Source of the DNA: Patescibacteria group bacterium UBA1875 | Lineage (GTDB): Bacteria > Patescibacteriota > CPR2 > UBA1875 | Direction: 5' to 3' | Assembly (NCBI GenBank): GCA_002338125.1 | Contig: DDHN01000008.1 | Location: forward strand, 113,094 to 176,152 | DNA: 63,059 nucleotides | In this document: in pieces, positions 1-63,059 of the stretch | Numbering within the stretch: the first letter of the stretch is position 1 | Layout: each line of letters opens with the position of its first letter | The notes under the pieces: generated by a model | What the model was told of the DNA's origin: nothing | The model's input: the letters and a program-made list of their open reading frames with translations, nothing else | The model's database searches: none | Translations under genes and position numbers: made by a program

Positions 1-1
1 A

Positions 2-697
2 AAATATACAACAGTAAAAAGAGGGGTCGAAGTCAAAAGTATCAATGCAGAAAGTTTAGCGGCTGATATTGAAAAGTCTCATGTCAGAGAGCTTAATATT
101 GTTATCAAGGCCGATGTTGCCGGATCACTCGATGCTATTAAAGAATCATTAATTAAGTTGAATAATAAATATGTAGTTATAAAGTTTGTTGGGGAAGGTG
201 TCGGGGAAGTTTCAGAGAATGATTTAAACATGGCCGAAGTTTCCGATAAAATTATTCTTGCCTTCAAGAGCAAAGTATCGCCGAAGATAAAAAAGGATGC
301 TCAGGCAAAGGGTGTCAGACTTAAAAGTTACGATGTTATTTACGAGCTTATCTCTGATGTGAAAAAAATAATGGCCGAATTGATGCCAGTGGAAAGGATA
401 GAGACAGTAATTGGACACCTCAAAATATTGGCAATTTTTAAAGTTTCACCCAAGAAAACCGTTGTAGGTGGCAAGGTCGAGGAGGGCAAGGTAGAAAAAG
501 GAGTCTGGGCTAGATTAAAACGAAAAGGGGAAATAATTGGTGAATATGAAATTATAGAAGTCCAAAAAGGTATGAATGTAGTTGCAAACGCTCAGGCAGG
601 AGAAGAATGCGGTATTTCTTTTTCAGAAAAGGTCAAAACTGAGGTCGGTGATGTTTTAGAATTTTACACAATTTCAGAAAAGAAGAAAGAAATGTAA
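2..697 (+). CDS. infB: Translation initiation factor IF-2, C-terminal part (5' end lies outside the window)
   Basis: The frame is open from the window edge. It contains IVIKADVAGSLDAIKESL and a C-terminal beta-barrel-like region typical of IF-2, and it is followed directly by rbfA. Confidence 0.85.
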   Translation, partial: KYTTVKRGVEVKSINAESLAADIEKSHVRELNIVIKADVAGSLDAIKESLIKLNNKYVVIKFVGEGVGEVSENDLNMAEVSDKIILAFKSKVSPKIKKDAQAKGVRLKSYDVIYELISDVKKIMAELMPVERIETVIGHLKILAIFKVSPKKTVVGGKVEEGKVEKGVWARLKRKGEIIGEYEIIEVQKGMNVVANAQAGEECGISFSEKVKTEVGDVLEFYTISEKKKEM

Positions 698-1015
698 ATG
701 AGCGAGCGGGTTAAAAGGGTTAATGAACTAATACGGGAATTAGTTTCTAGCGCCATAGCACAAAATATCGATAAAAAATATTTACCGACTGTAACGGCTG
801 TGGAAACCTCTCGAGATTTAAAAAGTGCCTTAGTCTGGGTTTCGGTTCTTAAAGATGAAGAGGGCTTCGTAGATCAGTTGAGGAAAGAAAAGAATAAAAT
901 TCAGCACGAAGTAACTTCTAAAATGTATACCAAATATACTCCGATTCTCACTTTTCAAATAGACCATTCTGGTGAACATGCTCAAAGGATAGAGGAGCTT
1001 TTAAATGGAAATTGA
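698..1015 (+). CDS. rbfA: Ribosome-binding factor A
   Basis: 105 aa. The ATG abuts the infB stop (TAAATG). The N-terminus (RVNELIRELVS) is RbfA-like and the gene sits in the conserved position after infB. Confidence 0.8.
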   Translation: MSERVKRVNELIRELVSSAIAQNIDKKYLPTVTAVETSRDLKSALVWVSVLKDEEGFVDQLRKEKNKIQHEVTSKMYTKYTPILTFQIDHSGEHAQRIEELLNGN

Positions 1016-1964
1016 TTTTACTAAAACCATAATAGAGATAAATAAAGCTGATAAAATAGGGCTAGTAACTCATCTTTTAGGTGATGGCGACGCTTTTGGT
1101 TCTCTTTTGGGTTTGCGAAATATATTGGAAAAATTAGATAAAAAAGTCGTTATATTCTCCAATGAAACACTTGGCAAACAAATAGATTTTTTATCTGATA
1201 ATGCTAATTATGATCCTATAGATGAGTATATTCCAATCAACCTTTTAATAACGTTAGATACGGCTAATCTAAGTAGGCTAACTTGCCCGAATGTTTTCAG
1301 TAAAGCTTTGAAGAGTGGCACAAAAACTTTGATAATCGACCATCATGCCGAGGGCGATATTTATGATTTAGCTGATATTGTTTTAAGCAATACAGAGATT
1401 TCTAGTACTTCGGAGATAGTTTTTTGGTTGTCTCAAGAAATGGGGATGAGGCTTGATAGAGAGACTGCCGAATACCTTTTGATTGGTATTGAGACTGATA
1501 CAAACTTTTTGAAAAATCCCAACAGCGTAAACAAAACCACATTTACTGCAAAGGCAGAACTTTTAAAGTATGGTGCAAGAGCTAAAAAGATAATTGAAAA
1601 ACTAAATGAAACCAACAGTATTAACAATCTAAAATTTACCGGTAGTATTGTTAAGAGGGCTCAACTTAGTAAAAAATATGGTATTTTATCTACCTATATC
1701 ACCTCAGCTGATCAGAAGGAGTATAATATTGACCCTGGCTCTTCTTCGGCAATTTGTAATTTTTTAGATCAAGCTCGGAATGCCAAGGTAGTTTTGGTAG
1801 CGGAACAAAGAGATAATATTATTAAGGTTTCGATGCGTTCAAATAATTCAAATGTAAATGTAGCCCAATTAGCTTCATTTTTTGGTGGTGGCGGTCATGT
1901 GAAGGCAGCTGGTTTTGATTTTATCGGAAACCTAAACGATATTATAGAAAGCATAAAAGTATAA
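1005..1964 (+). CDS. DHH/DHHA1 family phosphoesterase (NrnA-like oligoribonuclease / pAp phosphatase)
   Basis: DHH motif (LIIDHHAEG) and DHHA1 motif (FFGGGGHVKAAG). 319 aa. Confidence 0.8.
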   Translation: MEIDFTKTIIEINKADKIGLVTHLLGDGDAFGSLLGLRNILEKLDKKVVIFSNETLGKQIDFLSDNANYDPIDEYIPINLLITLDTANLSRLTCPNVFSKALKSGTKTLIIDHHAEGDIYDLADIVLSNTEISSTSEIVFWLSQEMGMRLDRETAEYLLIGIETDTNFLKNPNSVNKTTFTAKAELLKYGARAKKIIEKLNETNSINNLKFTGSIVKRAQLSKKYGILSTYITSADQKEYNIDPGSSSAICNFLDQARNAKVVLVAEQRDNIIKVSMRSNNSNVNVAQLASFFGGGGHVKAAGFDFIGNLNDIIESIKV

Positions 1965-2029
1965 ATAATTGTTGACACCTTTTTCTAAAAAGCGCTACAC
2001 TAGTGGTAACAAAATGGAGGGTAAACTTT

Positions 2030-2410
2030 ATGGCTGAAAAAGGAAAAATTCTAATTGTTGAAGATGATCGATACATTTCAAAGATGTATCAGCTTAAATT
2101 ATCGCTTGAAGGTTACGAGGTTGAAGTTGCTGAAAATGGTAAAGATGGTGTTGATAAAGTAAAAGAATTTATGCCGAATATTATTCTTTTGGACATCCTG
2201 ATGCCAGAACTGGACGGTTTTGAAGTTCTAAAAATTATTAAAGGAGATGATGCCACAAAGGATATCCCAGTCCTTATAATGAGTAATCTTGGTCAGGAAG
2301 ATCATGTAGAAAAAGGAATGAAGCTTGGAGCTGTTGGCTACATAGTAAAAAGCCAGTATACTCCATCAAAAGTAGTCGAGAAAATTAAAAGTATTATAGC
2401 GGGTAAATAG
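2030..2410 (+). CDS. Stand-alone response regulator receiver (CheY-like) protein
   Basis: ILIVEDD, the LLDILMPELDG phospho-acceptor context and a conserved Lys (YIVKS), with no output domain. A GGAGGG SD lies 8 nt upstream of ATG 2030. The track ORF starts earlier, at GTG 2003. Confidence 0.8.
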   Translation: MAEKGKILIVEDDRYISKMYQLKLSLEGYEVEVAENGKDGVDKVKEFMPNIILLDILMPELDGFEVLKIIKGDDATKDIPVLIMSNLGQEDHVEKGMKLGAVGYIVKSQYTPSKVVEKIKSIIAGK

Positions 2411-2422
2411 TCCCAATAAAAA

Positions 2423-2445
2423 AGGCCGCAAATGCGGTCTTTTTT
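2423..2445 (+). terminator. Rho-independent terminator after the response regulator
   Basis: AGGCCGC-AAAT-GCGGTCT hairpin followed by a T-run. It is fused to a downstream TGaTATAAT element. Confidence 0.6.
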
Positions 2446-2462
2446 GATATAATATTTCTACT

Positions 2463-3953
2463 ATGCAAAATTATGAAACAGTTGTTGGTTTAGAAATCCA
2501 TGCCCATTTAAAAACTGAAAGTAAAATGTTTTGTCGGTGTGCTACTGCGCCAAAAGGTAGAGATTATGAATCGAGCAAAAAAGATGAACCAAATATTCGA
2601 ATTTGCCCAATCTGCACCGGGCAGCCAGGGACTCTGCCAATTGCCAATCGGAAAGCAATAGAGGACACAATCCTACTGGGGTTAGCATTAGGTTCCAGAA
2701 TTCCCGATTCTTTTAATTTTGAACGTAAAAACTATTATTATCCAGATCTGCCGAAGGCTTATCAAATAACTTCTGCTACCAGGCCACCCGTTATCGGTGG
2801 GGGTCTAGAAATAGACGTTAGAGGAAGTCAGAAGTTTATTGAACTTGATCATATTCATCTAGAAGAAGATGCCGGGAAGTTAACTCATCCAAAGGCAGGT
2901 GATTATTCGTTAGTTGATCTTAATAGAGCAGGGACTCCGTTACTTGAAATAATTACAAAACCAGTTCTTTCTTCTGGAATTGAAGCCGCAAGTTTCATGA
3001 GAAACTTACAATCAATTCTCCGATATCTAAATATCTCTGATGCTGATATGGAGAAAGGGCAGATGCGTTGTGATGCTAATATTTCCGTTCGAAAATCTGG
3101 TTCTAAGCAGCTAGGGGCAAAGGTTGAAGTTAAGAATATTAACTCATTTAAAATGGTAGCAGCAGCAATTGATTATGAGTCAAAAAGGCAAGTAGAAGCA
3201 ATAGAAAATGGGGAAAAGATAGAACAACAAACACGAGGCTGGGATTCAAATAAGGGTAAAACCATTGCTCAAAGAACAAAAGAATATGCGAACGATTATC
3301 GTTACTTTCCTGAACCTGATTTGCCTCCATTTGAAATAGGAAAAGGTAAAGCCCTTGATCCGGAAATTATTAATGACCGCCTTCCGGAATTACCGAAGGA
3401 AAAAAGAGTAAGATTCAAATCAGAATATGGTTTAGCGGAAAGCGATGCTCATATTATTTCAGCAAATTTTGATTTAGCAAAATACTTTGAAGATATCATT
3501 CTACATTTGCCAGAGGCAGCTGAAGGTTCAGCTAATGCTCGTCAAGTTGGAAAGATGGTTGCCAACCTTATGATCAATGAAATGCTCGGAAAAATTACTG
3601 GGATTGAAAATATTTATAATTCCAAAGTAACTCCCGAAAATTTTGCTGGGCTTGTTAGTCTTCTAGTTCAGGAAAAAATTACTGGGAAATTAGCTAAGAT
3701 TATACTCGCCAAGATGATTAAAACTGGGAAGTCTGCTTATAATATTGTTAAAGAAGAAGAGATCGAGAAAATAGATGTCAAAAGTCTTGAACAAATAATT
3801 AATGGAGTCATTTCGGGTAACCCTCATGAAGTAGAAAGGTACCGAAATGGAGAAACAAAACTCTTTGGATTCTTTGTGGGCCAAGTTATGAAGGAGAGCA
3901 AAGGTCAGGCAGACCCATCGGCAACCAGTAAGATACTAAGAGAAAAATTATGA
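2463..3953 (+). CDS. gatB: Asp/Glu-tRNA amidotransferase subunit B
   Basis: 496 aa. N-terminal VVGLEIHAHL and a PGTLP region, with a C-terminal YqeY-like tail. TGA stop. Confidence 0.9.
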   Translation: MQNYETVVGLEIHAHLKTESKMFCRCATAPKGRDYESSKKDEPNIRICPICTGQPGTLPIANRKAIEDTILLGLALGSRIPDSFNFERKNYYYPDLPKAYQITSATRPPVIGGGLEIDVRGSQKFIELDHIHLEEDAGKLTHPKAGDYSLVDLNRAGTPLLEIITKPVLSSGIEAASFMRNLQSILRYLNISDADMEKGQMRCDANISVRKSGSKQLGAKVEVKNINSFKMVAAAIDYESKRQVEAIENGEKIEQQTRGWDSNKGKTIAQRTKEYANDYRYFPEPDLPPFEIGKGKALDPEIINDRLPELPKEKRVRFKSEYGLAESDAHIISANFDLAKYFEDIILHLPEAAEGSANARQVGKMVANLMINEMLGKITGIENIYNSKVTPENFAGLVSLLVQEKITGKLAKIILAKMIKTGKSAYNIVKEEEIEKIDVKSLEQIINGVISGNPHEVERYRNGETKLFGFFVGQVMKESKGQADPSATSKILREKL

Positions 3954-4123
3954 GAAAACAGTCAGTCATAAACTTTATCTTCGGAATTATAATTTTGATA
4001 CTAATGGCATTGATTTATCGTTTTGCAATTGGTGGAGCAGAAGATGATTGGCGCTGCAAAAATGGCAGCTGGGTTCGGCATGGAAACCCAACAGAAGCAA
4101 TGCCTTCCGTAGAGTGCAATTAG
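3950..4123 (+). CDS. Small membrane-anchored protein (57 aa), absent from the ORF track
   Basis: The ATG overlaps the gatB stop (ATGA). It has one N-terminal TM helix (FIFGIIILILMALIY) and a short Cys-containing tail (WRCKNGSWVRHGNPTEAMPSVECN). Confidence 0.5.
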   Translation: MRKQSVINFIFGIIILILMALIYRFAIGGAEDDWRCKNGSWVRHGNPTEAMPSVECN

Positions 4124-4177
4124 TCTTTTAAAGTAATAATCTTGTAATGAAGCGTCAACTGGATTACAATTTAATTC

Positions 4178-4954
4178 GTGTCTAAAACTATATTAAAAGT
4201 AAAAAATTTAAAAAAGTCTTATCCTGCGAAGAATGGTGGAGGCAGGGTTGAAGCTGTTCGAGGGGTGTCATTTGAGGTTCTTGAAGGTGAAATATTTGGC
4301 CTTTTAGGGCCTAATGGAGCCGGGAAGACAACAACATTAGAGATGATTGAGGGCTTAAAAAAAATTGATGATGGCACAGCGGAAATAGCTGGGCTAGACG
4401 TCCAAGAGCAAACTGATAAAATCAAAAGCATTATTGGTGTCCAGTTACAATCTTCATCCTTCTTTGAGTATTTAAATCTAGCAGAGTTACTGAAATATTT
4501 TGCTTCACTATATCATCAGAAGATAGACCCGGAGAAAATTTTAACAGAAGTTGATCTATTGCCGAAAAAGAAGGCTTATGTAAAAAACCTTTCCGGGGGT
4601 CAAAAACAACGTTTCTCGATTGCTTCAGCCCTTGTAAACAAACCTAAAATTCTTTTTTTAGATGAACCAACTACCGGTCTTGATCCACAAGCCAGACGAA
4701 ATCTTTGGGGTTTGATAGGTAAAATCAGAGATAAAGGCATGACAATTGTTCTTACTACTCATTATATGGATGAAGCAGAGTATTTATGTGATCGGACAGC
4801 AATTATGGATCAAGGTGAGATAATTGCTATCGACGACCCCCAAAAGTTAATCGATGGATTGTTAAAGAAGGGTTTCAAAAAGGAAATGGCCAATAAAGGA
4901 GCTAACTTGGAAGATGTTTTTTTGGATTTAACTGGTCATGAACTGAGGGAGTAA
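4178..4954 (+). CDS. ABC transporter ATP-binding protein
   Basis: Walker A GPNGAGKTT, signature LSGGQKQR and Walker B ILFLDEPTTGLD. GTG start. Confidence 0.9.
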   Translation: MSKTILKVKNLKKSYPAKNGGGRVEAVRGVSFEVLEGEIFGLLGPNGAGKTTTLEMIEGLKKIDDGTAEIAGLDVQEQTDKIKSIIGVQLQSSSFFEYLNLAELLKYFASLYHQKIDPEKILTEVDLLPKKKAYVKNLSGGQKQRFSIASALVNKPKILFLDEPTTGLDPQARRNLWGLIGKIRDKGMTIVLTTHYMDEAEYLCDRTAIMDQGEIIAIDDPQKLIDGLLKKGFKKEMANKGANLEDVFLDLTGHELRE

Positions 4955-6066
4955 TGGAAAAAATGAAAGAATATTTAACTACGCTTGTTAAAATCACTGG
5001 TTACTCAATGAAAATGTTTTTTAGAGATCGGGCTGCTATTTTCTTTTCTCTGTTTTTACCGCTTCTCATAATGCTGATTTTTGGGATTCTTGATTTCGAG
5101 GGGAATCTAAATGTTCGTTTAACTATTATAGACAAAGCTGATAATCAGATTTCGGAGGGCTTTGTTTCTGGGCTTTCTAAAGTTGATCCGGTTACTGTTA
5201 CCGAAGGAGACGATAAAGAAGCAGCTATCGAGGCTATTGAAAACGAAGATTCAGATATGTTGATGATTCTTCCAAAAGATTTCGGGGCTTTAATAGGCAG
5301 AGAAGACACTATTCAGGAGATACCAATTTACTATAAAGAAAATACTCAAAGTAATGTTAGCCAAGTGGGCCTAACTATACTCAAAGAATATCTTGATGGG
5401 TACACGCACCAAGTAACAGGAACCCCTTATTTATTCGAACTAGCCGAAAACAAGGTAGAAGCCAAAGATTTAAAGTATATCGACTATCTCATACCGGGCA
5501 TTGTCGGTATGGGAATTATGTTTATGAGTATGTTTGGTGTCGTTGGAGCTATCGTCTCTTGGCGAGAGAGAGGAGTGATGAGGCGATTGCTAGCAACCCC
5601 AATCAGGCCGTCTATTGTCCTTGTAAGTCAGGTGATAACCCGTCTTACGATTGCAATTATGCAGGCTGCAATTATTATTCTTCTTGGGATTATCTTTTTT
5701 GATCTAACGGTTATCGGCAACTTTTTGCTAATTTTTCTAATCATAATTATGGGAGCAGCAATTTTCCTTACTTTTGGTTTCGCTATCTCCGGGGTTGGCA
5801 ATTCTCAAAATACAGCTACGGCTGTTGCAAATTTGTTCTTGATGCCACAAATGTTTTTATCGGGCACATTTTTTCCAAGAGATACTTTTCCGGAGTATTT
5901 AAAAGTGATTACTGACTACTTGCCTTTAACCTATCTTAATGACGCTCTTAGATTGGTTATGGTCGAAGGGAGAGGGTTTGTCGATATTGAGACTCCGTTA
6001 ATTGGTCTTACTGTTTGGATAGCGATTTCATTTTTTGCAGCTACAAAGCTTTTCAAGTGGGAGTGA
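4954..6066 (+). CDS. ABC-2 type transporter permease
   Basis: The start overlaps the ATPase stop (TAATG). It has an N-terminal TM helix, a large loop and a C-terminal cluster of about 5 TM helices, typical of the ABC-2 family. Confidence 0.8.
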   Translation: MEKMKEYLTTLVKITGYSMKMFFRDRAAIFFSLFLPLLIMLIFGILDFEGNLNVRLTIIDKADNQISEGFVSGLSKVDPVTVTEGDDKEAAIEAIENEDSDMLMILPKDFGALIGREDTIQEIPIYYKENTQSNVSQVGLTILKEYLDGYTHQVTGTPYLFELAENKVEAKDLKYIDYLIPGIVGMGIMFMSMFGVVGAIVSWRERGVMRRLLATPIRPSIVLVSQVITRLTIAIMQAAIIILLGIIFFDLTVIGNFLLIFLIIIMGAAIFLTFGFAISGVGNSQNTATAVANLFLMPQMFLSGTFFPRDTFPEYLKVITDYLPLTYLNDALRLVMVEGRGFVDIETPLIGLTVWIAISFFAATKLFKWE

Positions 6067-6068
6067 TC

Positions 6069-6695
6069 TTACAATAGCTTAGTCTTTTTAAATATCCGAG
6101 CCTTGAATAAATCTTTTTTAATGTATATTTGTTTTGCACCTGCCAATAGTGCAAACAACAGGGCCAAGAGCAGAGTCCATTCCGATGTCATTATTAAGAT
6201 GTCAGAGTTTAATATAAGTCCAGTGGCAAAAGCTATAATTGCAATGCTTTGTAAGATCATTTTTATTTTACCGAAAATATTTGCACCCATTGGTCGTCCG
6301 ATTACTTTATAGGCAAACCCAGAAACTATATTGGCTATAATTTCGATTAAGATGACAGTTAAGAATATTTTGATAATCAAATATTCGGTACCGATAATAA
6401 AAAGCATTAAACCGATCAAAAGCTTATCTGCAACAGGATCGATAATTTTGCCAAGATCAGTAATCTGGTTTTTTCTTCGAGCTAATGCTCCATCCAAAAA
6501 ATCTGTTGAGACAGCAAATGAGAATACAACCAAGCCTGCTAAATTGTAGTTGTTCCTAAATAACCAATAAATTAATGGTAAAAGCAAAAATCGGACCAGG
6601 GTTAGGTGGTTAGGTTTTATTTTTTCAGGGATAGCTTTAAAAAATATTTTTTCTATTAAGATATCTAGCTTATTTTGAAGATTTACTGATTTCAT
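6069..6695 (-). CDS. CDP-alcohol phosphatidyltransferase family protein
   Basis: DGx2ARx8Gx3Dx3D motif (DFLDGALARRKNQITDLGKIIDPVADK). Polytopic membrane protein. Confidence 0.85.
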   Translation of the reverse strand: MKSVNLQNKLDILIEKIFFKAIPEKIKPNHLTLVRFLLLPLIYWLFRNNYNLAGLVVFSFAVSTDFLDGALARRKNQITDLGKIIDPVADKLLIGLMLFIIGTEYLIIKIFLTVILIEIIANIVSGFAYKVIGRPMGANIFGKIKMILQSIAIIAFATGLILNSDILIMTSEWTLLLALLFALLAGAKQIYIKKDLFKARIFKKTKLL

Positions 6696-6740
6696 AGTAG
6701 TATTTTACTTCAATCACTGTATATTTGATATAATAAATAT

Positions 6741-7346
6741 ATGAAAAAAGCTAAATTATCAGAATTATGGCAAGAGGTTGAAAGCTCTTTGGCAGGGGAT
6801 AAGACTGCCGGTATCAAATTTGCCATTCTTGAAGCTCATAAAATCTTAGAAAACACTCTTCGATCGCAGGGTTACCCCGGTAAAACCTTAAAAAAACAAC
6901 TTTATTGGGCAGGCTATTCTTTGGAAGACGAAGATGGAATCAAGGCGGCGCTTGAAAAGCGTGATGATATATTACGTAATTTCGATTATGACCTCAGCAG
7001 TCTTGAAGCGGAAGAGATTATAAAAATGTATAAAAAAATTGTTCATGAAATCGTGACTAAGCCAAAATTTAGTTTCAAGAACAAATTAAAAGCTTTTTAC
7101 AAGATCCAATTAAATCCAAAATCTATTCTGTTTTGGCGAAATTTAGGTGTTATTGTTATTGTTTTATGCCTAATTAAGATTTTAGCTTATACTGAGTTTG
7201 GTAAAGTATTGTTAGGTGTGGTGGTAGCAATTACCGACTTAGTGATTTCATGGATTTCAGTAGCGGCGATAATGTTTATTGTAATTATCGTTCTCTTGGT
7301 TAATAACTATCTTGATAAAAAATCAAAGATCTTGATAAAAGAGTAA
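6741..7346 (+). CDS. Hypothetical protein with a soluble N-terminal domain and two C-terminal TM helices
   Basis: 201-aa ORF with backbone-like composition and no recognised motif. TATAAT 6729-6734 lies 6 nt upstream of the ATG. Confidence 0.6.
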   Translation: MKKAKLSELWQEVESSLAGDKTAGIKFAILEAHKILENTLRSQGYPGKTLKKQLYWAGYSLEDEDGIKAALEKRDDILRNFDYDLSSLEAEEIIKMYKKIVHEIVTKPKFSFKNKLKAFYKIQLNPKSILFWRNLGVIVIVLCLIKILAYTEFGKVLLGVVVAITDLVISWISVAAIMFIVIIVLLVNNYLDKKSKILIKE

Positions 7347-7475
7347 AATACTTTTTTATTTCGATAATTTTATCTATACTATAATTATTAAGGAGGGAGC
7401 AATTCCTTTTTTTGTTGGGGGAGAAGCATAACTGTTTCTACCAGTTATCGTTTTTAATTTTAAAACAGAGGAGTT

Positions 7476-10400
7476 ATGTCGCAATCGATAAAATCGAATA
7501 AACTGGTGAAGGGTGGATTTGTTCATCTTCATGTTCACACTCACTATTCCTTACTTGATGGAATGTGCAAAATCCCGCAACTTTTAGACCGAGCCAAAGA
7601 TTATGGGATGCCGGCAGTAGCTATAACAGATCACGGTGTTATGTATGGTGTAGTCGAATTCTTAAAAGAGGCTAGGGCAAGGGGAATAAAACCAATTATC
7701 GGGTGTGAAGTCTATATCGCTCCAAGAGGAATGAGAGACAAAACCCCAAAAATTGATACAAACCCCTCGCACTTAGTCCTTTTGGCTAAAAACGAAATTG
7801 GCTATAAAAATTTGATGGAAATGGTCACTGAGGCACATCTTGAAGGTTATTACTATAAACCGCGAATTGATAAGGAACTACTTTCAAAAAAATTCGAAGG
7901 CTTGATAGCTTTGTCTTCTTGTTTACATAGTGAAATAGCAACTAATCTTTTAGAAAAAAATGAGAAGAAGGCACAGAAGGTACTCGATTTCTATAAAAAT
8001 CTTTTTGGTGATGACTTTTATATCGAACTTCAATTTAACCCCGGACTACCGGAACAGGATATTGCTAACAAAAAATTACTAAAATTAGCTAAGAAGAATA
8101 ATGTTAAAGTTGTAGCTAGTAAAGATGTCCACTATATCGATAAAGATGATCGAGAAGCCCATGATGCTTTAATATGTGTTCAGACAGGGAAAATGGTAAG
8201 CGACGAAGACCGGATGCGCTTTAATTCAGATCAATCATTCTTGTCGCCTCAGGAGATGGCAGATGCATTTAAGGATGTACCGGAAGCGATAACCAATACG
8301 CTAGAGGTTGCCGAAAAATGTGAATTTGGAGATAACTACAAACTGCCTTTTGCAGATGAGAAGAAGATTTTAATTCCTAAATTCGATATCCCAAAAGGGA
8401 AAACCAAAAGACAGTATTTAGAAGCCCTGGTCTCAAAAGGGCTCACCCAAAGATATAAAAAAATCACCAAAGCAATAAAAGATCGAGCTGCTTATGAATT
8501 GGAAGTAATTGAAAGAATGAAATTCGAGGATTATTTTTTGATTGTTGCGGATTTTGTAAACTGGGCTAAGGGTCAAGGTATATTAGTTGGCCCTGGCAGA
8601 GGTTCGGCTGCCGGTTCTGTTGTTTCTTATGCCTTGGGTATTGTTGATTTGGACCCCTTAAAATATGATCTTCTTTTTGAAAGATTTCTGAATCCAGATC
8701 GTATTTCGATGCCTGATATTGATATGGATTTTGCTGATGATCGAAGAAGTGAAGTTATTGAATATACGGTAGAAAAATACGGTAAAGATAAAGTAGCTCA
8801 GATCATAACTTTCGGGACTATGGCAGCTAGAAATGCTGTTAGGGATACTGGTCGTGTTCTTGGTATGAGTTATGCTGAGGTTGACGAAGTTGCTAAGGCA
8901 ATTCCTTCGAATATCCCTCTGGCTGTTTCGGTCAAAGAAGTCCCAGAGTTAGCGGCCTTTTACAATCAGGGGGGTAACTACAAAAAATTATTAGATTTAG
9001 CTCAAAGGTTAGAAGGAGTGGCTCGCCATTCCTCTACTCATGCAGCCGGAGTGGTTGTAGCTCAGGAGCCTTTGGTTGAGTTTACTCCGCTTCAAAAAGC
9101 AGTTAAGGGAGATGTCTCTTGGCAAACCCAGTATGAGATGCATGCTATCGAAGATCTTGGACTACTCAAAATGGACTTTTTGGGTCTCTCAAACTTAACA
9201 ATACTGAAAAATGCTCTACGGATTATTAAAAAAGTTTATGGTAAAGAAATAAATCTTTACGAACTACCCGATGATGACAAAAAAACTTACAAACTAATGA
9301 GCCAAGGGGAAACAACAGGAGTTTTTCAGCTTGAATCTTCCGGAATGAAGCGTTATTTAAAAGAACTTAAACCTAGTTGTTTCGAGGATGTTATAGCTAT
9401 GGTGGCAATGTATCGCCCAGGACCACTTAAATCAGGTATGGTTGATGAATTCATAGAGCGAAAGCATGGAAAAAGAAAGGTAACCTATCCTCACCCATTA
9501 ATGGAAAATGCTCTTTCTGATACTTATGGAGTTATTATTTATCAAGAACAGGTGATGCAACTTTCAAAGGATATGGCCGGTTTCACCGGAGGCCAGGCTG
9601 ATACTCTTAGAAAAGCTATGGGCAAAAAAATTAAAGATTTGATGGCCAAACTTAAAGTAGAATTTATCGAAGGTTGTGTAAAAAACAAAATAGATAAAAA
9701 AATAGCTGTAAAAACTTTTGAAGATATGGAAAAATTTGCTGAATATGGCTTCAATAAATCACATGCTGCATGTTATGCTCAAATTGCCTATTGGACCGCT
9801 TATTTAAAAGCTCATTTTCCTTCGGCTTTTATGGCGGCACTTTTAACCTCAGATTATTCGGATATTGACCGAATTGCTATTGAAATTTCTGAAGCTCAAG
9901 CCATGGGGATCGAGGTCCTTGGTCCCGATGTGAATGAATCATTTTCTGAATTTGGAGTTGCAAAAGATAGCGGTCAAATTAGATATGGATTAATTGCTAT
10001 AAAAAATGTTGGTAACGGAATTGTAGAAGCGATTCTTGATGCCCGAAAAGAGGGAGGCAAATTTACTGGAATTGAAGATTTTTGTATGCGAGTTAAGGCG
10101 GAGGAGGTCAACAAGAAGGTGATGGAAGCTCTGATAAAGTCGGGTGCTTTTGACTCTTTAAGTGATAGAAGTAAGCTTTTATATAACCTTGATAAGATAC
10201 TAGCTTTTACTCAAAAGGTTCAAAAAGGAGCAATTGATGGGCAAATGGGTCTTTTTGGAGAAGAGGCCAAGAATCAGGTTGCTTTTCACCTTGAACTCAT
10301 TGAACCAGAAGAAGAGTTAACAACAGAAGAGAAATTAGCTTTCGAAAAAGAACTTCTTGGAATATATTTTTCCGAACATCCGCTTGATGCCCATCAAGAC

Positions 10401-10955
10401 AAGATAAGGGCCTTACGGGTTGATAATATTGCTGATATTAATATTGCCAGCAATGGTAAGGGGGTAGTTTTAGGAGGGGTAGTTGTTCAGATTCAAAAAA
10501 TATTAACTAGAAAAAACGATCCAATGGCATTCATCCGCTTTGAAGATAAAACTGGCTCTACCGAGTTAATTGTATTCCCAAATACGCTTGAAAAATACCA
10601 ACATTTGATTGTAGAGGGAAAGATACTTTATGTTCGGGGGAAAATTAACAATAAAGACAACCAGCTTAAAGTATTAGTAGATTCGATAGAGGATTTAAAA
10701 ATTAAAGAAGCTAATAACAATGAAACTGTGAATACAAATTTTGTTCACGTTGATGACGTTGCTACAATAATAGTTCCGGAGGGAGTGACTGATACTGATT
10801 TAACGGCTTTGAAGGTTCTTTTAGCTACTCATAAAGGGGATACGGACACATATGTTGTTTTGCCTGGGAACGGTAAAATTAAAATGCCTTTTGGAATTGA
10901 TTTTTCGAACGGAATTACCGACGATATTAATGCTTTACTTTCAAGAAGGGGTTAA
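7476..10955 (+). CDS. dnaE: DNA polymerase III alpha subunit
   Basis: 1159 aa. N-terminal PHP domain (FVHLHVHTHYSLLDG), a polymerase core and a C-terminal OB-fold region. GAGGAG SD. Confidence 0.95.
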   Translation: MSQSIKSNKLVKGGFVHLHVHTHYSLLDGMCKIPQLLDRAKDYGMPAVAITDHGVMYGVVEFLKEARARGIKPIIGCEVYIAPRGMRDKTPKIDTNPSHLVLLAKNEIGYKNLMEMVTEAHLEGYYYKPRIDKELLSKKFEGLIALSSCLHSEIATNLLEKNEKKAQKVLDFYKNLFGDDFYIELQFNPGLPEQDIANKKLLKLAKKNNVKVVASKDVHYIDKDDREAHDALICVQTGKMVSDEDRMRFNSDQSFLSPQEMADAFKDVPEAITNTLEVAEKCEFGDNYKLPFADEKKILIPKFDIPKGKTKRQYLEALVSKGLTQRYKKITKAIKDRAAYELEVIERMKFEDYFLIVADFVNWAKGQGILVGPGRGSAAGSVVSYALGIVDLDPLKYDLLFERFLNPDRISMPDIDMDFADDRRSEVIEYTVEKYGKDKVAQIITFGTMAARNAVRDTGRVLGMSYAEVDEVAKAIPSNIPLAVSVKEVPELAAFYNQGGNYKKLLDLAQRLEGVARHSSTHAAGVVVAQEPLVEFTPLQKAVKGDVSWQTQYEMHAIEDLGLLKMDFLGLSNLTILKNALRIIKKVYGKEINLYELPDDDKKTYKLMSQGETTGVFQLESSGMKRYLKELKPSCFEDVIAMVAMYRPGPLKSGMVDEFIERKHGKRKVTYPHPLMENALSDTYGVIIYQEQVMQLSKDMAGFTGGQADTLRKAMGKKIKDLMAKLKVEFIEGCVKNKIDKKIAVKTFEDMEKFAEYGFNKSHAACYAQIAYWTAYLKAHFPSAFMAALLTSDYSDIDRIAIEISEAQAMGIEVLGPDVNESFSEFGVAKDSGQIRYGLIAIKNVGNGIVEAILDARKEGGKFTGIEDFCMRVKAEEVNKKVMEALIKSGAFDSLSDRSKLLYNLDKILAFTQKVQKGAIDGQMGLFGEEAKNQVAFHLELIEPEEELTTEEKLAFEKELLGIYFSEHPLDAHQDKIRALRVDNIADINIASNGKGVVLGGVVVQIQKILTRKNDPMAFIRFEDKTGSTELIVFPNTLEKYQHLIVEGKILYVRGKINNKDNQLKVLVDSIEDLKIKEANNNETVNTNFVHVDDVATIIVPEGVTDTDLTALKVLLATHKGDTDTYVVLPGNGKIKMPFGIDFSNGITDDINALLSRRG

Positions 10956-10977
10956 TAACCATAAAAAGAAAAAAGTA

Positions 10978-11006
10978 TTGACTTATATGCAATATTTTGG
11001 TATATT
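10978..11006 (+). promoter_or_regulatory. Sigma70-type promoter of island 1
   Basis: TTGACT (10978-10983), a 17-nt spacer, then TATATT (11001-11006) with an upstream TG (extended -10). Confidence 0.6.
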
Positions 11007-11013
11007 ATAGCGC

Positions 11014-11055
11014 ATCCGCTTCGGTGGATTGAACAATTTTCGACCTGTTAGGTCG
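11014..11055 (+). promoter_or_regulatory. Island 1 5' leader with two short hairpins
   Basis: ATCCGC-UUCG-GTGGAT (11014-11029) and CGACC-TGTTA-GGTCG (11041-11055). An AAGGAG SD lies at 11083-11088. Confidence 0.5.
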
Positions 11056-11093
11056 TTTGAACATTGAAAACATACCTAGTCTAAGGAGATATC

Positions 11094-11306
11094 ATGCGTT
11101 TTGCACTTCTTCCGCTTCTAGCAGCATCGATCATGCTCTTGGTGGGTATTGTCTTGTGTACAGATTGGAGGCCAGTTTCAAGGCTATTCAAGTCTCTGTA
11201 TCAAGACATTACTAATCCTAACCCGCTTTTCCCGGGACCATTCACTCGGTTCACGGGTATCATGCTTGGAACAGACATCGGCGAAGAGTCCAAGAAAGGA
11301 AGGTGA
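11094..11306 (+). CDS. Island 1 ORF-a: 70-aa protein with an N-terminal signal/anchor helix
   Basis: An AAGGAG SD lies 5 nt upstream of the ATG. The N-terminus (MRFALLPLLAASIMLLVGIVLC) is hydrophobic. No family recognised. Confidence 0.55.
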   Translation: MRFALLPLLAASIMLLVGIVLCTDWRPVSRLFKSLYQDITNPNPLFPGPFTRFTGIMLGTDIGEESKKGR

Positions 11307-11382
11307 AGGCGATGTATTTGGGTCCGTAACATTTCCTCATCGTTTGCGACAGAAAGGAAAACAACGATGAGGGAGGGGCAAC

Positions 11383-11652
11383 ATGAAGGGTTCAAGGTTC
11401 GACCATCGGGGTTACGAGATTTATCGCAACCCAGTTCCGGTAGAAATACTGGAAGAGATCGAAGGTAAGTTGACTCCTAGGGAGACAACTGGCTACGAGT
11501 TCGTTGTCTATCATGACGGTCTGCCGCTAGACATCAATGTCACGGCTCTTAATCGTCATCTTGGCCTCAAAGAGGTCAAGGAGTGGATCGATAGGCAGTT
11601 TGCAACACAAGCCGCAGCCGAGACCGACATTGTGTCGGCTCAGTCGAACTAG
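11383..11652 (+). CDS. Island 1 ORF-b: 89-aa soluble hypothetical protein
   Basis: A GAGGGAGGGG SD (11369-11378) precedes the ATG. No family recognised. Confidence 0.55.
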   Translation: MKGSRFDHRGYEIYRNPVPVEILEEIEGKLTPRETTGYEFVVYHDGLPLDINVTALNRHLGLKEVKEWIDRQFATQAAAETDIVSAQSN

Positions 11653-11661
11653 GGGAGGCAG

Positions 11662-12123
11662 ATGATGAAAACGGAAGAGAAGGTCGCATTTCTTGCCGAG
11701 ATGATCGAGGACTTCAATGCCCACGGTTGTCCAGGAAAGGCAGATACCGACAAGGGTCTCCACTATGCAAGGGAGATCATCGACTCGCTCCATCATTGCG
11801 AAAAGCCTGAGGAAGGGGCCGTATATCTCATTACGGCTCTTAGCTTCAAGGCCATTGTCGCGATGGAGGCAGGCTGCCATGCTGATGCGGCAGACTGTCC
11901 TTGTTTCGAAAGCTGCTACGTGTGGACACACGCAGCAGCTGCCAACCCATCCCGATCAATAGTCTCTCTGGTTAGCAAAGGGAGACGCTGCGAGATGGGT
12001 AATGTCGAGTGTTCACTGAACCTCGACAACCCTGGCCGAAGGCATCGTGAGAGCGAATCGCTTCTGGATGTTGATAAGGCCATGGCCGAGAGCTATGTTC
12101 CCGAATCCGGGGCGGCGTGGTAG
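11662..12123 (+). CDS. Island 1 ORF-c: 153-aa Cys/His-rich hypothetical protein
   Basis: A GGGGAGG SD (11652-11658) overlaps the ORF-b stop. It has 8 Cys, including HGC, HHC, GCH and DCPCFESC. Confidence 0.6.
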   Translation: MMKTEEKVAFLAEMIEDFNAHGCPGKADTDKGLHYAREIIDSLHHCEKPEEGAVYLITALSFKAIVAMEAGCHADAADCPCFESCYVWTHAAAANPSRSIVSLVSKGRRCEMGNVECSLNLDNPGRRHRESESLLDVDKAMAESYVPESGAAW

Positions 12124-12125
12124 CG

Positions 12126-12359
12126 ATGAACATAGAAATCATCGCCATGTGTATGGGTCGTGAGGGAACGGTTCTGCACGAGCCGTACACAGCAGCGAAT
12201 GTTGCTGCTGGTATCGTCCGTTCCGGTGGACGTGTCCTCGGAGTCGTCAAGTCAAACGTCGAAGGGGAGCCGATATTCCGGAAAACGGTAGAAATCGGTT
12301 CACCAGAAGAGATCAAGGAGTTCATTCTCGCTTTCTCAGGAGCTGAGGAGGGGGCATGA
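12126..12359 (+). CDS. Island 1 ORF-d: 77-aa hypothetical protein
   Basis: The ATG lies 2 nt after the ORF-c stop (an alternative GTG is at 12117). The stop overlaps the ORF-e start (ATGA). Confidence 0.5.
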   Translation: MNIEIIAMCMGREGTVLHEPYTAANVAAGIVRSGGRVLGVVKSNVEGEPIFRKTVEIGSPEEIKEFILAFSGAEEGA

Positions 12360-12565
12360 AGTGGTTCTGGGGTATCGTCTCCTTGGCAGTAATAACCTTA
12401 ATCGGTTTCGCTGCTGTTTGGGACCCAACCATTAGAGAGGCCGTAAGCGTTATTGCCTACTTGGCAATGGTTGCTGGCTTCTGGTGGATGGGGGTGAAAT
12501 TTGTTGGTCTTTGCGACGAAGTGAAGGCTAACAGTTTCGCAGCTTTCCATCGTGACAAGGACTAG
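12356..12565 (+). CDS. Island 1 ORF-e: 69-aa two-TM membrane protein
   Basis: A GAGGAGGGGG SD lies immediately upstream. There are two hydrophobic helices (FWGIVSLAVITLIGFAAVW and AVSVIAYLAMVAGFWWMGVKFVGL). Confidence 0.6.
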   Translation: MKWFWGIVSLAVITLIGFAAVWDPTIREAVSVIAYLAMVAGFWWMGVKFVGLCDEVKANSFAAFHRDKD

Positions 12566-12820
12566 GTGTTATCAGGCTCTGTTTCATACAGAGACAGCAC
12601 CTACTAGCAGATTGACTTCCGGGTAATACCTGGAGGCCGGATGCAGAGGGGGTTTTAGAGTTGTGAGCCCCTGCATCCGGCCGGTACTGGTCGTGCCAAC
12701 CCGTTCTCACAACGGGTACGACACTAAGGTACCGGTCGGTCTCCGAGTTAAAAACTCGGTCTGCGTCTAGGGATGACAGTTTTGCTTTGCGCGGCAAGGC
12801 TGTTATCCCTGATCATTCTA
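12566..12820 (+). ncRNA. Hairpin-dense non-coding 3' region of island 1 (candidate structured RNA)
   Basis: Six consecutive stable helices: 12577-12593, 12616-12636, 12636-12681, 12681-12735 (three stacked segments), 12743-12759 and 12769-12810. There is no plausible ORF with an SD. Confidence 0.45.
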
Positions 12821-12856
12821 CGGGCCCCAGTCTTCGGACGGGGCCCGTTCACTTTT
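12821..12856 (+). terminator. Island 1 rho-independent terminator
   Basis: CGGGCCCC-A-GTC-UUCG-GAC-GGGGCCCG (11-bp stem, UUCG loop) followed by TTCACTTTT. Confidence 0.75.
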
Positions 12857-12862
12857 AAAATA

Positions 12863-12891
12863 TTGACGAAAGTTTGTTTTTTTGATAATAT
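12863..12891 (+). promoter_or_regulatory. rplS promoter
   Basis: TTGACG, a 17-nt spacer, then TAATAT. The ATG is only about 12 nt downstream of the -10 and has no SD. Confidence 0.5.
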
Positions 12892-12903
12892 CTTCTGGCA
12901 ACT

Positions 12904-13626
12904 ATGAATACGCAATTATTAGAAAAAATAGAAAAAAGCCAGCTCAAGAAAGTTCCGGAAGTTCGTCCCGGTGATCTTGTTCGTGTTCATCAAAAGATTA
13001 AAGAAGGCAAAAAAGAAAGAATTCAGATATTTGAAGGAGTCGTTTTAAGGGTTAGGGGCGGTGGTCTTAGAAAATCTTTTATAGTAAGAAAGATATCCTT
13101 TGGTATTGGGGTTGAAAAGAGTTTCCTAATGCATGCTCCTAATATTATTAAAGTTGAAATCAAGAAAAGAGCGAAGGTCAGAAGGGCCTATTTGACTTAC
13201 CTTAGAAGACTGACGGGGAAAAAGGCTCGTCTTAAAGATGAACAATTTGATTCTTTGGTAGTAAATGTAGAGCCAGAGCCAATCGAAACTGATAAAGAAT
13301 CCGAAAAGGGAGAAAAAACCTCTGATAGTGAGATTGCTGAAATCGATCCAGCAAAAACAGCTAATGTGGAAGTAGTTGAAGTCCCTTTATCGGAAGTAGA
13401 AAAAGAAGAGATAAAACAAGCAGAAGCTGAAGATGAGACAAAAGAAGGTCTAGATGAAGATGATCATCAAAAAATCGAGATTGAAGAAGTAGAAAAAGGT
13501 ATCGAAGAGGCCGAAAAAGATCTAGAAAAAGGCAAGACTAAAAAAACCGATCAAGCCGAAAAAGAAAAAGAAGACATTTCCCAAGAAGAAATTAAAGAAG
13601 AAATAAAAGAAGAAAAAGAGGCTTAA
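12904..13626 (+). CDS. rplS: Ribosomal protein L19 with a long acidic C-terminal extension
   Basis: L19 core (RPGDLVRVHQKIKEGKKERIQIFEGVVL...), followed by about 125 Glu/Lys-rich residues. Confidence 0.9.
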   Translation: MNTQLLEKIEKSQLKKVPEVRPGDLVRVHQKIKEGKKERIQIFEGVVLRVRGGGLRKSFIVRKISFGIGVEKSFLMHAPNIIKVEIKKRAKVRRAYLTYLRRLTGKKARLKDEQFDSLVVNVEPEPIETDKESEKGEKTSDSEIAEIDPAKTANVEVVEVPLSEVEKEEIKQAEAEDETKEGLDEDDHQKIEIEEVEKGIEEAEKDLEKGKTKKTDQAEKEKEDISQEEIKEEIKEEKEA

Positions 13627-13628
13627 TA

Positions 13629-13654
13629 AAAGAACCGCAAGAAGCGGTTCTTTT
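13629..13654 (+). terminator. Terminator after rplS
   Basis: AGAACCGC-AAGAA-GCGGTTCT hairpin followed by TTTT. It is fused to TGATATAAT. Confidence 0.65.
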
Positions 13655-13668
13655 GATATAATCAAAAG

Positions 13669-14262
13669 ATGTTAAAACCTCATCTTGTATACGAGAAAAA
13701 AAATTGGCAAGTCGGGAAGATTGTTTGTGGGCTTGATGAGGTGGGTCGTGGTTGTGTAGCTGGTCCGGTTGTCGCTGCGGCTGTTGTGTTTGCGGAAGGG
13801 CATAACCCGCATAAAGATATTAGGGATTCTAAAACTCTTTCTGCAAAGAAAAGAGAAGAGCTTTTTGAATATATTCTTGTTGAGGCTTTTGATTATGGCA
13901 TTGGACTTGTCCCAGCAAGCGTAGTCGATAGTATTGGTATTAATGATTCTTGTAAAAAAGCAATGCATCTTGCGGTAAAAATGTTGAAAATAAAACCAGA
14001 TTGTTTGCTAATTGATGCAATCTCCTTACAATCAAAAATTCCTCAAATTTCTCTAATAAAAGGAGACACGATTTGCTACTCTATTTCGGCTGCTTCTATT
14101 GTTGCTAAAGTCTTTCGAGATAGAATTGTTGCCGGTCTTGATAATAGATATCCAGAATATGGTTTTTCAAGCCATAAAGGGTATGGTACAGCCAAGCATT
14201 TTGAAGCTATTAAAAAATATGGCTATACAAATGAACATCGCCAAACTTTTTTAAAAAAATGA
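13669..14262 (+). CDS. rnhB: Ribonuclease HII
   Basis: GLDEVGRGCVAGPVVAAAVV active-site region. 197 aa. Confidence 0.9.
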   Translation: MLKPHLVYEKKNWQVGKIVCGLDEVGRGCVAGPVVAAAVVFAEGHNPHKDIRDSKTLSAKKREELFEYILVEAFDYGIGLVPASVVDSIGINDSCKKAMHLAVKMLKIKPDCLLIDAISLQSKIPQISLIKGDTICYSISAASIVAKVFRDRIVAGLDNRYPEYGFSSHKGYGTAKHFEAIKKYGYTNEHRQTFLKK

Positions 14263-14280
14263 TTTTTAGCCAAAGAAAAC

Positions 14281-14349
14281 TTGACTATACAAAGTTTAAT
14301 TGATATAATTTATTTACTTGTCGAGCGGATCCCGGTCGACATTTTTCTT
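14281..14349 (+). promoter_or_regulatory. nusA promoter plus a terminator-like leader hairpin
   Basis: TTGACT, a 17-nt spacer, then TATAAT (14304-14309, TG-extended). This is followed by GTCGA..CGG-ATC-CCG..TCGAC (14320-14340) and then ATTTTTCTT. Confidence 0.5.
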
Positions 14350-14375
14350 GAAAAATATAAAAGAATGGAGAATTC

Positions 14376-15554
14376 ATGCAAACTCAATTTACGCAAGCAA
14401 TAGAACAGATTTGTGAAGAAAAAAATATTGCCAAAGATACAGTAATGGAAGCTGTTGAAGCGGCTTTAGCTGCTGCATATAAAAAAGATTATGGCGAAAA
14501 AGATCAAGAAGTCCGAGTAAAAATTAATGAGGGTTCAGGAGCAATCGAGGTTTTTGTCGAGAAAGAAGTTGTTGAAGAAGTCGAGAATCCAAACATGCAG
14601 ATTGCCTTAACTGCTGCCTCTAAGTTGAAAAAAGATATTAAGATCGGCGACACAATCGAAGTAATGGACTTACCAGCTGATTTCGGACGAATCGCAGCCC
14701 AAACTGCTAAACAGGTAATTGTCCAAAGGATTAGAGAAGCCGAAAGAGACATGGTTTTTTCAGAATATAAAGACAAGGAAGGCGAGATTGTCAGCTGTAT
14801 TGTTCAGCGAATAGAGGGTGATACGGTGATTTGTGACCTTGGTAAGGCTAGCGCTGTTCTTTATCGCAACGAGCAGATCCCAGGAGAACGATATTATCCG
14901 AATCAACGTTTTCGGGTATATATAGTTAAGGTGGAGCAAACTGCCAGAGGCCCTCAAATCGTTGTTTCCAGATCTCATCCAGGTGTTGTTAAGAAGCTTT
15001 TTGAATCTGAGGTGCCAGAAATTGCTACTGGTACAGTTGAGATTAAGGGTGTGGCGAGAGAAGCCGGAGGTCGAACAAAGATAGCTGTAGCCACTTCGGC
15101 AGATGGTGTTGATCCAGTAGGTTCATTTGTTGGACAGCGGGGTATCCGAGTTCAGTCGGTTATGAATGAAATAGGCGGTGAAAAGATTGATATTATTCTA
15201 TGGGATGAGGACCCAAAGATATATATTGAAAATGCCTTATCACCGGCGAAAATCACTGAAATTAATATAGATGAAAAAGAACAAAAGGCAATTATAAAAG
15301 TGCCTGAGGATCAGCTTTCATTGGCTATCGGCAAACAAGGGCAAAATGTTCGGTTGGCGGCGAAGCTTACTGGTTGGAATATTGATATAGAAGGAACGGA
15401 TATTTCGGGTATCGAAGGTGTTGAAGAAGCTGCTAAAACCCTGAGAAGAAAAGAAGACAAAACGGACTTAGAGGCAGCAATTATCGAAGCTGCTGCAAAG
15501 CAAAGTAATGCCGAAAAAGTTGAATCTTCCAATGAAGAAGAGAAGCCTAATTAG
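14376..15554 (+). CDS. nusA: Transcription termination/antitermination factor NusA
   Basis: 392 aa with an N-terminal domain, an S1 domain and two KH domains (LAIGKQGQNVRLAAKLTGW). GGAG SD. Confidence 0.9.
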   Translation: MQTQFTQAIEQICEEKNIAKDTVMEAVEAALAAAYKKDYGEKDQEVRVKINEGSGAIEVFVEKEVVEEVENPNMQIALTAASKLKKDIKIGDTIEVMDLPADFGRIAAQTAKQVIVQRIREAERDMVFSEYKDKEGEIVSCIVQRIEGDTVICDLGKASAVLYRNEQIPGERYYPNQRFRVYIVKVEQTARGPQIVVSRSHPGVVKKLFESEVPEIATGTVEIKGVAREAGGRTKIAVATSADGVDPVGSFVGQRGIRVQSVMNEIGGEKIDIILWDEDPKIYIENALSPAKITEINIDEKEQKAIIKVPEDQLSLAIGKQGQNVRLAAKLTGWNIDIEGTDISGIEGVEEAAKTLRRKEDKTDLEAAIIEAAAKQSNAEKVESSNEEEKPN

Positions 15555-15618
15555 TGCATCTTGACGATTAAAAATTATTTAGAAAGTGATATTGTATATC
15601 TCTGAAAGCGAGGTTTAA

Positions 15619-18126
15619 TTGTTGAATCAATTTGATAGATTCTCAGAAAATGCCAAATTAACCCTAGTAAACGCTCAAGAGCTAGCTCGAGCCGGGGGTT
15701 CCCCAGTGGTGGACACGGACCACATTCTTCTTGGTATGTTACTAACGAAGAATTCGGCTGCGGCTGATCTTTTGGAATCGGTTTCGCTTGACTTTGATAA
15801 AGCCAAGGCCGCTAGTGATGTAATATCTGGTTTAACCGGTGTAGTCAGGATAGGTGGCCTATCCTCTGATGCTCAGAGATTGCTTGAACTTTCAATGGGT
15901 ACTGCTAGCCAGTTTGCTTCACCGTACGTTGGCACCGAGCATATGCTATATGCCATTTTACTTCTTTCAGATTCAAAGGCCGGCAAAATTTTAATTGATA
16001 GCAAAGTTGATTTTGATTATTTGAGAAATGAGCTAGAACAAATATTCAAAAACCCGCAAGAAGAAATAGCCTCACCGACTTCTTTGCCGACTGAGCTAGG
16101 AGGATTCTCTTCCGTTGGCCCAAAGACCTCTAATTCGAAATCAAAAACCCCAGTACTAGATGGTTTTGCGACTGATCTTACTAAAATGGCTAGGGATGGA
16201 AAGCTTGACCCGGTAATTGGTCGAGAGGCAGAAATATCTCGAGTAGTCTCTATCCTAAATCGAAGAACGAAAAATAATCCGGTTCTGATCGGAGAACCAG
16301 GAGTAGGAAAAACTGCTATTATAGAAGGTCTTGCTCAGGAGATTGCTGATGAAACGGTTCCGGAAATATTATTGACCAAAAAAATAATGATGCTTGATCT
16401 AGCTTCGGTAATTGCAGGAACAAAATATAGAGGTGAATTTGAAGATCGTTTAAAGAGGATTATCAAAGAACTGAAAGAAAATGATGACATTATAATTTTT
16501 ATTGATGAGTTACATACAATAGTTGGAGCCGGTGCTGCGGAGGGAGCTATTGATGCAGCCAATATTTTCAAACCGGCTCTTTCTCGTGGTGAAGTTCAAG
16601 TTATTGGGGCAACAACACTTGATGAATATCGAAAATACATCGAAAAAGATTCTGCTCTTGAAAGACGACTTCAACCAGTGATAGTTTCGGAGCCCGGCAT
16701 TGATGAAACCATCAGAGTATTGAAGGGGATTGCTCCAAAGTATGAAGAGTACCATAACGTACGGATAACACCAGCTGCGATAGAAGCTGCTGCTAAGCTT
16801 TCTAAGCGCTATATCCCTGATCGGTTTTTACCGGACAAGGCAATTGACCTTCTTGACGAAGCGGCATCACTTCTTAAAGTTTCTAAGGGGGTTGTTTCTA
16901 AGGAAGTCCGCAATCTTGAAAAAAATTTAAGAGAAGTTCGTAATCTTAAAGAAAATGCTGTTTTAGAGCAAGAGTATGCCAAGGCAGCTGAATTTAAGCA
17001 GCAAGAGGAGATACTCGATAAGGAGTTGGAGAAAGTTCGTAGAAAAGAAGGACTTAATGGGAATGGTCTTAAAATAAATGAGGAAAATATTGCTCAGGTT
17101 ATTTCTAGCTCAACCGGTATCCCCATAACAAGGCTTATAGAAAAAGAACAAGCCAGTTTACTTAATCTTGAAAAGAAGTTAAAGAAGAGGATTGTTGGTC
17201 AAGATGAAGCAATATCGGAACTTGCATCAGCAATTAGGCGGGCCAGAACAGGTATTTCTGATGAGAAAAGACCTATTGGGTCTTTTGTATTTCTTGGACC
17301 GACCGGGGTAGGTAAAACAGAGTTAGCCAAAGCTTTGGCAGAGCAAATGTTTGGAGACGAAGAGGCCATTATAAAAATTGATATGAGTGAATTTATGGAA
17401 AAACACAACGTTTCCAGACTAGTTGGGGCCCCAGCTGGTTATGTCGGTTATGAAGAGGGCGGTCAGTTAACAGAAAAAGTTCGTCGTAAGCCATATGCAG
17501 TAATTTTATTTGATGAGATAGAAAAAGCCCATTCAGACGTTTTTAATATGCTACTTCAAATATTGGAAGATGGCTATCTTACAGACGCCAAGGGCCGCAG
17601 AGTCGATTTTCGAAATACTGTTATTATCATGACATCAAATATTGGTTCAAGTGAGTTTTATAGTACTCGGGAGATTGGTTTTACCAAGGAAACTACAAAA
17701 AAAGCTGTAAAAGAAATGCAAAAAAATATCGAAGAGAAAGTAGGTTCTGAGCTTAAAAAGAAGTTTAAGCCAGAGTTCCTTAACCGAATAGATAAAATTA
17801 TAATTTTCAGAGCATTAACGAAAAATGATGTCAAAAAAATTGTTACCAAGGAGCTAGCTAAGGTTAGTAAAAGACTTTTATCTCAAGATATTAAAATTAG
17901 TGTCACTGAACAAGCTAAAAATTTATTAATCGATAAAGGTTATGATATCGAAAATGGAGCCAGACCTCTTCGTAGAGTCATCCAGAATATGATTGAAGAC
18001 CCTTTAGCTAATGGTATATTAACTGGTGAATTTACCTCAGGTGATAAAGTGGCAGTCTTAAAAGAAGGCGATAGTTTAAAGCTGGTAAATGAAAGTAGTA
18101 AAAAGAAAAAAGCAATAACGAATTAA
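15619..18126 (+). CDS. clpC: Class I Clp/Hsp100 AAA+ chaperone (ClpC-like)
   Basis: Clp_N repeats, two Walker A sites ([10 protein letters not shown] and [10 protein letters not shown]) and a short middle coiled coil. TTG start. Confidence 0.85.
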
Positions 18127-18170
18127 TCTGTCTACTTGTTTTCTGATTCTTTTTATCTAATACTTTAAGC

Positions 18171-19511
18171 ATGGGAAAATTAAAAACATCTTATATATGT
18201 CAAAATTGTGGTGCCGTTTACCCTCGTTGGATGGGGCGCTGTGAATCCTGTAGGAATTGGAACACTTTAATAGAGGAGATTATCGAGGCTAAAAAAGGAG
18301 CCGTGAAAGCTAAGGCGACCAAGGTTACTGACTTGGCTGATAAAGGCAATGATGATAACTTACAAAGATTATTATCAGGTATTTCTGAGGTTGACCAAGT
18401 CTTAGGAGGGGGAATTGTCCCTGGCTCCTTAATCCTTATAGGCGGTGATCCAGGGATTGGCAAGTCTACTCTTGTTCTTGAGCTTTCTTCAAAGATCAAG
18501 GATACGCTATATATTTCAGGTGAGGAGTCCGAGTCTCAGGTCAGAATGAGAGCGGAAAGATTAAAAATTAAAGAAGGGGTAGCCCTACTCTCTGAAAATA
18601 ATATCGAAACTATCATCGCTACTATTGAAGCCGAAAAACCAAAACTGGTTGTTATTGATTCTATCCAAACTGTTTATTCGTCGGATATAGAAGGTGCCCC
18701 CGGTAATGTCAGCCAGCTCTCTCTTTGTGCCAGTAAGCTTATGAATTTAGCCAAAGAAAATCACATAGCGGTAATCATAATCGGTCATGTTACAAAACAA
18801 GGCAATATTGCTGGGCCCAGAGTGTTGGAGCATCTTGTAGATGTTGTTCTATACATAGAAGGTGATCGTTTTGGCTCCTTTCGAATCCTCAGAGGAGTGA
18901 AAAATCGATTTGGCTCAACGAACGAAGTTGGTATTTTTGAGATGACAAAGGAAGGCCTCAAACCAGTAAAAAACCCTTCGCAATTGATGATTGGGGAGCG
19001 AGCGAAAAATTCTCCGGGTTCGGTAATATTTCCAGCCATGGAGGGCACCAGATCGTTGTTATGTGAAATCCAGGCTCTTACTAGTTCAACTGCTTTTGGT
19101 TATCCTAAAAGAACTTCAAGTGGTTTTGACCTAAATAGGCTTTCACTCCTTACGGCTGTATTACAAAAACGTTGTGGACTTAATCTTTCAACCCAAGATA
19201 TTTATCTAAATATTGCCGGAGGTATAAAGATAAACGAACCGGCGGCAGACCTAGCGGTTTGTTTAGCGATTGCTTCGGTTTATAAAAACAGAGAATTTAA
19301 GGAAGATACTGTTTTGTTTGGAGAAATTGGTCTTGCAGGAGAAGTTCGTTCGGTGAATAATGTAGACAAGAGACTTATGGAGGCTCAAAAGCTTGGTTTC
19401 AAAAAGGCTATAATCCCCAAGTCTCGGGTAAAAGCCGAAGGCTCGAAGGCAATCGGCATTAATATAGTACAAGTCGCTTCTATCAAAGAAGCAATCAACA
19501 AAGCACTTTAA
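18171..19511 (+). CDS. radA: DNA repair protein RadA/Sms
   Basis: N-terminal zinc finger (CQNCGAVYPRWMGRCESC), Walker A GGDPGIGKST, the KNRFG motif and a Lon-like C-terminal domain. Confidence 0.9.
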   Translation: MGKLKTSYICQNCGAVYPRWMGRCESCRNWNTLIEEIIEAKKGAVKAKATKVTDLADKGNDDNLQRLLSGISEVDQVLGGGIVPGSLILIGGDPGIGKSTLVLELSSKIKDTLYISGEESESQVRMRAERLKIKEGVALLSENNIETIIATIEAEKPKLVVIDSIQTVYSSDIEGAPGNVSQLSLCASKLMNLAKENHIAVIIIGHVTKQGNIAGPRVLEHLVDVVLYIEGDRFGSFRILRGVKNRFGSTNEVGIFEMTKEGLKPVKNPSQLMIGERAKNSPGSVIFPAMEGTRSLLCEIQALTSSTAFGYPKRTSSGFDLNRLSLLTAVLQKRCGLNLSTQDIYLNIAGGIKINEPAADLAVCLAIASVYKNREFKEDTVLFGEIGLAGEVRSVNNVDKRLMEAQKLGFKKAIIPKSRVKAEGSKAIGINIVQVASIKEAINKAL

Positions 19512-19533
19512 CATTAATCGAGGGGGAGTAATT

Positions 19534-20487
19534 ATGGAAAGCACTTATCTTATCTTAGCAATTATCACCGTGTCGATTATCATTATTATGATTGTCATCG
19601 GCAGCAAAATATCGAAACTAAAAGCCAATATATTTTTTATTGGTGTTTTTGCGACAGTTATTGGGCTTCTGGTGGGTTCTCTGGCTTATCTACCGCTTTC
19701 AAAATTGCCGGGGATATATGGTATCTTTTTACCAGTAATCTTTTATGTTGTGATGGTTTCTGGCTCTATTTGGATATTTCTTTCAAAAAGACCAGTTATA
19801 GAACAGACCTTTGACACTGTCAGTAAGGTCGTGAATACGATTATCAGTTTGAAGCCCCAACTGCAAGGTATGACAAAATATCGAGAGAAGGAAATTCTCG
19901 TTGATACTTCTGTTTTAATCGATGGTAGGGTAGTTGATATAGCTGCAACAGGCTTTATCCCAGGTCGATTAATAGTCCCTAAATTTGTGCTTTCCGAGCT
20001 TCAAAATATTGCTGATTCTGATGATGATTTAAGGAGAGCGAAAGGCCGCCGTGGGCTCGAAGCCTTAGAAACTCTTAAAAAGGAACATCAGCTTAAAGTC
20101 GAACCAACGCCAGACTTCTTGAAAACAAGTAAGGACCCGGTTGATGAGCAGCTAGTTAAGATGGCAAAAGACAGAAAGTCTATCGTTGTAACTAATGATT
20201 TTAATTTAAATAAAGTTGCTAAGGTTGAAGGAGTAACAGTTTTAAATATCAACGAACTTTCTCAAGCCATTAGGCCAGTTCTTATCCCTGGCGAAGAAAT
20301 GGAATTAAAGATAATTCAAGCAGGGAGAGAAAAAAATCAAGGAGTAGCTTATCTTTCTGACGGAACAATGATAGTGGTAGAAAATGGTGATAAGCTAATA
20401 GGGAAAAAGGTAAGGGTTGAAATCAAAAGGGTACTTCAAACCGCTGCTGGTAAGATGTTTTTCGCTACTTTAAAAAACGGCAAATAA
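19534..20487 (+). CDS. Membrane-anchored PIN/TRAM domain protein (YacL-like)
   Basis: N-terminal TM helices, a PIN-like core (VDTSVLIDGRV...VVTNDFNL) and a C-terminal TRAM-like beta domain. It follows radA, as in Firmicutes. Confidence 0.7.
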   Translation: MESTYLILAIITVSIIIIMIVIGSKISKLKANIFFIGVFATVIGLLVGSLAYLPLSKLPGIYGIFLPVIFYVVMVSGSIWIFLSKRPVIEQTFDTVSKVVNTIISLKPQLQGMTKYREKEILVDTSVLIDGRVVDIAATGFIPGRLIVPKFVLSELQNIADSDDDLRRAKGRRGLEALETLKKEHQLKVEPTPDFLKTSKDPVDEQLVKMAKDRKSIVVTNDFNLNKVAKVEGVTVLNINELSQAIRPVLIPGEEMELKIIQAGREKNQGVAYLSDGTMIVVENGDKLIGKKVRVEIKRVLQTAAGKMFFATLKNGK

Positions 20488-20488
20488 A

Positions 20489-21067
20489 ATGAACCAGGAT
20501 TTTTACAACCGCAAACCAGAAATAGTTGCCAGGGAACTTCTGGGGAAACTTTTGATAAGAAATATTGGTAAAAAAATTTTGGTGGGCAAAATTGTTGAAA
20601 CAGAGGCTTATCTTTCTAAAAACGATAGTGCTTGTCATGCCTCAAAAGGTAAGACAAATAGAAATAAAGCGATGTTTTTACCGGCGGGGCATATTTATGT
20701 ATATTTAATCTACGGCATTCATCATTGTCTAAATATAGTTACCGAAAAAGAGTCTGTGCCCTCAGCAGTCCTTATAAGAGCAATAGAGCCATTATTGCCA
20801 ATGGCTGATAAGAAGACAGTATCTGGTCCTGGGCGATTAACCAAATGGATGAAAATTGATAAGAATTTGAATGGAGAATACATGATAGATTCTCCTAATC
20901 TTTATATCGATGACAAAATTGTGATTTGTGGTAACACTATAACGGCCGAAAGAGTGACTGCAAGGTCAATTATAATCACAAAAAGAATCGGAGTTGAAAA
21001 TTGCCAGGATAGAGACAAGCTATTGCGTTTCTATATTAAAGATAACCAATTTATTTCAAAGATTTAA
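20489..21067 (+). CDS. DNA-3-methyladenine glycosylase (Mpg/AAG family)
   Basis: FYNRKPEIVARELLGK...IVETEAYL...DSACHA...GHIYVYLIYGIHHCLN is typical of the MPG family. Confidence 0.8.
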   Translation: MNQDFYNRKPEIVARELLGKLLIRNIGKKILVGKIVETEAYLSKNDSACHASKGKTNRNKAMFLPAGHIYVYLIYGIHHCLNIVTEKESVPSAVLIRAIEPLLPMADKKTVSGPGRLTKWMKIDKNLNGEYMIDSPNLYIDDKIVICGNTITAERVTARSIIITKRIGVENCQDRDKLLRFYIKDNQFISKI

Positions 21068-21767
21068 TAAATTTTTTGAATCTTTTTTCGGCTTTTTCAA
21101 CTAGGGTTGTGATTCTTTTCTCACTCAAAATTCCGGCAACCCCCATCAAGCCAATTAAAAGCATAGGGATAATCAATCTATTTAAATTTCCAAACGAGAT
21201 AGCTTCTCCAAAATAGCTAATATTGGCGTTTTGGACTGATCTACCAATAGCAGAAAGAATCACTATTAAGATGATAGGTATTTTGGTGAGCCCAACAACA
21301 TAACAAAGTAAATCATCTGGCAGACCTGGTGTCAGAAAAGCCAGGAACAAAAAAACAGGTCCCTTATTTTCAAAAAAAATATCCCATTTTGCCAGTTTCT
21401 TTTTAGAAATTACTTTTTCAACTAACGGACGGCCGTATTTCCTAGAAAGATAGGCAACAATAAAAGTTCCAATGTTGATACCGATAAATGTGTATAGAAA
21501 TCCACCCCAAAAGCCGTATTGATAACTACCAATAATAACCGGTAAGTAGCCAGGAATTGGCCAAATTATTACCTGAAAAATACAAAAAAATATTAAGGCT
21601 ATTGGTCCCCAAATACCAAAACTTTGAATATAATTTCTGATTTTTTCAGCATCTGTAAAAATTGTCCTTACTTCCGGCCAGAAGAAAACTGTCAAAAAAA
21701 CGATAAATAGCAAAAAGACAATCTGGGCAATTGTCTTTTTGGTCAGTTTAATTTTCAATACTTTCAT
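21051..21767 (-). CDS. TVP38/TMEM64 (DedA-related) family membrane protein
   Basis: Polytopic membrane protein containing LTPGLPDDLLCYVVGLTKI. It lies immediately downstream of the PBP gene. Confidence 0.7.
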   Translation of the reverse strand: MKVLKIKLTKKTIAQIVFLLFIVFLTVFFWPEVRTIFTDAEKIRNYIQSFGIWGPIALIFFCIFQVIIWPIPGYLPVIIGSYQYGFWGGFLYTFIGINIGTFIVAYLSRKYGRPLVEKVISKKKLAKWDIFFENKGPVFLFLAFLTPGLPDDLLCYVVGLTKIPIILIVILSAIGRSVQNANISYFGEAISFGNLNRLIIPMLLIGLMGVAGILSEKRITTLVEKAEKRFKKFIKSLK

Positions 21768-24413
21768 TTAAACTTTGCTGAAAATAAAGTTCGAAATGGT
21801 ATTTAAGGCTTCAGAAACAGAGGTAACATTGACACCTATGGTTTGCTCAGCTGTTTGGTAGGCATCGTCTTTAACAAAGGCTTTAATAGTTTTGTTACCA
21901 ATCGCAGCAAAATTTATGGTGGCCTCGTAAAAAGCACCATTTGGAGTTGGGGTGTATATCTTCCCATCAACTTCGATGTTAATGGATTTTAACCCCTTGG
22001 GGGTTGAGGCAGAAATAACAACAGTAAATGGACTTGAAATTTCTTGACTTTCGGTAGGAGACATTATCTCAATACTTGGTAAATCTTCCCCTGTATGTAA
22101 GTCACATTTTTCAGTAGGGATAGAGCCCATATCGGTGTTATATCCTTTTGATTTTGCCCAGGCTTGAACGGCGACATTCCACCTACCGTAAGATGGATCA
22201 TTAGGAGGGATTTCGGCTGTAATTGGTGAGTATATTTTAGTTTCGATAAGTTCCTCAGGACAATTCTCATTAGCTATTTTACCCGTAAGCTTATCAATTT
22301 TAACTTCTTGAGCCTGTCCGTAAACATCAGGAGCTTTATACCAAGAAGGGAAGATATCAGTTCGTTTATTCTTTGTAGCTGAGGTTACTTTGCGTCCCGT
22401 GATAGCATCGATCGTGACCGTTTTTATACCAGAAGGTCGACTGAAATTTTCTTTTTGGAAATTTGGCAAAACTGTTGTCATGTAATCATCCCATATCGGA
22501 GCGGCTACGGCGTATCCACTACCATTTTTCATCGAACGGCCATCATTGTTCCCGCCCCAGACCACTGTTACTAGATTGGGGGTATATCCAGCAGTCCAAG
22601 CATCCTTAGAATCGTTTGTGGTACCGGTTTTGGCAGCTACCTCTCGACCAGGGACTGTTAAGAACTGACCTCCTCCAAAGGTATATGTTCTAGCTCGTGA
22701 GTCGGATAGGATATCGTTTATAAGATAGGCAACCTGTGGGTCGATGACTTGTTCGCCCTTACTGTCTTGATACTCTTCGAGTACTTCTCCGTTAGAGTCT
22801 TCAATCTTCAAGAACCAACTAGTTTCTTTTTTAACACCGTTGTTAGCAAAGACACTATATGCTTGTGCCATCTCAATTGGCTTTACTTCTCCAGCTCCGA
22901 GGACTAGCGATAATCCATATGCATCTCTATTGGTGAGGGTGGTGATACCCATTTCTTCAACATTTTTCAAAACGTTGTCCATACCAGCAATGTATAGTGC
23001 TTTAACGGCCGGGATATTCAAAGAATTGCCAAGAGCAAAACGGACTGATTGAGCTCCATTATATCGAAAATTATAATTATGAGGGACGTAGCCACCACCA
23101 AAGTCGGTTTTGACATCATAAAGAGTACTGCCTGGACCCCAATTTTCTTTTTCAAAAAGAGTTGCGTAAGCAAAGGGCTTAAAGGAAGAGCCGGGTTGTC
23201 TGGCTCTTGTAGTGACATTAACATTACCATCAATGTCTTGATCAAAAAAATCTTTTGAACCTACCATAGAAAGAATCTGACCTGTTTTAGGGTCAATAGA
23301 GATTAAGGCTGCATTAGATGCTCCATATCTTGTTAATCGACTTTCATTATCCTTAATAGCTTCAACTGCTTTTTTATACATATCATAATCAAGGGTAGTG
23401 TATACTTTCAGTCCCCCTTCATTAGCTCTTTGTTCGCCGTATTTATTGACCAGCTCTTGCTTAACATACATTACAAAATGAGGTGCTTCAATTGCCCCAT
23501 AAGGGTTGTTGGAGAAGACAATTTTTTTCTCTTTTGCTTTATCGGCTTCTTCTTGGGAGATAAAACCTTGGTCGGCCATTAATTGCAAGACAAGATCTTT
23601 TCTAGCAAGCAAAGCATCTTTGTTATCCCCGTATGGTGAAAAATAGGTTGGAGCTTGAGGTAGGGCTGCAAGGGTAGCTGCTTCTTCAAGAGTAAGCTCT
23701 TTTAAATCCTTATCAAAGAATGTTTTAGCGGCTACTTTTACTCCATAAGCGTTAGAGCCATAAGGTATTTCATTTAAATACATTTTAAGGATATTATCTT
23801 TTGAATACATAGCCTCAATTTCCATCGAAAGTATAAGCTCTTTAATCTTTCGGCCGAACGTTTGTTCCGGTGAAAGAAGGGCATTTTTTACGAATTGTTG
23901 GGTTATGGTTGATCCGCCTTGAAGATTAGCCCCAGTAGCTCTTTCAAAGATATTATAAAGAGCAGAGCGGACAATTCTTAATGGGGCGAAACCAACATGA
24001 TGGTAAAAATTTTTATCTTCAACAGCAACGGTAGCATTTTTTACATTCTCAGGTATCTCATCAAACTCTACTAATATTCGATTTTTATCACCATGCATTT
24101 CATAAAGTAGTTTTCCGTTACGGTCGAATATTTGGGTCGTTTGGGCGGCAAATCGAGAGTTAATTTTGTTTGGTGTTGGTAGATCTTTGGCGTACCAACC
24201 AAAAAGTCCGATTAAAATTCCAAGCATAATAACGGCAACGGTTCCTACTTTTTTTAGTCCTTCTTTTGTCGTAAAAAGATATTTTAGATATCCTTTAATA
24301 GCTTTGAGAGAAAACGAAGACGCAGAGAGCTTAAATCCCTTAGCTCTCCTAGCGCGGTGAACCTTCCTTGTTCGATTGTTGTATTTCAATGCCAATTTTA
24401 CTCCTAATTGCAT
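21768..24413 (-). CDS. Bifunctional class A penicillin-binding protein (glycosyltransferase/transpeptidase)
   Basis: GT51 motifs EDKNFYHHVGF and GGSTITQQ, and transpeptidase motifs SSFKP, SLN and KTGT. It also has an extra C-terminal beta-rich domain. Confidence 0.9.
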   Translation of the reverse strand: MQLGVKLALKYNNRTRKVHRARRAKGFKLSASSFSLKAIKGYLKYLFTTKEGLKKVGTVAVIMLGILIGLFGWYAKDLPTPNKINSRFAAQTTQIFDRNGKLLYEMHGDKNRILVEFDEIPENVKNATVAVEDKNFYHHVGFAPLRIVRSALYNIFERATGANLQGGSTITQQFVKNALLSPEQTFGRKIKELILSMEIEAMYSKDNILKMYLNEIPYGSNAYGVKVAAKTFFDKDLKELTLEEAATLAALPQAPTYFSPYGDNKDALLARKDLVLQLMADQGFISQEEADKAKEKKIVFSNNPYGAIEAPHFVMYVKQELVNKYGEQRANEGGLKVYTTLDYDMYKKAVEAIKDNESRLTRYGASNAALISIDPKTGQILSMVGSKDFFDQDIDGNVNVTTRARQPGSSFKPFAYATLFEKENWGPGSTLYDVKTDFGGGYVPHNYNFRYNGAQSVRFALGNSLNIPAVKALYIAGMDNVLKNVEEMGITTLTNRDAYGLSLVLGAGEVKPIEMAQAYSVFANNGVKKETSWFLKIEDSNGEVLEEYQDSKGEQVIDPQVAYLINDILSDSRARTYTFGGGQFLTVPGREVAAKTGTTNDSKDAWTAGYTPNLVTVVWGGNNDGRSMKNGSGYAVAAPIWDDYMTTVLPNFQKENFSRPSGIKTVTIDAITGRKVTSATKNKRTDIFPSWYKAPDVYGQAQEVKIDKLTGKIANENCPEELIETKIYSPITAEIPPNDPSYGRWNVAVQAWAKSKGYNTDMGSIPTEKCDLHTGEDLPSIEIMSPTESQEISSPFTVVISASTPKGLKSINIEVDGKIYTPTPNGAFYEATINFAAIGNKTIKAFVKDDAYQTAEQTIGVNVTSVSEALNTISNFIFSKV

Positions 24414-24498
24414 CCCTAAATTCCTGGGATAGCGCTTGTTGAATTATACCGAAAAACCCCTATAATGTAAAGGCAGGAAAGCTAATCAAAAGGATAAT

Positions 24499-25668
24499 AT
24501 GAAGCAGCAAAACAAGATAAGTGAGATTTTGAGTCGTGGTGTTACTAACGTTATCGATAAGAAAAACTTGGAAAAAACTTTAAAATCTGGGGAAAAACTA
24601 AGGATTAAATTTGGGATTGACCCTACTGGCCCACAAGTCCATATTGGGCATGCGGTAACCTTGTGGAAGTTACGACAATTTCAAGATGCTGGGCATAAAA
24701 TCGTTTTAATAATAGGGGACTTTACAGCTCAGATAGGTGATCCTTCTGATAAAGAAGCCGAACGGCAGCCACTAACAAAGAAGGAAATAGAGGCTAACAA
24801 GAAAAGCTACTTAGATCAAATTGGTAAAATATTAAACCTTAAAAAAGCCGAAATTCATCATAATTCTGATTGGCATGCCAAGGCAAGCAAACAGGATTTA
24901 ATTGAAGAGGCAATGAATTTTACTGTCAATCAGATGGTCCAAAGAGATAATTTTGAAAAAAGGCTTAAAGATGATAAGCCGGTAGGTTTACATGAATTTT
25001 TGTATCCATTGCTTCAAGGTATGGATTCGGTTGCTATTAAAGCTGATGTTGAGCTTGGTGGTAACGACCAATACTTTAATTTACTTGCCGGACGGACTTT
25101 GCAGAAAAAATATGGCCAAAAACCCCAAGATATTTTAACTTTTGATCTTTTAGAAGGTACAGATGGTCGAAAGATGAGCAAAACATACCAAAATGCTATC
25201 TATCTTCTAGATAGTCCTAGCGAAAAATATGGTAAAGTAATGTCGATTAGAGATGAATTAATAGAGAGATATTTTACCCTAGCTACTGATCTCCCAAAAA
25301 ACGAAATCGAAAAAATTATTGAAAAAGGTCCAAGAAATGCCAAAGGTATTTTAGCTTTTGAGATTGTTAAAAGATATCATGGTAGCAAAGAAGCTAGCGC
25401 TGCTGAAAAAGATTTCGAAAAAAAGTTTGTCAAAAAGGAAATACCCGAAAAGATAGAGGCAATCAAACTTCCATACATCACTAGGCCCTTAGCTGATATT
25501 ATTGTTGAAGCTGGTTTATCAGGTTCGAAGTCTGATGCAAGGAGACTAATAGAACAAGGAGGCGTGAAAGTAGATGGAGCTATTATCGGCGACCGGATGG
25601 CTTTAGTAGAGCCAAACAAAGGAATGATTATTCAAGTTGGAAAGCGAAAGTTCATAAAGGTAAGGTAG
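24499..25668 (+). CDS. tyrS: Tyrosyl-tRNA synthetase
   Basis: HIGH motif (VHIGHA), KMSKT, and a C-terminal S4-like domain (SKSDARRLIEQGGVKVDG). Confidence 0.85.
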   Translation: MKQQNKISEILSRGVTNVIDKKNLEKTLKSGEKLRIKFGIDPTGPQVHIGHAVTLWKLRQFQDAGHKIVLIIGDFTAQIGDPSDKEAERQPLTKKEIEANKKSYLDQIGKILNLKKAEIHHNSDWHAKASKQDLIEEAMNFTVNQMVQRDNFEKRLKDDKPVGLHEFLYPLLQGMDSVAIKADVELGGNDQYFNLLAGRTLQKKYGQKPQDILTFDLLEGTDGRKMSKTYQNAIYLLDSPSEKYGKVMSIRDELIERYFTLATDLPKNEIEKIIEKGPRNAKGILAFEIVKRYHGSKEASAAEKDFEKKFVKKEIPEKIEAIKLPYITRPLADIIVEAGLSGSKSDARRLIEQGGVKVDGAIIGDRMALVEPNKGMIIQVGKRKFIKVR

Positions 25669-25675
25669 TGTACTC

Positions 25676-26125
25676 ATGAAGAGATGGATTGTTCTGGTTG
25701 TAATGGTTTTTGTTATTGCTATTGGTTCTTTTATTCTTGGTTTATATATACCAGAGGAGAAGACTAGTAGCATTGTTTCTATTAAGTCTTGTGATATAAA
25801 TCAAGACAGTGTGCTTCGTGAGATAAACAATCTTCGTGATAAAGATGTTGTGGTTGCCGGAGATATTACCGAATTTGCTCAACAAAGGGCTATTGAAGTA
25901 TCTAGCAATTTTTCCCACGATGGTTTTGATGGGTCAGCTGATAGGCTTGGCTATAAACTAACCGGAGAGAACCTTGCTACTGGGTATTGCTACACCGAAG
26001 AACTGATTAACTCTTGGCTTAATTCTCCTACTCACAAGGAAGTAATGCTCGATTCAAGGTACGATTATATCGGTATAGAGTTTTACAAGAATGTTGTAGT
26101 CACTATTTATGGGGATAGTCAATAA
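25676..26125 (+). CDS. Secreted/anchored CAP (SCP/PR1-like, YkwD-like) domain protein
   Basis: N-terminal TM/signal segment, followed by CAP domain signatures (GENLA...W..SPTHKEVMLDSRYDYIGI). Confidence 0.7.
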   Translation: MKRWIVLVVMVFVIAIGSFILGLYIPEEKTSSIVSIKSCDINQDSVLREINNLRDKDVVVAGDITEFAQQRAIEVSSNFSHDGFDGSADRLGYKLTGENLATGYCYTEELINSWLNSPTHKEVMLDSRYDYIGIEFYKNVVVTIYGDSQ

Positions 26126-26167
26126 TAGCTAATTTAAAAACGAATTCTTTTACCATATAATAAGAAC

Positions 26168-28222
26168 ATGTCTTTGACGCTATTATCAAATGTTTCTGAG
26201 ATACCGGGGGTTGGAGATTTCTATGCTAAAAAGCTAGCTAAACTAGAAATAAAAACTACTCGTGATTTATTATTATACTTTCCGCGCCGTTGGGAGGATT
26301 ATTCGAAAATAACCAATATCGCAGCTGTTAAGTCTGGAGAACAAGTTTCGGTAAGAGGGAAAGTGGTTGATATTATTACCAAAAGAAGTCGAAGAGGGAT
26401 AACGGTAACTGAAATAATTATTGCTGATAATACAGGGAGTGCTAAAGCTGTATGGTTTAATCAACCATTTATTGAAAACACTATTCGCAAGGGAGAAGAA
26501 ATATATTTAGCTGGCAAGATGGAATGGGGCTTTGGGCAATTGAATTTTGTTTCTCCGGCTTATGAAAAAGTAAAAGAAGCCGAAGATGAACTCCGACATA
26601 CGGGTCGGATTGTTCCGATCTATCCTGAAACTGCTGGATTAAGTTCAAAATGGATTCGTCAAAAAGTTGGGTTGCTAACTAAAATTATCTATAATTTAAA
26701 AGATCATTTACCTGAAGTGATAAAGAAAAAACATGATTTGTTGGAGCTTTCAGCAGCGGTTCGGACAATCCATTTTCCGGAGAATATGGAAGAGTTAAAA
26801 AGAGCTCAAAAAAGGTTTTTGTATGATGATCTTTTTTGCCTCCTTTTATCTGTTCTATCAAACAAAAAAGAGATTGAAGGTAGTAGAGCCGTTTCTGTCA
26901 AATATGATGAAAAAATAGGAAAAAAATTTGTTGAGGATCTCCCGTTTGATTTAACCGACTCTCAGCGGAAAGCCGCTTGGGAAATTTTAAAGGATCTTAG
27001 TAAAAATACACCAATGAATCGACTCCTTGAAGGAGACGTCGGTAGTGGCAAAACAGTAGTTTGTGCCATGGCCGCTTTAATGGTTGGTAATGCCGGTTAT
27101 CAAACAGCACTTCTTGCTCCGACTGAAATCTTGGCTCGCCAGCATTATGAAAGTTTTAAAAAAATGCTACCAGAGAATATTAAGATAGTCTTATTAACAG
27201 GTTCGATAAAAGAAAAAGAAAAAAAGGAAATCTTATCTGAGATAGAGAATGGCGAAGCCCAAATTGTAATTGGGACACATGCAATTTTTTCAGAAAATGT
27301 TAATTTTTGGACTTTGGCTTTTGTAATTGTTGATGAACAACATCGTTTTGGGGTAGAACAGAGAAGAAAACTCAAAATAGCAAATGGGGAAGCAGGAATT
27401 ATGCCTCACTTTCTCTCAATGAGTGCTACTCCAATTCCGAGGACACTAGCGATTACGGTTTTCGGAGATTTATCTCTCTCTGTTTTAACTGATATGCCGC
27501 CAGGAAGAGAGAAGGTAGATACCTATGTCGTGCCACCATACAAGCGGGAAGACGGGTATGGATTTATCGAAAGAAAGATTAAAGAGGGTCGACAAATTTT
27601 TGTAATTTGTCCGTTAATTTCAGCCTCTGATAAATTAGGGGTTAAGTCAGCTGAGGAAGAGGCTAAAAATCTTGCAGTTATTTATCCAAAAAGAAAAATA
27701 GGCTTATTACACGGTAAGTTAAAGTCTGAGGATAAGGAGAAAGTAATGAATAGCTTTAAAAAGGGAGAGATTGATATTTTGGTTTCCACTTCCGTAGTTG
27801 AAGTAGGGGTTGACGTCCCTAATGCTTCGGTGATGGTTATCGAAGGAGCGGAAAGGTTTGGCTTGGCTCAACTCCATCAATTCCGGGGGCGAGTGGGGCG
27901 GGGAAGGCATAAATCATATTGTTTTCTATTCACCGAATCAAAACTTGGGAAGACTCTTGAGAGATTAAATGCTCTCGTTAATTTAAATAGTGGTTTTGAT
28001 CTTGCCGAAAAAGACCTCGAAATTAGAGGGCCAGGGGAATTACTTGGAATAAAACAATCGGGGAAGATAGACCAAACAATGGTTAAAGTTTTATCAGATC
28101 CGAGGATTATAAAAGAGGTAAAAGAAAGTGCCGAGAATTTTTTAAATAATAACAACCTTAATGATTATCCTAGACTCTTAGAGAAAGTAGCTGAATTCGA
28201 GATGGCGGCTAGATTGGAATAA
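26168..28222 (+). CDS. recG: ATP-dependent DNA helicase RecG
   Basis: Wedge/OB N-terminal domain and helicase motifs DVGSGKT, DEQHRFG and QLHQFRGRVGRG. Confidence 0.9.
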   Translation: MSLTLLSNVSEIPGVGDFYAKKLAKLEIKTTRDLLLYFPRRWEDYSKITNIAAVKSGEQVSVRGKVVDIITKRSRRGITVTEIIIADNTGSAKAVWFNQPFIENTIRKGEEIYLAGKMEWGFGQLNFVSPAYEKVKEAEDELRHTGRIVPIYPETAGLSSKWIRQKVGLLTKIIYNLKDHLPEVIKKKHDLLELSAAVRTIHFPENMEELKRAQKRFLYDDLFCLLLSVLSNKKEIEGSRAVSVKYDEKIGKKFVEDLPFDLTDSQRKAAWEILKDLSKNTPMNRLLEGDVGSGKTVVCAMAALMVGNAGYQTALLAPTEILARQHYESFKKMLPENIKIVLLTGSIKEKEKKEILSEIENGEAQIVIGTHAIFSENVNFWTLAFVIVDEQHRFGVEQRRKLKIANGEAGIMPHFLSMSATPIPRTLAITVFGDLSLSVLTDMPPGREKVDTYVVPPYKREDGYGFIERKIKEGRQIFVICPLISASDKLGVKSAEEEAKNLAVIYPKRKIGLLHGKLKSEDKEKVMNSFKKGEIDILVSTSVVEVGVDVPNASVMVIEGAERFGLAQLHQFRGRVGRGRHKSYCFLFTESKLGKTLERLNALVNLNSGFDLAEKDLEIRGPGELLGIKQSGKIDQTMVKVLSDPRIIKEVKESAENFLNNNNLNDYPRLLEKVAEFEMAARLE

Positions 28223-28227
28223 TATTA

Positions 28228-28256
28228 TTGACAAAAATTAAATTTATGATATTATA
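28228..28256 (+). promoter_or_regulatory. Sigma70-type promoter of island 2
   Basis: TTGACA (28228-28233), then TGaTATTAT (-10 at 28250-28255), starting 6 nt after the recG stop. Confidence 0.6.
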
Positions 28257-28265
28257 GCGATATTA

Positions 28266-28302
28266 TCCGGTGCTAATACCGGAAGTCTCGATTGTGGTCG
28301 AG
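28266..28302 (+). promoter_or_regulatory. Island 2 5' leader with two short hairpins
   Basis: TCCGGT-GCTAAT-ACCGGA (28266-28283) and CTCGA-TTGTGG-TCGAG (28287-28302). An AAGGAAG SD lies at 28311-28317. Confidence 0.5.
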
Positions 28303-28325
28303 TTGACATTAAGGAAGTGATTTGA

Positions 28326-29258
28326 GTGTCTAGTGAGGGCAACGTCTTTGTTGTACGTCTCGACTTCCAGCTCAGCCCTTCGATCGACTTGTTCGATCTT
28401 GAAGACGGAGAAGGAAGGGTCTTCCTGAATCATGCCCCTGAGGTCATTAAAGAGAAGGGAGAATTTGTCCTCGTGCAATCAGAGGGACAATTTGGTTTCT
28501 CCCTTATCCCAGCTGCACCGATGAAAGCTGGGTACAAGAGGGTTGATTCCATCAAGAAGCTTGTGGAGTTGGTGCTTGAGTTTGGGCTGTGTAAGCCCTT
28601 CGTCCCGCGTGGCTACCATGGAATTGTCGAAAAGGGTTTGAGCGATCAGCTCCATAAGGCCTACAACGAGTGCCGATTCGGTTCCTACGTCAAGCTTCCT
28701 GATTCAAGTGTGGTGTTGGTGGTCAGCGATGAAGCTCTTGACCCAGGAACGTTTGTTGAGGCTCGGCGAGCCTGGAACAACGTTCTCGTTGTTGGGCGAG
28801 CTGAGTTCGAGAGCCGGCAACCATTCCGACACGAGAACTGGGCTAGCTTTGTAAGCGCTCTGATGGCTAGCTACCCTCAGCAAGTCAAAGGGCACTTGAC
28901 TCCTCGTAAGCCGCCAAGGAGGATTCAGGGAACTTGGGCCGGTCCCGACCTCGACTACATTAACCGTCGGGGGCAAGCCTCAACTCGTTTGCTTGTTGAC
29001 GGACAAGAAGAAGGGTCTGTCGTTACCGTGTATTTCACGCGTTGCGACAAAAACCCTTCCGTTCCGATCAGAACTGGTGAGGCTGTTGAGGTTTGGTATG
29101 CCGGTAAAGGTAACATTGCGGTTATCCCTTACGCTGGCCGAACCACTCAAGTCCTGCGACCAAGAGAGCTAGTCAGAGAGCTGGGAGTGCAAAGAGACAG
29201 TCTCGATGAGAGAAAACTCTCATCATACGACAACGTTCGCGTGGTCTACACTTCCTGA
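28326..29258 (+). CDS. Island 2 ORF: 310-aa soluble hypothetical protein
   Basis: The GTG start lies 8 nt downstream of AAGGAAG. There is no TM helix or signal peptide. The protein is beta-rich and Arg-rich, and no family is recognised. Confidence 0.65.
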   Translation: MSSEGNVFVVRLDFQLSPSIDLFDLEDGEGRVFLNHAPEVIKEKGEFVLVQSEGQFGFSLIPAAPMKAGYKRVDSIKKLVELVLEFGLCKPFVPRGYHGIVEKGLSDQLHKAYNECRFGSYVKLPDSSVVLVVSDEALDPGTFVEARRAWNNVLVVGRAEFESRQPFRHENWASFVSALMASYPQQVKGHLTPRKPPRRIQGTWAGPDLDYINRRGQASTRLLVDGQEEGSVVTVYFTRCDKNPSVPIRTGEAVEVWYAGKGNIAVIPYAGRTTQVLRPRELVRELGVQRDSLDERKLSSYDNVRVVYTS

Positions 29259-29271
29259 AGTAGTCCCTTGT

Positions 29272-29300
29272 AACGGGCGCCTATCGAGGCGCCCGTTTTC
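29272..29300 (+). terminator. Island 2 rho-independent terminator
   Basis: AACGGGCGCC-TATCGA-GGCGCCCGTT followed by TTC and a T-rich tract. Confidence 0.75.
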
Positions 29301-29339
29301 AATCTTCATTCTTTTATAATTTAAGCATATAATTAAACT

Positions 29340-29885
29340 ATGCATATCGGAACAGGACAATTTGAAGGCAAGAAGATAAAAGATTCTCATGATGGCATCC
29401 CACTGTCAACTCGGACTTTAACTATTAAGGAATCAATATTTGAAATAATCGGAATTAGAATTCAGGAATCGGCTGTGCTTGATATCAACGACCGGAATGG
29501 AATGTATGGGATAGAGGCTATTTCCAAAGGAGCGGCCGTAGTTCAGTTTCTGAATATTCATAATGAAGAGAAGAATATAATTAAAGAAAATTTAAAAATG
29601 GTTGAACTTAATCCAGCTGACTTTGTGATTAATGAAAAACCGGAAAAATTTTTTTCAAAGAAAACTGATTTCAGATTTGATGTAATATTTTTCAGGGCTG
29701 TCGATAATCATTGTCTTTTGTTACTCGATAGAGTATTAGCAATGCAAACATCAAATGGCATAACTGTACTTTTCTACCCTCAAAACAAAGAATGCCAGTT
29801 TACCGGAGCCCCTGATGGCTACCAGGTGATTGATACTAGGGATGTTGAGACGGAAAGGGTAGTTGTATTACTTAAAGAAAAATAA
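29340..29885 (+). CDS. RsmD-like methyltransferase fold protein with degenerate catalytic motifs
   Basis: It is colinear with RsmD (GQFEGKKIK...TRTLTIKESIFEII...GIEAISKGAA...FDVIFF). However, FAGSG is replaced by NDRNG and DPPF by FRAV. Confidence 0.6.
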   Translation: MHIGTGQFEGKKIKDSHDGIPLSTRTLTIKESIFEIIGIRIQESAVLDINDRNGMYGIEAISKGAAVVQFLNIHNEEKNIIKENLKMVELNPADFVINEKPEKFFSKKTDFRFDVIFFRAVDNHCLLLLDRVLAMQTSNGITVLFYPQNKECQFTGAPDGYQVIDTRDVETERVVVLLKEK

Positions 29886-29913
29886 AAAGAAACAACTTGA
29901 TGATGTTTCTTTT

Positions 29914-29998
29914 TGGTGCCGGAGAGAGGACTCGAACCTCCACGGGAATACCCACTAGTTCCTAAGACTAGCGCGTCTACCAGTTCCGCCACTCCGGC
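29914..29998 (-). tRNA. tRNA-Leu (anticodon UAG), type II with a long variable arm, CCA encoded
   Basis: The reverse complement folds as acceptor GCCGGAG/CTCCGGC, anticodon stem CTAGT/ACTAG with loop CTTAGGA, T-arm GGAGG-TTCGAGT-CCTCT and 3' ACCA. Upstream on the minus strand lies TTGAAA-N17-TAAAAT (30010-30038). Confidence 0.9.
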
Positions 29999-30121
29999 TA
30001 GCAAAGCATATTTTAGCAGAATAATAATTATATTTCAATGTATTCTTAGTAGGATTGTTGGTTGTCTTTGATGGTTTTGTCTGTTAGAATATCAAGGCAT
30101 TAAGTAATTTTGGGAGGATAA

Positions 30122-30430
30122 ATGAGTGTAATTGAGCTTAACGATTCAAACTTTAAAGGCGAAGTAGAATCAACAGAAGGAACTGTTGTAGTTGACTTTT
30201 ACGCTGATTGGTGTGGACCCTGTAAGATGATGGCCCCAATCTTTGAAGAAGCTTCTAACGAAGTTAATGATGTTAAATTTGTAAAAATAAATGTTGATAA
30301 GTCCCAAGAAACAGCGATGAAATATGGGGTTATGAGTATACCAACCTTAGTTGTTGTTAAAGATGGGAAAGTGGTTAGTCAAGCGGCTGGTGTTGTTGAT
30401 AAAGAAGCATTGATAAAGATGGTCAAGTAA
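30122..30430 (+). CDS. trxA: Thioredoxin
   Basis: WCGPC active site, 102 aa, GGGAGGA SD. Confidence 0.9.
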   Translation: MSVIELNDSNFKGEVESTEGTVVVDFYADWCGPCKMMAPIFEEASNEVNDVKFVKINVDKSQETAMKYGVMSIPTLVVVKDGKVVSQAAGVVDKEALIKMVK

Positions 30431-30438
30431 GGAGTCTG

Positions 30439-31734
30439 ATGGCTTATAGGGTAGTAAAAAAAGACAAAAGTGAAATTGAATTTGAGGTTACCGTTGACAA
30501 GAAAAAACTTGAGGCGGTAACTAAAATAGTTACAGAGGAGCTTGGTAAAAATGTTAAAGTTGATGGGTTTCGACCCGGCAAAGCACCACAATTTTTGATT
30601 GAAAAAGAAGTGGGAAAAGATCGTTTTTGGGCTGAGGTTATTGATAAAGTGATACCAGAGGCTTACTTTGAGGCCGTAGTTTCTGAAAAGATAAAAGCAA
30701 TCGCTCAACCTCAGGTGCAGGTAAAAGAATTTATCCCCGGACAAAAATTGGTTTTCTCTGCTAAGACTGCTGTCATTCCTGAACTTTCAAATTTTAGTTA
30801 CAAAGATTTTAAAATTTCTTTTAATCCCCAAAAACCAACGGAGCAGGAGAAGAAAGATGCCTTTGATGGACTCCGTGAAAAATATGCTTCCGATAAAGAA
30901 GTTGAAAGGACGGCTAAATCAGGGGATAAAGTTGAAATTGATTTTAAGGGTACCTTGAAAGGCTTGCCATTTGACGGTGGCGAATCAAAAAATCATCCTT
31001 TGGTATTGGGCAGTAAGATGATGATTCCAGGATTTGAAGAAAAAATCGAAGGACATAAGGCGGGGGATAAATTCAATTTTGAGATTACTTTCCCTAAGGA
31101 TTATCATGCCAAAAATTTAGCGGGAGAAAAAGTGAAATTTGAAGTAAGGCTTAATAAAGTTTTTACCAAAGAGCTTCCCGAACTAAACGATCAATGGGCG
31201 AAAAAGTTTGGCCTAAAAAATCTTAACGATTTAAAAGAAGAGCTTGAAAAAGAACTAGCTTTGCAAAAAGAACTAGCAGCAAAGAGAGAAACCGAAGAGA
31301 AAATAATTGATAAAATCATCGAAAAGAATAAGATTCCTGCCCCAAGTGTGTTAGTAGATGAAGAAATTCATCGAATGGTTCATGAAGCAGAGCACAATTT
31401 ATCTCATTCAGGTCTAACTATTGATAAATTTTTAGAGATGAGCAATAAAACTCTTGAAGAGCTGCATAAAGAAATGAGGCCGGAAGCAGAAAAGCGAGTA
31501 AAGCTTGGAATAGTTTTGGGTGAGGTTTCAAGGATAGAAAATATCAAAGCAGAAGAGTCTGATATTGAGCAAGAAATAGAGAAGTTAGTAGCGACTGCAC
31601 CGGAGGATATGAAGAAAGAGGATGTCCGGGCAGTTTACGATACTCCTGAAAGAAGGAGAGAGATTGGCAACAACCTTATTATCAGAAAAGCCCTTGATAG
31701 GCTTTGGAAATTGAATGTTGAGAATAAAAAATAA
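30439..31734 (+). CDS. tig: Trigger factor
   Basis: 431 aa with an N-terminal ribosome-binding domain (GFRPGKAP), an FKBP-like middle domain and a C-terminal arm domain. It precedes clpP. Confidence 0.9.
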   Translation: MAYRVVKKDKSEIEFEVTVDKKKLEAVTKIVTEELGKNVKVDGFRPGKAPQFLIEKEVGKDRFWAEVIDKVIPEAYFEAVVSEKIKAIAQPQVQVKEFIPGQKLVFSAKTAVIPELSNFSYKDFKISFNPQKPTEQEKKDAFDGLREKYASDKEVERTAKSGDKVEIDFKGTLKGLPFDGGESKNHPLVLGSKMMIPGFEEKIEGHKAGDKFNFEITFPKDYHAKNLAGEKVKFEVRLNKVFTKELPELNDQWAKKFGLKNLNDLKEELEKELALQKELAAKRETEEKIIDKIIEKNKIPAPSVLVDEEIHRMVHEAEHNLSHSGLTIDKFLEMSNKTLEELHKEMRPEAEKRVKLGIVLGEVSRIENIKAEESDIEQEIEKLVATAPEDMKKEDVRAVYDTPERRREIGNNLIIRKALDRLWKLNVENKK

Positions 31735-31757
31735 TGAAGTGATATAATGGAGGTGCT

Positions 31758-32354
31758 ATGAAAACAACAAATCAAATATTAGTGCCAACCGTGATCGAGC
31801 AGACAGGGATGGGGGAACGAGCCTACGATATTTATTCTCGTTTGCTTCGTGATCGAATAATCTTTATTGGTTCTCAAATAGATGATCACGTAGCGAATAT
31901 AGTAATTGCTCAATTGTTATTTCTTGAAGCTGAAGACGATAAAAAAGATATTAAGATATTTATAAACTCACCTGGAGGAATTGTCTACTCAACTTTGGCA
32001 ATATATGACACCATCCAATACATAAAGCCGGATGTACAAACAATTTGTATCGGGATGGCAGCCAGTGGAGCTTCGATATTACTTGCTGCTGGTAAAAAAG
32101 GCAAACGTTATTCTTTGCCAAACTCTCGGATTATGATACACCAACCAATGGGTGGTGCTGAGGGCCAGGCTTCGGATATATCCATCCAGGCTAAAGAAAT
32201 CCTTTATATCAAAGATAAATTAATAGACGTTATGAAAAAACATACCGGACAAAAGAAAGAGCAATTAGAAAAGGATATGGATCGAGATTTTTTCATGAGC
32301 CCAGAAGAAGCCAAAAAATACGGTATTGTTGACGAAATTATATTAAAGAAATAA
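31758..32354 (+). CDS. clpP: ATP-dependent Clp protease proteolytic subunit
   Basis: The catalytic Ser context (GMAASGAS) and MIHQP. 198 aa. Confidence 0.9.
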
Positions 32355-32368
32355 TTATCAAATTGTTC

Positions 32369-32397
32369 TTGACATTGTGGATAATTGTTGATAATAT
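32369..32397 (+). promoter_or_regulatory. rpoBC promoter
   Basis: TTGACA, a 17-nt spacer, then TAATAT, followed by a leader of about 100 nt. Confidence 0.5.
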
Positions 32398-32501
32398 TTT
32401 TCTTGCCTAATTTATTTTGGATTTATATAGCGTGAGGCAGGGTCAACCGACCAACTACAAAGTAATATTAAACCCTTAAAGGAAAGAAAGGGCGTTTTTT
32501 A

Positions 32502-35500
32502 ATGGCACAAGATTCCCCTATGCCTAAAACTTCGAAGCGTAAATATTACAGGCCGCTTCAATCGGTTCTCGATTTACCAAATTTAATTGAAATTCAAACC
32601 AAGTCTTATGATTGGTTTATCCGGGAGGGAATAAAAGAGGTTCTAGATGAGGTCAGCCCGATAGTTGATTTTTCGGGCGAGATGTATTCGCTTTCTTTTG
32701 GCGACTATTATCTAGATGAACCAAAATATACCGAAAAAGTCTCCCGCGAAAAAAAGATTAACTACGAAGCTCCTTTAAAAGTCGAAGTTACTTTAAAAAA
32801 TCTACAATCAGGAAAAACCAAAAAACAAGAAGTTTTCTTATCTGACTTACCTTTGATGACTAAGCAAGGTACTTTTGTAATCAATGGAGTAGAGAGAGTT
32901 GTCATTTCTCAGTTGGTTAGAAGCGCTGGTGTATTTTTTAGTGCTGAAGAAATTGGTGGAAACAAATTTTTTGGAGCTAAGGTAATTCCAAGCAGAGGGG
33001 CTTGGCTGGAAATCGAGACTGCTACTAATGGAGCAATTTATGCCAAAATTGATCGTCGAAGAAAAATTCCAATCACTACCTTAGTAAGAGCGTTCGGCTA
33101 TTCAACAGATGAAGAAATTCGTAGTCTTTTTGCTGATGTTAATACCGATAAGGACATGAATTATGTTGAAAGAACTTTGGAAAAAGATGCAACAACAAAT
33201 TCGGAAGAAGCTTTCATAGAGATCTATAAAAAGATACGACCAGGTGATTTAGCAACTGCCGAAAACGCTAAACAGCTTATAGAAGGTATGTTCTTTGATT
33301 TTAAGAAGTATGACTTATCTCGGGTAGGACGTTATAAGATGAACAAGATGCTTGGAGTCGAAGTTGCTAATAAACGAGAGAACAGGATTTTGAGAAAAGA
33401 AGACTTTGTTTTAATCGTAAAAGAGGTAATAAAGCGAAATGTAATACAGGCTGAGCCAACCGATATCGACCATTTAGGGAATCGAAGAGTTAGAGCAGTA
33501 GGGGAGCTTTTGCAACAACGCTTCCGGGTTGGAATTTTGAGAGCTGAGAGAAACATCAAAGACAAAATGTCTACTGCTGATCCTAAAACAGTTACCCCTT
33601 CCCAACTCATTAACGTTCGACCAATCTCATCAGTTGTTAAAGAGTTTTTTGCTTCATCTCAATTGTCGCAATTTATGGACCAAACCAATCCATTATCAGA
33701 ACTTGTTCACAAAAGAAGGCTTTCAGCTTTAGGCCCTGGCGGTTTATCAAAGGAACGAGCCGGTTTTGATGTTCGTGATGTTCACCGAACTCATTATGGA
33801 CGAATTTGTCCAAACGAAACTCCGGAAGGGCCAAATATTGGTCTTGTTAACTATCTAGCTTCTTTTGCTAGGGTCAATGATTACGGTTTTCTGGAAACTC
33901 CTTATCGGGTAGTAACTCAAACTGTTAAAAATGATGGAAAATCAGCCATAGACTATTTAGCCGGTGAAACAATAACTGGTATTGTCAAAAAAGGTGAAAA
34001 GATAAACAAAACAATTGCTAGTAAATTAGCTAAAAGAGAACAAAACGAAATCAAAATTATCCCTCAGGTTACTAAGCAAGTCGTCTATATGACTGCCGAT
34101 GAAGAAGAGGGTAAAGTTATTGCTCAGGCAAATACTGAGATTACAACTGATGGCTATTTCAAGGATAATCTTATTACTGCTCGCAAAAAGGGAGAGGCCG
34201 CAGAAGTTTCTATCGATGAAGTTACCCATATGGATGTAGCTAGTGAGCAAATAGTCTCAGTATCTACTGGTCTGGTTCCTTTCTTGGAACATGATGACGG
34301 CAAGCGAACTCTGATGGCAGCAAACATGCAACGCCAAGCCGTTCCTTTGGTTAAATCGGAAGCGCCAATTGTCGGAACTGGAATTGAAGGTAAAGTTGCT
34401 CGCGACTCTGGTTTGACTGTTTTGGCAAAGGAATCAGGTAAAGCTCTTTCTGTTACTGGTTCGATGTTAAAAGTTAAATTTGATAAAAGCGGCGAAGAAT
34501 TATTTGAGCTTATCAAATATCGTCGTACAAATGATGATACTTGTATAAATCAAAGAGCAATTGTTGAAGAAGGACAGCGTTTCAAAAAAGGTGATGTGTT
34601 GATTGATGGCCCGGCTTCCGATAAGGGCGAGCTTGCTATCGGCCAAAACCTGCTTGTAGCCTATATGGCATTTTCAGGCTATAACTACGAAGACGCTATT
34701 ATAATCTCTGAAAGACTCGTTAAGGATGACGTGTATAGCTCAGTTCATCTTGAGCTTTTTACTATTGATGTTCGTGATACCAAACTTGGTCCAGAAATGG
34801 TTACTCGGGATATTCCGAATGTATCTGAAGAATCACTTAGAAACCTTGATGAAGAAGGGGTAATAAGGGTGGGAGCCGAAGTTAATCAGGGTGATATTCT
34901 AGTCGGAAAAATTACACCCAAGGGAGAGACGGAACTTTCAGCCGAAGAAAGATTACTTCGAGCTATCTTCGGAGAAAAAGCTCGTGATGTAAAAGATACT
35001 TCTCTTAGGGTGCAGCCTGGTGTCCACGGGAAAATAGTTGATATTAGTACTAGAGAACGTGATAAAGGCGATGAACTTCCAGCCGGAGTTATCAAACAGA
35101 TTGATGTTGTTGTTGCGAGGCTTTCGAAGATTACTGTTGGAGACAAAATTGCAGGTCGACACGGTAACAAGGGTGTTATCGCTAGAATTGCCCCAGTAGA
35201 AGATATGCCTTATCTAGCTGACGGTACACCAGTGGATATTATTTTAAATCCATTGGGGGTTTCAGCTCGTATGAACATTGGTCAGATATTAGAAACTCAT
35301 CTTGGCTGGGCTGCCAAAGCACTTGGGATTAAAGTAGCTGCCCCGGTCTTTATGGGACCTTCGGTTAACCAGATTAAGGATGAGCTAAAAAAGGCTGGTC
35401 TCTCGGAAGATGGAAAATCAATACTTTACGACGGCCGTACCGGAGAGCCGTTTGACCAACCAGTTACAGTTGGAATAACTTATATGCTTAAACTTCACCA

Positions 35501-36005
35501 CATGGTCGAAGATAAAATTCATGCTCGTTCAATTGGTTCTTATGCGATGGTGACGCAGCAGCCACTCGGTGGTAAAGCTCAATTTGGAGGCCAAAGATTC
35601 GGAGAAATGGAGGTTTGGGCCTTGGAAGCTTATGGTGCTGCTCATACATTACAAGAAGTCTTAACGATAAAGTCCGATGATGTTCTTGGCCGTTCGAGAG
35701 CGTATGAATCGATTATTAAGGGTGAGGATATCGCTGAGCCAAGAATACCAGAATCCTTTAATGTTTTGGTCAAAGAATTACAAGGCTTAGGTCTTGCAAT
35801 CGATCTCTTAACTGATGCTAAGGAAAAAACAGAGATAACGGCTGATGATGCAATCGAGGAGGGATACGAAGAGGGGATCGAGGAGCTTAAAGATTCCGGG
35901 CTAATAGAGGGTGATGCCACGGCTAATCTGCCAAAAATAGATGTCGATAAAGAAGGTCAAATAGACGAATTTGAGGCAATCAAGGAGGAAGAAGATGCCA
36001 AATAA
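32502..36005 (+). CDS. rpoB: DNA-directed RNA polymerase beta subunit
   Basis: 1167 aa, with conserved GEMEVWALEAYGAAH and other beta-subunit blocks. Confidence 0.95.
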   Translation: MAQDSPMPKTSKRKYYRPLQSVLDLPNLIEIQTKSYDWFIREGIKEVLDEVSPIVDFSGEMYSLSFGDYYLDEPKYTEKVSREKKINYEAPLKVEVTLKNLQSGKTKKQEVFLSDLPLMTKQGTFVINGVERVVISQLVRSAGVFFSAEEIGGNKFFGAKVIPSRGAWLEIETATNGAIYAKIDRRRKIPITTLVRAFGYSTDEEIRSLFADVNTDKDMNYVERTLEKDATTNSEEAFIEIYKKIRPGDLATAENAKQLIEGMFFDFKKYDLSRVGRYKMNKMLGVEVANKRENRILRKEDFVLIVKEVIKRNVIQAEPTDIDHLGNRRVRAVGELLQQRFRVGILRAERNIKDKMSTADPKTVTPSQLINVRPISSVVKEFFASSQLSQFMDQTNPLSELVHKRRLSALGPGGLSKERAGFDVRDVHRTHYGRICPNETPEGPNIGLVNYLASFARVNDYGFLETPYRVVTQTVKNDGKSAIDYLAGETITGIVKKGEKINKTIASKLAKREQNEIKIIPQVTKQVVYMTADEEEGKVIAQANTEITTDGYFKDNLITARKKGEAAEVSIDEVTHMDVASEQIVSVSTGLVPFLEHDDGKRTLMAANMQRQAVPLVKSEAPIVGTGIEGKVARDSGLTVLAKESGKALSVTGSMLKVKFDKSGEELFELIKYRRTNDDTCINQRAIVEEGQRFKKGDVLIDGPASDKGELAIGQNLLVAYMAFSGYNYEDAIIISERLVKDDVYSSVHLELFTIDVRDTKLGPEMVTRDIPNVSEESLRNLDEEGVIRVGAEVNQGDILVGKITPKGETELSAEERLLRAIFGEKARDVKDTSLRVQPGVHGKIVDISTRERDKGDELPAGVIKQIDVVVARLSKITVGDKIAGRHGNKGVIARIAPVEDMPYLADGTPVDIILNPLGVSARMNIGQILETHLGWAAKALGIKVAAPVFMGPSVNQIKDELKKAGLSEDGKSILYDGRTGEPFDQPVTVGITYMLKLHHMVEDKIHARSIGSYAMVTQQPLGGKAQFGGQRFGEMEVWALEAYGAAHTLQEVLTIKSDDVLGRSRAYESIIKGEDIAEPRIPESFNVLVKELQGLGLAIDLLTDAKEKTEITADDAIEEGYEEGIEELKDSGLIEGDATANLPKIDVDKEGQIDEFEAIKEEEDAK

Positions 36006-39000
36006 CAAAGAAGAAAAGACAGCCCAAGATTTTAGTGCGATTAGAATCTCTATCGCATCTCCTGAAGATATCTTGAAATGGTCTCACGGCGAGGTTACTA
36101 AACCGGAAACTATTAACTATCGAACCCTTAAACCGGAAAAAGATGGTTTATTCTGTGAACGAATTTTTGGCCCTGATAAGGATTGGGAGTGTTACTGTGG
36201 TAAATACAAAAAAATTCGTCATAAAGGTGTGATTTGTGATAAGTGTGGGGTAGAAGTCACTAGAAGCGTTGTTCGTAGAGAGAGAATGGGTCACATAGAG
36301 CTAGCAGTCCCAGTTACTCATATTTGGTTTTTAAGGGGCGTTCCTTCGTCTATTGGTCTTGTTTTTGGAATGAGTGTTCGTGATCTTGAAAGGGTTGTCT
36401 ACTTTATATCCTATATCGTTACTGAGGTAGATGAAGAAGCACGATTAGAAATGGCTAAATCACTTGAAAAAGAACTTAAAGAAAAAAAGAAAGAGTATAC
36501 CAAAAATATTGAAGACGAGAAGGAGCTTAAAGAGAAATTAGAAAATCTTGAACAGAGCCTTAAAGATGCTAAAAGCGAATTGGCTGGAATTCAGAAGTAC
36601 ACTATCCTTTCTGAACTTAAATATCGTGAGTACTCGTTAAAGTTCGGTAATGTTTTCAAAGCTGAAATTGGAACCGAAGCTATTTTAGGTCTTCTTAAAG
36701 AGATAGATCTAAAAAAGCTTGAAAAAGATTTAGAGACAGAAGTGGCTGAATCGACTGGACAAAAACGGAAAAAAGCCCTTAAAAGATTAAAAATTATCCA
36801 AGGTCTTTTGTCAGCAAATATTCGTCCGGAATGGATGATTATAAAAAATCTTCCAGTAATTCCTCCTGGTCTTCGACCAATGGTTCAACTGGACGGAGGC
36901 AGATTTGCAACAGCTGACCTAAACGATCTTTATCGAAGAGTTATAAACAGAAACAATCGTTTGAAAAAACTTATTGCTCAGGATGCACCAGAAGTTATTA
37001 TCAGAAATGAAAAGAGAATGCTTCAAGAATCTGTTGATGCCTTGCTTGACAATAACGCTCGTAGGGATAAAGCTGCCGGTGGCCAAAATAGACGTAAGCT
37101 TCGTTCGATTGCTGACATGCTTAAAGGAAAGCAAGGCCGATTTCGTCAAAATCTGTTAGGTAAAAGAGTCGATTATTCTGGTCGTTCTGTAATTGTAGCT
37201 GGCCCGGAACTTTCGATTGACCAATGTGGTTTGCCAAAAATGATGGCTTTAGAATTATTCAAACCATTTGTGATATCGCGGCTTGTTGGTGAGGGGATCG
37301 CTCATAATATCAAAAGCGCTTCTCGAATGATTGAAAGGGGAAGCAGCGAAGTATGGGACGCTCTTGATAATGTTATTGAAAACAAGTATGTGCTTTTGAA
37401 CCGGGCTCCGACGCTTCATCGACTAGGTATTCAAGCCTTTTTACCTGTGCTGATTGAGGGAAAAGCTATTCAGCTACATTCGTTAGTTTGCGAAGCCTAT
37501 AATGCAGACTTTGATGGTGACCAAATGGCAGTTCATGTTCCGTTATCAAGGATGGCACAAGCTGAAGCCGGCCAAATTATGATCTCGAAGCAGAATCTTT
37601 TGAAGCCGGCGGCTGGTGAACCAGTTGTAAAGCCATCACATGAGATGACATTGGGAATTTACTGGATGACCCAAATAGAAGAAGGTGCTAAGGGCGAAGG
37701 TAAAGTTTTCTCTTCGACAGATGAGGCGATTACCTTCTATAATCTTGGCTATATTCATATTAGAGCGAAGATTAAGGTTCGAATAAAGGACGATTTGATA
37801 GAGACGACTGTTGGTAGAATCGTCTTCAACCAGAGATTGCCCGAAGATATGCCTTTTATAAATGAGGTTATTAATAAAAAGACTACGGTTAATATTATTA
37901 AAAATCTCTATGATAATTATGGACCAGAGGTAACGGCTGACTTTCTTGATGGTGTCAAAAATCTTGGCTTTAAGTTCGTAACCCGTTCTGGACTATCGTT
38001 ATCGATGGATGATGCAACGGTCCCTGAAGAAAAACAAAATATTCTTGATGAGGCTGAAAAGAAAATTCTTGAAATTAGAGACCAATATGAACAAGGCTTT
38101 ATAACAGAGGATGAAAAATATACCCTCTCGGTTAAAACCTGGGAAGAAGCAAAAGAGAAAATTCAAAGCGTGATGGAGAATGCTCAGGATTCAAACTCTT
38201 TCCTCACAATTTCGAAAGATTCTGGGGCTAGGGGTGATATTAAGCAAATCAATCAAATCGCTGGCATGAAAGGAAACGTTATTAATGCTGCCGGAAGAAT
38301 TATAGAGTTGCCAATCAAATCAAACTATAAAGAGGGTCTTTCAGCGCTTGAATTCTTTATCTCTACACACGGTACTAGAAAAGGATTTTCTGATACTGCC
38401 CTAAGGACTTCTGATTCAGGTTATTTGACTAGAAGGCTGGTTGATGTTGCTCAGGAAGTGACAGTAACCGAGAAAGATTGTGGTTCTAAAAACGGTCTCT
38501 TGGTTACTAGGGAAGAATCTAGGCGCATCGGAGAAGAATTCTCTCAAAGGCTTATCTCTCGATATACGGCTGAAAAAATTGTCGATGAAAAAACTGGTGA
38601 AATTATTGTCCAGCGAGGGACTTTAATTGATGAAAAAGTTTTCGCCGATATCGACAGTCATAATATAAACGAAGTGAAGATTCGTTCGATTTTGGAATGC
38701 GAAACCCATTGGGGCGTCTGCCAAAAGTGTTACGGTTCTGACCTATCGAACGGCCAACCAGTAGCGATGGGAACAGCAGTAGGTATAATAGCGGCTCAAT
38801 CAATTGGTGAACCAGGAACTCAGTTAACAATGAGAACTGTAAACACAGGTGGTGTTGTTGGGGTGGATATTACCCAAGGGCTTCCTCGAGTTCAAGAGCT
38901 TTTTGAAGCCAGAAAGCCGAAAGGTGAGGCGGTACTAGCAGAGATTGATGGTATCGTAAAAACGGAAAAAGAAGGCAAAATGAAGAAAATTACCATTATT

Positions 39001-39807
39001 TCCGATCTAGTAGAAACCGAAGATTACGATATCAAAGGCTACAAGCCGTCTGTTAAGAATAATGCTTTTGTTGAAGCAAGAGATATTATTGCAGAACGTG
39101 AAGGAAAGCGACCGATTCGAGCTAAGTCAAATGGGATTATTAAAACTCAGGGTAATAAGATGATTCTTACCAAAGAGGCTGATATGAGAGAATACTTGGT
39201 CTCTTCACAGGCAAAAGTTTTAGTACCTGACGGAGAGAAAGTAGCTCGTGGCACTCAGGTTACTGAGGGTTCCTGGAATCTTCATAAGGCACTTGAACTT
39301 TGTGGTGAAGAAGCTGTTCAGCGATATATCACTTTGGAAATTCAGAAAATTTATGCTAATCAGGGTCAAACAATTGATGATAAGCATATTGAAATAATCA
39401 TTCGTCAGATGTTTTCAAGGGCTCGAATCGATGACCCGGGAGATACAAAGTTTATAACAGGTGATATTGTATCTCGAAGAAGTCTGCTTGACGAGAACAC
39501 TAGGGTTAAAAAGGTAGGTAAAAAACCAGCAAACTTTGAAAATTTGTTGCTTTCTATCTCTAAGGTATCTCATTCTTCGGATTCTTGGCTTTCAGCTGCT
39601 TCGTTTCAGGAGACAAATCGAGTCTTGATCGCTGCTGCCATTGAAGGGAAGGTTGATTATCTAAAAGGTCTTAAAGAAAACGTAATCATTGGTAAACTTA
39701 TCCCGGTTGGTACCGGTTATGATTCTAGTATCGTAACTCCAGGTCCGATTGAAAAAAGAAATGATAATGTCGATACTACTGACCAAAAGGATCCCGAGGA
39801 AGAATAA
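35995..39807 (+). CDS. rpoC: DNA-directed RNA polymerase beta' subunit
   Basis: ATG 35995 lies 6 nt after the AAGGAGG SD and overlaps the rpoB end. It contains the NADFDGDQM catalytic motif and an N-terminal zinc-binding Cys cluster. Confidence 0.95.
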   Translation: MPNNKEEKTAQDFSAIRISIASPEDILKWSHGEVTKPETINYRTLKPEKDGLFCERIFGPDKDWECYCGKYKKIRHKGVICDKCGVEVTRSVVRRERMGHIELAVPVTHIWFLRGVPSSIGLVFGMSVRDLERVVYFISYIVTEVDEEARLEMAKSLEKELKEKKKEYTKNIEDEKELKEKLENLEQSLKDAKSELAGIQKYTILSELKYREYSLKFGNVFKAEIGTEAILGLLKEIDLKKLEKDLETEVAESTGQKRKKALKRLKIIQGLLSANIRPEWMIIKNLPVIPPGLRPMVQLDGGRFATADLNDLYRRVINRNNRLKKLIAQDAPEVIIRNEKRMLQESVDALLDNNARRDKAAGGQNRRKLRSIADMLKGKQGRFRQNLLGKRVDYSGRSVIVAGPELSIDQCGLPKMMALELFKPFVISRLVGEGIAHNIKSASRMIERGSSEVWDALDNVIENKYVLLNRAPTLHRLGIQAFLPVLIEGKAIQLHSLVCEAYNADFDGDQMAVHVPLSRMAQAEAGQIMISKQNLLKPAAGEPVVKPSHEMTLGIYWMTQIEEGAKGEGKVFSSTDEAITFYNLGYIHIRAKIKVRIKDDLIETTVGRIVFNQRLPEDMPFINEVINKKTTVNIIKNLYDNYGPEVTADFLDGVKNLGFKFVTRSGLSLSMDDATVPEEKQNILDEAEKKILEIRDQYEQGFITEDEKYTLSVKTWEEAKEKIQSVMENAQDSNSFLTISKDSGARGDIKQINQIAGMKGNVINAAGRIIELPIKSNYKEGLSALEFFISTHGTRKGFSDTALRTSDSGYLTRRLVDVAQEVTVTEKDCGSKNGLLVTREESRRIGEEFSQRLISRYTAEKIVDEKTGEIIVQRGTLIDEKVFADIDSHNINEVKIRSILECETHWGVCQKCYGSDLSNGQPVAMGTAVGIIAAQSIGEPGTQLTMRTVNTGGVVGVDITQGLPRVQELFEARKPKGEAVLAEIDGIVKTEKEGKMKKITIISDLVETEDYDIKGYKPSVKNNAFVEARDIIAEREGKRPIRAKSNGIIKTQGNKMILTKEADMREYLVSSQAKVLVPDGEKVARGTQVTEGSWNLHKALELCGEEAVQRYITLEIQKIYANQGQTIDDKHIEIIIRQMFSRARIDDPGDTKFITGDIVSRRSLLDENTRVKKVGKKPANFENLLLSISKVSHSSDSWLSAASFQETNRVLIAAAIEGKVDYLKGLKENVIIGKLIPVGTGYDSSIVTPGPIEKRNDNVDTTDQKDPEEE

Positions 39808-39877
39808 ATAATATTGAAAAAACCTTAAAACGTGATAAAATCGTACGAGTCATAGTGACGCAATATAAAGGAAAATA

Positions 39878-40285
39878 ATGCCAACAGTAAATCAATTAGT
39901 AAGAAAAGGACGAAAGTCAAAAACCAAGAAATCAAAATCACCGGCTCTTGGTCGGAACTTTAATACTTTGAAAAACAGAGGTCGGCCGGGTAACTCACCT
40001 TTTAAAAGAGGCGTTTGTGTAAAGGTGTCGACGGCTACTCCTAAAAAGCCGAACTCTGCACTTCGGAAAATCGCTCGTGTCCGCCTTACTAACGGTATGG
40101 AAGTAACGGCATATATCCCGGGAATAGGTCATAACCTACAAGAGCACAGCGTAGTTATGATTAGGGGAGGGAGGGTAAAAGACCTACCTGGTGTTAGGTA
40201 CCATATTGTTAGAGGAGCTTTGGATACCAGTGGCGTATCTGATAGAAAGAAAGGTCGTAGTAAATATGGGGCAAAGAAGGCATAA
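39878..40285 (+). CDS. rpsL: Ribosomal protein S12
   Basis: MPTVNQL...[10 protein letters not shown] signature. First gene of the str operon. Confidence 0.95.
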
Positions 40286-40761
40286 TGGCTAGAGATCCAA
40301 GAAGAACAACCAAGAGAATTCCAGCCCCCGATAAACGCTACAACAATGTTTTGGTAGCTAAGTTTATCAACAAAGTAATGCTAGACGGAAAAAAATCATT
40401 AGCCGAAAACGTTTTTTATCGAGCTATGGATATTGTAGCTGAAAAAACCAAAAAAGACCCTTTGCAAATTTTTGAAGCCGCCTTAAAAAACGCCAGTCCA
40501 TTTGTCCAGACTCGTTCAAAAAGAGTCGGAGGCTCTAATTATCAAATACCAGTCGAAGTAAAGGGCGATCGTAAAAATCATTACGGAATTATTTGGCTAA
40601 GAGATGCTGCCAGAGCAAGAAAGGGAGCTTCTTTCGAAGAGCGCCTAGCAGCTGAGCTAATTGATGCAGCTGAGGGTAACGGCGCAGCTGTTAAGAAAAA
40701 AGAAGATACTCATAAGATGGCTGAGGCCAACAAGGCTTTTGCCCATTTTGCGAGATTTTGA
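40285..40761 (+). CDS. rpsG: Ribosomal protein S7
   Basis: Conserved S7 sequence (YQIPVEV...). The start overlaps the rpsL stop. Confidence 0.95.
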   Translation: MARDPRRTTKRIPAPDKRYNNVLVAKFINKVMLDGKKSLAENVFYRAMDIVAEKTKKDPLQIFEAALKNASPFVQTRSKRVGGSNYQIPVEVKGDRKNHYGIIWLRDAARARKGASFEERLAAELIDAAEGNGAAVKKKEDTHKMAEANKAFAHFARF

Positions 40762-40780
40762 TTAAAGCACAAGGGAGAAA

Positions 40781-42871
40781 ATGGCTAGAGATTATAGTTT
40801 GGAAAAAACAAGGAATATTGGCATAATTGCGCATATAGATGCTGGTAAAACAACCGTGACCGAAGGAATTTTGTATCTAACTGGTAGGACTCATAAAATT
40901 GGAGAAGTCCATGAAGGTGAGGCTACAATGGACTGGATGGAACAAGAGCGGGAGCGGGGAATCACCATTACTTCGGCTGCGACAACTTGTTTTTGGCAAG
41001 ACAATCGAATAAATATTATCGACACCCCTGGGCACGTAGATTTTACTGTTGAGGTTGAACGGTCTCTTAGAGTTCTTGACGGAGCTGTTACTATTTTTGA
41101 TGGAAAAATGGGAGTTGAGCCTCAGTCAGAAACTGTTTGGCGTCAGGCCGATAAGTATCATGTCCCTAGAATGTGTTTTATTAACAAAATCAATCAAACT
41201 GGTGGCGATTTCTATAAATCTCTAGACTCAATAAAAGAGCGATTGTCAAAAAACGCCTACCCAATTCAAGTACCAATTGGTGTGGAGCAAAGCATTAACG
41301 GTGTTGTCGATTTGGTGGAATTGAAATCATATACATATAATGAATATCATGACAAAAAACTAGTTGTAGGCGATGTCCCTGAGGATATGAAGGAAAAATG
41401 CGAAAAACTTCGAGAAGAACTTTTAGAGAAAGCGGTAGAAGCAGATGAATCTTTGATGGAAAAATATCTTGGAGGTGAAGATTTAACTATTGAAGAATTC
41501 AAGACTGCTATAAGGAAGAGTGTTCTTGCTGGTGACTTTTTCCCGGTTCTTGGTGGAGATGGACGAGGGGTGATTGTCGAAACTCTCCTTGATGCTATTG
41601 TCGATTACCTACCAACTCCACTTGATGTCCCTCCTGTGACTGGTCTTGACCCTAAAACTGGCGAAGAGATAGTAAGAAAGGCTAGTGACGAAGAACCTTT
41701 CGCTGCATTAGCATTTAAGATAGCTACAGACCCGTTCGTTGGAAAGTTAGCATTTTTTAGGGTCTACTCTGGTGTAATTAAAGCCGGCTCTTATGTATAT
41801 AACTCTACTACGGGTGATAAAGAACGTTTAGGCCGAATAGTTAGGCTTCACGCTAATCATCGTGAAGATGTAGACGAAGTTTATGCCGGAGAAATTGCTG
41901 CTGCTGTTGGCTTGAAGGGAACAACAACAGGTGATACTTTGTGTGACCCATCTAATCCAATTGTTTTAGAGGCAATTACTTTTCCTGACCCAGTTATAAC
42001 TATTGCCATTGAGCCAAAGACAAAAGCAGACCAGGAAAAGATGGGTATTGCTTTGGCTAAACTAGCCGAAGAAGATCCGACCTTTGTAGTAAAATCAGAT
42101 GAAGAAACAGGGCAGACCGTAATTTCTGGTATGGGTGAGCTTCATCTAGAAATTATCGTCGATAGAATGAAGCGAGAATTTAAGGTAGAAGCCAATATCG
42201 GTAAACCGCAAGTTGCCTACAAAGAAACGATTAAAGAAAAAGCCCAGGCTGAAGGTAAATATATTAAACAGTCCGGAGGAAGAGGTCAGTATGGACATGT
42301 TTGGCTTGAGCTTGAGCCACTAGAAGCTGGTTCTGGTTTTGAGTTTGTTGATAAGATTGTTGGTGGTGCTGTTCCGAAAGAATTCATAGGGCCAACCCAA
42401 CAAGGTATTGTTGAGGCAATGGCCAATGGTGTAATTGCCGGATATCCGGTAGTTGATGTTCGAGCAACTTTGTATGATGGCTCTTTTCACGATGTTGACT
42501 CATCAGAAATGGCCTTTAAGATTGCCGGGAGCATGGCATTTCAGTCAGGTTTCAAAAAAGCAAAACCGATTATTCTTGAACCTGTTATGAAGGTCGAAGT
42601 ACTTACGCCCGAAGAGTTTATGGGTGATGTTATGGGAGATTTGAATTCAAAGAGGGGTAAGATTCAAAATATGGAAGATAGAGCCCAAACAAAAGTAATT
42701 GATGCGATGGTACCTTTATCGGAAATGTTTGGTTATGCTACTCAGCTACGCTCTATAACTCAGGGTCGAGCCTCATATGTTATGGAATTTGATCATTATG
42801 AAGAGGTTCCTGGTAATATAGCGGAAGAGATAAAAGCGGCTCGGGGAACAAAAGAAGCAACCGAAGAATAG
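40781..42871 (+). CDS. fusA: Elongation factor G
   Basis: G motifs AHIDAGKTT and DTPGH. 696 aa. Confidence 0.95.
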
Positions 42872-42875
42872 AATA

Positions 42876-42908
42876 AATAATGAGGCCAAGTCAGGCCTCA
42901 TTATTTTA
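42876..42908 (+). terminator. Terminator after fusA
   Basis: 12-bp stem AATAATGAGGCC/GGCCTCATTATT with a 6-nt loop, followed by TTT. Confidence 0.7.
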
Positions 42909-42933
42909 CGAAGCTGTTAATTTAGGCTATAAT
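42905..42933 (+). promoter_or_regulatory. Sigma70-type promoter of island 3
   Basis: TTTACG, a 17-nt spacer, then TATAAT (42928-42933). Confidence 0.5.
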
Positions 42934-42976
42934 ATTGATAACGTTAATACGAGAAACTTGAAGGCAGGTGAGGAAG

Positions 42977-43129
42977 ATGCTTTCGAGAACAAGAGAAAGA
43001 GTAGCAAACATTATCGCATGCTCTTTGCTCTCGCTCTTTTTCCTCATCCTTAAACAATTAGTTCTGTCAGCTGTTACCGGCTTGATTGTCTTTTGTGATA
43101 GCTTTTCAAAGCCAACGTGGAAGGAGTGA
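42977..43129 (+). CDS. Island 3 ORF-a: 50-aa hydrophobic peptide (absent from the ORF track)
   Basis: GGTGAGGAAG SD. MLSRTRERVANIIACSLLSLFFLILKQLVLSAVTGLIVFCDSFSKPTWKE, with 1-2 TM segments. Confidence 0.5.
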   Translation: MLSRTRERVANIIACSLLSLFFLILKQLVLSAVTGLIVFCDSFSKPTWKE

Positions 43130-43131
43130 TT

Positions 43132-43278
43132 ATGGGTCTCCAAATGCTTGGTATTATTCTAATGATTGTCTTTATGGCTATCGTGGGTGGTTTGTTGACA
43201 AGAGTCTACGTCAAACGCCTTGATGAACAGGCCGCAATGTACCTCGATCATGAGGACCAGATCATCTCTGAGCTTTGA
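43132..43278 (+). CDS. Island 3 ORF-b: 48-aa single-TM peptide (absent from the ORF track)
   Basis: The AAGGAG SD overlaps the ORF-a stop and the ATG lies 2 nt after that stop. MGLQMLGIILMIVFMAIVGGLL is followed by an acidic tail. Confidence 0.5.
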   Translation: MGLQMLGIILMIVFMAIVGGLLTRVYVKRLDEQAAMYLDHEDQIISEL

Positions 43279-43290
43279 GGGGGGAGTGTG

Positions 43291-43611
43291 ATGACCAGAA
43301 AGAAAGCTGACAGGCTGTGCGCTAAAGGCTTGGCAGCTGACCCAGACTATTGCTTGTATGATGAAGGAAGTGTCTGCCCGTGTGAACGGTACTACCAGAA
43401 ACTGACAAGGCCTTCGCTTGGTCGATTACTTCTTTCAACTATTACGTTGCAAAAGGATGAAACCGCGTCGTGTGTTGGTTGTTTGACGGAATCTCAGACA
43501 GCGTGTCCGTCATGTGTCAACAGTTCGGCTCACGAACGGTTGCTGGCAGCCTGTCCCCCGATCCGAGGAGGTTCTGCCGATGAAGGAATTCATTGCTTCG
43601 GGTGGCGGTAG
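43291..43611 (+). CDS. Island 3 ORF-c: 106-aa Cys-rich protein
   Basis: A GAGGGGGGAG SD precedes ATG 43291 (a GTG lies at 43288). It has 10 Cys, including VCPC, CVGC and CPSC. Confidence 0.6.
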   Translation: MTRKKADRLCAKGLAADPDYCLYDEGSVCPCERYYQKLTRPSLGRLLLSTITLQKDETASCVGCLTESQTACPSCVNSSAHERLLAACPPIRGGSADEGIHCFGWR

Positions 43612-43693
43612 CTACCTTCTTGTTGGTATCACGGTCCTTGTTTGTCTGACTGGTGGGGCGATTCATTACAATCGAATTCGTCCTCGGCGCTAA
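43580..43693 (+). CDS. Island 3 ORF-d: 37-aa single-TM peptide (absent from the ORF track)
   Basis: GAGGAGG SD at 43565-43571. It overlaps the ORF-c end by 32 nt. MKEFIASGGGSYLLVGITVLVCLTGGAIHYNRIRPRR. Confidence 0.45.
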   Translation: MKEFIASGGGSYLLVGITVLVCLTGGAIHYNRIRPRR

Positions 43694-43734
43694 TTGTCAA
43701 AGGAGGAGAGAGTGGCCTGTGTAGCACCTTAGTT

Positions 43735-43776
43735 GGCCCCGGTTACAATATTGTAATCCGGGGCCTTCTTTATATT
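43735..43776 (+). terminator. Island 3 rho-independent terminator
   Basis: GGCCCCGG-TTACAA..TTGTAA-(T)-CCGGGGCC extended hairpin followed by TTCTTTATATT. Confidence 0.75.
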
Positions 43777-43786
43777 CAAAAAACCC

Positions 43787-43815
43787 TTGCATATTTAAAA
43801 ATTATTAGGTAGAAT
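43787..43815 (+). promoter_or_regulatory. tuf promoter
   Basis: TTGCAT, a 17-nt spacer, then TAGAAT, followed by a leader of about 100 nt with an AAAGGAGGA SD. Confidence 0.5.
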
Positions 43816-43916
43816 ACGTCATGTAACTCAAATAAATGAGTCAAAGCCACTTTTGTGGATAAGTTTTATTGTCTAAATGCGGGAAAATTACAATTACCTT
43901 AAAAGGAGGATTACAG

Positions 43917-45095
43917 ATGACACAATTTGATCGTTCCAAACCGCACGTTAACGTTGGTACAATCGGCCACGTTGACCATGGTAAGACTACTCTTACCGCT
44001 GCTATTACCAAAGTCCTTTCAGAAGATGGTAAGGCAGATTTTACAGCTTTTGACCAAATCGACAAGGCACCTGAGGAGAGAGAGCGAGGAATCACAATCG
44101 CTACTGCGCACGTTGAGTATGAATCTGATAAACGTCACTATGCTCATGTCGATTGTCCAGGACACGCAGACTATGTTAAAAACATGATTACTGGAGCAGC
44201 TCAAATGGACGGAGCAATACTAGTGGTTGCTGCTACTGATGGGCCTATGCCCCAGACCAGAGAGCACTTGCTTCTTGCTAAGCAGGTTAACGTTCCAGCT
44301 GTTGTTGTTTTTATGAATAAAGTAGACATGGTTCAAGATGAAGAAATGCTTGACTTGGTAGAGATGGAAATTAGAGAACTTCTTACTAAATATGAATTTG
44401 ATGGCGATAACGCTAAGATAATTCGTGGCTCTGCTCTTAAAGCGCTTGAAGGGGATGACAAGTACAAAGAGAGCATTAAAGAACTTATTACTGCTCTTGA
44501 TGAAGCTATCCCAGAGCCAAAGAGAGATATCGATAAGCCTTTCAAGATGCCAGTTGAAGATGTCTTTTCCATTAAAGGCCGAGGTACGGTAGCTACTGGT
44601 AGAATTGAGCAAGGTGTAATTAAAGTTAACGAAGAAGTAGAGATTGTTGGTATTAAAGATACTCGAAAGACTGTTGTTACCGGGGTTGAAATGTTTAAAA
44701 AGACTCTTGATCAAGGTCAAGCTGGTGATAATGCCGGATTACTTCTTCGAGGCATCGAAAAAGATGATATTGAACGTGGTATGGTTCTTGCTAAACCTGG
44801 TTCAATCACACCTCATACTGAATTTGAAGCCAAGATATATGTTCTTACCAAAGAAGAAGGCGGACGTCATACCCCATTCTTCAAAGGCTACAAACCTCAA
44901 TTCTATATCGGCACAACCGACGTTACTGGTGAAGTAATATTACCAGAAGGAACTGAAATGGTAATGCCTGGTGATAGTGTGGAAGTAACTGTTAAGCTAC
45001 TTCAACCAATCGCCATGGACGAAGGAACAAGATTTGCCATCCGTGAAGGTGGCCGAACGGTTGGAGCTGGTGCCGTCTCTAAAATCGTCAAATAA
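43917..45095 (+). CDS. tuf: Elongation factor Tu
   Basis: [26 protein letters not shown] and DCPGH. The ATG at 43917 follows the AAAGGAGGA SD. The track ORF starts earlier, at 43869. Confidence 0.95.
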
Positions 45096-45127
45096 CACCT
45101 AAAATAAAGGAAGAACCTTAAAAAGAA

Positions 45128-45451
45128 ATGTCAGAAGAAAAAGATACAAAACAACGAATCAGAATCAAGCTACGTGCTTACGACCACAAAGTTCTCGATG
45201 AATCTGTTAAGCAGATTATTGATACTGCTAATCGTTCAGGTGCAAAGGTGGCTGGTCCGATCCCGTTACCAACGGATCGTTCTCCAATAACCGTTTTAAA
45301 ATCTACTAATCAACATAAAAATGCTCGTGAGCAATTTGAGATTAGGGTTCATAAACGATTAATAGATATCTTGGAGCCAAATGCTAAGACAGTTGACTCG
45401 CTAATGAACATTTCTCTTCCAGCCGGTGTTGATATCGAGATAAAGATGTAA
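45128..45451 (+). CDS. rpsJ: Ribosomal protein S10
   Basis: Conserved S10 sequence ([14 protein letters not shown]...). Confidence 0.95.
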
Positions 45452-45458
45452 GATGATC

Positions 45459-45498
45459 GATATATGAAAAAGCCCCTTCGGGGGCTTTTTCATATATC
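45459..45498 (+). terminator. Perfect 18-bp palindromic terminator with a UUCG loop after rpsJ
   Basis: GATATATGAAAAAGCCCC-TTCG-GGGGCTTTTTCATATATC. The A-run and T-run arms make it potentially bidirectional. Confidence 0.8.
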
Positions 45499-45576
45499 CT
45501 TTTTTGTCATATAATATAGTGAGTTTATAATTAAAATTGTCATAATGGGGGGACAATTTACACTGTAAAAGCGAAT

Positions 45577-46341
45577 TTGCATCTTCACACAATAGCAAGT
45601 GACGGTTTACATACGGCGCTGGCTGTTTTGAGCTATGCCAAATTAATTGGGGTTACGGTTGTGTCTATTACCGATCATAATGAAATATCGGCTAGCCTTA
45701 GAGGGGAAAAAATTGCCAAAGCTTTAAATCTTATCTATTACCCAGGAGTAGAGCTGATGTTCCATGTAAAGGGGAGAGTTTACGAGCTATTGGCCTATTT
45801 CAATGATGGCCAGTCTCTTCGTAACTTTTACAAAAAGTATCGTTTCACAAACGGTTTTATGCCGCATTACAAAAATGTCGACGAAGTTGTGAGCTTAGTT
45901 AAGGAATACAAAGGGGTAGTCGTGTCGCCACATCCTTTTGGTCGAAAGGGTATTTATCGAAACTTGAAAAATGCTAATGTAATGGTTGATGGGGTGGAAA
46001 TACTGAATGCTTTTACTGAGGAAAAGCGGAATGGAAAAGCAGCTATACATAAGACTAAGAACGATAACGCTAAGACATTAGGTTCGGCAGATATGCATTT
46101 TTTCCTCCAAGATATCGGTAGAGTGTATACAAAAATTGAATCTAATCAGAAGATAACCAAAGAGCTTGTTTGGAAATGTCTATTGGGGATAAAGGACGAA
46201 ATTAAGTTTATACCGATTGGTAATTCATTCAGTAAGAGAAAGATACTTTTCCAAAAGCCTCTATGTGCTGTTGTTTACGTTATTAATTGGCCTTGGCTAT
46301 ATATTAAATATCGGTTTCGAAAACAATATAAAAATTGTTGA
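45577..46341 (+). CDS. PHP-domain metal-dependent phosphoesterase inserted between rpsJ and rplC
   Basis: LHLHTIASDG...ITDHNE...SPHPF are PHP His/Asp motifs. The apparent start is TTG, and the frame is open upstream to 45535 with no ATG or GTG. Confidence 0.7.
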   Translation: MHLHTIASDGLHTALAVLSYAKLIGVTVVSITDHNEISASLRGEKIAKALNLIYYPGVELMFHVKGRVYELLAYFNDGQSLRNFYKKYRFTNGFMPHYKNVDEVVSLVKEYKGVVVSPHPFGRKGIYRNLKNANVMVDGVEILNAFTEEKRNGKAAIHKTKNDNAKTLGSADMHFFLQDIGRVYTKIESNQKITKELVWKCLLGIKDEIKFIPIGNSFSKRKILFQKPLCAVVYVINWPWLYIKYRFRKQYKNC

Positions 46342-46366
46342 CTTTGGGGATAAATTTCGGTATAAT
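46338..46366 (+). promoter_or_regulatory. rplC (S10-operon remainder) promoter
   Basis: TTGACT (overlapping the PHP stop), a 17-nt spacer, then TATAAT (46361-46366). Confidence 0.6.
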
Positions 46367-46395
46367 TTCTAGGCAGTTAAATAACTTAACCCAAT

Positions 46396-46446
46396 TTTCG
46401 AGAGTTGTGTAGGTCCGAGTGACTTCGGATACCACCAGCCTCGGAA
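46396..46446 (+). promoter_or_regulatory. Structured leader upstream of rplC
   Basis: An outer helix TTTCGAG/CTCGGAA (46396-46402 with 46440-46446) encloses the hairpin TCCGA-GTGACT-TCGGA (46414-46429). Confidence 0.4.
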
Positions 46447-46473
46447 TTTTAATTGCCAGCGAAAGGTTAAAAA

Positions 46474-47106
46474 ATGAGAGCAATTCTTGCCCAAAAAATG
46501 GAAATGACACATATTTTTAATGAAAAAGGTCACACGGTTCCTGTAACCATTCTTTTGGCTACTGAAAATATTGTTACTCAAATAAAAGATGAAAATAAGG
46601 ATGGTTACGAAGCTATTCAATTAGGATTTGGCACTAAAAGGGTTCAGAAAAAACCTGTTTTGGGTCACTTAAAAAAATCACAAGCAACCCCTCGTAAATT
46701 AGTAGAAGTCGTAAAAGAGGCAGGTAAGGGTTACAAAGTAGGAGATAAAATCAAATTAGACATTTTTTCAGAGGGAGAAAAAGTAACCATAAAAGGTATT
46801 TCCAAGGGTAAGGGCTTTGCCGGAACGATTAAAAGACATAACTTTCATCGTGGTCCGATGACTCATGGTTCTAGAAACCACCGAGCACCTGGATCAATCG
46901 GAGCCGGATACCCACAACATGTTTTCAAGGGTCAGAAATTGCCAGGAAGAATGGGAGCCGAACAAGTAACTGTCAAAAATTTAAAAATCGAAAAAATAAT
47001 TCCAGAAGAAAATTTAATCCTAGTTCGAGGGGCCGTTCCTGGGCCAAGAAAGAATATTGTTTTGATATCGGCAAATGACATCGATAAATCAAGCGAGAAA
47101 GAATAA
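46474..47106 (+). CDS. rplC: Ribosomal protein L3
   Basis: [22 protein letters not shown] signature. Confidence 0.95.
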
Positions 47107-47108
47107 TT

Positions 47109-47669
47109 ATGACATCAGAAAAGAAAAAAAATAAAGATAAGAGTACTATCGTCGCCAAGGCAGTAAGAACGGTTTTGGCCGGTAAGCGTCAGGTCCCAGC
47201 CAAAGTTAAAACCAGAGCTGAGGTTCGAGGTGGTGGGAAAAAACCTTGGCGACAAAAGGGAACCGGAAGAGCCAGGGCTGGTTCCAATCGTTCTCCTATT
47301 TGGCGTGGTGGTGGCGTTACCTTTGGGCCAAAAGGTAATGAAAATTATAAAGTCGGTATTAATAAGAAAGAGATGCGAGCCGCTCGACAGGAAGCTTATT
47401 CTGGGAAGAACTCAATAACAATTATTTTAGAAAAAATACCAGCAAAAACAAAAGAGGCTGCAAAAATATTTATCGATAAGAAAATCGAAGGCAAGTCCCT
47501 TGTAGTCATCGACGCTAAAAAAGAAACTTCCACCAAGGTAAAGAAGGTTTTTTCAAATCTAAAAGATACCCAAGTAGTTTATAAAGGTAATGAAAATATT
47601 TGCGATATTTTGGCAGCAGAAAATATAGTCAATATAAAGGTTAATAACACAACTAAGGTGAAGAAATGA
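47109..47669 (+). CDS. rplD: Ribosomal protein L4
   Basis: [14 protein letters not shown] signature and operon position. Confidence 0.9.
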
Positions 47670-47938
47670 AAAACGTGATTATAAAACCAGTTATTTCTGA
47701 GAAGTCTTTTGCTGGAGAAGAAGTGGGCAAATATTTCTTTCATGTTGCCTCGACTGCTAACAAAATTGAGGTCAAAAGAAGTGTTGAAGATATGTTTAAA
47801 GTAAAAGTTTTAAATGTAAATATTGTAAATATTGCCGGCAAAAGAAAACGAGTAGGGAGAATTTTTGGTAAACGAAATGATATCAAGAAAGCAATTGTTA
47901 CTCTTAAAAAAGGCGAAAAGATAAAGGAGCTCAAATAA
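47666..47938 (+). CDS. rplW: Ribosomal protein L23
   Basis: 90 aa, L23-like sequence, operon position. Confidence 0.9.
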
Positions 47939-48774
47939 TGGCTGTTCGTAAAGTAAAACCAATTACAAATGCTCAACGTGGACTCTCGATCGATGATTTT
48001 TCTGATATTACTAAAAAGAATCCAGAGAAATCATTACTAACAACCTTACAGAAAAAATCTGGCCGCAACAATCAAGGTAAGATAACTACTCGACACAAAG
48101 GCGGCGGCGTTAAGAGAAAATATCGAGTCATTGATTTTAAAATGTTAACAGGAGAATATACGGTTACTGCTATTGAATATGATCCAAATCGTTCTGCTAG
48201 AATTGCTCTACTTACAGCTGCAAACGGTAAAAAAATATATATCCTTGCACCTGAAGGTTTGAAACCAGGCAAAAAAATCAAATTTGGTGACGAAGCGGTG
48301 ACGGCTACCGGACATCGGAGAAAACTTGCCGATTTACCGGTTGGTACGAACATATATAATATTGAATTACGCCCTGGCCAAGGTGGTAAGTTAGTACGTT
48401 CGGCTGGTTCTGCTGCACAGTTGCTTGCCAAAGAAGGAGAATTAGTCCATATAAAACTTCCTTCCGGAGAGATCAGAAAGATTGCAAGGGGTTGTATGGC
48501 TTCTGTGGGGACTGTTTCAAACCCTGAATATCAAAATATTCGTGTCGGAAAAGCCGGTCGAGTGAGGAAAATGGGAATAAGGCCAACTGTTCGCGGCAGT
48601 GCTATGAACCCAGTAGACCACCCTCATGGTGGTGGTGAAGGCCATCAGTCGATTGGTCTTAAACATCCTAAAACTCCTTGGGGAGCACCAGCACTTGGAG
48701 CTAAAACTAGAAAGAACAAAAAATTTTCTAATAAACTTATTGTTCGAGGTAGAAAGAAAAGGAGAGGTAGATAA
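47938..48774 (+). CDS. rplB: Ribosomal protein L2
   Basis: [13 protein letters not shown] signature. Confidence 0.95.
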
Positions 48775-49076
48775 TGTCAAGATCATTGAAAAAAGGTCCT
48801 TATGTTGACGAACGTTTGCTGGCTAAAATAAAAGCTAGTGACGGAAAAAAAATTATTAAAACATGGGCAAGAAATTCTACAATTGCTCCTGATATGGTTG
48901 GACACAATATTGCTGTACATAACGGTCGGGAACATGTCCCTGTCTTTATCACCGAAGATATGGTCGGGCATAAACTCGGAGAATTTGTTCCAACCAGAAA
49001 ATTTAGAGGACATGGTGGTAAGATGGCAAAAGAACAAGCCACTGCTCCAAAAAAAGTAACTGAGGCAAAGGAATAA
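48774..49076 (+). CDS. rpsS: Ribosomal protein S19
   Basis: [11 protein letters not shown]...[24 protein letters not shown]. Confidence 0.95.
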
Positions 49077-49077
49077 A

Positions 49078-49572
49078 ATGGAAGTAATAGCCAAAGGAAA
49101 ATATATAAGGATTTCACCAAAAAAGGCAAGGCCAATTGCCAGTCTTATTCGTGGCAAAAACGCTCGTCAGGCCCAAGTAATGCTTAGCGGAATGCCCCAA
49201 AAGTCAGCAGCAGTAATTAGAAAAGTTCTAGATAGTGCTATGGCCAATGCAGAAAATGATTTCAATCTCGATAAGAATGAATTAACTATTTCCAAAATTA
49301 CTGTCGATGGTGGCCCCGTTTTAAAAAGATTTATGCCAAGAGCTCAGGGTAGAGCCAGCGAGATAAGGAAAAGAACCTCGCATATCGAAATTATTGTTTC
49401 AGGTGAAGTAAAAACTAAGAAGAAAGACGATAAAAAAGAAAATTCTATCAAAGTAGCCCCCAAAACCGTTAAAGATGAAAGCCATAAGATAGAAGTTGAA
49501 AGGACTGAGAAAATTAGCCTTCAAGATAATAGGAATAAAGGAAAACAAATTTTTAGAAGGAAGACAGGTTAA
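49078..49572 (+). CDS. rplV: Ribosomal protein L22 with a Lys-rich C-terminal extension
   Basis: L22 core (ISPKKARPIASLIRGK...) plus a basic tail of about 50 aa. Confidence 0.9.
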   Translation: MEVIAKGKYIRISPKKARPIASLIRGKNARQAQVMLSGMPQKSAAVIRKVLDSAMANAENDFNLDKNELTISKITVDGGPVLKRFMPRAQGRASEIRKRTSHIEIIVSGEVKTKKKDDKKENSIKVAPKTVKDESHKIEVERTEKISLQDNRNKGKQIFRRKTG

Positions 49573-49575
49573 AAA

Positions 49576-50232
49576 ATGGGACAAAAAGTAAATCCAAACA
49601 GTTTTAGACTGCCGGTGACAAAAGATTGGAAATCTCGGTGGTTTGCCAGACAAGATTATGCAAGGTTTTTGCATGAAGATATTAGAATCCGTGACTATAT
49701 CACTAAAAACTATGGCGCAAAAGCTGGTGTGTCCAGAGTTGATATTGAGAGAGATGCTAATATGGTTAATGTTATAATCTATACCTCTCGGCCGGGAGTT
49801 GTTATTGGCAGAGGTGGGGCAGGGGCCATAGAGCTTAAAAATAATCTTTCAAAAATGGTTTCTTCTAAAATAAAAGATATTAGTATCGAAGAGATAAGAA
49901 AACCCGATCTTGATGCAAAAATTATGGCTAATAATATCAAGGAGCAATTAGAGAAAAGAATTGCATTCAAGAGAGCTGCAAAGCAGGCGGTAGATAAAAT
50001 CTCAAAAAGTGGGGCTTTGGGTGTAAAAGTGATGATCTCCGGGCGGCTAAATGGTGCTGATATCGCCAGAACTCAATTTTTCCAAGAAGGTAAAATACCT
50101 CTAGCTACACTGAGAGCAGATGTCGATTATGGCTTCGCAGAAGCTTGGACGACTTACGGTATTCTCGGAGTTAAGGTATGGATATATAAAGGGGAAAGAA
50201 AAAACGAGGAGCAAAAGAATGTTAATGCCTAA
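49576..50232 (+). CDS. rpsC: Ribosomal protein S3
   Basis: [12 protein letters not shown], a KH domain and a GRLNGA region. Confidence 0.95.
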
Positions 50233-50650
50233 AAAGACAAAGTTTCGTAAATCCCATAAAATACTTCGAACTGGAAATACTAAGAGAGGTAGCGAATTAG
50301 AATTTGGTAAATTCGGTCTTAAAGCAATGAGTTCTAGCTGGGTTGACTCAAGGCAAATCGAAGCAGCCAGAAGAGCAATGACCCGATATATTAAGCGTGG
50401 TGGTAAAGTTTTTATTAGGATTTTTCCAGATCAACCAGTAACCAAAAAACCTAATGAGGTGGGTATGGGTAAAGGCAAAGGTTCACCAGACCATTTTATC
50501 TTTCAAGTACGACCAGGCAGAATCATATTTGAAATGGACGGGGTTAGCGAGGAGCTTGCCCGAGAAGCATTAAGGCTAGGAGCTCATAAGCTACCAGTAA
50601 AAACCAAATTCATTTCCAAAGAAATTGAAGGAGAGAAAAATGAAGATTAG
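50219..50650 (+). CDS. rplP: Ribosomal protein L16
   Basis: The [14 protein letters not shown] start is chosen at 50219, overlapping the rpsC end. The track ORF starts upstream, at 50120. Confidence 0.9.
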
Positions 50651-50861
50651 TGATATAGTTGCTAAAAAAGATCAGGATCTTGAAAAAAAGTTAGCTGAGC
50701 TAGGTGAACAATTAACAAAATCAAGATTCCAAATTGCTACCAAGGAATCAGACAAAACAGCTGAAATAAAAAAGATAAAAACCGATATTGCTAGAATAAA
50801 AACTATTTTACGAGAAAGAGAAATTTTAAGAGAGGAAGAAAAAGATGAAAAGAAGGCTTAA
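50640..50861 (+). CDS. rpmC: Ribosomal protein L29
   Basis: ATG 50640 follows a GGAGAG SD. The sequence is an L29-like helical protein. Confidence 0.85.
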
Positions 50862-51090
50862 AGGAAGAGTTATATCTAAAAGCGGGACAAATACCGTTTC
50901 TGTTATGATAGATAAAAGCAAGGTTCATCCTCTGTATAAAAAGCGTTATGTTAATTCAAAGAAGTTTTTGGCCCATGATGAATCTGGGGTAGTGGTCGGA
51001 GATTTAGTAACTATCGAAGAAACAAAACCAATTTCTAAGAAAAAGAAATGGATAGTTATTAAGAATCCAACCAAAGGAGAAAGTAAGTAA
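50845..51090 (+). CDS. rpsQ: Ribosomal protein S17
   Basis: [16 protein letters not shown]...HPLYKK signature. Confidence 0.9.
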
Positions 51091-51458
51091 TGATACAGGC
51101 ACAGACAAAATTAAAAGTGGCTGACAATACCGGAGCCAAGGAAATAATGTGTATTAAGGTTCTGGGTGGTTCCCGAAGACGTTATGCCGGAGTGGGTGAT
51201 ATTATCGTTGCCTCAGTTAAAATTGCAACACCTAATGGTCAAGCTAAAAAGAAAGAGGTTGTCCGAGCCGTGGTGGTGAGAACACGTAAAGAGATAAAAA
51301 GAAAGGATGGATCTACTGTAAGATTTGATGATAATGCTGCCGTCCTTGTAAATGGTGAAGGAATCCCAAGAGGAACACGTATCTTTGGCCCAGTAGCCCG
51401 GGAGATAAGAGATAGAGGCTATACAAAGATTCTTTCCCAAGCCCCGGAGGTACTCTAA
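51090..51458 (+). CDS. rplN: Ribosomal protein L14
   Basis: [17 protein letters not shown] signature. Confidence 0.95.
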
Positions 51459-51796
51459 TGAACAAACTCAAATTAAAAAAAGGTGATAAAGTAATAATTT
51501 TAGCCGGGAAAGACAAAGGCAAAACAGGAGTGATTGAAAAAGTCTTTGTGAAATCCAGAAGTGTTCTTATCCCAAAGCTTAATTTAGTTAAGAAACACGT
51601 AAAAGTAACCAAGGAAAATCCAGCCGGAGGTGTTATTGATGCTGAGAGACCAATTCCGATATCAAAAGTTGAGCTAATCTGCCCAAATTGTAGTAAGAGA
51701 GCTCGAGTTGGTTACAAAATAACAGGCAAAGAAAAAAAGAGAATTTGTAAAAGATGTCACAAAGTTATCGAAATCCAGAAAGATAAGGAGAAATAA
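51458..51796 (+). CDS. rplX: Ribosomal protein L24 (with a C-terminal CxxC...CxxC element)
   Basis: KKGDKVIILAGKDKGKTG KOW motif, plus CPNC...CKRC. Confidence 0.9.
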   Translation: MNKLKLKKGDKVIILAGKDKGKTGVIEKVFVKSRSVLIPKLNLVKKHVKVTKENPAGGVIDAERPIPISKVELICPNCSKRARVGYKITGKEKKRICKRCHKVIEIQKDKEK

Positions 51797-52344
51797 TGGC
51801 TAGATTATATGATTTATACAAAGAAAAGATTAAGAAATCTCTAAAATCTGATTTAGGTATTGATAACGATATGGCTGTACCGAGAGTTATTAAGGTTGTG
51901 GTGAACGCAGGAGTTGGTAAGGCCACTCAGGATTCAAAATATCTTATCGAGGCTGTCGAAGCTTTGACGGCAATAACTGGACAAAAGCCGGTTGAAAGAG
52001 TAGCTAAAAAATCTGTTGCTGGATTTAAAGTTAGGGAAGGAAACCCAATTGGTGTCTCAGTAACTTTAAGAGGTGATCGGATGTATGAATTTTTAGATAG
52101 ATTAGTAAATGCAGCGTTACCAAGAATTAGAGACTTCCGAGGAGTCAAGAAGAGTGCTTTTGACGGCCACGGTAATTATAGTGTGGGTATTAAGGAGCAT
52201 ACAGTTTTCCCAGAACTAATCGGTAGAGAAGTAAGCCCAATTTCATTACAAGTGAATATTCAAACTAGCACGGAAGATGACGATGTGGCCAGAACTTTAC
52301 TTGCAGCACTTGGTTTTCCGTTTCAAAAAGATGAGAGTGAATAA
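51796..52344 (+). CDS. rplE: Ribosomal protein L5
   Basis: Conserved L5 sequence and operon position. Confidence 0.95.
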   Translation: MARLYDLYKEKIKKSLKSDLGIDNDMAVPRVIKVVVNAGVGKATQDSKYLIEAVEALTAITGQKPVERVAKKSVAGFKVREGNPIGVSVTLRGDRMYEFLDRLVNAALPRIRDFRGVKKSAFDGHGNYSVGIKEHTVFPELIGREVSPISLQVNIQTSTEDDDVARTLLAALGFPFQKDESE

Positions 52345-52353
52345 GGAGATAAT

Positions 52354-52539
52354 ATGGCAAGAAAAGCATTAATAGAAAAATCAAATAAAAAACCCAAATT
52401 TTCAACTAGAAAACAAACTCGTTGTAAAATTTGTGGACGCTCCAAAGGGTATCTTAAAAAGTTTGAGATGTGTCGGATTTGTTTTAGAGAGAGAGCTCGA
52501 GAAGGAGAAATCCCAGGCGTCAGAAAATCAAGCTGGTAA
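52354..52539 (+). CDS. rpsN: Ribosomal protein S14, zinc-binding type Z (61 aa)
   Basis: [10 protein letters not shown]...CRICFRE zinc-ribbon pattern. Confidence 0.9.
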
Positions 52540-52551
52540 AAAGGAGAAACT

Positions 52552-52932
52552 ATGTTTACAGATCCAATTTCAGATATGTTAACAAGAATCAGAAATGCTT
52601 ACCTAGTTGGTAAGGAGTCTCTTGTTGTTGATAGCTCAAAACTAAAAACTTCAATTTTGAAAATATTGAAGGAGAACAAATATATCAAAGATTTTAAACA
52701 AGACGGTAAAGTGATTACGATTGTTTTGGGCTATAAAGATAGTAAGCCTCTAATAGAAAGGGTTGAACGAGTCTCAAAACCTGGTAGAAGAGTTTATGTT
52801 AAATGTGAAGATATTCCAGTTGTGCTTTCAGGAAAGGGAGTAGTAATTCTTTCGACTTCAAAGGGGATTTTAACCGGTGATGAGGCCAAGAAGAATAATT
52901 TAGGTGGGGAAAGAATCGCCAAAGTATATTAA
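52552..52932 (+). CDS. rpsH: Ribosomal protein S8
   Basis: DPISDMLTRIRNA signature. Confidence 0.95.
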   Translation: MFTDPISDMLTRIRNAYLVGKESLVVDSSKLKTSILKILKENKYIKDFKQDGKVITIVLGYKDSKPLIERVERVSKPGRRVYVKCEDIPVVLSGKGVVILSTSKGILTGDEAKKNNLGGERIAKVY

Positions 52933-52940
52933 GGAGTAAT

Positions 52941-53483
52941 ATGTCGCGAGTAGGAAAAAAACCAATTGGAATAAAAGAAGGAGTCACGGTCTCTATCGAA
53001 GGGCAAAATATTCAAATTAAAGGCCCAAAAGGAGAGTTGTCATTTACTATGAATTCTAATTTGCTAGCAAAAGTAGATGACAATACTTTGAATTTAGAAC
53101 TAAAAAAAGAAAGCAAAAAGAGCCGAGAATTACATGGTTTAACCAGAACAATCATTAATAATATGATTATCGGTGTAGCTGATGGTTTCGAAAAGAAGTT
53201 AGAATTCCACGGAGTCGGGTATCGGGCTAATGTCGAAGGCCGGGATTTGGTTTTGAACCTTGGCTTTTCTCACCCCATAAAGTATTCTCCTCGAGAAGGT
53301 ATTGACATTAAAGTAGATAAAAATGTTATTACAGTCTCCGGTATCGATAAACAATTAGTTGGTCAAACAGCAGCTGAGATTAGAGAATTCAGGAAGCCCG
53401 AGCCATACAAGGGGAAGGGTATCAAATACGAGTTTGAACACATAAGGAGAAAAGCTGGTAAAGCAGCAGCTAAGGGGGAATAA
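52941..53483 (+). CDS. rplF: Ribosomal protein L6
   Basis: SRVGKKPI start and a duplicated L6 domain. Confidence 0.95.
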
Positions 53484-53493
53484 AGAGGTAAAA

Positions 53494-53832
53494 ATGGAAA
53501 AGAACAAAAGAAGAAATTTAAGAAAAAATAGAGTTAAGAAAAGTATTAGTCAGAGTAACTTGCCAAGACTATCAGTTTCAGCTTCGTTATCTCACATCCG
53601 AGCTCAAATAATAGATAATTCTAAGGGGATCACTCTTTGTGCTGCTGACGATTTGGCAATAAAAGATAAAAAAACTAAAACTGAAAAAGCAAAATTGGTC
53701 GGTGAGCTAATAGCGAAAAAAGCAAAAGAGAATAAAATTACCAAGGTAGTTTTCGACAGAGGCCATAAACTATATCACGGTAGGGTAAAAGCTTTGGCTG
53801 AAGCTGCCAGAAAATCAGGGCTTAAATTTTAA
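53494..53832 (+). CDS. rplR: Ribosomal protein L18
   Basis: L18-like sequence ([20 protein letters not shown]). Confidence 0.9.
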
Positions 53833-53841
53833 GGAGAAGAA

Positions 53842-54408
53842 ATGGCAAAATTTGAAAGAAGAGAAGAAAAAGACGGCATCGAAGAGCGAGTGATCCAGAT
53901 TGATAGGATTACCAGGGTTGTTAAGGGTGGCCGAAGATTGCGATTTAGAGCTATTGTCGTTGTTGGTGACGGTAAAGGCAAGGTAGGGCTTGCTATTGAT
54001 AAAAGCAACGAAGTAGTTGACGCTATTTCAAAAGCTTCTCGAAAGGCTCGAAAAGAAATGGTTGAAATCAATCTTTCAGAATCGACTATTCCTCATGAAA
54101 TTACCGCTGAATACGCTGGTGCCAAGGTCTTCTTAAAGCCTGCCAGGGTTGGTACTGGGGTTATTGCTGGTGGGGCTGTTAGGCCAATTTTAGAAGTACT
54201 TGGAGTTAAGGATGTTGTTTCTAAAATACAAGGATCTAATTCTAAACTAAACAATTCTTATGCGACAATCAAGGCTTTAAGAACTTTGAGAAAATTGGAG
54301 ACAACAAAAGGAACAACCAAAAAACCAAAAACAAAAAAAAGCAGCAAACCTAAAACTAAGGAGACTACTAATGGACCTGTCGAACCTAAGAAAACTAACA
54401 AAAAATAA
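53842..54408 (+). CDS. rpsE: Ribosomal protein S5 with a Lys/Thr-rich C-terminal tail
   Basis: INRVTKVVKGGR-like motif ([16 protein letters not shown]). The tail overlaps the rplO start. Confidence 0.9.
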
Positions 54409-54790
54409 AAAACGTAAGGGTAGAGGAATCTCTGCTGGCGGTGGGAAAACTGCCGGTAGGGGTACAAAAGGACAAAAATCACGTTCAGGCGGGAATATTC
54501 GACCCGGATTTGAAGGCGGCCAGATGTCTTTGATACATCGAATCCCTAAAAAAAGAGGCTTTAAATCTAGAAACTCCAAACCCCAGACCGTTACTCTTGA
54601 TAAGTTAAATGTTTTCAAGGATGGCTCGAAAATAACAGTGAAAAAATTGCTTGAACAGAGGATAATTTCTTCTGAGTCTGCTAAGATAGTCGATAGCGGT
54701 AAACTAGAAAAAAAACTTATCATTGCTGTTCCGGTAACCAAAAATGCTGCCAAAAAAATAGAAAAAGCCGGAGGCAAGCTAGAAAGCTAG
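54371..54790 (+). CDS. rplO: Ribosomal protein L15
   Basis: [27 protein letters not shown] signature. An AAGGAG SD lies upstream. It overlaps rpsE by 38 nt. Confidence 0.9.
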
Positions 54791-54791
54791 C

Positions 54792-56102
54792 ATGAGAAAA
54801 ATAAAAGAAATATTAGAAAATAAGGGTCTTTTAAAAAAAATTTTCTTTATTCTCTTTATTTTATTATTATTTAGAATTGCTGCTCACGTACCAATCCCTG
54901 GCCCTGACCCTGAAAATGTCAGAAACTTCCTGGCAGAAGCTTTTAGAGGAAATTCGGTGCTTTCATTCTTGGATATTTTCTCTGGGGGAGGGATTTCCCG
55001 GTTCTCCATTGTTATGATGGGTCTTGGACCCTACATTACTGCTTCGATTATGATTCAACTTTTAACTATGGTCGTTCCCAAATTAGAAGCAATTAGCAAA
55101 GAAGGCGAAGAAGGCCATCGAAAAATGAACCAATATTCCAGGCTAGTTGCTTTGCCACTATCGTTTATAGAAGGTTATGCGGGAATTAGATTCTTGCAAT
55201 ATTCCAGTAGTCAAACAGGGGCAGATTTTTTAAGCGGTTTGGGTTTAGATGAATGGGCTTTGATGCTTTTGGCAATAGCTGGTGGAACGATGTTTCTGAT
55301 GTGGCTTGGTGAGCTAATTACTGAAAAAGGTCTTGGTAATGGTGTTTCAATTATTATCTTTGCTGGTATCGTTGCTGGTTTGCCCCAATCGGTAGGTCAA
55401 GCAATCCAAAAGATTATTGTTTCTGAATACGATATGGGGATAATCGTCACACAATTAGGAATACTGGCAGCGATTATGGCGGTTATCGTGGCAATTGTTT
55501 TTGTTACCGAAGGACAGCGAAAGCTACCAATATCTTATGCTAAAAGAGTAAGAGGGTCTAAACTGTATGGGGGTGTTGAGAGCTTTCTTCCTTTGAAACT
55601 TAATATGTCAGGGGTAATTCCGATAATTTTTGCCGGTGCATTTATGAATATACCAAATATGATTGGCTTCTTCTCTCAGGTAAGGAATGAAACTATCGCC
55701 GCAGCGGCTACTTGGGTACAAGAGACTTTTAACCCTCAGGGATTGCCGTATGCTGTTTTTTTCTTTATTCTTGTCTTTGCTTTTACGTTTTTTTCTACTT
55801 TTTTGTACTTCAAGCCAAAGGATGTCGCTGAAAATCTCCAAAAGCATGGTGGTTTTATCCCCGGTATCCGCCCCGGAACTCAGACTGAAAAATATCTCTC
55901 TTGGCTAATAAATAGAGTTACGCTTTGGGGAGCAATATTTTTGTCACTTATTGCTGTTTTGCCGTTTTTAATTCAAATCTTTGCCAATATCGGTAATATC
56001 GTTATTGGTGGAACTGGGCTTTTGATTGTGGTCGGGGTAGCTATCGAGATCAAAAATCAAATTAATGCTCAAATTGTAACTAGATCATACGAAGCTATTT
56101 AA
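54792..56102 (+). CDS. secY: Preprotein translocase subunit SecY
   Basis: 436 aa with 10 TM helices and conserved SecY blocks (GGISRFSI..MGLGPYITASI). Confidence 0.95.
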   Translation: MRKIKEILENKGLLKKIFFILFILLLFRIAAHVPIPGPDPENVRNFLAEAFRGNSVLSFLDIFSGGGISRFSIVMMGLGPYITASIMIQLLTMVVPKLEAISKEGEEGHRKMNQYSRLVALPLSFIEGYAGIRFLQYSSSQTGADFLSGLGLDEWALMLLAIAGGTMFLMWLGELITEKGLGNGVSIIIFAGIVAGLPQSVGQAIQKIIVSEYDMGIIVTQLGILAAIMAVIVAIVFVTEGQRKLPISYAKRVRGSKLYGGVESFLPLKLNMSGVIPIIFAGAFMNIPNMIGFFSQVRNETIAAAATWVQETFNPQGLPYAVFFFILVFAFTFFSTFLYFKPKDVAENLQKHGGFIPGIRPGTQTEKYLSWLINRVTLWGAIFLSLIAVLPFLIQIFANIGNIVIGGTGLLIVVGVAIEIKNQINAQIVTRSYEAI

Positions 56103-56108
56103 AAAAGT

Positions 56109-56137
56109 CTTGCAAAAGAAAGCAAACTATCATATAA
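56109..56137 (+). promoter_or_regulatory. Internal promoter upstream of infA
   Basis: TTGCAA, a 17-nt spacer, then TATAAT. Confidence 0.45.
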
Positions 56138-56153
56138 TCATGAGGCACTTAAT

Positions 56154-56402
56154 ATGACAGATAATACAAAGGAAGTAATCGAGTTAGAAGGGACCGTTTT
56201 AGAATCTCTCCCGAACGCCATGTTCAGGGTAGAACTCGAAAACGGTCACGTTATTTTAGCCCATATTTCCGGTCGTATGAGGAAGCATTATATAAAAATC
56301 CTTCCCGGGGACAGGGTTAAGGTTGAAATGACTCCTTATGACCTTACTAAGGGCAGGATAACTTATAGGGTTGATAACAAGAAGAAGGAAAATGAAGGTT
56401 AG
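56154..56402 (+). CDS. infA: Translation initiation factor IF-1
   Basis: [22 protein letters not shown]...[17 protein letters not shown]1-like fold. Confidence 0.95.
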
Positions 56403-56505
56403 ACCATCAGTAAAAAAAATGTGTGAAAAGTGTAAGATAATTCGTCGTCACGGTCGAGTGAGGGTTATTTGTGATAATCCTAAACATAAGCAGAGGCAAG
56501 GTTAA
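56392..56505 (+). CDS. rpmJ: Ribosomal protein L36 (37 aa, absent from the ORF track)
   Basis: [37 protein letters not shown]. It overlaps the infA end by 11 nt, and its stop overlaps the rpsM ATG. Confidence 0.9.
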
Positions 56506-56891
56506 TGGCTAGAATTTCTGGTGTAAATTTACCAAGTGGTAAGAGGATTGAGGTTGGCCTAACCTATATCTACGGTATTGGTCTTTCAACTGCGAAAAAG
56601 ATCCTTACTATGGCAAGCGTTAACCCAAATACCCGGGTTAAAGATCTTTCCGATTTGGAGATTAATAGTATCCGGGAAGCAATAGAAGGAAAAATCAAGG
56701 TAGAAGGTGATGCTAGAAGAGAAACTACTCAGAATATAAAAAGGCTAAAGGAGATTGGTTCCTACCGAGGTGTTCGGCATAGTCAAGGTCTACCGGTTCG
56801 GGGCCAAAGAACAAAAACTAATGCTAGAACAAAAAGAGGCAAAAAAGTAACGGTTGGCTCCGGTAAGAAAAAAGCGGCTGAAAAGACTTAA
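56505..56891 (+). CDS. rpsM: Ribosomal protein S13
   Basis: [10 protein letters not shown]...YRGVRH signature. Confidence 0.95.
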
Positions 56892-56906
56892 TAATTAGGA
56901 ATTAAA

Positions 56907-57299
56907 ATGGCAGAAGTAAAAAAACCAGCAAAAAAGAAAAAGCAAAAGAAAAATATTCAAGAAGGAATGGCTTATATCAAGTCAACTTTTAACAATACTA
57001 TCATTACTTTTACTGATAATGACGGCAATGTTATCGCTTCATCTTCAGCCGGAAAGATTGGCTTTAAAGGAACTCGAAAGTCCACACCCTACGCAGCTCA
57101 AATGGCTAGTACGGCAGCCTGTGAAGAAGCTAAAAATCATGGCCTTCAAAGAGTAGAAGTTTTTGTTAGCGGGATTGGCTCTGGCCGGGAATCAGCTTTA
57201 CGTTCAATTTCTGGTAGCGACATCTATGTAAAATCAATTAAAGACATAACACCGGTACCACATAATGGTTGTCGGGCACCAAAACCTAAGAGGAATTAA
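56907..57299 (+). CDS. rpsK: Ribosomal protein S11
   Basis: [10 protein letters not shown]...[14 protein letters not shown] signature. Confidence 0.95.
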
Positions 57300-57301
57300 T
57301 A

Positions 57302-57913
57302 ATGGATTCGAAATGCAGACAATGTAGGCGTGAAGGTGAAAAACTCTTTTTGAAAGGGGACAAGTGTTTTAATAAATGTACCCTTGTGAAGCGTAATTAC
57401 ACCCCTGGACAGCATGGCCTTTCTAGAAAAGGAAAGCCATCTGATTACTCGGTCATGCTTAGAGAAAAACAAAAAGTAAAAAGAATGTACGGGTTGAGAG
57501 AAAAACAGTTCGAAAAATATTTTGAAAAAGCTAGTCGAAGCAAGGGAGTTACCGGTGAAATCTTGCTATCAATCCTTGAATCAAGGCTGGATACAGTGGT
57601 TTACAGGATGGGCTTTGCTAGCTCCCGCAACCAAGCCCGTCAGCTTGTTTCTCACGGATTATTCGCGGTAAATGGTCGTAAAGCTAATATCCCTTCAATA
57701 ATTTTAAAGCCTGGTGATAAGGTAGAAGCTTTACCGGAAAAAAAGAAAAAGAAATATTTCGAAAATTTGTTGGCGGTTAAGCCTAGGGAAGAACACTCAT
57801 GGGTCAAGGTGAATAGGAAAAACCTTTCCGGCGAATTCATCGCTCCTCCTATAAGAGAGCAATTGGACCCAAGCATTAATGAGCAATTAATTGTGGAATT
57901 CTATTCTAAGTAA
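57302..57913 (+). CDS. rpsD: Ribosomal protein S4
   Basis: An N-terminal Cys cluster and an S4 RNA-binding domain (RLDTVVYRMGFASSRNQARQLVSHG). Confidence 0.95.
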   Translation: MDSKCRQCRREGEKLFLKGDKCFNKCTLVKRNYTPGQHGLSRKGKPSDYSVMLREKQKVKRMYGLREKQFEKYFEKASRSKGVTGEILLSILESRLDTVVYRMGFASSRNQARQLVSHGLFAVNGRKANIPSIILKPGDKVEALPEKKKKKYFENLLAVKPREEHSWVKVNRKNLSGEFIAPPIREQLDPSINEQLIVEFYSK

Positions 57914-57922
57914 TAACTAAAC

Positions 57923-57954
57923 CCCGGACAGACCGGGCTCCCGAAGACTCGGGA
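57923..57954 (+). promoter_or_regulatory. Tandem GC-rich hairpins in the rpsD-rpoA spacer
   Basis: CCCGG-ACAGA-CCGGG (57923-57937) and TCCCGA-AGAC-TCGGGA (57939-57954), with no T-tract. The rpoA SD follows. Confidence 0.45.
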
Positions 57955-57966
57955 AAAGGAGTCAAA

Positions 57967-58911
57967 GTGTTATACGACATACACTTACCGGAATTAAAAA
58001 AAGTAAAACAAGAAGGCAATAAGGGCGTTTTTGAGATAACCCCTCTTTATCCCGGCTATGGAATGACGCTAGGCAATTCTTTACGAAGAGTTATTTTATC
58101 ATCTTTGCCAGGTTCAGCTGTTACAGCCGTAAAGATTCATGGAGCTTCTCATGAATTTTCAACTCTATCCAATGTAAAAGAAGATGTTATCGAGATTATT
58201 TTAAATCTAAAACAGTTACGGGTAAAGCTTCACTCTGATGAAGAGTTTATCTCACTTTCTGCTAGTGGCAAGAAAAAGGTAACTGCCAAGGATATTAAAG
58301 GGAATCAAAATGTTGAGATAGTGAATCAAGACCTTCATATTGCTACTCTTGATAATGCTAAGGCAAAGCTTGATATTGAAATCAAAGTCGAGAGAGGACG
58401 TGGATTTGTCCCAGTTGAAAAGAGAGAAGGCGAAAAGTTAGGTATAGGAATGATTGCAGTTGATGCTCTTTATGCTCCTATTAAAAGAGTTCGATATAAT
58501 GTAGAGAAGACCCGTGTTGGTCAAATGACTGATCTTGATAAACTTGTTTTAGAAGTAGAAACTGATGGGAGTATTGAAGCTGAAACAGCTGTAAAACAAG
58601 CTGCTGAAGTCTTGGTGGATCATTTCCTTGTTCTCACAGATAAAGACACTGTTGAAAGGAAAGAAAAAGTAGTTGAAGAAGAGGTAGGGGATAATACTGC
58701 TGCTGGTATCTTAATCGAAGAAGTTAACCTTTCTCCGCGCACAACTAATGCTCTTCTAAACAATGAGCTAAAAACTATCGACGATATTCTTAAATTAACA
58801 TTAAACGAACTTAAAAATCTAAAAGGATTCGGAGCAAAAGCTTTTGAAGAAGTTCAAGACAAGGTTGCTGAGCTTGGTTATGAATTTAAAAAGGATGACA
58901 AGGAAGAATAA
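57967..58911 (+). CDS. rpoA: DNA-directed RNA polymerase alpha subunit
   Basis: GTG start after an AAAGGAG SD. N-terminal dimerisation domain (GNSLRRVLLSS-like: GNSLRRVILSS) and a C-terminal domain. Confidence 0.95.
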   Translation: MLYDIHLPELKKVKQEGNKGVFEITPLYPGYGMTLGNSLRRVILSSLPGSAVTAVKIHGASHEFSTLSNVKEDVIEIILNLKQLRVKLHSDEEFISLSASGKKKVTAKDIKGNQNVEIVNQDLHIATLDNAKAKLDIEIKVERGRGFVPVEKREGEKLGIGMIAVDALYAPIKRVRYNVEKTRVGQMTDLDKLVLEVETDGSIEAETAVKQAAEVLVDHFLVLTDKDTVERKEKVVEEEVGDNTAAGILIEEVNLSPRTTNALLNNELKTIDDILKLTLNELKNLKGFGAKAFEEVQDKVAELGYEFKKDDKEE

Positions 58912-59387
58912 TGCATCGTAGGAATTATAAAGGTCGTAAGTTTGGTAGAAAATCAGGTCCAAGGAAGCAGATGAAGAGAAGCTTGGTATCGCAGTTAATT
59001 TTGCATGAAAAAGTTTCCACCACTCTTAGTAAAGCCAAAGAAATACGGCCAATAGCAGAAAAGATAATAACGAAAGCTAAAGTTGATAATGTTGCTTCAA
59101 GAAGACAAGTCGCTAAATTTTTATCAGCCAACGACAAAGCTCTAGAAAAACTTTTTATTGAGCTTGGCCCATTGTATAAAGAACGTAATGGCGGCTACAT
59201 TAGAATTATCAAAACCGGGAATCGCTCAGGCGATAATACAGAAATGGCTATATTAGAACTACTAGATACAGAAAAACTAATAAAGAAAGAAGTCAAGTCA
59301 GACAAATTAAAAGCTACTTCACAAAAAGGTGCTAAGACTAAGACAGTCAAGAAGACAGTTAAAGCAAAAGATGGAGCCAAAAAATGA
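58911..59387 (+). CDS. rplQ: Ribosomal protein L17 with a Lys-rich tail
   Basis: L17 core (LGPLYKERNGGYIRI). Confidence 0.9.
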   Translation: MHRRNYKGRKFGRKSGPRKQMKRSLVSQLILHEKVSTTLSKAKEIRPIAEKIITKAKVDNVASRRQVAKFLSANDKALEKLFIELGPLYKERNGGYIRIIKTGNRSGDNTEMAILELLDTEKLIKKEVKSDKLKATSQKGAKTKTVKKTVKAKDGAKK

Positions 59388-59821
59388 CAACTAATGTTTT
59401 TAATAAAAAAGATAGCGACAGAGAATGGTATCTGATAGATGCTAAAGAGGCGATATTGGGCCGACTAGCAACTGAGGCAGCTGAATTGTTACGAGGCAAG
59501 AAGAAAAGCACCTATACGCCCAATATGGATAGTGGTGATAATGTTGTTATTGTCAATGCTAGCAAAGTAACACTTTCGCGTGAAGATAACAGGGCTAAAA
59601 AAACCTATTATCGTCATTCAGGTTATCCCGGAGGGATAAAAAGCGAAACCTTTGAAGAGGCTATGGAAAAACATCCTGATAGAGTGATACGTTTAGCAGT
59701 TGCTGGGATGATGCCTAAGAACAAACTAGCCAAGGTACAGTTAAAAAGGTTGAAAATATATGAGACAGAAAATCATCCCCATACCCAGAAATTAATAAAC
59801 TACGAATTAAACAGAGGTTAA
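59384..59821 (+). CDS. rplM: Ribosomal protein L13
   Basis: REWYLIDAKEAILGRLA signature. Confidence 0.95.
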   Translation: MTTNVFNKKDSDREWYLIDAKEAILGRLATEAAELLRGKKKSTYTPNMDSGDNVVIVNASKVTLSREDNRAKKTYYRHSGYPGGIKSETFEEAMEKHPDRVIRLAVAGMMPKNKLAKVQLKRLKIYETENHPHTQKLINYELNRG

Positions 59822-59822
59822 A

Positions 59823-60215
59823 ATGACTGAAAAATATTTTACAGCAGTTGGTAGACGAAAAGAGGCTTCAGCGCAGGTTAAAATAATCCCAGGCAAGGGC
59901 CAGTTTACTATAAATGGAAAAACTGATGCGGAATATTTCGGTAATTCCCGGTTAATATCAAGAATCAGAGAATCTCTAAAATTACTATCGCTCGATAATA
60001 AATATGATGTATTTGTAAAAGTTACTGGTGGTGGCAAAAGTGGTCAGGCTGATGCAATTAGGCATGCCATTGCCAGAGCTTTGGTGTTGGAAGATGAATC
60101 CAGAAAGCCAACACTCAGAAAAGCCGGTTTTATTACAAGAGATCCTAGAACCAAAGAAAGGAAAAAGCCTGGCCTTAAAAGAGCCAGAAAGGCTCCACAA
60201 TTCTCGAAAAGATAA
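59823..60215 (+). CDS. rpsI: Ribosomal protein S9
   Basis: GGGKSGQADAIRHAIARAL and a C-terminal KRARKAPQFSKR. Confidence 0.95.
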   Translation: MTEKYFTAVGRRKEASAQVKIIPGKGQFTINGKTDAEYFGNSRLISRIRESLKLLSLDNKYDVFVKVTGGGKSGQADAIRHAIARALVLEDESRKPTLRKAGFITRDPRTKERKKPGLKRARKAPQFSKR

Positions 60216-60217
60216 TA

Positions 60218-60241
60218 AAAGAAGCCCATCTGGGCTTCTTT
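60218..60241 (+). terminator. Terminator after rpsI
   Basis: AAAGAAGCCC-ATCT-GGGCTTCTTT hairpin. Confidence 0.7.
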
Positions 60242-60356
60242 CAAAATAGCCTTTAATCTATTTCCTAAATTAACTATACTATTTAGGGAGGGGAAAATAA
60301 AAGATAATCTGCTAAAAAAATTACTACTTCTGCTTTTTGTTTTAATATTTTTAGGG

Positions 60357-61286
60357 ATGATGGGGTTTATAATCCTGGGAGAAAGTATCTGGCATGCTTT
60401 CTACACTACGGTTATTATTCTTCTCTCCCACTTTAAACATGGAGTTGATGAATCAATATCGGAACAGATTTTAACAATATTATTGGTTATTGGTAGTTAT
60501 TTTGTTTTAGCGTATATTATAAAAGGGGCTGCTGAATATCTTTTTGAAGGGTCCTTCAAAGAAAATAGGAGGAAAAGAAAGATGGCAAAAACAATTGAAA
60601 AAATGGAAAACCACTATATCGTTTGTGGCTATGGTAGGGTGGGTAAGCAAGTTGCTCAGGAGCTAGCTTATGAGAAAGTTGACTTTGTTGTAATTGATAA
60701 AGAACCCAAGGTTGCTAAAGAAGCTATGAGTAAAGGATATTTTGCTATCTGTGGGGACCCAATTAAAGAGTCTGTTTTGGTTAAGGCAGGGATAAAAAAA
60801 GCTAAGGCTTTAATTTCGGCCTTGGGTGAGGATACCGATAACCTATTTCTTTCATTAACTGCCAGGTCATTAAACAGTGATATATTTATTGTTGCCAGAG
60901 CTTCATCAAAAGAAAATGTTCCTAAGCTTAAAAAAGCCGGAGCTGATAAGGTTTCTATGCCCTATCAAATAGGGGGATATCATATGGCAGGGATAGCATT
61001 AAGACCGGCTGTTGTCGATTTTCTGGATGTTATTAACGATGGTCGTCATGCCGAACTTCAAATTGAAGAATTAAACATTGAAAGAGGCTCAAGTCTAATT
61101 GGCCAAGAAATAGCCGAAACTCTCTCTCGTAAAAAAGCGGGAGTTACTGTACTGGCAATTAACAAATCAAACGGGGTAACCAAAATAAATCCATCTGGCG
61201 AAGAAATTATTCAAAGAGATGACCAACTTATACTGATGGGGACTAGGGAACAGCTTGAAAAATTATCAAAGGAAATCTCAAATTAA
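60357..61286 (+). CDS. Membrane protein with RCK/TrkA-N and TrkA-C domains (K+ channel-like, without a canonical selectivity filter)
   Basis: Rossmann motif VCGYGRVGKQVA and a C-terminal TrkA-C-like domain. The two-TM N-terminus lacks TVGYG. The in-frame region upstream is open. Confidence 0.7.
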   Translation: MMGFIILGESIWHAFYTTVIILLSHFKHGVDESISEQILTILLVIGSYFVLAYIIKGAAEYLFEGSFKENRRKRKMAKTIEKMENHYIVCGYGRVGKQVAQELAYEKVDFVVIDKEPKVAKEAMSKGYFAICGDPIKESVLVKAGIKKAKALISALGEDTDNLFLSLTARSLNSDIFIVARASSKENVPKLKKAGADKVSMPYQIGGYHMAGIALRPAVVDFLDVINDGRHAELQIEELNIERGSSLIGQEIAETLSRKKAGVTVLAINKSNGVTKINPSGEEIIQRDDQLILMGTREQLEKLSKEISN

Positions 61287-61953
61287 ATTAAAGGTGCTTT
61301 ACGAAGATATTAATATGCTGTCTGTCGAGAAACCGGCAGGTATCTTAGTGTATAAACCGCTCCATTATCAAGGCAAAACATCTACTCTTCATGATTTAGT
61401 TTTTGACAAACTCAATTTTAGAATAAAGGGAGAGCGCAATGGAATTGTTCATCGGTTGGATAAAGAAACTTCCGGAGTCTTATTATTGGCTAAAAACAAA
61501 GAGGCTGAAAAAAAATTAAAAGAAATCTTCAAAAAACGGTTAATAAAAAAATATTATACAGCTCTTGTTTGGGGGAGAGTAGAACCAATAAAGGGCAAAA
61601 TTACTATCCCTCTTGGTAGAGGGGCAAAGGACCGTCTAAAAGTAGTCCCTAAGGCCTCTGGCAAGCCGGCAAAGACACTTTATAGTGTTCTGGGTTATTA
61701 TCCCAAGCAAAACGTCAGTTTACTTGATATCGAACTTAAAACGGGTAGAATGCATCAGATTAGAGTTCACTTAGCGGCTATCGGCCACCCAATAGTTGGG
61801 GATAGCAAATATTCAAATCGAAAAACAACGATTGATCGCCAGTTTTTGCATGCCAAAAAGCTTGAATTTGTGAGTCCGTTTGATGGTAAGTTAATAACAA
61901 TAAATTCAAACCTTCCAGGTGAACTTAAAACCTTCTTAAATAAGCTCTCATAA
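61255..61953 (+). CDS. RluA-family pseudouridine synthase (no S4 domain)
   Basis: The HRLDKETSGVLLLAK catalytic Asp motif and a GRMHQIRVH block. The start is uncertain: ATG 61255 overlaps the upstream gene, and an alternative in-frame GTG lies at 61294. Confidence 0.8.
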   Translation: MKNYQRKSQIKLKVLYEDINMLSVEKPAGILVYKPLHYQGKTSTLHDLVFDKLNFRIKGERNGIVHRLDKETSGVLLLAKNKEAEKKLKEIFKKRLIKKYYTALVWGRVEPIKGKITIPLGRGAKDRLKVVPKASGKPAKTLYSVLGYYPKQNVSLLDIELKTGRMHQIRVHLAAIGHPIVGDSKYSNRKTTIDRQFLHAKKLEFVSPFDGKLITINSNLPGELKTFLNKLS

Positions 61954-61970
61954 GCTATAATATTATCGCT

Positions 61971-62915
61971 ATGAGTAAGGTTTTCACAGATGTTTATGGT
62001 CAAAAAAGGGCCATTAATACTTTATCTTCCCATTTAATTTCAAATAATCTTTCACATGCCTATCTTTTTTTAGGTGAAGAAGGAACCGGTAAAGAGCATT
62101 TAGCTCGTGAATTCGCAAAATATATTTTGTGTGGTAATAATCAAGCTGATGATTGCGAAAGTTGCCGAAAATTTGGTCATAACTCTCACCCTGACTTTAT
62201 ACTAATTGACGGCCACGAAGGCATAAAGATCGAAGATATTAGAGGGGTTGTCGAAAGAATAAATTTATCTCCTGGATTGTCGACAAGAAAGGTGTTACTT
62301 ATAACTAAATTAGAAAATATTGGTCTTGAAGCAGCTAATTCTTTGTTGAAAACTTTAGAAGAGCCTCCACTTGATAGTGTGATTTTAATGACTTCAAATT
62401 CAGAGAAAAGATTACCCGAAACGATTATTTCTAGGACACAGCAAATAAAACTTCAGCCTTTATCAAACGATAATATTTACAAAATACTTGCCAAAGAATT
62501 CGATAAAAGCGAAATAGATAAAGTGATTAAATTAGCCGATGGTAGTATTGGTGAAGCCAAAAAATTAATTCTTGACGGTGAGAAGTATAATGAAAAAAGC
62601 AAAATGATAAAAGATATTAGTAAAATTTTTTCAAGCAATTCTGTTATTGAAAAGTTTAAGATAATCGAAGATTATGAGAAGAGCAAAAAGTTAAAAATAT
62701 TTTTCAACATCTTTCAAAAAGTATTAATATCCGGTATTTATGCTCGAATCCTTGACGAAGAGATTGGGCTATCGGGAATAATTCCGAGAGATATAAAGGT
62801 TGAAAGGCTTCAAGATATGGCCAAAAAAACTCTTAAAATATATGCCGATTTGGACTATAATATTAGCCTAAGAATAGCAATGGAAGAAATGATTTTGAAG
62901 GATATATATGCCTAA
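61971..62915 (+). CDS. holB: DNA polymerase III delta' subunit
   Basis: AYLFLGEEGTGK P-loop-like motif, a Cys cluster (C..C..C) and an SRTQ-like SRTQQIKL sensor block. Confidence 0.8.
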   Translation: MSKVFTDVYGQKRAINTLSSHLISNNLSHAYLFLGEEGTGKEHLAREFAKYILCGNNQADDCESCRKFGHNSHPDFILIDGHEGIKIEDIRGVVERINLSPGLSTRKVLLITKLENIGLEAANSLLKTLEEPPLDSVILMTSNSEKRLPETIISRTQQIKLQPLSNDNIYKILAKEFDKSEIDKVIKLADGSIGEAKKLILDGEKYNEKSKMIKDISKIFSSNSVIEKFKIIEDYEKSKKLKIFFNIFQKVLISGIYARILDEEIGLSGIIPRDIKVERLQDMAKKTLKIYADLDYNISLRIAMEEMILKDIYA

Positions 62916-63059
62916 GGTTGTTGGTGTCAAGTTCCCTTATATGCTTAAAGCTCAGGATTATCGAGCCGGAAAAACAAGACTAGCTTTTGGTGATTTTGTA
63001 GTAGTTGAAAGTCAGCAGGGCTTAGAAATAGGCCAAGTTGTCTATACCGATAAGGAAGT
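62908..63059 (+). CDS. PSP1/RicT-like (YaaT family) protein, N-terminal part (3' end lies outside the window)
   Basis: MPKVVGVKF....GDFVVVESQQGLEIGQVV is typical of PSP1-domain proteins that follow holB in Firmicutes. It overlaps the holB end by 8 nt. Confidence 0.6.
   Translation, partial: MPKVVGVKFPYMLKAQDYRAGKTRLAFGDFVVVESQQGLEIGQVVYTDKE

Follow-up and report, generated by a model that had tools for sequence, protein, structure and literature searches.

Phage morons are autonomous promoter-gene-terminator units of atypical composition that lie between conserved genes. Messages in Bacillus and E. coli can be stabilised by a characteristic architecture of 5'-terminal stem-loops, 'STAB-SD'-type sites and 3' stem-loops. 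Horizontally acquired genomic islands and islets display compositional deviation, orphan genes and a content that varies between relatives. Lastly, structured non-coding RNAs have been discovered in the long GC-rich intergenic regions of AT-rich bacteria, the GC-IGR approach (PMC6429828, PMC11109978).

The window (the whole 63,059-nt stretch of DNA that was analysed, from an uncultured, AT-rich bacterium of Patescibacteria type) holds three GC-rich islands, at ~11.0–12.9 kb, ~28.2–29.3 kb and ~42.9–43.8 kb, which we call cassettes 1, 2 and 3 (C1, C2 and C3). According to Pfam labels, C1 lies between dnaE and rplS, C2 between recG and an rsmD-type gene (Cons_hypoth95), and C3 between fusA and tuf. 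Like morons, the cassettes are self-contained and deviant in composition, and each fills a gap between two conserved genes with a unit that has a promoter and a terminal hairpin of its own. Unlike morons, which belong to prophages and count as recent additions, they sit between chromosomal housekeeping genes without phage genes, and C2 is old, vertically inherited and maintained in composition. The parts are as follows.

10978–11006, plus strand: C1 promoter, TTGACT-17-TATATT with extended -10 TG (10 of 12 positions in the consensus scan); the 80 nt before the inferred start are AT-rich, with a GC of 0.24
11009–11093, plus strand: C1 5' leader, small hairpins at 11015–11028 and 11041–11055, TTGAACA after each, then AAGGAG (sequence and hairpin plus TTGA(A)CA scan)
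11094–11306, plus strand: C1a, 70 aa, N-terminal hydrophobic segment, AAGGAG SD; among the gene calls of public assemblies, no family
11383–11652, plus strand: C1b, ORF of 89 aa, acidic, soluble; exact copy in at least six assemblies
11662–12123, plus strand: C1c, ORF of 152/153 aa, soluble, Cys/His-rich
12126–12359, plus strand: C1d, soluble product of 77 aa; the start may be GTG 12117, ATG 12126 or an ATG further on
12356–12565, plus strand: C1e, ORF of 69 aa, two hydrophobic segments, start overlapping the C1d stop (ATGA); best Pfam match holin-like, sub-threshold (E = 0.046)
12566–12850, plus strand: C1 3' region, non-coding, highly structured (MFE, z = -8.6), closing hairpin 12820–12848
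28228–28255, plus strand: C2 promoter, TTGACA-16-TATTAT with extended -10 TG (11 of 12 positions); kept in the orthologous loci L003, L004 and L005
28256–28325, plus strand: C2 5' leader, hairpin 1 (28266–28283), hairpin 2 (28287–28302), invariant UUGACA (28303–28308), then SD (ortholog alignment)
28326–29258, plus strand: C2 gene, 310 aa, three predicted beta-barrel (OB-like) domains (same-slot orthologs, codon-position pattern, AlphaFold)
29272–29297, plus strand: C2 terminal hairpin, 11 bp, GC-rich, then TTTTCAATC; fold z = -5.1, with an analogous hairpin after every family member
42905–42933, plus strand: C3 promoter, TTTACG-17-TATAAT (10 of 12 positions), directly after the fusA terminator hairpin (42875–42906)
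42977–43129, plus strand: C3a, ORF with SD, hydrophobic peptide of 50 aa; alternative GTG start at 42968
43132–43278, plus strand: C3b, ORF of 48 aa, acidic tail, one hydrophobic segment
43291–43611, plus strand: C3c, ORF of 106 aa with 11 Cys
43580–43693, plus strand: C3d, ORF with AGGAGGT SD, hydrophobic peptide of 37 aa overlapping the C3c end
43735–43765, plus strand: C3 terminal hairpin, 13 bp, then TTCTTTATATT; fold z = -2.4

Against a mean GC of 0.386 over the window (sd 0.046; 300-nt windows), long runs above 0.48 were seen at 11201–12900, 28351–29300 and 43201–43800. The ten cassette ORFs have a GC3 of 0.42–0.59 vs 0.23–0.36 in backbone genes, with G3 and C3 both raised, indicating that strand asymmetry is absent; the rise in GC in fact affects first, second and third codon positions and is symmetric between G and C. 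Summed over the three cassettes, Arg outnumbers Lys (66 vs 47), in contrast to the backbone where Lys is far above Arg. Computed by sliding windows, the compositional break that an earlier note on this DNA had claimed at three segments between core genes is real, as is the preference for Arg. Three short GC blips (300 nt) were also seen within clpC, a PBP gene and rplB.

Such breaks are the expected look of a chimera, in which GC-rich foreign contigs would have been joined into an AT-rich bin. We rejected this artefact, to which we assign virtually no probability, since all junctions recur with 99.9–100% identity in independent JGI and Logan assemblies from several metagenomes and SRA runs (C1 in at least six places, C2 in three contigs, C3 in four places), and the orthologous loci of other species share the layout. 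The strains compared showed no presence/absence polymorphism and no SNPs in C1 or C2; C3c carries one SNP, synonymous, at 43402.

As the earlier note had proposed, a sigma-70-type promoter heads each cassette, matching 10–11 of the 12 consensus positions in a consensus scan. The GGAGG-type ribosome-binding sites that it described were likewise borne out: SD pairing has a median of -11.7 kcal/mol in the cassettes and is weaker in the backbone, at -6.3 kcal/mol (Mann-Whitney p = 1.4e-4), an SD core of 4–7 nt stands at the right distance before nine of the ten cassette ORFs, and neighbouring ORFs abut or overlap as they do in operons. Among backbone genes, many that come first in their operon look leaderless. 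The MFE fold places the SD of C1b in a 13-bp hairpin, on its 3' arm (11332–11344 / 11363–11375). At the 3' side the claimed terminators stood in part: each unit ends in a G:C-rich stem of 9–13 bp, but the T-tracts are interrupted, canonical U-tracts are absent, and a consensus terminator scan made no call at any cassette hairpin, for which reason we can only infer that the transcripts end there. Three features of the cassettes, namely hairpins near the inferred message start, SD sites that are very strong and highly stable 3' hairpins, resemble the mRNA-stabilising architecture of Bacillus and E. coli, with the difference that the known cases concern only message ends, whereas in the cassettes the whole transcript body is shifted in composition as well.

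None of the ten ORFs had a significant match in Pfam, PHROGs, PADLOC or NCBIfam, in keeping with the earlier failure to assign them to any family. C1c retrieved only itself among 5.8 billion proteins and has no relative in the PDB; C3c matched nothing in either. No search lent support to the proposed roles in toxin/immunity, metal or redox chemistry, or partner interaction. An analysis of k-mer avoidance found no specific k-mer avoided. Mobility genes are absent, as had been stated: no integrase or transposase ORF adjoins any cassette, and no direct repeats or adjacent tRNA were found there, the sole tRNA (Leu, 29914–29998, minus strand) lying ~600 nt past C2, beyond rsmD. Domestication, at three sites, of moron-like or lysis-type modules left behind by a prophage or other mobile element would account for promoter-to-terminator units of atypical composition encoding many small membrane peptides, and for holin-like matches that remain sub-threshold (the Pfam match of C1e; PHROG E = 0.11). 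However, phage structural, replication and integration genes are absent beside the cassettes, no PHROG match is significant, C2 has no relative in IMG/VR, and a fold comparison with BFVD gave weak matches of heterogeneous kind; we consider this origin highly improbable.

C2 is coding and vertically inherited. Its orthologs (46–55% identity) lie, as it does, between recG and rsmD (recG|X|rsmD), its length is kept among them, and nucleotide identity by codon position follows pos2 > pos1 >> pos3. Between ortholog genomes recG is 73–74% and C2 54–55% identical, and L003/L004 form the closest pair for both genes; the divergence of C2 is congruent with that of the flanking genes. Four-fold sites at conserved residues are saturated in C2 (0.21–0.33 identical; 0.27 expected), as they are in recG/tyrS, and yet GC3 in C2 and its orthologs is 0.55–0.65 vs 0.27–0.41 in flanking genes. 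The GC excess is thus old, outlasting synonymous saturation. Only 10 proteins at E <= 0.001 came out of a profile search that covered 1.84 billion representatives exhaustively. Six of the more distant members (P0015, P0016, P0018–P0021; 19–31% identity; P0017, a 1591-aa repeat protein, was left out) are single GC-rich genes in AT-richer genomes, with a GC3 of 0.58–0.88 and flanks of 0.26–0.50, the extreme being L119 (0.88 vs about 0.33). Their genomic contexts differ, and every full-length gene among them has its own promoter.

The AlphaFold model of the C2 protein (pLDDT 86) has three consecutive small beta-barrels, a helix following each. Foldseek retrieved as best matches tandem OB-fold nucleic-acid binders (CTC1 of CST, HIN-200 domains, Unr cold-shock domains, SSB/RPA-like proteins), which share this layout; the matches are weak (E 3e-4 to 1e-2; TM 0.1–0.3), and no Pfam or PDB entry is similar in sequence. 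The conserved cytoplasmic protein encoded by C2 is, given its three OB-like domains, probably a nucleic-acid binder.

The lateral acquisition that the earlier note had offered as a general reading is contradicted by C2, for which same-locus homologs of the same raised composition, named beforehand as contrary evidence, were found. Young islets from a GC-richer bacterium, plasmid or phage, not yet ameliorated, would fit the sharp compositional break and the lack of any C1 homolog in our searches or of a C3c match; neither C1 nor C3 yielded orthologs. They would also fit the dnaE|rplS gap, which is empty (just 103–141 nt) in the more distant relatives L107–L109, and the closest syntenic relative, L086, which has other GC-rich cassettes, one at a site empty in the window. 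Against this stand, in addition to the history of C2 and its GC excess in every lineage examined, the absence of a donor from 5.8 billion proteins, 1.84 billion representatives and IMG/VR, the host-type promoters, and the lack of integrase, repeats, adjacent tRNA and presence/absence polymorphism among strains. Genomic islands share with the cassettes deviant composition, orphan genes and content varying between relatives, but C2 has not ameliorated even though its synonymous sites have diverged to saturation. Recent acquisition is in our judgement unlikely, although the description of lineage-specific modules, also made in the earlier note, holds.

The step in GC falls where the transcript begins and ends. 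GC is 0.12–0.33 in the promoter, 0.35–0.58 in the leader, 0.52–0.63 in the CDS, 0.43–0.66 in the 3' hairpin and, where cleanly readable, 0.24–0.40 downstream. Mean fold z in 150-nt windows is -2.7 in the C1 coding part and -6.1 in its 3' region, and ranges from -0.9 to -3.2 in all nine C2-family genes vs -0.75 to +0.2 in backbone genes; absolute MFE is roughly double the backbone value. Folding in C3 (mean z +0.1) and the window's C2 (-0.9) hardly exceeds that of shuffled sequence, so that any selection on RNA would act on overall composition and not on a specific fold.

Local GC-biased mutation or biased gene conversion at recombination hot spots, e.g., through transformation via conserved flanks, would make repair bias, not RNA selection, the cause. 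A symmetric gain at all three codon positions, a location amid highly conserved genes and the turnover of island content between relatives would agree with it. However, the step stops at the transcript start and the 3' hairpin without decay into the flanks, the phylogeny of C2 agrees with that of its flanks, and folding z is more negative than composition alone predicts. The effects of biased conversion reported in bacteria are, to our knowledge, far below the L119 effect. We find this explanation decidedly unlikely.

The ~290-nt C1 3' region folds to -150.9 kcal/mol on the plus strand (285 nt folded) vs -132.2 on the minus strand. In the C2 leader, 94% of cells are paired across four orthologs, with compensatory changes in 6 of 13 pairs, a level reached by 0 of 500 shuffles. 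The C1 leader resembles it by eye only, as the covariance model R1 fails to detect it. Both the structured C1 3' part and the conserved two-hairpin C2 leader had been overlooked in the earlier note. GC-rich intergenic segments in an AT-rich genome, a region folding far more strongly than shuffled sequence (the C1 3' part) and covariation in the C2 leader recall GC-IGR RNAs. The cassettes might then be mainly non-coding structured RNAs, the C1 and C3 ORFs arising by chance from low stop-codon density; C1 is strongly folded over its full length, and public pipelines left C3a, C3c and C3d uncalled. This is very doubtful, given that C2 is clearly coding, same-strand ORF coverage (0.91–0.95) exceeds dinucleotide shuffles (P <= 0.002), the ORFs have well-placed SD cores and operon-style spacing, and Rfam has no match for the C1 3' region or elsewhere in the cassettes. 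In contrast to GC-IGR RNAs, the cassettes are mostly protein-coding, with raised G+C throughout the CDS including synonymous sites.

The three units are genuine and chromosomal. That they are lineage-specific accessory transcription units, GC-richness being selected on the transcribed region, is the reading that we favour, at about even confidence. The empty dnaE|rplS gap in distant relatives and the differing islands of L086 count against it, and both fit gain and turnover. In this proposal, transcription would start at a near-consensus sigma-70 promoter and first cover a leader that contains small 5' hairpins; Shine-Dalgarno sites of unusual strength would start translation, and each unit would end in a GC hairpin of very high stability. 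C1 and C3 would yield fast-evolving small membrane peptides and Cys-rich proteins, and C1 also its strongly folded 3' RNA. A GC-rich folded message with 5' and 3' hairpin caps and a strong ribosome-binding site may be unusually stable among AU-rich, often leaderless messages. Most likely, high G+C is maintained on the transcribed region, at least in C2, by selection on the RNA; that this selection acts on RNA stability is what we infer, as we do the functions of the proteins. For C2, the GC excess is old, has been kept over the entire transcribed unit and is not the trace of recent transfer.

In 300-nt windows, the G+C content of the window averaged 38.6% (sd 4.6%), and three extended runs exceeded 48% G+C (11201-12900, 28351-29300, and 43201-43800). 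These runs correspond to three units, referred to as cassettes 1, 2, and 3:

11.0-12.9 kb: cassette 1, ORFs C1a-C1e, between dnaE and rplS; promoter at 10978-11006
28.2-29.3 kb: cassette 2, one 310-aa ORF (C2, 28326-29258), between recG and an rsmD-type gene; promoter at 28228-28255
42.9-43.8 kb: cassette 3, ORFs C3a-C3d, between fusA and tuf; promoter at 42905-42933

GC3 was 0.42-0.59 in the ten cassette ORFs vs. 0.23-0.36 in backbone genes; G and C were both elevated at third positions, GC1 and GC2 were also raised, and Arg outnumbered Lys (66 vs. 47) over the cassette ORFs, whereas the backbone is Lys-dominated. The compositional break described in the earlier note is therefore real, and Pfam labels of the flanking genes placed each cassette in the gap between core genes that it had named. 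Consensus scans recovered the sigma-70-type promoters at 10-11 of 12 positions, and Shine-Dalgarno pairing was stronger for cassette ORFs than for backbone genes (median -11.7 vs. -6.3 kcal/mol; p = 1.4e-4), in agreement with the claim that every cassette has a promoter and GGAGG-type ribosome-binding sites. The proposed terminal hairpins held up in part: a GC-rich stem of 9-13 bp closes each cassette, but the T-tracts that follow are interrupted and a pattern scan for terminators made no call there; we infer that termination occurs at these hairpins, the last bases of which are 12848, 29297, and 43765. Predicted transcript starts are near 11009, 28256, and 42936, ~7 nt past the -10 boxes. As the earlier note had anticipated, none of the ten ORFs had a significant family match in Pfam, PHROGs, PADLOC, or NCBIfam. 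An Rfam scan of the window at gathering thresholds returned tRNA-Leu (29914-29998) only, and a similarity search among the three cassettes gave nothing significant. Avoidance of a short nuclease motif by the cassettes was considered and rejected, as, the usual influence of stop codons aside, no 3- to 5-mer was specifically depleted. Upstream of seven operon-first backbone genes (at 2463, 6741, 12904, 13669, 26168, 29340, and 61971), a TATAAT-like box ends ~6-10 nt before the start and there is no Shine-Dalgarno sequence, which suggests that leaderless mRNAs may be common in UBA1875, whereas cassette leaders are long and structured.

A chimeric assembly would also place foreign-looking segments between core genes. 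Exact copies of the cassette proteins with the same flanks were present in independent JGI metagenome assemblies (Ba2Water, OilBA2, and Ba2oil) and in assemblies of several SRA runs. Every junction recurred at 99.9-100% identity between the window and independently assembled contigs, supplying the support across junctions that the earlier note had wanted checked and excluding this explanation. The genome is present in oil-reservoir samples (JGI 3300003536, 3300003534, and 3300003661; SRR1367222, SRR1375011, and SRR14709827). Strain variation among the matching contigs amounted to no SNPs in cassettes 1 and 2 and one synonymous SNP in C3c.

The C2 ORF had homologs at 55, 54, and 46% identity. 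Two of the three occupy the same slot between recG and rsmD in other genomes, and the third lies on a 1.2-kb contig. Divergence of C2 is congruent with that of its flanks, since recG is 73-74% identical between C2-bearing genomes and, by either gene, no two loci are closer than the orthologs L003 and L004. At the nucleotide level, identity in C2 followed the order expected of coding sequence (position 2 > position 1 >> position 3). Four-fold sites at conserved residues were 0.21-0.33 identical, compared to 0.27 at saturation, and recG and tyrS were saturated as well; GC3 of C2 in the four genomes was nevertheless 0.55, 0.59, 0.63, and 0.65, with flanks at 0.27-0.41. Judged from these comparisons, cassette 2 is old, coding, vertically inherited, and GC-rich throughout. 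The earlier note had proposed laterally acquired or lineage-specific modules, and had named homologs at the same loci with the same composition as what would speak against its reading; for cassette 2 we found same-slot orthologs with saturated synonymous sites and a GC excess that was kept, and we abandon lateral acquisition for this cassette. Like horizontally acquired genomic islands, the cassettes deviate in composition from the host genome, but no integrase or transposase ORF lies in or beside them, and the only tRNA is ~600 nt past C2, beyond rsmD, as the earlier note had reported in denying an integrase, a transposase, or a tRNA-adjacent site. Nor did C2 show signs of recent arrival by the standards applied to such islands, as its site is occupied in relatives and its GC has not decayed toward the host despite saturation. 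Integron gene cassettes differ as well: the window has no integrase ORF, and the cassettes carry their own promoters.

An exhaustive profile search over 1.84 billion representative proteins returned only 10 matches at E <= 0.001. In all six distant matches examined (19-31% identity to C2), the gene was richer in GC than its surroundings.

G+C of distant C2-family genes and their flanks
L116: gene GC3 0.76; flanks GC3 0.36
L117: gene GC3 0.58; flanks GC3 0.43
L118: gene GC3 0.72; flanks GC3 0.40
L119: gene GC3 0.88; flanks GC3 0.26-0.39 (12 neighbouring genes)
L124: gene GC3 0.68; flank GC 0.34
L125: gene GC3 0.70; flanks GC3 0.50

The L125 record (NCBI GCA_020026565.1, JAHQYO010130459.1) starts with AGATGTGTATAAGAGACAG at 1-19, which we take to be Nextera transposase adapter sequence, so that this public record would carry adapter contamination at its end.

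Every full-length distant C2-family gene has a near-consensus promoter of its own and a short hairpin-bearing leader, and a GC hairpin of 10-12 bp stands at the 3' end in each distant locus that includes this end. Genomic context varies: the gene follows murT-gatD in L119 and L117, and recG in the group of the window. Among 5.8 billion proteins, 1.84 billion representatives, and IMG/VR, where a scan with the C2 alignment gave no match, the family was not found in any GC-rich genome, plasmid, or virus. Phage morons resemble the cassettes: compositionally atypical genes, singly or in small number, stand between a promoter and a terminal hairpin of their own. The cassettes differ in being flanked by dnaE/rplS, recG/rsmD, and fusA/tuf instead of phage genes and in having no significant PHROG match. 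Among the ten family matches, Pfam domains occurred only in P0017, a large repeat protein aligned over 43 residues. Ten repeats of this surface-type protein (1591 aa; Big_2 and Listeria-Bacteroides repeats) match C2 profile positions 53-95, and the first barrel of the predicted C2 structure (described below) may share a short module with a repeat of cell-surface proteins.

We then mapped where the excess begins and ends. Across nine loci, G+C was 12-33% in the promoter, 35-58% in the leader, 52-63% in the coding sequence, and 43-66% in the 3' hairpin region, falling to 24-40% in the next 80 nt at loci where these were cleanly readable. Cassettes 1 and 3 showed the same step as the C2-family loci. 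Because the step matches the limits set by promoter and 3' hairpin, raised composition is a property of the transcribed unit. Folding was scored in 150-nt windows against dinucleotide shuffles. Mean z was -2.7 over the coding part of cassette 1, -6.1 over its 3' non-coding part, -0.9 to -3.2 in the nine C2-family genes, and +0.1 in cassette 3, with backbone genes at -0.75 to +0.2; the absolute folding energy per 150 nt was ~2-fold that of backbone genes.

The 298-nt 3' region of cassette 1 is strongly folded (12563-12860; plus strand -150.9 kcal/mol, z = -8.6; minus strand -132.2). It holds no credible ORF at 12566-12850, and an Rfam scan of 10900-13000 gave nothing below E = 0.98. On L110, a JGI-annotated contig with cassette 1, a 318-nt minus-strand "gene" with a 27-residue product (L110 5202-5519, equal to 12584-12901) is annotated exactly over this region, where ARAGORN and Rfam detected no tmRNA or other RNA. 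Searches for structured RNAs are known to target the GC-rich intergenic regions of AT-rich genomes (PMC6429828, PMC11109978). Covariation supports the C2 leader (6 of 13 pairs), and the 3' region of cassette 1, for which no homolog was found, has a z of -8.6. The cassettes differ from such RNAs in that C2 is codon-periodic and that ORF coverage and Shine-Dalgarno sites favour coding in cassettes 1 and 3, apart from 12566-12850. For cassette 1, a largely non-coding role remains an alternative. No relevant paper came from a literature search on GC-rich islands of candidate-phyla bacteria, and we found no published description of a protein-coding family with a large, transcript-confined GC excess and deep divergence in AT-rich hosts.

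In the 70-nt C2 leader, an invariant UUGACA comes after two hairpins. Over the four orthologs, pairing extended to 94% of cells and 6 of 13 pairs carried compensatory changes, a level that no shuffle attained. By eye, an arrangement of hairpin and TTGAACA occurs twice in the leader of cassette 1. We do not claim a homologous leader common to cassettes 1 and 2, as the covariance model of the C2 leader missed that of cassette 1, and a boxB-boxA type antitermination leader was dropped because its sole basis was a resemblance (UUGAAAAC). The leaders of cassette 3 (42936-42976), of a cassette in L086, the closest syntenic relative recovered (6465-6489), and of L124, a distant C2 homolog (~245-276), have CTTGAA(A) directly before the Shine-Dalgarno sequence, and the leader of cassette 1 has ATTGAAAA; a leader motif common to these units is one reading, coincidence another. 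In the minimum-energy fold, a 13-bp hairpin (11332-11375) has the C1b Shine-Dalgarno sequence (GAGGGAGG) as its 3' arm, such that translation of C1b would depend on opening of this helix.

A structure model of C2 from four sequences was unusable (pLDDT 48.6), whereas ten sequences gave pLDDT 86.4 and pTM 0.62. The predicted fold is almost all-beta, with three consecutive beta-barrels and a helix after each. Foldseek matches were weak and mostly to tandem OB-fold nucleic-acid binders, among them CTC1 of CST, HIN-200 domains, Unr cold-shock domains, the NfeD C-terminal barrel, and viral SSB or LEF-3, a hint rather than a classification that C2 may bind nucleic acid. PDB sequence searches with C2, C1c, and C3c returned no match.

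The predicted products of cassette 1 are a protein of 70 aa whose N-terminus is hydrophobic, a pair of small soluble proteins, a Cys/His-rich protein of 153 aa, and a protein of 69 aa containing two hydrophobic segments; cassette 3 would yield three hydrophobic peptides (37-50 aa) and a protein of 106 aa that has 11 Cys. We found no orthologs of cassettes 1 and 3 in two joint queries: one of nine cassette proteins, over its first 8000 candidates, gave no match, the query proteins included, and one of C1c and C3c against 5.8 billion proteins matched C1c itself only. Coding is supported, though not proven, for the ORFs of both cassettes, since ORF coverage exceeded that of shuffles (P <= 0.002), Shine-Dalgarno sites are correctly spaced, and the ORFs abut or overlap in operon style. 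For C1e and C3a, matches to holin or toxin families were not significant: Phage_holin_2 (Pfam; E = 0.046) fell below the cut-off, a PHROG holin reached E = 0.11, and PADLOC gave one weak match (E = 0.0024 over 40 residues). The functions floated in the earlier note (host or partner interaction, membrane-active toxin/immunity, and metal or redox chemistry) gained no support.

In L086, whose PIN-TRAM protein is 61% identical, a GC-rich segment also lies directly upstream of rplS, and a 1.7-kb GC-rich cassette of five ORFs encoding small membrane and soluble proteins follows clpC (6430-8170; JGI contig Ga0172371_10004715), where the window has a 45-nt spacer. Window and L086 cassettes share no sequence similarity. 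Two membrane proteins of the five-ORF cassette are paralogous (26% identity, E = 5e-7), and its 3' end is structured (z = -5.8). The fusA-tuf spacer measures 997 nt in the window vs. 57-295 nt in other bacteria sampled. The dnaE-rplS distance is only 103-141 nt in three more distant relatives (L107-L109), so that the site of cassette 1 is empty there, in distant relatives only; recent transfer remains an alternative for cassettes 1 and 3. Among the matches listed by an rpoB-based contig scan, the best was 61% identical and none had cassette homologs at its locus. GC-rich cassettes thus recur in this lineage, with positions and contents that turn over, and the C2 family is widely retained. Two further observations concern neighbouring ribosomal protein genes. 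Typical bacterial L19 is ~115 aa long; rplS of the window (12904-13626) encodes an L19 of 240 aa with a Glu/Lys-rich C-terminal extension of ~120 aa, and the L086 version has 285 aa. The gap separating rpsJ from the ribosomal protein gene after it holds a 40-nt inverted repeat (45459-45498; 90% self-complementary), possibly a terminator or attenuator where the S10 operon begins.

Taken as a whole, the cassettes would be accessory transcription units specific to the lineage, with a high G+C kept by selection on the transcribed region. We favour selection on the RNA over history or protein needs for four reasons: the excess outlasts synonymous saturation; it extends to every codon position and to both untranslated ends; its limits are the promoter on one side and the end of the 3' hairpin on the other; and it is accompanied by folding more stable than composition alone predicts. 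Biased gene conversion remains as another source of the GC. In Bacillus and E. coli, a hairpin at the 5' end, a very strong ribosome-binding site, and a strong hairpin at the 3' end are known to protect messages from decay; by analogy, we favour selection for unusually stable cassette transcripts in a cell where the remaining messages are rich in AU and many seem to lack leaders. A much bolder proposal, to which we give little credence, is that the C2 family represents an undescribed kind of gene in which nucleic-acid composition itself is selected and the folded GC-rich transcript partners its own product, e.g., a three-OB-fold protein that binds or packages its own and other GC-rich cassette RNAs. 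If true, this would create a regulon defined by composition, or a ribonucleoprotein particle, exempt from the decay and translation that AU-rich, largely leaderless messages undergo.

Atypical base composition is routinely taken as a sign of recent horizontal transfer. The C2 family has a GC3 0.15 to 0.55 above that of its AT-rich hosts, across saturated lineages and ending at transcript boundaries, and the cassettes offer a concrete, testable case of whole-transcript composition selection in bacteria. If the GC excess reflects selection on RNA, composition-based island detection would misclassify such genes, and reduced, uncultured bacteria would hold a few specially built, probably very stable messages with uncharacterised products.

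Follow-up and report, generated by a model that had tools for sequence, protein, structure and literature searches.

Two GC-rich gene islands of a Patescibacteria genome begin with a common promoter, tandem-hairpin and box plan, and one of them carries a conserved leader RNA

Do two GC-rich gene islands, set among conserved housekeeping genes, begin with one and the same regulatory leader? The window analyzed here is the whole stretch of 63,059 nucleotides at C1:113094-176152 of the source assembly, which comprises 621 kb in 16 contigs at 37% GC and is 84% complete; all positions are given in window coordinates unless stated otherwise. Three stretches of ~50% GC break up conserved housekeeping gene pairs in the window: dnaE and rplS flank island 1 (about 11008-13007), recG and an rsmD-like gene flank island 2 (about 28308-29407), and fusA and tuf flank island 3. 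The first gene of island 1 (11094-11306, + strand) encodes a small membrane protein, and the 153-aa, 89-aa and 80-aa proteins of the same island are orphans for which no homologues were found. A phage or defence origin of the islands was rejected, as searches against Pfam, PHROG and PADLOC returned zero matches. Patescibacteria (CPR) cannot be grown alone, and to our knowledge almost nothing is known about their gene expression signals. The initial annotation of this DNA had proposed that islands 1 and 2 share a colinear promoter-leader module, absent from island 3, through which they may be co-regulated and which some highly expressed host operons also use. Inspection of island 3 bears out the absence of the module there, and the strings described for islands 1 and 2 (an 11-mer, paired hairpins in the same order, TTGA(A)CATT and an AAGGA(G/A) SD) were all found at their given coordinates. 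What the strings amount to is considered below.

Both islands start with a near-consensus, TG-extended sigma-70 promoter on the + strand, located by consensus scan. In island 1 (10978..11006), the -35 element TTGACT (10978-83) is separated by a 17-nt spacer from the -10 element TATATT (11001-06), with 10 of 12 consensus matches; in island 2 (28228..28255), TTGACA (28228-33), a 16-nt spacer and TATTAT (28250-55) give 11 of 12. The island-2 promoter is kept in the orthologue loci, and the organism is shown to use textbook sigma-70 promoters. The 11-mer ATATTATAGCG (11002..11012 and 28249..28259, +), which overlaps the -10 box and the predicted start region in both islands, is present in two copies only in the whole 621-kb genome. 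By itself, however, the shared 11-mer is unremarkable, mostly generic and largely made up of the TG-extended -10 box: runs of at least 11 nt around the -10 are common to 13 of 5,775 pairs of promoter-like sites, and island 2 has 12-mers in common with unrelated promoters. Its AGCG part is not kept in the island-2 orthologues, which have CCAC or CCTG there, and in island 1 the best -10 sits 2 nt away from the shared register, which would give a -35 to -10 spacing of 19 nt in island 1 versus 16 nt in island 2. Transcription start positions in both islands are predictions from the -10 box.

Downstream, the two leaders follow a shared, non-random plan that is unusual for the genome: strong promoter, two short GC hairpins, a UUGA(A)CA(A)UU box and an SD. 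In island 1 (all +), hairpin 1 (11014..11029; AUCCGC-UUCG-GUGGAU, with a cUUCGg tetraloop) lies 0-2 nt from the predicted start and is followed immediately on its 3' side by a first box copy, UUGAACAAUU (11029..11038). Hairpin 2 (11041..11055; CGACC-UGUUA-GGUCG), found like hairpin 1 by both folding and hairpin scans, is followed after 1 nt by a second copy (11057..11065; TTGAACATT as DNA, UUGAACAUU as RNA). A third box-related string, UUGAAAAC (11064-11071), is identical to the core of the boxA-like string in the genome's 16S leader, and the SD and start region (11083..11096) contains AAGGAG at 11083-88 and ATG at 11094. The structured leader of island 2 (28260..28314, +) consists of P1 (28266-28283; TCCGGT/GCTAAT/ACCGGA), P2 (28287-28302; CTCGAT/TGTG/GTCGAG) and the UUGACAUU box at 28303-28310 (TTGACATT); sequence reading places the SD at 28311-17 and the GTG start at 28326 (+). 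We also considered TTGACATT as the -35 of a second promoter and rejected this because the sequence offers no suitably spaced -10. Hairpin 1 begins 7 nt (island 1) or 10 nt (island 2) past the -10 hexamer, 0-6 nt from the predicted start. The two hairpins are 11 nt apart in island 1 versus 3 nt in island 2, and their loop sizes also differ. Whole-leader folding energy is ordinary in the source genome (z of -0.6 for island 1 and -1.1 for island 2); the island-2-type leader of genome G004, at z -2.75, is the sole leader to reach that level.

Comparative evidence on the leader comes from island 2. Its 310-aa protein has three other clusters only among 5.8 billion proteins (55, 54 and 46% identity), and the gene lies after recG in all three loci with a visible upstream gene, the fourth contig being too short to show neighbours. 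All four leaders have the same plan: promoter, ~10 nt, a 6-bp stem with a 6-nt loop, 3 nt, a second stem, box, SD and start, the second stem being 6 bp with a UGNG loop and the box TTGACA(A)TT throughout. All 12 pairs are intact in every one of these orthologous leaders, 6 with changes on both sides, and neither any of 500 shuffles nor any slid register reaches the observed pairing. The UUGACA(A)UU box hardly varies among them. The leader of island 2 is a conserved RNA whose structure is maintained by compensatory change across genera; new here is this structure, kept ahead of the same gene in four lineages at 46-55% protein identity. A small leader RNA of this kind heads at least one accessory gene.

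A weak third hairpin is predicted at 28305..28330 (+), where GACAUU would pair with AGUGUC, including the GUG at 28326-28328, and leave the SD in the loop. Pairing of GACAUU with (A/G)(A/G)UGUC including the start codon is found in three of the four orthologues (G000, G004 and L012) at -4 to -5 kcal/mol; neither L013, the most distant orthologue, nor island 1 forms it, and the sole informative change in the pairing is U-A to U.G. The start codon of the island-2 gene is GUG here (28326) and AUG in L002, L012 and L014 (three loci, two lineages, 54-55% identity), a difference that preserves the pairing to the upstream GACAUU through U.G for U-A.

Is the island-1 leader another member of this family? 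A covariance model, R1, was built from the four island-2 orthologue leaders with island 1 left out. It scores island 2 at 74.6 bits; run on the window with filters off, it finds only the island-2 leader and leaves island 1 unreported at E<=10, a result at odds with the single common leader family proposed at the outset. Extending the scan to the whole genome and 32 class genomes, as the initial annotation had suggested, brought nothing real beyond the leader of the island-2 gene: real matches occur in G000 and G004 alone, and weak ones sit within coding regions (def, rplR and others). A joint covariance model of six hairpin-plus-box units met with a MAFFT alignment inconsistent with their structure. 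The promoter-plus-box pattern was found in 111 metagenome and 7 viral stretches, none with the hairpins and none matching R1, the R1 search of metagenome material covering 100 loci with that pattern; a degenerate pattern scan across the family yielded nothing new. A known curated RNA family (riboswitch, leader, thermometer or put-like) was rejected, since neither threshold gave an Rfam match: with Rfam 15, the gathering-threshold scan of the window returned one tRNA only, and permissive scans of both islands returned no leader match at E<=1. The box as a complement of 16S rRNA was likewise rejected, no complement being found in the first ~280 nt assembled. The same island-1 leader sequence recurs in five other samples (six copies in all, no variants), which excludes an assembly chimera; with all six copies identical, they yield no covariation for its hairpins.

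We then asked how far the likeness of the two leaders goes beyond chance. By local alignment of the 75-nt leaders, islands 1 and 2 rank 3,250 of 5,775, which is the median, whereas global (colinear) alignment under three scoring schemes places them at rank 6-11 of 5,774 with the promoter included (top 0.2%) and at 58-98 of 5,774 for the leader alone (top 1-2%). Two non-overlapping hairpins with at least three G-C pairs each in the first 60 nt are present at 3 of 108 promoter-like sites, both islands being among the three, and dinucleotide shuffles of each leader reproduce this plan in 0.7-0.9% of cases. A hairpin followed by a UUGACAUU-like box is also commoner in the two island leaders than by chance. 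TTGA{1,2}CA{1,2}TT has 57 occurrences genome-wide; a stem of at least 5 bp lies within 3 nt upstream of five, three of which are in island leaders. All three well-formed hairpin-plus-box units of the genome are in island leaders, two of them in island 1, and the remaining non-coding sites with a hairpin and a box variant are mostly terminators adjoining a T-rich tract or the next -35, none of them leader-like. When the box is taken from the island-2 orthologues alone (TTGACA(A)TT, one edit allowed, hairpin no more than 3 nt upstream), the background is 4.8e-5 per nt, so that one unit in the 85-nt island-1 leader has P=0.004 and a pair of units 8e-6. Chance is an unlikely source of the double unit in island 1, even allowing for ~100 comparable leaders.

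These statistics bear on a rival reading, in which the island-2 leader is real and gene-specific and island 1 resembles it through a coincidence of strong promoters and unrelated GC-rich hairpins. The global alignment ranks speak against coincidence, as does the presence of both islands in the group of three two-hairpin leaders found at 108 promoter-like sites, and the hairpin-plus-box statistics use a motif defined independently of island 1. Consistent with coincidence, on the other hand, are the median local alignment, the failure of R1 to detect island 1, the -10 consensus character of the 11-mer with its AGCG part lost in the orthologues, the 3-nt difference in promoter spacing in the shared register, the unequal hairpin spacing and loop sizes, and the post hoc nature of the leader comparison. 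We consider a coincidence rather unlikely, while giving it real weight.

Several promoter sets outside the window were also noticed. A second promoter and leader-start pair, TATTGACAAATT...TACTATGTCAYSCT.G.GGTAGGTG, occurs at C1:197235 (+), where it is followed by an ORF-free, structured-looking region, and at C1:235038 (-), where it heads a GC-richer gene. Three promoters, at C2:1181 (+), C3:10826 (+) and C4:18022 (-), are followed by TTAGCACTC-N9-GAGTGCTAA, which we take to be the CIRCE operator of HrcA-controlled chaperone genes. The best-scoring leader pair of the genome, with a local score of 38, is at C7:44786 (-) and C7:43008 (-), probably paralogous promoter-leader-gene starts ~1.8 kb apart.

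The proposed use of the module by highly expressed host operons found no support, since no other leader in the genome has a hairpin-plus-box unit. Two related strings had been cited in its favor, and both are present, but at chance level: the nusA string GGTCGACATT (14334-43) is the 3' arm of a terminator-like hairpin in the nusA leader, and CAATTTTCGA in the rplC leader (46392-401) occurs in 7 copies genome-wide. This removes a tempting, unsupported idea, that of an element shared with housekeeping operons. What survives of the co-regulating common leader is the shared plan, with a plausible 5' stabilizer; its use by host operons falls away, and a single element is not demonstrated.

A regulatory link restricted to the islands would take the stem-loop with UUGA(A)CA(A)UU as the site for one trans factor, an RNA-binding protein or an RNase Y-type endonuclease that would cut within the single-stranded box, so that the islands are co-regulated or co-processed. 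Such a factor would account for the confinement of all three well-formed units, two of them in island 1, to island leaders, for the probability of ~8e-6 of finding at least two units in the island-1 leader with a box from the island-2 orthologues only, and for a box that stays invariant in those orthologues while the stems covary; RNase Y is present. Yet R1 misses island 1, insertions distinguish the box variants from one another, a pattern seldom seen in a sequence-specific site, and the positional analogue of island 1 in G002 is without a clear unit. No further hairpin-plus-box copies were found in the genome, the family and class genomes or the metagenome loci, so the regulon would be limited to two members. 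We regard a common trans factor as unlikely. Decidedly improbable, in our estimate, is the further step that the stem-loop and UUGA(A)CA(A)UU form an undescribed Patescibacteria cis-element that marks GC-rich accessory cassettes and is read by a dedicated factor, for which a diverged Nus-type loading site related to rrn boxA CUUGAMAAC, or an RNase Y processing signal, could be candidates. If true, it would place the cassettes under common post-transcriptional control, separate from housekeeping genes.

The order of hairpin and box, like that of rrn boxB-boxA, also calls to mind processive antitermination, with the leader serving either as a boxB/boxA-like site for NusB-S10 loading or as a put-like two-hairpin RNA that acts on RNA polymerase, which would then read on through the GC-rich cassette. 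NusB is present (PF01029 match of 124.2 bits at C1:82653-83066, contig coordinates), BoxA elements are found in mRNA leaders of other bacteria (PMC5725501), and the island boxes have UUGACA or UUGAAAAC in common with the genome's own rrn boxA-like strings, which are CUUGAAAACUGAAUA in the 16S leader and CUUGACAACUGAAUA in the 23S leader. The rrn boxes compared with the island boxes were GCUUGAAAACUGAAUA and CCUUGACAACUGAAUA. The likeness is limited to 6-8 nt: the 3' half ACUGAAUA is absent, and no island box fully matches the 8-nt NusB-S10 contact core of the own rrn boxA, the match ending at UUGACA or UUGAAAAC. Moreover, BoxA is bound as single-stranded RNA through an 8-nt core (PMC3177189), yet the would-be 5' half of the island boxA is base-paired in hairpin 2. 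In the 84%-complete genome the search for Rho, against which Nus antitermination is usually directed, found no match, and neither did the Rfam scans. Taken together, we judge antitermination very improbable. The rRNA leaders themselves, which lie outside the window, carry the boxA-like GCUUGAAAACUGAAUAG and CCUUGACAACUGAAUAU, with a genome-specific boxA consensus of CUUGAMAACUGAAUA. The 16S (C16:~280-520, -) and 23S (C2:~7240-7640, +) are on separate contigs, each with its own consensus promoter, which suggests an unlinked rRNA operon.

The reading we favor, tentatively and at somewhat less than even confidence, is that the islands are independent, strongly expressed units whose mRNAs begin with a cis-acting, structured leader that stabilizes and insulates them. 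A near-consensus TG-extended sigma-70 promoter would fire, and within a few nt of the transcript 5' end two short, very stable stem-loops with UUCG or UGCG-type tetraloops would form. These would act as 5' stabilizers, protecting against the 5'-end-dependent attack of RNase J and RNase Y, and as insulators, keeping GC-rich coding RNA off the ribosome-binding site. The UUGA(A)CA(A)UU box would remain single-stranded between a hairpin, which it directly follows, and the SD shortly downstream; its weak pairing with the start-codon region may tune translation in island 2. The stabilizing effect and any role of the box are, like the transcription start positions, inferred.

The RNase inventory fits a 5' stabilizer, which was among the functions that the initial annotation had offered. 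The genome encodes RNase J, at 410.9 bits in a gene divided between the ends of contigs C10 and C7, and RNase Y, at 662.7 bits; RNase E/G (PF10150) was, like Rho (TIGR00767), not detected in the 84%-complete genome, the incompleteness of the assembly making both absences provisional. In Bacillus-type decay by RNase J/Y, 5' stem-loops and SD-bound ribosomes protect mRNAs (PMC7509114; PMC5737220). Loops of the UNCG type (UUCG in island 1, UGCG in G004 and L012) suggest selection for stability and not for a specific loop sequence, and in the island-2 leader it is structure rather than stem sequence that is conserved (12/12 pairs, four lineages). The invariance of the box across island-2 orthologues is unexplained by a pure stabilizer.

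A host-operon example of hairpins upstream of an SD is found in the rpsD-rpoA spacer (57923-57954, +), where adjacent GC hairpins, CCCGG/CCGGG and TCCCGA/TCGGGA, directly precede the rpoA SD with neither a T-tract nor a UUGACAUU-like box. At its 3' end, island 1 has a 285-nt ORF-free, GC-rich region (12566-12850, +) with a folding energy of -149.5 kcal/mol versus -98.2 +/- 5.5 for shuffles (z -9.3), and the cassette at the same site in G002 has a similar 3' region of 234 nt (L008 735-968, -; z -6.0). Neither region has an Rfam match; they may be structured 3' UTRs or non-coding RNAs. Extreme 3' structure of this kind, seen both in island 1 and in the G002 cassette, agrees with protection of the transcripts at either end, and in the B. 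subtilis hbs mRNA the 5' and 3' UTRs both add to transcript protection (PMC5737220). It is the combination of (i) RNase J/Y without E/G, (ii) a hairpin 1 close to the predicted 5' end, (iii) UNCG-type loops, (iv) the rpoA hairpins and (v) the structured 3' regions that leads us to favor stabilizing leaders. On this reading, the likeness of islands 1 and 2 reflects the same design solution, whether the leaders converged on it or a related leader was recruited, and is not a regulon signal shared with housekeeping genes.

In G002, another genus of the family, a 1.5-kb cassette of ~50% GC (L008 750-2250 (G002:C54), minus strand) also lies between dnaE and rplS and encodes small membrane and Cys-rich proteins. 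Homology to island 1 was rejected, there being no protein homology despite the same site. Its leader has UUGUCAAUU at 4-10 nt from a hairpin, the distance varying with the choice between two predicted hairpins; the unit is unconvincing. With unrelated cassettes at dnaE-rplS in two genera, the site looks like a conserved slot that holds different cassettes.

If the hairpins are stabilizers, they would help to explain the high expression of GC-rich, foreign-looking cassettes in an AT-rich minimal genome, in the setting of a Bacillus-type (RNase J/Y), apparently Rho-less RNA metabolism. Of modest practical value are the compact promoter-leader cassette and a testable RNA motif.

Finally, the islands can be set beside several known systems. 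Like phage morons and the cassettes of swap sites, they are self-contained promoter-to-terminator units of deviating GC between conserved genes, and the dnaE-rplS site likewise holds unrelated cassettes in two genera; the islands, however, have no phage context and no PHROG or PADLOC match, and island 2 is vertically inherited at the same site across genera. The rrn and lambda boxB-boxA elements (PMC5725501, PMC3177189) also follow a strong promoter and combine a hairpin with a short, conserved box of single-stranded RNA 3' of it, and UUGAMA is common to the island box and the genome's rrn boxA-like strings in an organism with NusB, but the island box matches half of boxA only, its 5' half would sit in a stem, and Rho is undetected. 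In the hbs 5' UTR of B. subtilis (PMC5737220), structure and a strong SD control the access of RNase Y/J1 and couple stability to translation initiation; the island leaders have no sequence or structural homology to it and are much shorter (~50-80 nt). The ompA stabilizer of E. coli and those of aprE and ermC in B. subtilis (PMC7509114) differ from the island leaders, which have two tandem hairpins and, in island 2, a sequence-invariant single-stranded box, and which head GC-rich accessory cassettes in a Patescibacteria genome. In both cases, however, short stable hairpins lie near the predicted 5' end, upstream of the SD, in hosts that degrade mRNA with enzymes requiring an accessible 5' end, which in this genome are RNase J and RNase Y.

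Follow-up and report, generated by a model that had tools for sequence, protein, structure and literature searches.

A small-protein operon on a GC-rich, highly folded message between dnaE and rplS in a Patescibacteria genome

In bacteria of the candidate phyla radiation (CPR), Saccharibacteria among them, genomes are tiny, and most lineage-specific genes are unexplained. The window analyzed here, 63,059 nucleotides of contig DDHN01000008.1 from Patescibacteria group bacterium UBA1875, contains one such locus, a GC-rich island (GC content, 0.46 to 0.60 versus ~0.37 in the surroundings) with five small open reading frames (ORFs). The locus fills 2 kb with essential genes on either side and has been retained for a long time. 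A preliminary description, made from the letters alone, presented the island as a tightly coupled operon resembling a phage moron-like or accessory module. The locus raises the questions of whether its ORFs are genes, whether it is foreign, and whether the proteins or the message itself are being conserved. The reading favored here, with moderate confidence, is a vertically inherited, translationally coupled module of small membrane proteins, carried on a highly structured mRNA that is maintained by selection.

Layout and coding signals of the operon

All five ORFs, designated a to e, were confirmed on the plus strand at the positions and with the spacings described previously (Table 1). ORFs a and b are separated by 76 nt, b and c by 9 nt (or 12 nt if c starts at its second ATG), and c and d by 2 nt, and d and e are joined by an ATGA overlap. 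Shine-Dalgarno (SD) sites were located 5 to 8 nt upstream of a (AAGGAG), b (GAGGGAGGGG), c (GGGGAGG), and e (GAGGAGGGGG), matching the four strong sites already recognized, and d was the only one of the five ORFs without an SD. Scanning for SD-preceded ORFs gave five on the plus strand (mean of 0.67 in shuffled sequences; 1 of 1,000 shuffles as high) and none on the minus strand of the island. ORFs of at least 60 amino acids (aa) covered 1,451 of 1,849 nt on the plus strand, compared to 747 ± 293 nt in 1,000 dinucleotide shuffles (5 of 1,000 as high). The composition by codon position was coding-like in b to e (G1, 0.38 to 0.47; low GC2) and flat in a. By Kyte-Doolittle hydropathy, a has a single transmembrane (TM) segment and e has two, and no such segment occurs in b, c, or d, as had been proposed. 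The five small genes are real and form a tightly packed small-protein operon with membrane proteins at both ends.

Table 1. Positions in the window of the features of the island and its downstream border
Feature	Position	Strand	Description
Island promoter, sigma-70-type	10978..11006	+	TTGACT-17 nt-TATATT, TG ahead of -10; scan score, 10/12
5' UTR	11012..11093	+	Two small hairpins, 11014-11029 (UUCG loop) and 11041-11055; minimum free energy (MFE) fold
ORF a	11094..11306	+	70 aa; single TM helix or signal anchor at the N terminus; core, positionally conserved
a-b spacer hairpin	11333..11376	+	Perfect 10-bp arms, 11335-11344/11363-11372; inverted repeat I17 and MFE fold
ORF b	11383..11652	+	89 aa; soluble; accessory, common to L092 only
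ORF c	11662/11665..12123	+	152-153 aa; helical, Cys/His-rich; signature gene of the locus
ORF d	12126..12359	+	77 aa; soluble; no SD; this genome only
ORF e	12356..12565	+	69 aa; two-TM hairpin, charged C-terminal tail; core in 3/4 species
Structured 3' tail (~300 nt)	12566..12860	+	Fold and covariation
Tail, first hairpin	12579-12595	+	Part of 3' tail
Tail, P1	~12620-12634	+	Part of 3' tail
Tail, P2	12635-12682	+	Covariation across four species
Tail, P3	12682-12734	+	Closed by 12632-12635/12741-12744
Tail, P4	12743-12759	+	Part of 3' tail
Tail, P5	~12768-12811	+	Part of 3' tail
Terminal hairpin	12822-12846	+	GGGCC...GGCCC, then CUUUU at 12852-12856
rplS promoter	12863..12891	+	TTGACG-17-TAATAT; separate; downstream border, outside the island

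Transcription is predicted to start at ~11012 to 11014, the point at which GC content begins to climb. Within the 5' untranslated region, each of the two hairpins is followed by UUGAACA (direct repeat D9), and the SD of a lies at 11083 to 11088. In the orthologous islands of other species (designated L087, L092, and L094), a counterpart promoter, TTGAC[T/G]-17-TAnnnT, was found immediately 3' of dnaE, and each orthologous island has its own sigma-70-type promoter and GGGCC...GGCCC terminal hairpin. The rplS promoter was also present in L087 and L094. The strong promoter directly after dnaE would give rise to one polycistronic RNA of ~1.85 kb that ends at the terminal hairpin, ahead of the rplS promoter. 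This hairpin was not called by the terminator scan because its U-run is displaced by 5 to 7 nt.

The profile searches proposed in the preliminary description were run for a to e and returned no well-characterized family, consistent with its view that the operon is of unknown function and that no enzyme, NTPase, or nuclease motif can be recognized. No ORF from a to e matched an enzyme, NTPase, or nuclease family; nothing above threshold was found for these ORFs in Pfam, PHROGs, PADLOC, or NCBIfam (in PADLOC-DB version 2, no match at an E value of ≤1), and there was no match in Rfam, PDB, or BFVD. In a word-indexed protein search, c matched only itself, and concatenated a, b, d, and e matched nothing, their own proteins included, so that the database apparently lacks such short proteins and the negative outcome carries no information. 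Viral and metagenome contigs searched with the concatenated proteins and the alignment of c yielded no relatives, the metagenome collection seemingly not holding the source contig. Two more GC-rich orphan islands are present in the same window, island 2 between recG and rsmD and island 3 between fusA and tuf; their ORFs likewise had no match above threshold in Pfam, PHROGs, PADLOC, or NCBIfam, and BLASTP and hhalign detected no relationship between their proteins and those of island 1.

Conservation of the encoded proteins

A full HMMER search recovered four remote homologues of c (P0002 to P0005; three at first), with an E value of 2e-10 against 1.84 billion proteins. The family is extremely rare, comprising 5 clusters in ~15 billion predicted proteins. 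All homologues occupy one slot, dnaE-[island]-rplS-rnhB-nusA-clpB, in other Saccharibacteria-like genomes. ORF c had been noted as Cys/His-rich, and it contains 8 Cys and 7 His residues; those invariant in the family alignment (A5) are H72, D74, A75, C78, C84, G106, C109, C116-S-L-N, and P123, of which the His/Cys4 cluster is probably a metal or redox site. AlphaFold2 modeling with the five-sequence alignment predicted an all-helical protein (pLDDT, 78; pTM, 0.75), whereas the model from the single sequence (pLDDT, 41) was unusable. When the c model was compared by Foldseek with the folds in PDB and BFVD, no match had an E value of <0.7, and no match to c was found in Pfam, NCBIfam, or PDB sequences. 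Assignment to the zinc-binding anti-sigma factors (ZAS) or to Cys-rich helical metal proteins (such as Csp and DUF326) was rejected, as c has the pattern H-x5-C-x5-C ... C-x6-C and no HxxxCxxC, and no sigma factor gene adjoins c.

Between near-identical strains, c is hypervariable in its N-terminal half, with 47 differences in 290 nt compared to 1 in the next 830 nt; 24 of the differences are nonsynonymous and 15 are synonymous. RNAalifold applied to this stretch in L087 and L095 gave 83 pairs, with 3 compensatory and 0 broken, a result of little weight given that the method favors structures fitting both sequences. The fast evolution of c and its strain-level hypervariability are hints that the function may relate to the envelope, to host contact, or to conflict.

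The other ORFs are conserved to different degrees. As with a in this genome, an SD-preceded TM ORF holds the first position in L087, L092, and L094, although the conservation of a and e extends to position and hydrophobicity only (17 to 31% identity). A homologue of b was found in L092 at 5708 to 5986 (42% identity; BLASTP E value, 1e-17), with 83% identity over 29 nt at the junction of b and c. Elsewhere the b slot is filled by unrelated ORFs: L087 has b2 (135 aa), and L094 has a Cys-rich ORF of 57 aa. The possibility that b and c, which share a frame across one TAG in this genome, are a read-through fusion was dismissed because they occupy different frames in L092. In L087, L092, and L095, no d lies between c and e. 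ORF d is coding-like (G1, 0.47) and lacks excess RNA structure (z = -0.8). L094 has no e and retains the rest of the island. The operon of the preliminary description, as a physical unit, is real and tight, with protein homologues of b and c and positional TM ORFs at a and e, but as judged from these comparisons the conserved unit is a, c, (e), and the 3' tail rather than a five-gene set. ORFs b (in two species) and d (in one) are accessory, lineage-specific additions to core products consisting of a single-pass TM protein (a), a cytoplasmic helical protein (c), and a two-TM hairpin (e).

Folding of the message and its 3' tail

The main oddity of the island, on which the preliminary description did not remark, is the exceptional degree of structure along the entire transcript, together with a conserved tail of 300 nt at its end in which pairs covary. 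MFE z scores were -3 to -8 over the islands compared to ~0 in flanks and controls. Against synonymous-codon shuffles, excess folding was present in a (z = -3.0), b (z = -4.1), c (z = -4.9), and e (z = -4.4) of this island and in c of L087 (z = -6.5) and L094 (z = -10.4). GC content at third codon positions (GC3) was 0.46 to 0.82 in island genes and 0.23 to 0.42 in host or neighboring genes in all four species. The message is kept GC-rich and heavily base-paired by selection, synonymous sites included.

The 3' tail folds at -153 kcal/mol (z = -8.0), and the structured RNA was assigned to the plus strand because of its G-U pairs and U-tract. Compared to L087, 39 pairs of the tail include 9 with compensatory and 6 with one-sided changes, and no pair is broken. 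In P2, which is the only hairpin testable in all four species and was registered by hand, 8 of 11 pairs are compensatory and 95.5% of cells are paired, which none of 500 shuffles equaled. Identity to L087 is 77% in the tail core, while in c it is ~40% at the nucleotide level. A covariance model of the tail core (R1) found L092 weakly and missed L094, and in these two tails recognizable conservation is limited to the P2 hairpin, the terminator, and the overall architecture. Conserved helices were demonstrated among the tail hairpins and not inside the coding region, where nucleotide identity is ~40%. Rfam 15, whose families include OLE, GOLLD, ROOL, HEARO, raiA, the L19 leader, group I/II introns, RNase P, and tmRNA, identified at the gathering threshold only a tRNA-Leu in the whole window, and in E-value mode it gave only subthreshold chance matches for this island and those of L087 and L094. 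A gene called by JGI on the minus strand across the tail ("27 residues") was considered as an RNA gene and taken as spurious because it has neither Rfam nor tRNA support.

The predicted fold bears on translation. In the a-b spacer hairpin, the SD of b is paired to a CCUC anti-SD, and the SD zone has a predicted probability of being unpaired of 0.11. The ribosome binding site (RBS) of e is predicted to be the most sequestered in every e-bearing species (predicted probability unpaired, 0.12 to 0.26). Predicted thermodynamic accessibility of the RBSs varies among species, and in L092 and L094 some other start is more open than that of a. The fold may restrict free ribosome entry to the 5'-proximal start, with the buried starts of b, d, and especially e being opened solely by ribosomes arriving from the upstream ORF across the ATGA overlap and the 2-nt gap. 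Protein output would then be controlled and probably low, with the products in fixed ratios. The products may form a complex, as was also suggested in the preliminary description. The tail, with P2/P3 and the terminal hairpins, may serve as a 3' stabilizer, a processing site, or a protein-binding site.

Since the mRNA is GC-rich and folded and has a conserved tail, the RNA itself seems to matter about as much as the small membrane proteins that it encodes. The locus is under a double constraint, encoding small membrane proteins and a new Cys-cluster family on an mRNA whose GC content and folding are far above those of the rest of the genome. Provided that this fold has a function, the island would be a clear bacterial case of synonymous-site selection for mRNA architecture over a whole operon and would add a new covarying RNA element to RNA family databases.

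Like a dual-function structured mRNA, the transcript combines a covarying tail (9 compensatory pairs versus L087; 8 of 11 P2 pairs covarying in four species) with conserved proteins (b and c). Known dual-function RNAs (Staphylococcus aureus RNAIII/hld, SgrS/SgrT, and SR1/SR1P) are also folded transcripts with their own promoter and terminator that encode small proteins and whose structure is conserved beyond coding needs. They differ in being 0.2 to 0.5 kb long, with one tiny ORF and known base-pairing targets, whereas the island is 1.85 kb long, has four to five ORFs over ~80% of its length, and shows no sequence or Rfam relationship to them. The genomes of single-stranded RNA phages and viruses, with their genome-scale ordered RNA structure and MS2-type control, resemble the island in folding throughout the coding sequence, in downstream cistrons gated by structure and upstream translation (as predicted for the island), and in having a gene for a small TM protein. 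The island, in contrast, belongs to chromosomal DNA, has a promoter and a terminator of bacterial kind, and lacks replicase, coat, and maturation genes or viral homologues.

Alternative readings and origin of the island

An unlikely alternative is that the island is a module of toxic membrane proteins for which the mRNA fold acts as a safety catch, following type I toxin-antitoxin or minimal abortive-infection logic. The effectors, which would damage membranes, would be a and/or e, with the variable cytoplasmic protein c serving as their sensor or antidote, and RNA structure would hold effector translation off until RNA processing or a trigger occurs. The small TM proteins (one and two helices), the buried RBS of e in every species that has it, the rapid turnover of accessory ORFs, and the hypervariable half of c fit this reading, as does the highly structured mRNA, which recalls the hok, tisB, and aapA messages. 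The loci hok/sok, tisB/istR, and aapA/isoA share with the island small hydrophobic proteins, a folded mRNA, a sequestered RBS, and translational coupling, the last two being predicted here. In size and topology, e also fits a class II holin (two TM helices, <100 aa, and a charged C terminus), and it matched Pfam Phage_holin_2 (PF23778) far below threshold (14.4 bits versus a cutoff of 32; E value, 0.046). The locus contains no endolysin-like gene and has no phage context. Against a toxic module are the lack of any PADLOC or PHROG match and the five ORFs, including a 152-aa soluble protein, over 1.85 kb, far larger than type I loci. The island also stays in one fixed slot of the core genome from species to species, which typical mobile islands for toxin-antitoxin systems or defense do not, and L094 keeps the rest after losing e. 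A consensus scan of the minus strand from 10800 to 13000, a weak test, found no promoter-like site for an antisense RNA.

Two further readings give the RNA a larger part. It is quite unlikely that the 1.85-kb transcript represents a new kind of bacterial coding RNA, in which a selected global fold, with GC3 and folding excess maintained from lineage to lineage as in the genome-scale ordered RNA structure of RNA viruses, would make it a structural or regulatory RNA that forms, with its own membrane proteins, a self-encoded membrane ribonucleoprotein in ultrasmall episymbiotic bacteria, with the P2/P3 tail as the protein-binding or processing core. Improbable to a similar, if anything slightly greater, degree is an RNA-first function, with the transcript or a processed 3' tail being a functional large structured RNA that works with its own membrane proteins, much as OLE RNA does with OapA, and with coding being only half of the function. 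In favor of an RNA-first function, raised GC3 and excess folding occur in all four lineages though the proteins have largely diverged, and the tail hairpins covary in a core that is better conserved than c. Structured noncoding RNAs have classically been sought as GC-rich stretches in AT-rich genomes (Stav et al., 2019; PMC6429828), and the island has that signature. OLE RNA (with OapA/OapB), GOLLD, ROOL, HEARO, and raiA are comparable as large, GC-rich, ornate, lineage-restricted RNAs of AT-rich genomes, with small membrane proteins associated. OLE, however, is noncoding, with its partner proteins encoded beside it and not inside it, and the island had no Rfam model match on either strand. 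Clear protein-level constraint on b and c argues against an RNA-first function, as do the lack of a demonstrated conserved helix within the coding region and the tails of L092 and L094, which are not recognizable by sequence beyond the features named above.

A very improbable and largely refuted explanation is that the island is a foreign cassette of recent acquisition (phage moron or accessory module) and has the GC content of its donor. The composition (GC content, 0.50 versus 0.37), the orphan proteins, the small and tightly packed genes, and the two further GC-rich orphan islands in the window speak for it, and it is here that the preliminary description did not hold. The dnaE-rplS slot is occupied by the island in four to five diverged species, so that the island is vertically inherited. 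Among the island-bearing species, DnaE is 64 to 72% identical, flanking proteins are 52 to 80% identical, and c is 28 to 36% identical. GC content and GC3 are high in every lineage despite identity of ~30% in c, which argues for selection over recent import, as unselected foreign DNA would lose its high GC3 over such divergence. No significant match to phage or viral relatives was obtained (PHROGs, IMG/VR scans, blastn against INPHARED phages, and a BFVD fold search), plasmid-type searches were also without a match, and no integrase, repeats, or target duplication was found at the island, where the promoters are host-type. A phage moron or prophage accessory cassette was accordingly rejected, with dnaE and rplS-rnhB-nusA-clpB as flanks, the same slot in four to five species, and no phage homologues. 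In more distant Saccharibacteria without the island, dnaE and rplS are separated by a gap of 112 to 222 nt or by ordinary genes at normal GC content. The island is an old, vertically inherited, lineage-specific operon of a small clade of Saccharibacteria (Patescibacteria). In AT-rich genomes, GC-rich islands that look foreign can be old, native, and RNA constrained rather than horizontally acquired.

A purely noncoding giant RNA with accidental ORFs is hardly credible, since the very negative folding z scores on both strands, the long antisense ORFs, and the lack of codon periodicity in a are outweighed by protein homology of b and c that persists through ~60% nucleotide divergence, G1 enrichment in b to e, correctly spaced SD sites on the plus strand only, and TM ORFs that hold their position across species.

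Strain-level single-nucleotide polymorphisms were also sought within this species for dN/dS, and the island was 100% identical across all six contigs.

Anatomy of island 1

The core of island 1, a GC-rich five-ORF locus (~11012 to 12860; GC 0.46 to 0.60, compared to ~0.37 for the window), occupied a dnaE-rplS gap of 1.95 kb. ORFs a and b were separated by 76 nt, b and c by 9 to 12 nt, and c and d by 2 nt, and d and e shared an ATGA overlap. Plus-strand ORFs covered 1,451 of 1,849 nt, which was equalled in 5 of 1,000 dinucleotide shuffles, and the presence of five SD-preceded ORFs on that strand was matched in 1 of 1,000; SD-preceded ORFs were absent from the minus strand of the island. The ORF/SD layout is not a by-product of composition, and the preliminary description of the five plus-strand ORFs, their spacings, SDs, and TM helices was accurate (ORF map, hydropathy, and shuffles). 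G1 enrichment typical of real genes was found for ORFs b to e and not for ORF a.

Coordinates of island 1, its flanks, and other features of the window
Feature	Position	Strand	Description
dnaE	7476-10955		Upstream flank of island 1
ORF a	11094-11306	+	SD AAGGAG; one TM helix (hydropathy)
Anti-SD hairpin	11335-11344/11363-11372		Predicted; perfect, 10 bp
ORF b	11383-11652	+	SD GAGGGAGGGG; no TM (hydropathy)
b-c junction	11633-11661		CAGTCGAACTAG-RGGWGGCAG
ORF c	11662/11665-12123	+	SD GGGGAGG; no TM (hydropathy)
ORF d	12126-12359	+	No TM (hydropathy)
ORF e	12356-12565	+	SD GAGGAGGGGG; two TM helices (hydropathy)
rplS promoter	12863-12906 (to the rplS ATG)		
rplS	12904-13626		Downstream flank of island 1
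L19 C-terminal extension	13260-13626		~120 aa
Island 2	28260-29300		recG/rsmD gap; GC 0.51-0.56
Island 2 ORF	28326-29258		Orphan, 310 aa
Island 2 terminator	~29272-29297		GGGCGCC...GGCGCCC UUUU
Island 3	42950-43770		fusA/tuf gap; GC-rich
Island 3 first ORF	43132-43278		48 aa, TM
Island 3 second ORF	43291-43611		106 aa, 11 Cys
Island 3 third ORF	43581-43693		37 aa, TM; overlaps the 106-aa ORF; terminator hairpin follows

Homologues, synteny, and gene content

Identical copies of island 1 were found in six independent contigs (oil-reservoir metagenomes, Saccharibacteria-like Patescibacteria). Protein c was matched in its own organism alone by word-indexed search, in three remote homologues by exhaustive HMMER search (E = 2e-10 to 8e-7, ~36% identity), and in a fourth by profile search. 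All homologues occupied the same slot (dnaE-[island]-rplS-rnhB-nusA-clpB), and flanking proteins were 52 to 80% identical between island-bearing genomes (DnaE, 64 to 72%; NusA, 75 to 80%), compared to 28 to 36% for c. In more distant Saccharibacteria, dnaE likewise lay upstream of rplS, with a gap of 112 to 222 nt or ordinary genes of ordinary GC. Given the shared slot, the divergence of the flanks, and the distant relatives without the island, island 1 is an old, clade-specific locus that was inherited vertically and not recently inserted. Searches found no phage, viral, or defence-system relatives (a negative that is weak for a, b, d, and e, all of them short), and the phage moron-like or foreign origin suggested in the preliminary description was not borne out.

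A TTGAC[T/G]-17-TAnnnT promoter directly after dnaE, a first ORF (a) encoding a single-TM protein with a good SD, the c gene, and a tail of ~270 to 300 nt with a terminal GGGCC...GGCCC hairpin and U-run, followed by a separate rplS promoter, were present in all four orthologous islands, the only independent orthologues compared. The two-TM ORF (e) lay 2 to 6 nt past c in three of the four and was missing from contig L094. The a-c interval varied: ORF b was common to the window and contig L092 (42% identity, E = 1e-17), contig L087 contained a 135-aa ORF unrelated to b, and L094 contained a 57-aa Cys-rich ORF with an ATGA overlap with c. ORF d was found in this genome only. Given this variation, the five-ORF unit of the preliminary description resolves into a core (a, c, e, and the tail) plus accessories (b and d). 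The 10-nt string TAGGTGTTAT (stop codon and first tail bases) was identical in the window (12563 to 12575) and L094 (2222 to 2234), following e in the former and c in the latter, where e is absent; conservation of the tail junction thus does not depend on which ORF comes last. The b-c junction, which takes in the 3' end of b with its stop codon as well as the c SD, was 83% identical in nucleotides between the window and L092 (5970 to 5998), with proteins ~40% identical, and is a conserved translational-coupling or RNA element.

Residues H72, D74, A75, C78, C84, G106, C109, C116-S-L-N, and P123 were invariant in the five-member alignment of c. AlphaFold2 modeling of residues 1 to 125 from this shallow alignment gave a confident all-helical structure (pLDDT 78, pTM 0.75) with no convincing neighbor among PDB and BFVD folds, and the sequence had no match in PDB or Pfam. 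Signal peptide and TM helix were both absent, and c, which represents a new, very rare family, is putatively a cytoplasmic metal- or redox-centre protein. L087 and L095, two near-identical strains, differed by 47 substitutions (24 nonsynonymous and 15 synonymous) within 290 nt (L087 5952 to 6243) spanning the upstream ORF end and the N-terminal half of c and by one in the following 830 nt; this pattern suggests a local hot spot of recombination or diversification.

Selected composition and RNA folding

GC3 of island genes was 0.46 to 0.82, compared to 0.23 to 0.42 for neighbours, in all four species. Divergence to 28 to 36% protein identity means repeated turnover of synonymous sites, and by standard amelioration reasoning foreign DNA not under selection would have come to match host composition over that time. 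High GC is thus kept by something acting at the nucleic-acid level, and the composition, initially regarded as foreign, is selected.

Across almost all of 11350 to 12900, 150-nt sliding windows were 3 to 6 standard deviations more stable than dinucleotide shuffles, whereas z scores of flanking genes and a control region scattered around 0. Excess folding was likewise found in L087, L092, and especially L094 (z down to -8). Compared to synonymous-codon shuffles within each ORF, which preserved protein and codon usage, native sequences were far more stable for a (z = -3.0), b (-4.1), c (-4.9; -6.5 in L087 and -10.4 in L094), and e (-4.4), and unremarkable for ORF d, an island 3 ORF, and rnhB. 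Within the coding region, nucleotide identity (~40%) was too low to show that single helices are conserved; the conserved feature there is the degree of folding.

The 3' tail folded at -153 kcal/mol (z = -8). Its core was 77% identical between the window and L087 (aligned positions), with 39 common predicted pairs, nine two-sided changes, six one-sided changes, and none broken. The long P2 hairpin was alignable in all four species, with compensatory changes in 8 of 11 pairs and 95.5% of cells paired (0 of 500 shuffles as good; slid controls, 25 to 39% paired). From its abundant G-U pairs and the U-run that follows, the RNA lies on the plus strand. Rfam contained no matching family for either strand, and the tail is a new covarying RNA element. 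A JGI minus-strand gene call over the tail (L001 10920 to 11237, corresponding to window 12584 to 12901; product of 27 residues) is probably spurious and due to GC-rich hairpins.

Proposed mechanism and other loci of the window

Beyond the anatomy, conservation, selected composition, and covariation observed, a coupled, folded small membrane-protein operon is the best estimate of the mechanism, with about an even chance of being correct. A strong promoter would yield one folded polycistronic RNA. By thermodynamic prediction, the basis for both RBS accessibility and termination, accessibility in this genome is highest at the RBS of a (P unpaired, 0.51), whereas the b SD is enclosed in the anti-SD hairpin and both d and e have buried starts (0.15 to 0.17). 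In every species having e, its RBS is predicted to be the least accessible. Translation would be handed on by upstream ribosomes, which fits the buried starts, 2-nt gap, and ATGA overlap. A single-pass TM protein, a Cys-cluster protein, and a protein with two TM helices would thereby be made in fixed proportions, presumably as a membrane-associated complex, and the tail hairpins would serve in 3'-end protection, 3'-end processing, or protein binding. Island 1 works most like dual-function or type-I-toxin-style structured mRNAs but is several times larger and multicistronic; ssRNA phage genomes show similar pervasive folding, but island 1 is without any viral gene. It fell within none of the families tested and belongs with the structured coding RNA/small-protein operon kind. 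Three features come together in it: a new, very rare protein family, a covarying RNA element that is likewise new, and selection on mRNA GC and folding that is unusual in extending over the whole operon.

One alternative, considered unlikely, is a module of toxic effectors for which the RNA serves as a safety catch, on the logic of type I TA or abortive infection. It would suit the small size of the TM proteins, the burial of the e RBS, the hypervariability of c, and the turnover of accessory ORFs, but the core-genome position is fixed, no antisense promoter was found by consensus scan, and no defence family matched. Persistent GC3 and folding and the covarying tail are also consistent with something more unusual, an RNA-first, self-encoded, OLE-like membrane RNP, which is unproven and would be a distinctly improbable outcome. 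Recent horizontal transfer or a phage moron is largely refuted and has very little probability left, and a pure noncoding RNA with accidental ORFs, the least probable, is refuted by the protein-level homology.

Two other GC-rich orphan islands were present. Island 2 had its own promoter (TTGACA-17-TATTAT), one ORF with no match in Pfam, PHROG, PADLOC, or NCBIfam, a clean intrinsic terminator, and mild excess RNA folding (z of about -1 to -3). Island 3 repeated the TM/Cys-rich/TM layout of island 1 with no detectable sequence relationship to it, and its coding part lacked excess folding. The -10 box of the rplS promoter ended 12 nt before the ATG, with the same layout in L094; with no SD visible before this ATG, the L19 mRNA may be leaderless or nearly so. 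The C-terminal extension of L19 was acidic, Glu/Lys-rich, and internally repetitive, and in strain contig L005 (~4125 to 4174) a 68-nt deletion in this extension broke the frame of the gene call.

Follow-up and report, generated by a model that had tools for sequence, protein, structure and literature searches.

The 63,059-nt stretch of DNA analysed here, referred to as the window, carries dnaE (7476–10955), rplS (12904–13626), rnhB, nusA and clpB in this order in a genome of 37% GC, and the nearest relatives of its ribosomal protein L19 come from Saccharibacteria or Patescibacteria genomes. The interval between dnaE and rplS is a 1.9-kb island (island 1) of 47–54% GC, which contains five small ORFs and ends in a non-coding tail (Table 1). 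The same organism has been assembled from several oil and water metagenomes, and the island is 100% identical across its six contigs, therefore there is no population variation to use. L19 itself has 240 aa, about 120 of which form an acidic, Lys-rich extension at the C-terminus, and the L19 proteins of the related lineages are also extended (214–247 aa).

The promoter of the island begins 23 nt past the dnaE stop codon, and an equivalent promoter is found at the same place in relatives, while the separate promoter of rplS is kept in relatives both with and without the island. A promoter scan revealed no internal promoter-like site within the tail, nor upstream of it in ORF4 or ORF5. Judging from the promoter at 10978–11006, the orientation of the operon and the terminator downstream, the tail is probably transcribed as RNA, together with the five genes.

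Table 1. Positions of the island 1 features and of the helices of its 3' tail (coordinates refer to the window unless another lineage is named)
Feature	Position	Strand	Details
Putative island operon promoter, sigma-70-type	10978–11006	+	TTGACT-17-TATATT, TG-extended, 10/12 consensus matches
5' UTR and ORF1 SD	11010–11093	+	two small hairpins, one UUCG-capped (~11013–11030) and a second at ~11041–11056
ORF1–ORF5	11094–12565	+	small, SD-preceded, partly overlapping; 47–54% GC, over-structured, without family match
Over-structured coding regions	window 11300–12565; L081 5000–5680; L086 4300–5640; L088 1300–2225		
H1 hairpin	12563–12603	+	inner stem 12577–12582/12588–12593; outer 8-bp stem 12563–12570/12596–12603; pair probability 0.94–0.96
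P1 stem	12609–12617/12734–12742	+	9 bp, three G-U pairs
Four-way junction	12609–12742	+	P1 encloses H2 (12618–12634), H3 (12635–12682) and H4 (12683–12733); zero linker bases
H2	12618–12624/12628–12634	+	7 bp
H3	12635–12645/12672–12682 plus 12649–12655/12665–12671	+	
H4	12683–12688/12728–12733, 12690–12694/12718–12722, 12699–12705/12711–12717	+	
H5 small hairpin	12743–12759	+	pairs 12744–12749/12753–12758, 6–7 bp, AAA loop
H6	12768–12811	+	12768–12786/12793–12811, single 19-bp helix with G-U pairs
Island operon intrinsic terminator (candidate)	12820–12856	+	GC-rich hairpin 12820–12828/12840–12848, 9+3 bp, UUCG-containing loop, then UCACUUUU
rplS own promoter	12863–12891	+	right-hand island boundary; outside the structured RNA

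The island ORFs encode proteins of 70 aa (ORF1, with a TM segment), 89 aa (ORF2), 153 aa (ORF3), 77–80 aa (ORF4) and 69 aa (ORF5, with two TM segments), and their codon-position GC is coding-like (GC1 ~0.6, GC2 ~0.4, GC3 ~0.55). Searches of all of them against Pfam, PHROGs and PADLOC returned no significant match. ORF3 (11662–12123) encodes a Cys-rich protein with the invariant residues H73, D75, C79, C85, C110 and C117, and its AlphaFold model is a confident helical bundle (pLDDT 79.6), which has no fold match in PDB or BFVD and none to RNA-binding folds. The soluble island proteins are acidic (pI ~5), which weakly argues against a role in a ribonucleoprotein.

Word-indexed protein searches with ORF3 and ORF2 returned only the queries themselves; an exhaustive HMMER search with ORF3 detected three remote homologs (about 30–36% identity) and a profile search a fourth, so that the family consists of five clusters among 5.8 billion proteins. 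The genes for four of the five proteins, counting that of the window, lie between dnaE and rplS, and the fifth is on a contig of 1185 nt (L089), which starts inside the island and has rplS downstream. These relatives define three further lineages, described as Saccharimonadia-like and represented by L081–L085 with L089, by L086 with L087, and by L088. Their DnaE is 64–72% identical to that of the window (57–72% over all pairs), as compared to 50–67% for L19, 28–34% for ORF3 and 42% for ORF2 where it is present. The gene content of the island is mosaic, and a small TM ORF, ORF3, the non-coding tail and the GC-rich terminator are always present; the island of L088 has lost ORF2, ORF4 and ORF5 yet keeps the tail. 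In L008, L009 and L065, dnaE and rplS are only 113–236 nt apart, therefore the island is a clade-specific insertion. Other Saccharimonadia relatives have 2.6–5 kb of other DNA in the same place, and the spacer may therefore be a recurrent insertion site.

Beyond these genomes, a metagenome collection that evidently lacks the source contigs yielded nothing in a scan with the ORF3 profile, and an RNA-pattern scan of metagenomes gave one chance match in an unrelated GC-rich contig. Viral contigs contained no ORF3 relative, and all seven of their RNA-pattern matches were rejected by the covariance model (CM) of the tail.

Fold, coding potential and conservation of the tail

On the + strand, the tail (12566–12850) has an MFE of -149.5 kcal/mol, far lower than the -98.2 ± 5.5 of 200 dinucleotide shuffles (z -9.27, with no shuffle as good), and its centroid structure is almost the same as the MFE structure. 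The sub-region 12609–12812 reaches z -9.53 against shuffles, and 12601–12800 is the most extreme of 315 200-nt windows across the 63 kb (z -7.1; background mean -0.44, sd 1.35). The base-pair probabilities of the helices are 0.77–0.98 when folded in a 410-nt context, and the local fold is retained when the whole 1841-nt transcript is folded. The minus strand of the tail reaches -129.9 (z -7.6).

The original prediction had listed six helices followed by a terminator, all of which were recovered by folding at, or within a few bases of, the places where they had been put. H2 exists with 7 bp in place of the 8 proposed, H6 is one 19-bp helix instead of a series of 6+4+4, and H1 has, in addition to what had been described, an outer stem in which the ORF5 stop codon UAG sits. 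The closing stem P1, and with it the four-way junction, had been missed. In all four lineages the stop codon lies inside or directly beside a tail helix, and ten bases from the last-ORF stop codon onwards (UAGGUGUUAU) are identical in the window (12563–12572) and in L088 (2222–2231), although the last ORF is ORF5 in the former and ORF3 in the latter.

The U-run of the candidate terminator is 3–5 nt away from the stem, and a simple terminator scan did not list it, plausibly because of a bulged A in the stem. Its outer stem GGGCCCC/GGGGCCC is identical in L081, and the layout of hairpin and U-run is also found in L081 and L088.

No sign of translation was found in the tail. GC is flat over the codon positions in every frame (0.52–0.55), the substitutions that separate the window from L081 are not 3-periodic, and each of the six frames is interrupted by a stop in at least one of these two lineages. 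The tail has no SD-preceded ORF, as had been noted before, and the long antisense ORF that had been pointed out (12528–12797) does exist and is among the frames so interrupted.

At gathering thresholds, a scan of the window with Rfam 15 detected only a tRNA-Leu at 29917–29998. In a permissive scan of the window (E up to 10) the best match in the tail was SgrS with 13.2 bits as against a gathering score of 37, and in the relatives (E up to 1) matches had E values of at least 0.12, far below gathering. ARAGORN found no tRNA or tmRNA in 12500–12900, and a search of the literature on Saccharibacteria ncRNAs returned nothing specific. Diagnostic elements of tRNA, tmRNA, RNase P RNA or SRP RNA had not been noticed in the sequence at first either. 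One might still think of a known RNA class that has diverged strongly here, for instance a riboswitch or leader of rplS, tmRNA, RNase P RNA, SRP RNA or 6S RNA, given that the tail lies upstream of rplS and that an L19 leader RNA exists in other phyla. However, the terminator and the separate, conserved rplS promoter stand between the tail and rplS, and the relatives without the island are also without the tail, which, together with the negative Rfam and ARAGORN results, leaves this explanation with hardly any credibility. A type I toxin-antitoxin arrangement (hok/sok-like) was also considered and rejected: small TM ORFs are present (ORF1 and ORF5), but no minus-strand promoter-like site was found in 10900–13000.

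A CM built from the window alone (R1) matches the tail of the L081 group at the syntenic position with 52 bits (E 2e-14); in 74 Saccharibacteria rplS loci and the rest of the window it has no match beyond the tail itself. L081, folded with its upstream context, independently gives the same four-way junction, where the last ORF's stop codon and the 5' strand of P1 overlap. The tails of the three other lineages have z-scores of -5.4, -5.5 and -7.6, and all four span -5.4 to -9.3. Covariation was examined on MAFFT sequence-only alignments, in which the 3' partner slid by 1–3 columns served as control. Among the 37 pairs of H3–H4, compared between just two independent sequences (the window and L081) with a structure derived from one of them, 20 are unchanged, 10 have substitutions in both partners that preserve pairing in every case, 4 have one-sided wobble changes and 3 are broken. 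Pairing is 95.9% in register, as compared to 35–43% in the slid controls, which have 0–2 double changes, and none of the five H3–H4 helices is without a compensatory change.

Read on the + strand, the one-sided changes leave G-U pairs, an argument for RNA with the sense of the operon. Folding energy favours neither strand consistently: it prefers the + strand in the window and L086 and the minus strand in L088, with no difference in L081. These observations bear on the idea that the hairpins act in single-stranded or cruciform DNA, for instance as a mobile-cassette recombination site of the integron attC type, or are the scar of an insertion. The island is indeed an insertion when compared to the short gaps of L008, L009 and L065, its family-less genes with a structured 3' end superficially resemble integron cassettes, and the minus-strand folds are very stable as well. 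Nevertheless, no integrase or transposase lies in or beside the island, no flanking direct repeats were found, and BLASTN of the island against phage and plasmid collections gave no match. In addition, the one-sided G-U states and the three G-U pairs of P1 would be A-C mismatches on the complement, which are weak in DNA, and the tail spans exactly the distance from the stop codon to the terminator U-run of the sense transcript. A DNA-level element is therefore very improbable. As to the attC class proper, it was rejected, since the called neighbouring genes, with dnaE and rplS as flanks, contain no integrase domain.

Between the window and L081, the core of the tail is the best conserved segment of the island (alignment z 10.3 over 141 nt, versus 7.4 over 462 nt for ORF3); nucleotide alignments of ORF1 and ORF5 are not significant, and the tail is less conserved than rplS or dnaE. 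The unpaired motifs GCCA, the CAACGGG loop region and UGCUYUGCGCGG are kept, and a 12-nt segment comprising the top of the H6 5' arm, the apical loop and the first bases of the 3' arm (UGCUUUGCGCGG) is nearly identical in L081 (UGCUCUGCGCGG). Taken over the alignment, conservation is no higher in unpaired columns (16/23) than in paired ones (47/74; p 0.8).

Across lineages the tail is 170–285 nt long; H1 and H5 are absent in L081 and H2 in L086. The tails of L086 and L088 have the architecture of the others, with a pair of long hairpins that abut, one more hairpin distal to these and a GC-rich terminator, and the P1 junction stem is seen in L086 but not in L088. Neither tail has significant sequence similarity to that of the window. 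The best matches of a two-sequence CM (R2) fall exactly on the hairpins that had been assigned to H3–H4, with E values of just 3.2 and 3.0, therefore homology of these two tails is not claimed.

The tail had been proposed as a candidate novel structured RNA, and the folding energy, the covariation between homologs, the Rfam searches and the tests for translation all came out in favour of that proposal. It is a genuine and conserved structured RNA domain that had not been described before and is known to date from a narrow clade of Patescibacteria.

Structure across the island transcript

The helix density of the tail had been described as far above that of other untranslated regions in the window, which is true but incomplete, because coding windows within the island are nearly as extreme (z -7.0 at 12001–12200 and -4.3 at 11401–11600). 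This abnormal structure of the coding part had not been seen in the original prediction. Altogether, the z-scores of the island's coding windows range from -3 to -7, as against a centre of -0.4 for host windows, and in the three other lineages 200-nt windows of the island have z -3 to -9.4 at 45–65% GC, as compared to flanks near 0 at 30–40% GC. When codons were shuffled synonymously, which keeps the protein sequence and codon usage, the window gave z -4.85 for ORF2, -4.48 for ORF3 and -3.67 for ORF5, and the relatives gave -6.18 (L081 ORF3), -3.06 (L086 ORF2) and -12.85 (L088 ORF3), with host genes between +1.0 and -1.8; ORF4 of the window and ORF3 of L086 were not significant. Furthermore, GC3 is 0.5–0.8 in the island ORFs versus 0.23–0.33 in the flanking genes. 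The window z-scores, the synonymous shuffles and GC3 together indicate GC-richness and over-pairing along the entire island messenger in long-diverged lineages. Either both properties have been kept by selection, or the cassette has been repeatedly replaced from a GC-richer pool. Long-range 5'–3' pairings in the fold of the whole island and inverted repeats of 13–16 nt are, on a rough estimate, not above chance for 1.9 kb.

An island that is over-paired throughout raises the question of whether its tail is a functionless by-product, namely a decayed ORF or spacer that has inherited the general GC-richness and pairing propensity. The coding parts are about as structured as the tail, the length and helix number of the tail vary, as seen from the lineages that lack H1 and H5 or H2, and the gene content around it is mosaic. 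Inherited pairing propensity does not, however, account well for a helix region in which 10 of 10 double substitutions restore pairing, for the same junction topology in two lineages about 30% diverged in DnaE, or for a core that is more conserved than ORF1 and ORF5, and the tail is present in 4/4 lineages. A by-product is thus an unlikely origin.

At the other extreme, the tail could be one domain of a dual-function RNA of about 1.85 kb, where the whole island transcript, beyond its small proteins, would be the selected product; this is a speculative proposal to which only a slight probability is given. It would represent a chromosomal bacterial RNA with virus-like genome-scale ordered structure, kept GC-rich against the AT mutational bias of an ultra-small episymbiont. 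Just as speculatively, such an RNA might have been selected for long survival of nucleases, or for packaging, export or delivery to the host cell, with the junction as a recognition or handling module. Genome-scale ordered RNA structure (GORS) occurs in some RNA viruses, and the island is similar in that its folding excess extends across coding sequence and resides in synonymous sites. Unlike those viruses, the island is a chromosomal, DNA-encoded bacterial operon in which viral genes are not detectable.

Possible roles of the transcript end

The tail extends from stop codon to terminator, has no internal promoter and belongs to a transcript with 5' hairpins and base pairing throughout, which makes a cis-acting 3' module the simplest reading. 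It consists of stable stem-loops 3' of the operon's last stop codon, as 3' stabilisers of mRNA do. The explanation favoured here, with about even confidence, is that it acts in cis as the 3' end domain of an island mRNA that is long-lived and selected for structure. According to this model, the five-gene island, inserted between dnaE and rplS in a small Saccharimonadia-like clade, would be transcribed from the promoter at 10978–11006, and the last 290 nt of the transcript (12563–12856) fold into H1, a flush four-way junction (P1 and H2–H4), H5, H6 and the GC-rich terminator. Selection for GC-richness and base pairing would act on the whole transcript, with the tail as its terminal module. Its compact, nuclease-resistant 3' end might block 3'-to-5' exonucleases, the near-absence of single-stranded A/U-rich sites could deprive endonucleases of entry, and transcription would be stopped ahead of the rplS promoter, which would insulate rplS. 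In combination with the two 5' hairpins, the tail may thereby provide a long-lived messenger for small membrane and Cys-rich proteins.

One terminator hairpin is normally enough as an exonuclease barrier, and the conserved multi-helix junction with its conserved loop sequences hints, against a plain 3' barrier, at something more specific. The tail may instead be a discrete functional ncRNA, either a stable RNA processed from the 3' UTR or a scaffold that binds an island or host protein, in which the junction and loops would form the functional surface. A modular junction fold conserved with covariation, the unpaired motifs that the window shares with L081, a core better conserved than most island ORFs, and the persistence of the tail in L088 despite the loss of three ORFs would all be expected of such an RNA. 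On the other hand, an internal promoter was not found, very little single-stranded sequence is available to serve as a target seed, and conservation is not concentrated in the unpaired columns. As for a protein partner, the soluble island proteins are acidic, the helical bundle of ORF3 is unmatched to RNA-binding folds, and the tails of L086 and L088 have diverged past recognition, which would be unusual given a sequence-specific partner. A discrete ncRNA is thus a possibility to be taken seriously, albeit a doubtful one. Three functions had been suggested at the outset, and among them a 3'-UTR stability domain fits best, none being proven, while the option of an RNA partner of the island proteins has been weakened.

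The cis-acting 3' domain favoured here has several counterparts among known systems. Stabilising stem-loops at mRNA 3' ends include the 'positive retroregulator' terminator of Bacillus thuringiensis cry and the REP hairpins of E. coli operons. Similarly to these, the tail is located past the stop codon at the 3' end of a predicted mRNA, is stable and G+C-rich, is contiguous with a candidate intrinsic terminator and is proposed to act in cis. Unlike them, it has about 290 nt, 6–7 helices, a flush four-way junction and covariation, and its transcript is over-structured throughout; stabilisation, in its case, is a presumed effect. Enterobacterial 3'-UTR-derived sRNAs, such as CpxQ and SdhX, are short and Hfq-dependent and have a single-stranded seed. 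The tail resembles these in being encoded at the end of an mRNA and sharing its candidate terminator, but it is almost fully paired, much longer and without a known processing site.

The GC-IGR approach, as outlined in one published account (PMC8632094), finds GC-rich structured ncRNAs in the intergenic regions of AT-rich genomes. Like the classes linked with that approach (raiA, OLE, ROOL, GOLLD and HEARO), the tail is GC-rich, strongly folded, non-coding and supported by covariation in a genome of 37% GC. It matches none of these classes, however, forms the 3' UTR of an operon instead of a free-standing gene, and is known from four lineages only. What is new is the family, its architecture and the context of a transcript structured throughout; the kind, be it a structured 3' UTR or a GC-rich ncRNA in an AT-rich genome, is already known.

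Structured RNAs have hardly been studied in the candidate phyla radiation (Patescibacteria), and the tail adds a new motif with comparative support. Its context may outweigh the motif itself, as a family-less operon at a conserved site has a GC-rich messenger whose excess folding extends to synonymous sites, and this in four lineages with about 30% divergence in DnaE. Should selection maintain this, it would be one of few bacterial examples of structural selection along a whole transcript, and it could offer a handle on the control of mRNA lifetime in episymbionts with reduced genomes.

Two further GC-rich cassettes are present in the window, which suggests a recurring genomic feature. Island 2 (28230–29300) has a similar putative promoter (TTGACA...TATTAT followed by AGCG), two 5' hairpins, a single family-less ORF of 310 aa (GC3 0.55) and a GC-rich terminator. 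A long structured tail is absent, and over-structuring is confined to the 3' half (synonymous-shuffle z -3.35). The third cassette (42930–43770), flanked by fusA and tuf, is strongly folded in its 5' part (z -6.2 in the 200-nt window 42801–43000) and ends in the terminator GGCCCCGG...CCGGGGCC. Its ORFs encode a small TM peptide (43133–43278), a Cys-rich protein of 107 aa (43288–43611) and another small TM peptide (43581–43694), which is the same layout of TM peptide, Cys-rich protein and TM peptide as in island 1. Finally, an unusually long, AT-flanked hairpin terminator, GATATATGAAAAAGCCCC-TTCG-GGGGCTTTTTCATATATC, follows rpsJ at 45440–45490, where the 200-nt window has z -5.9.
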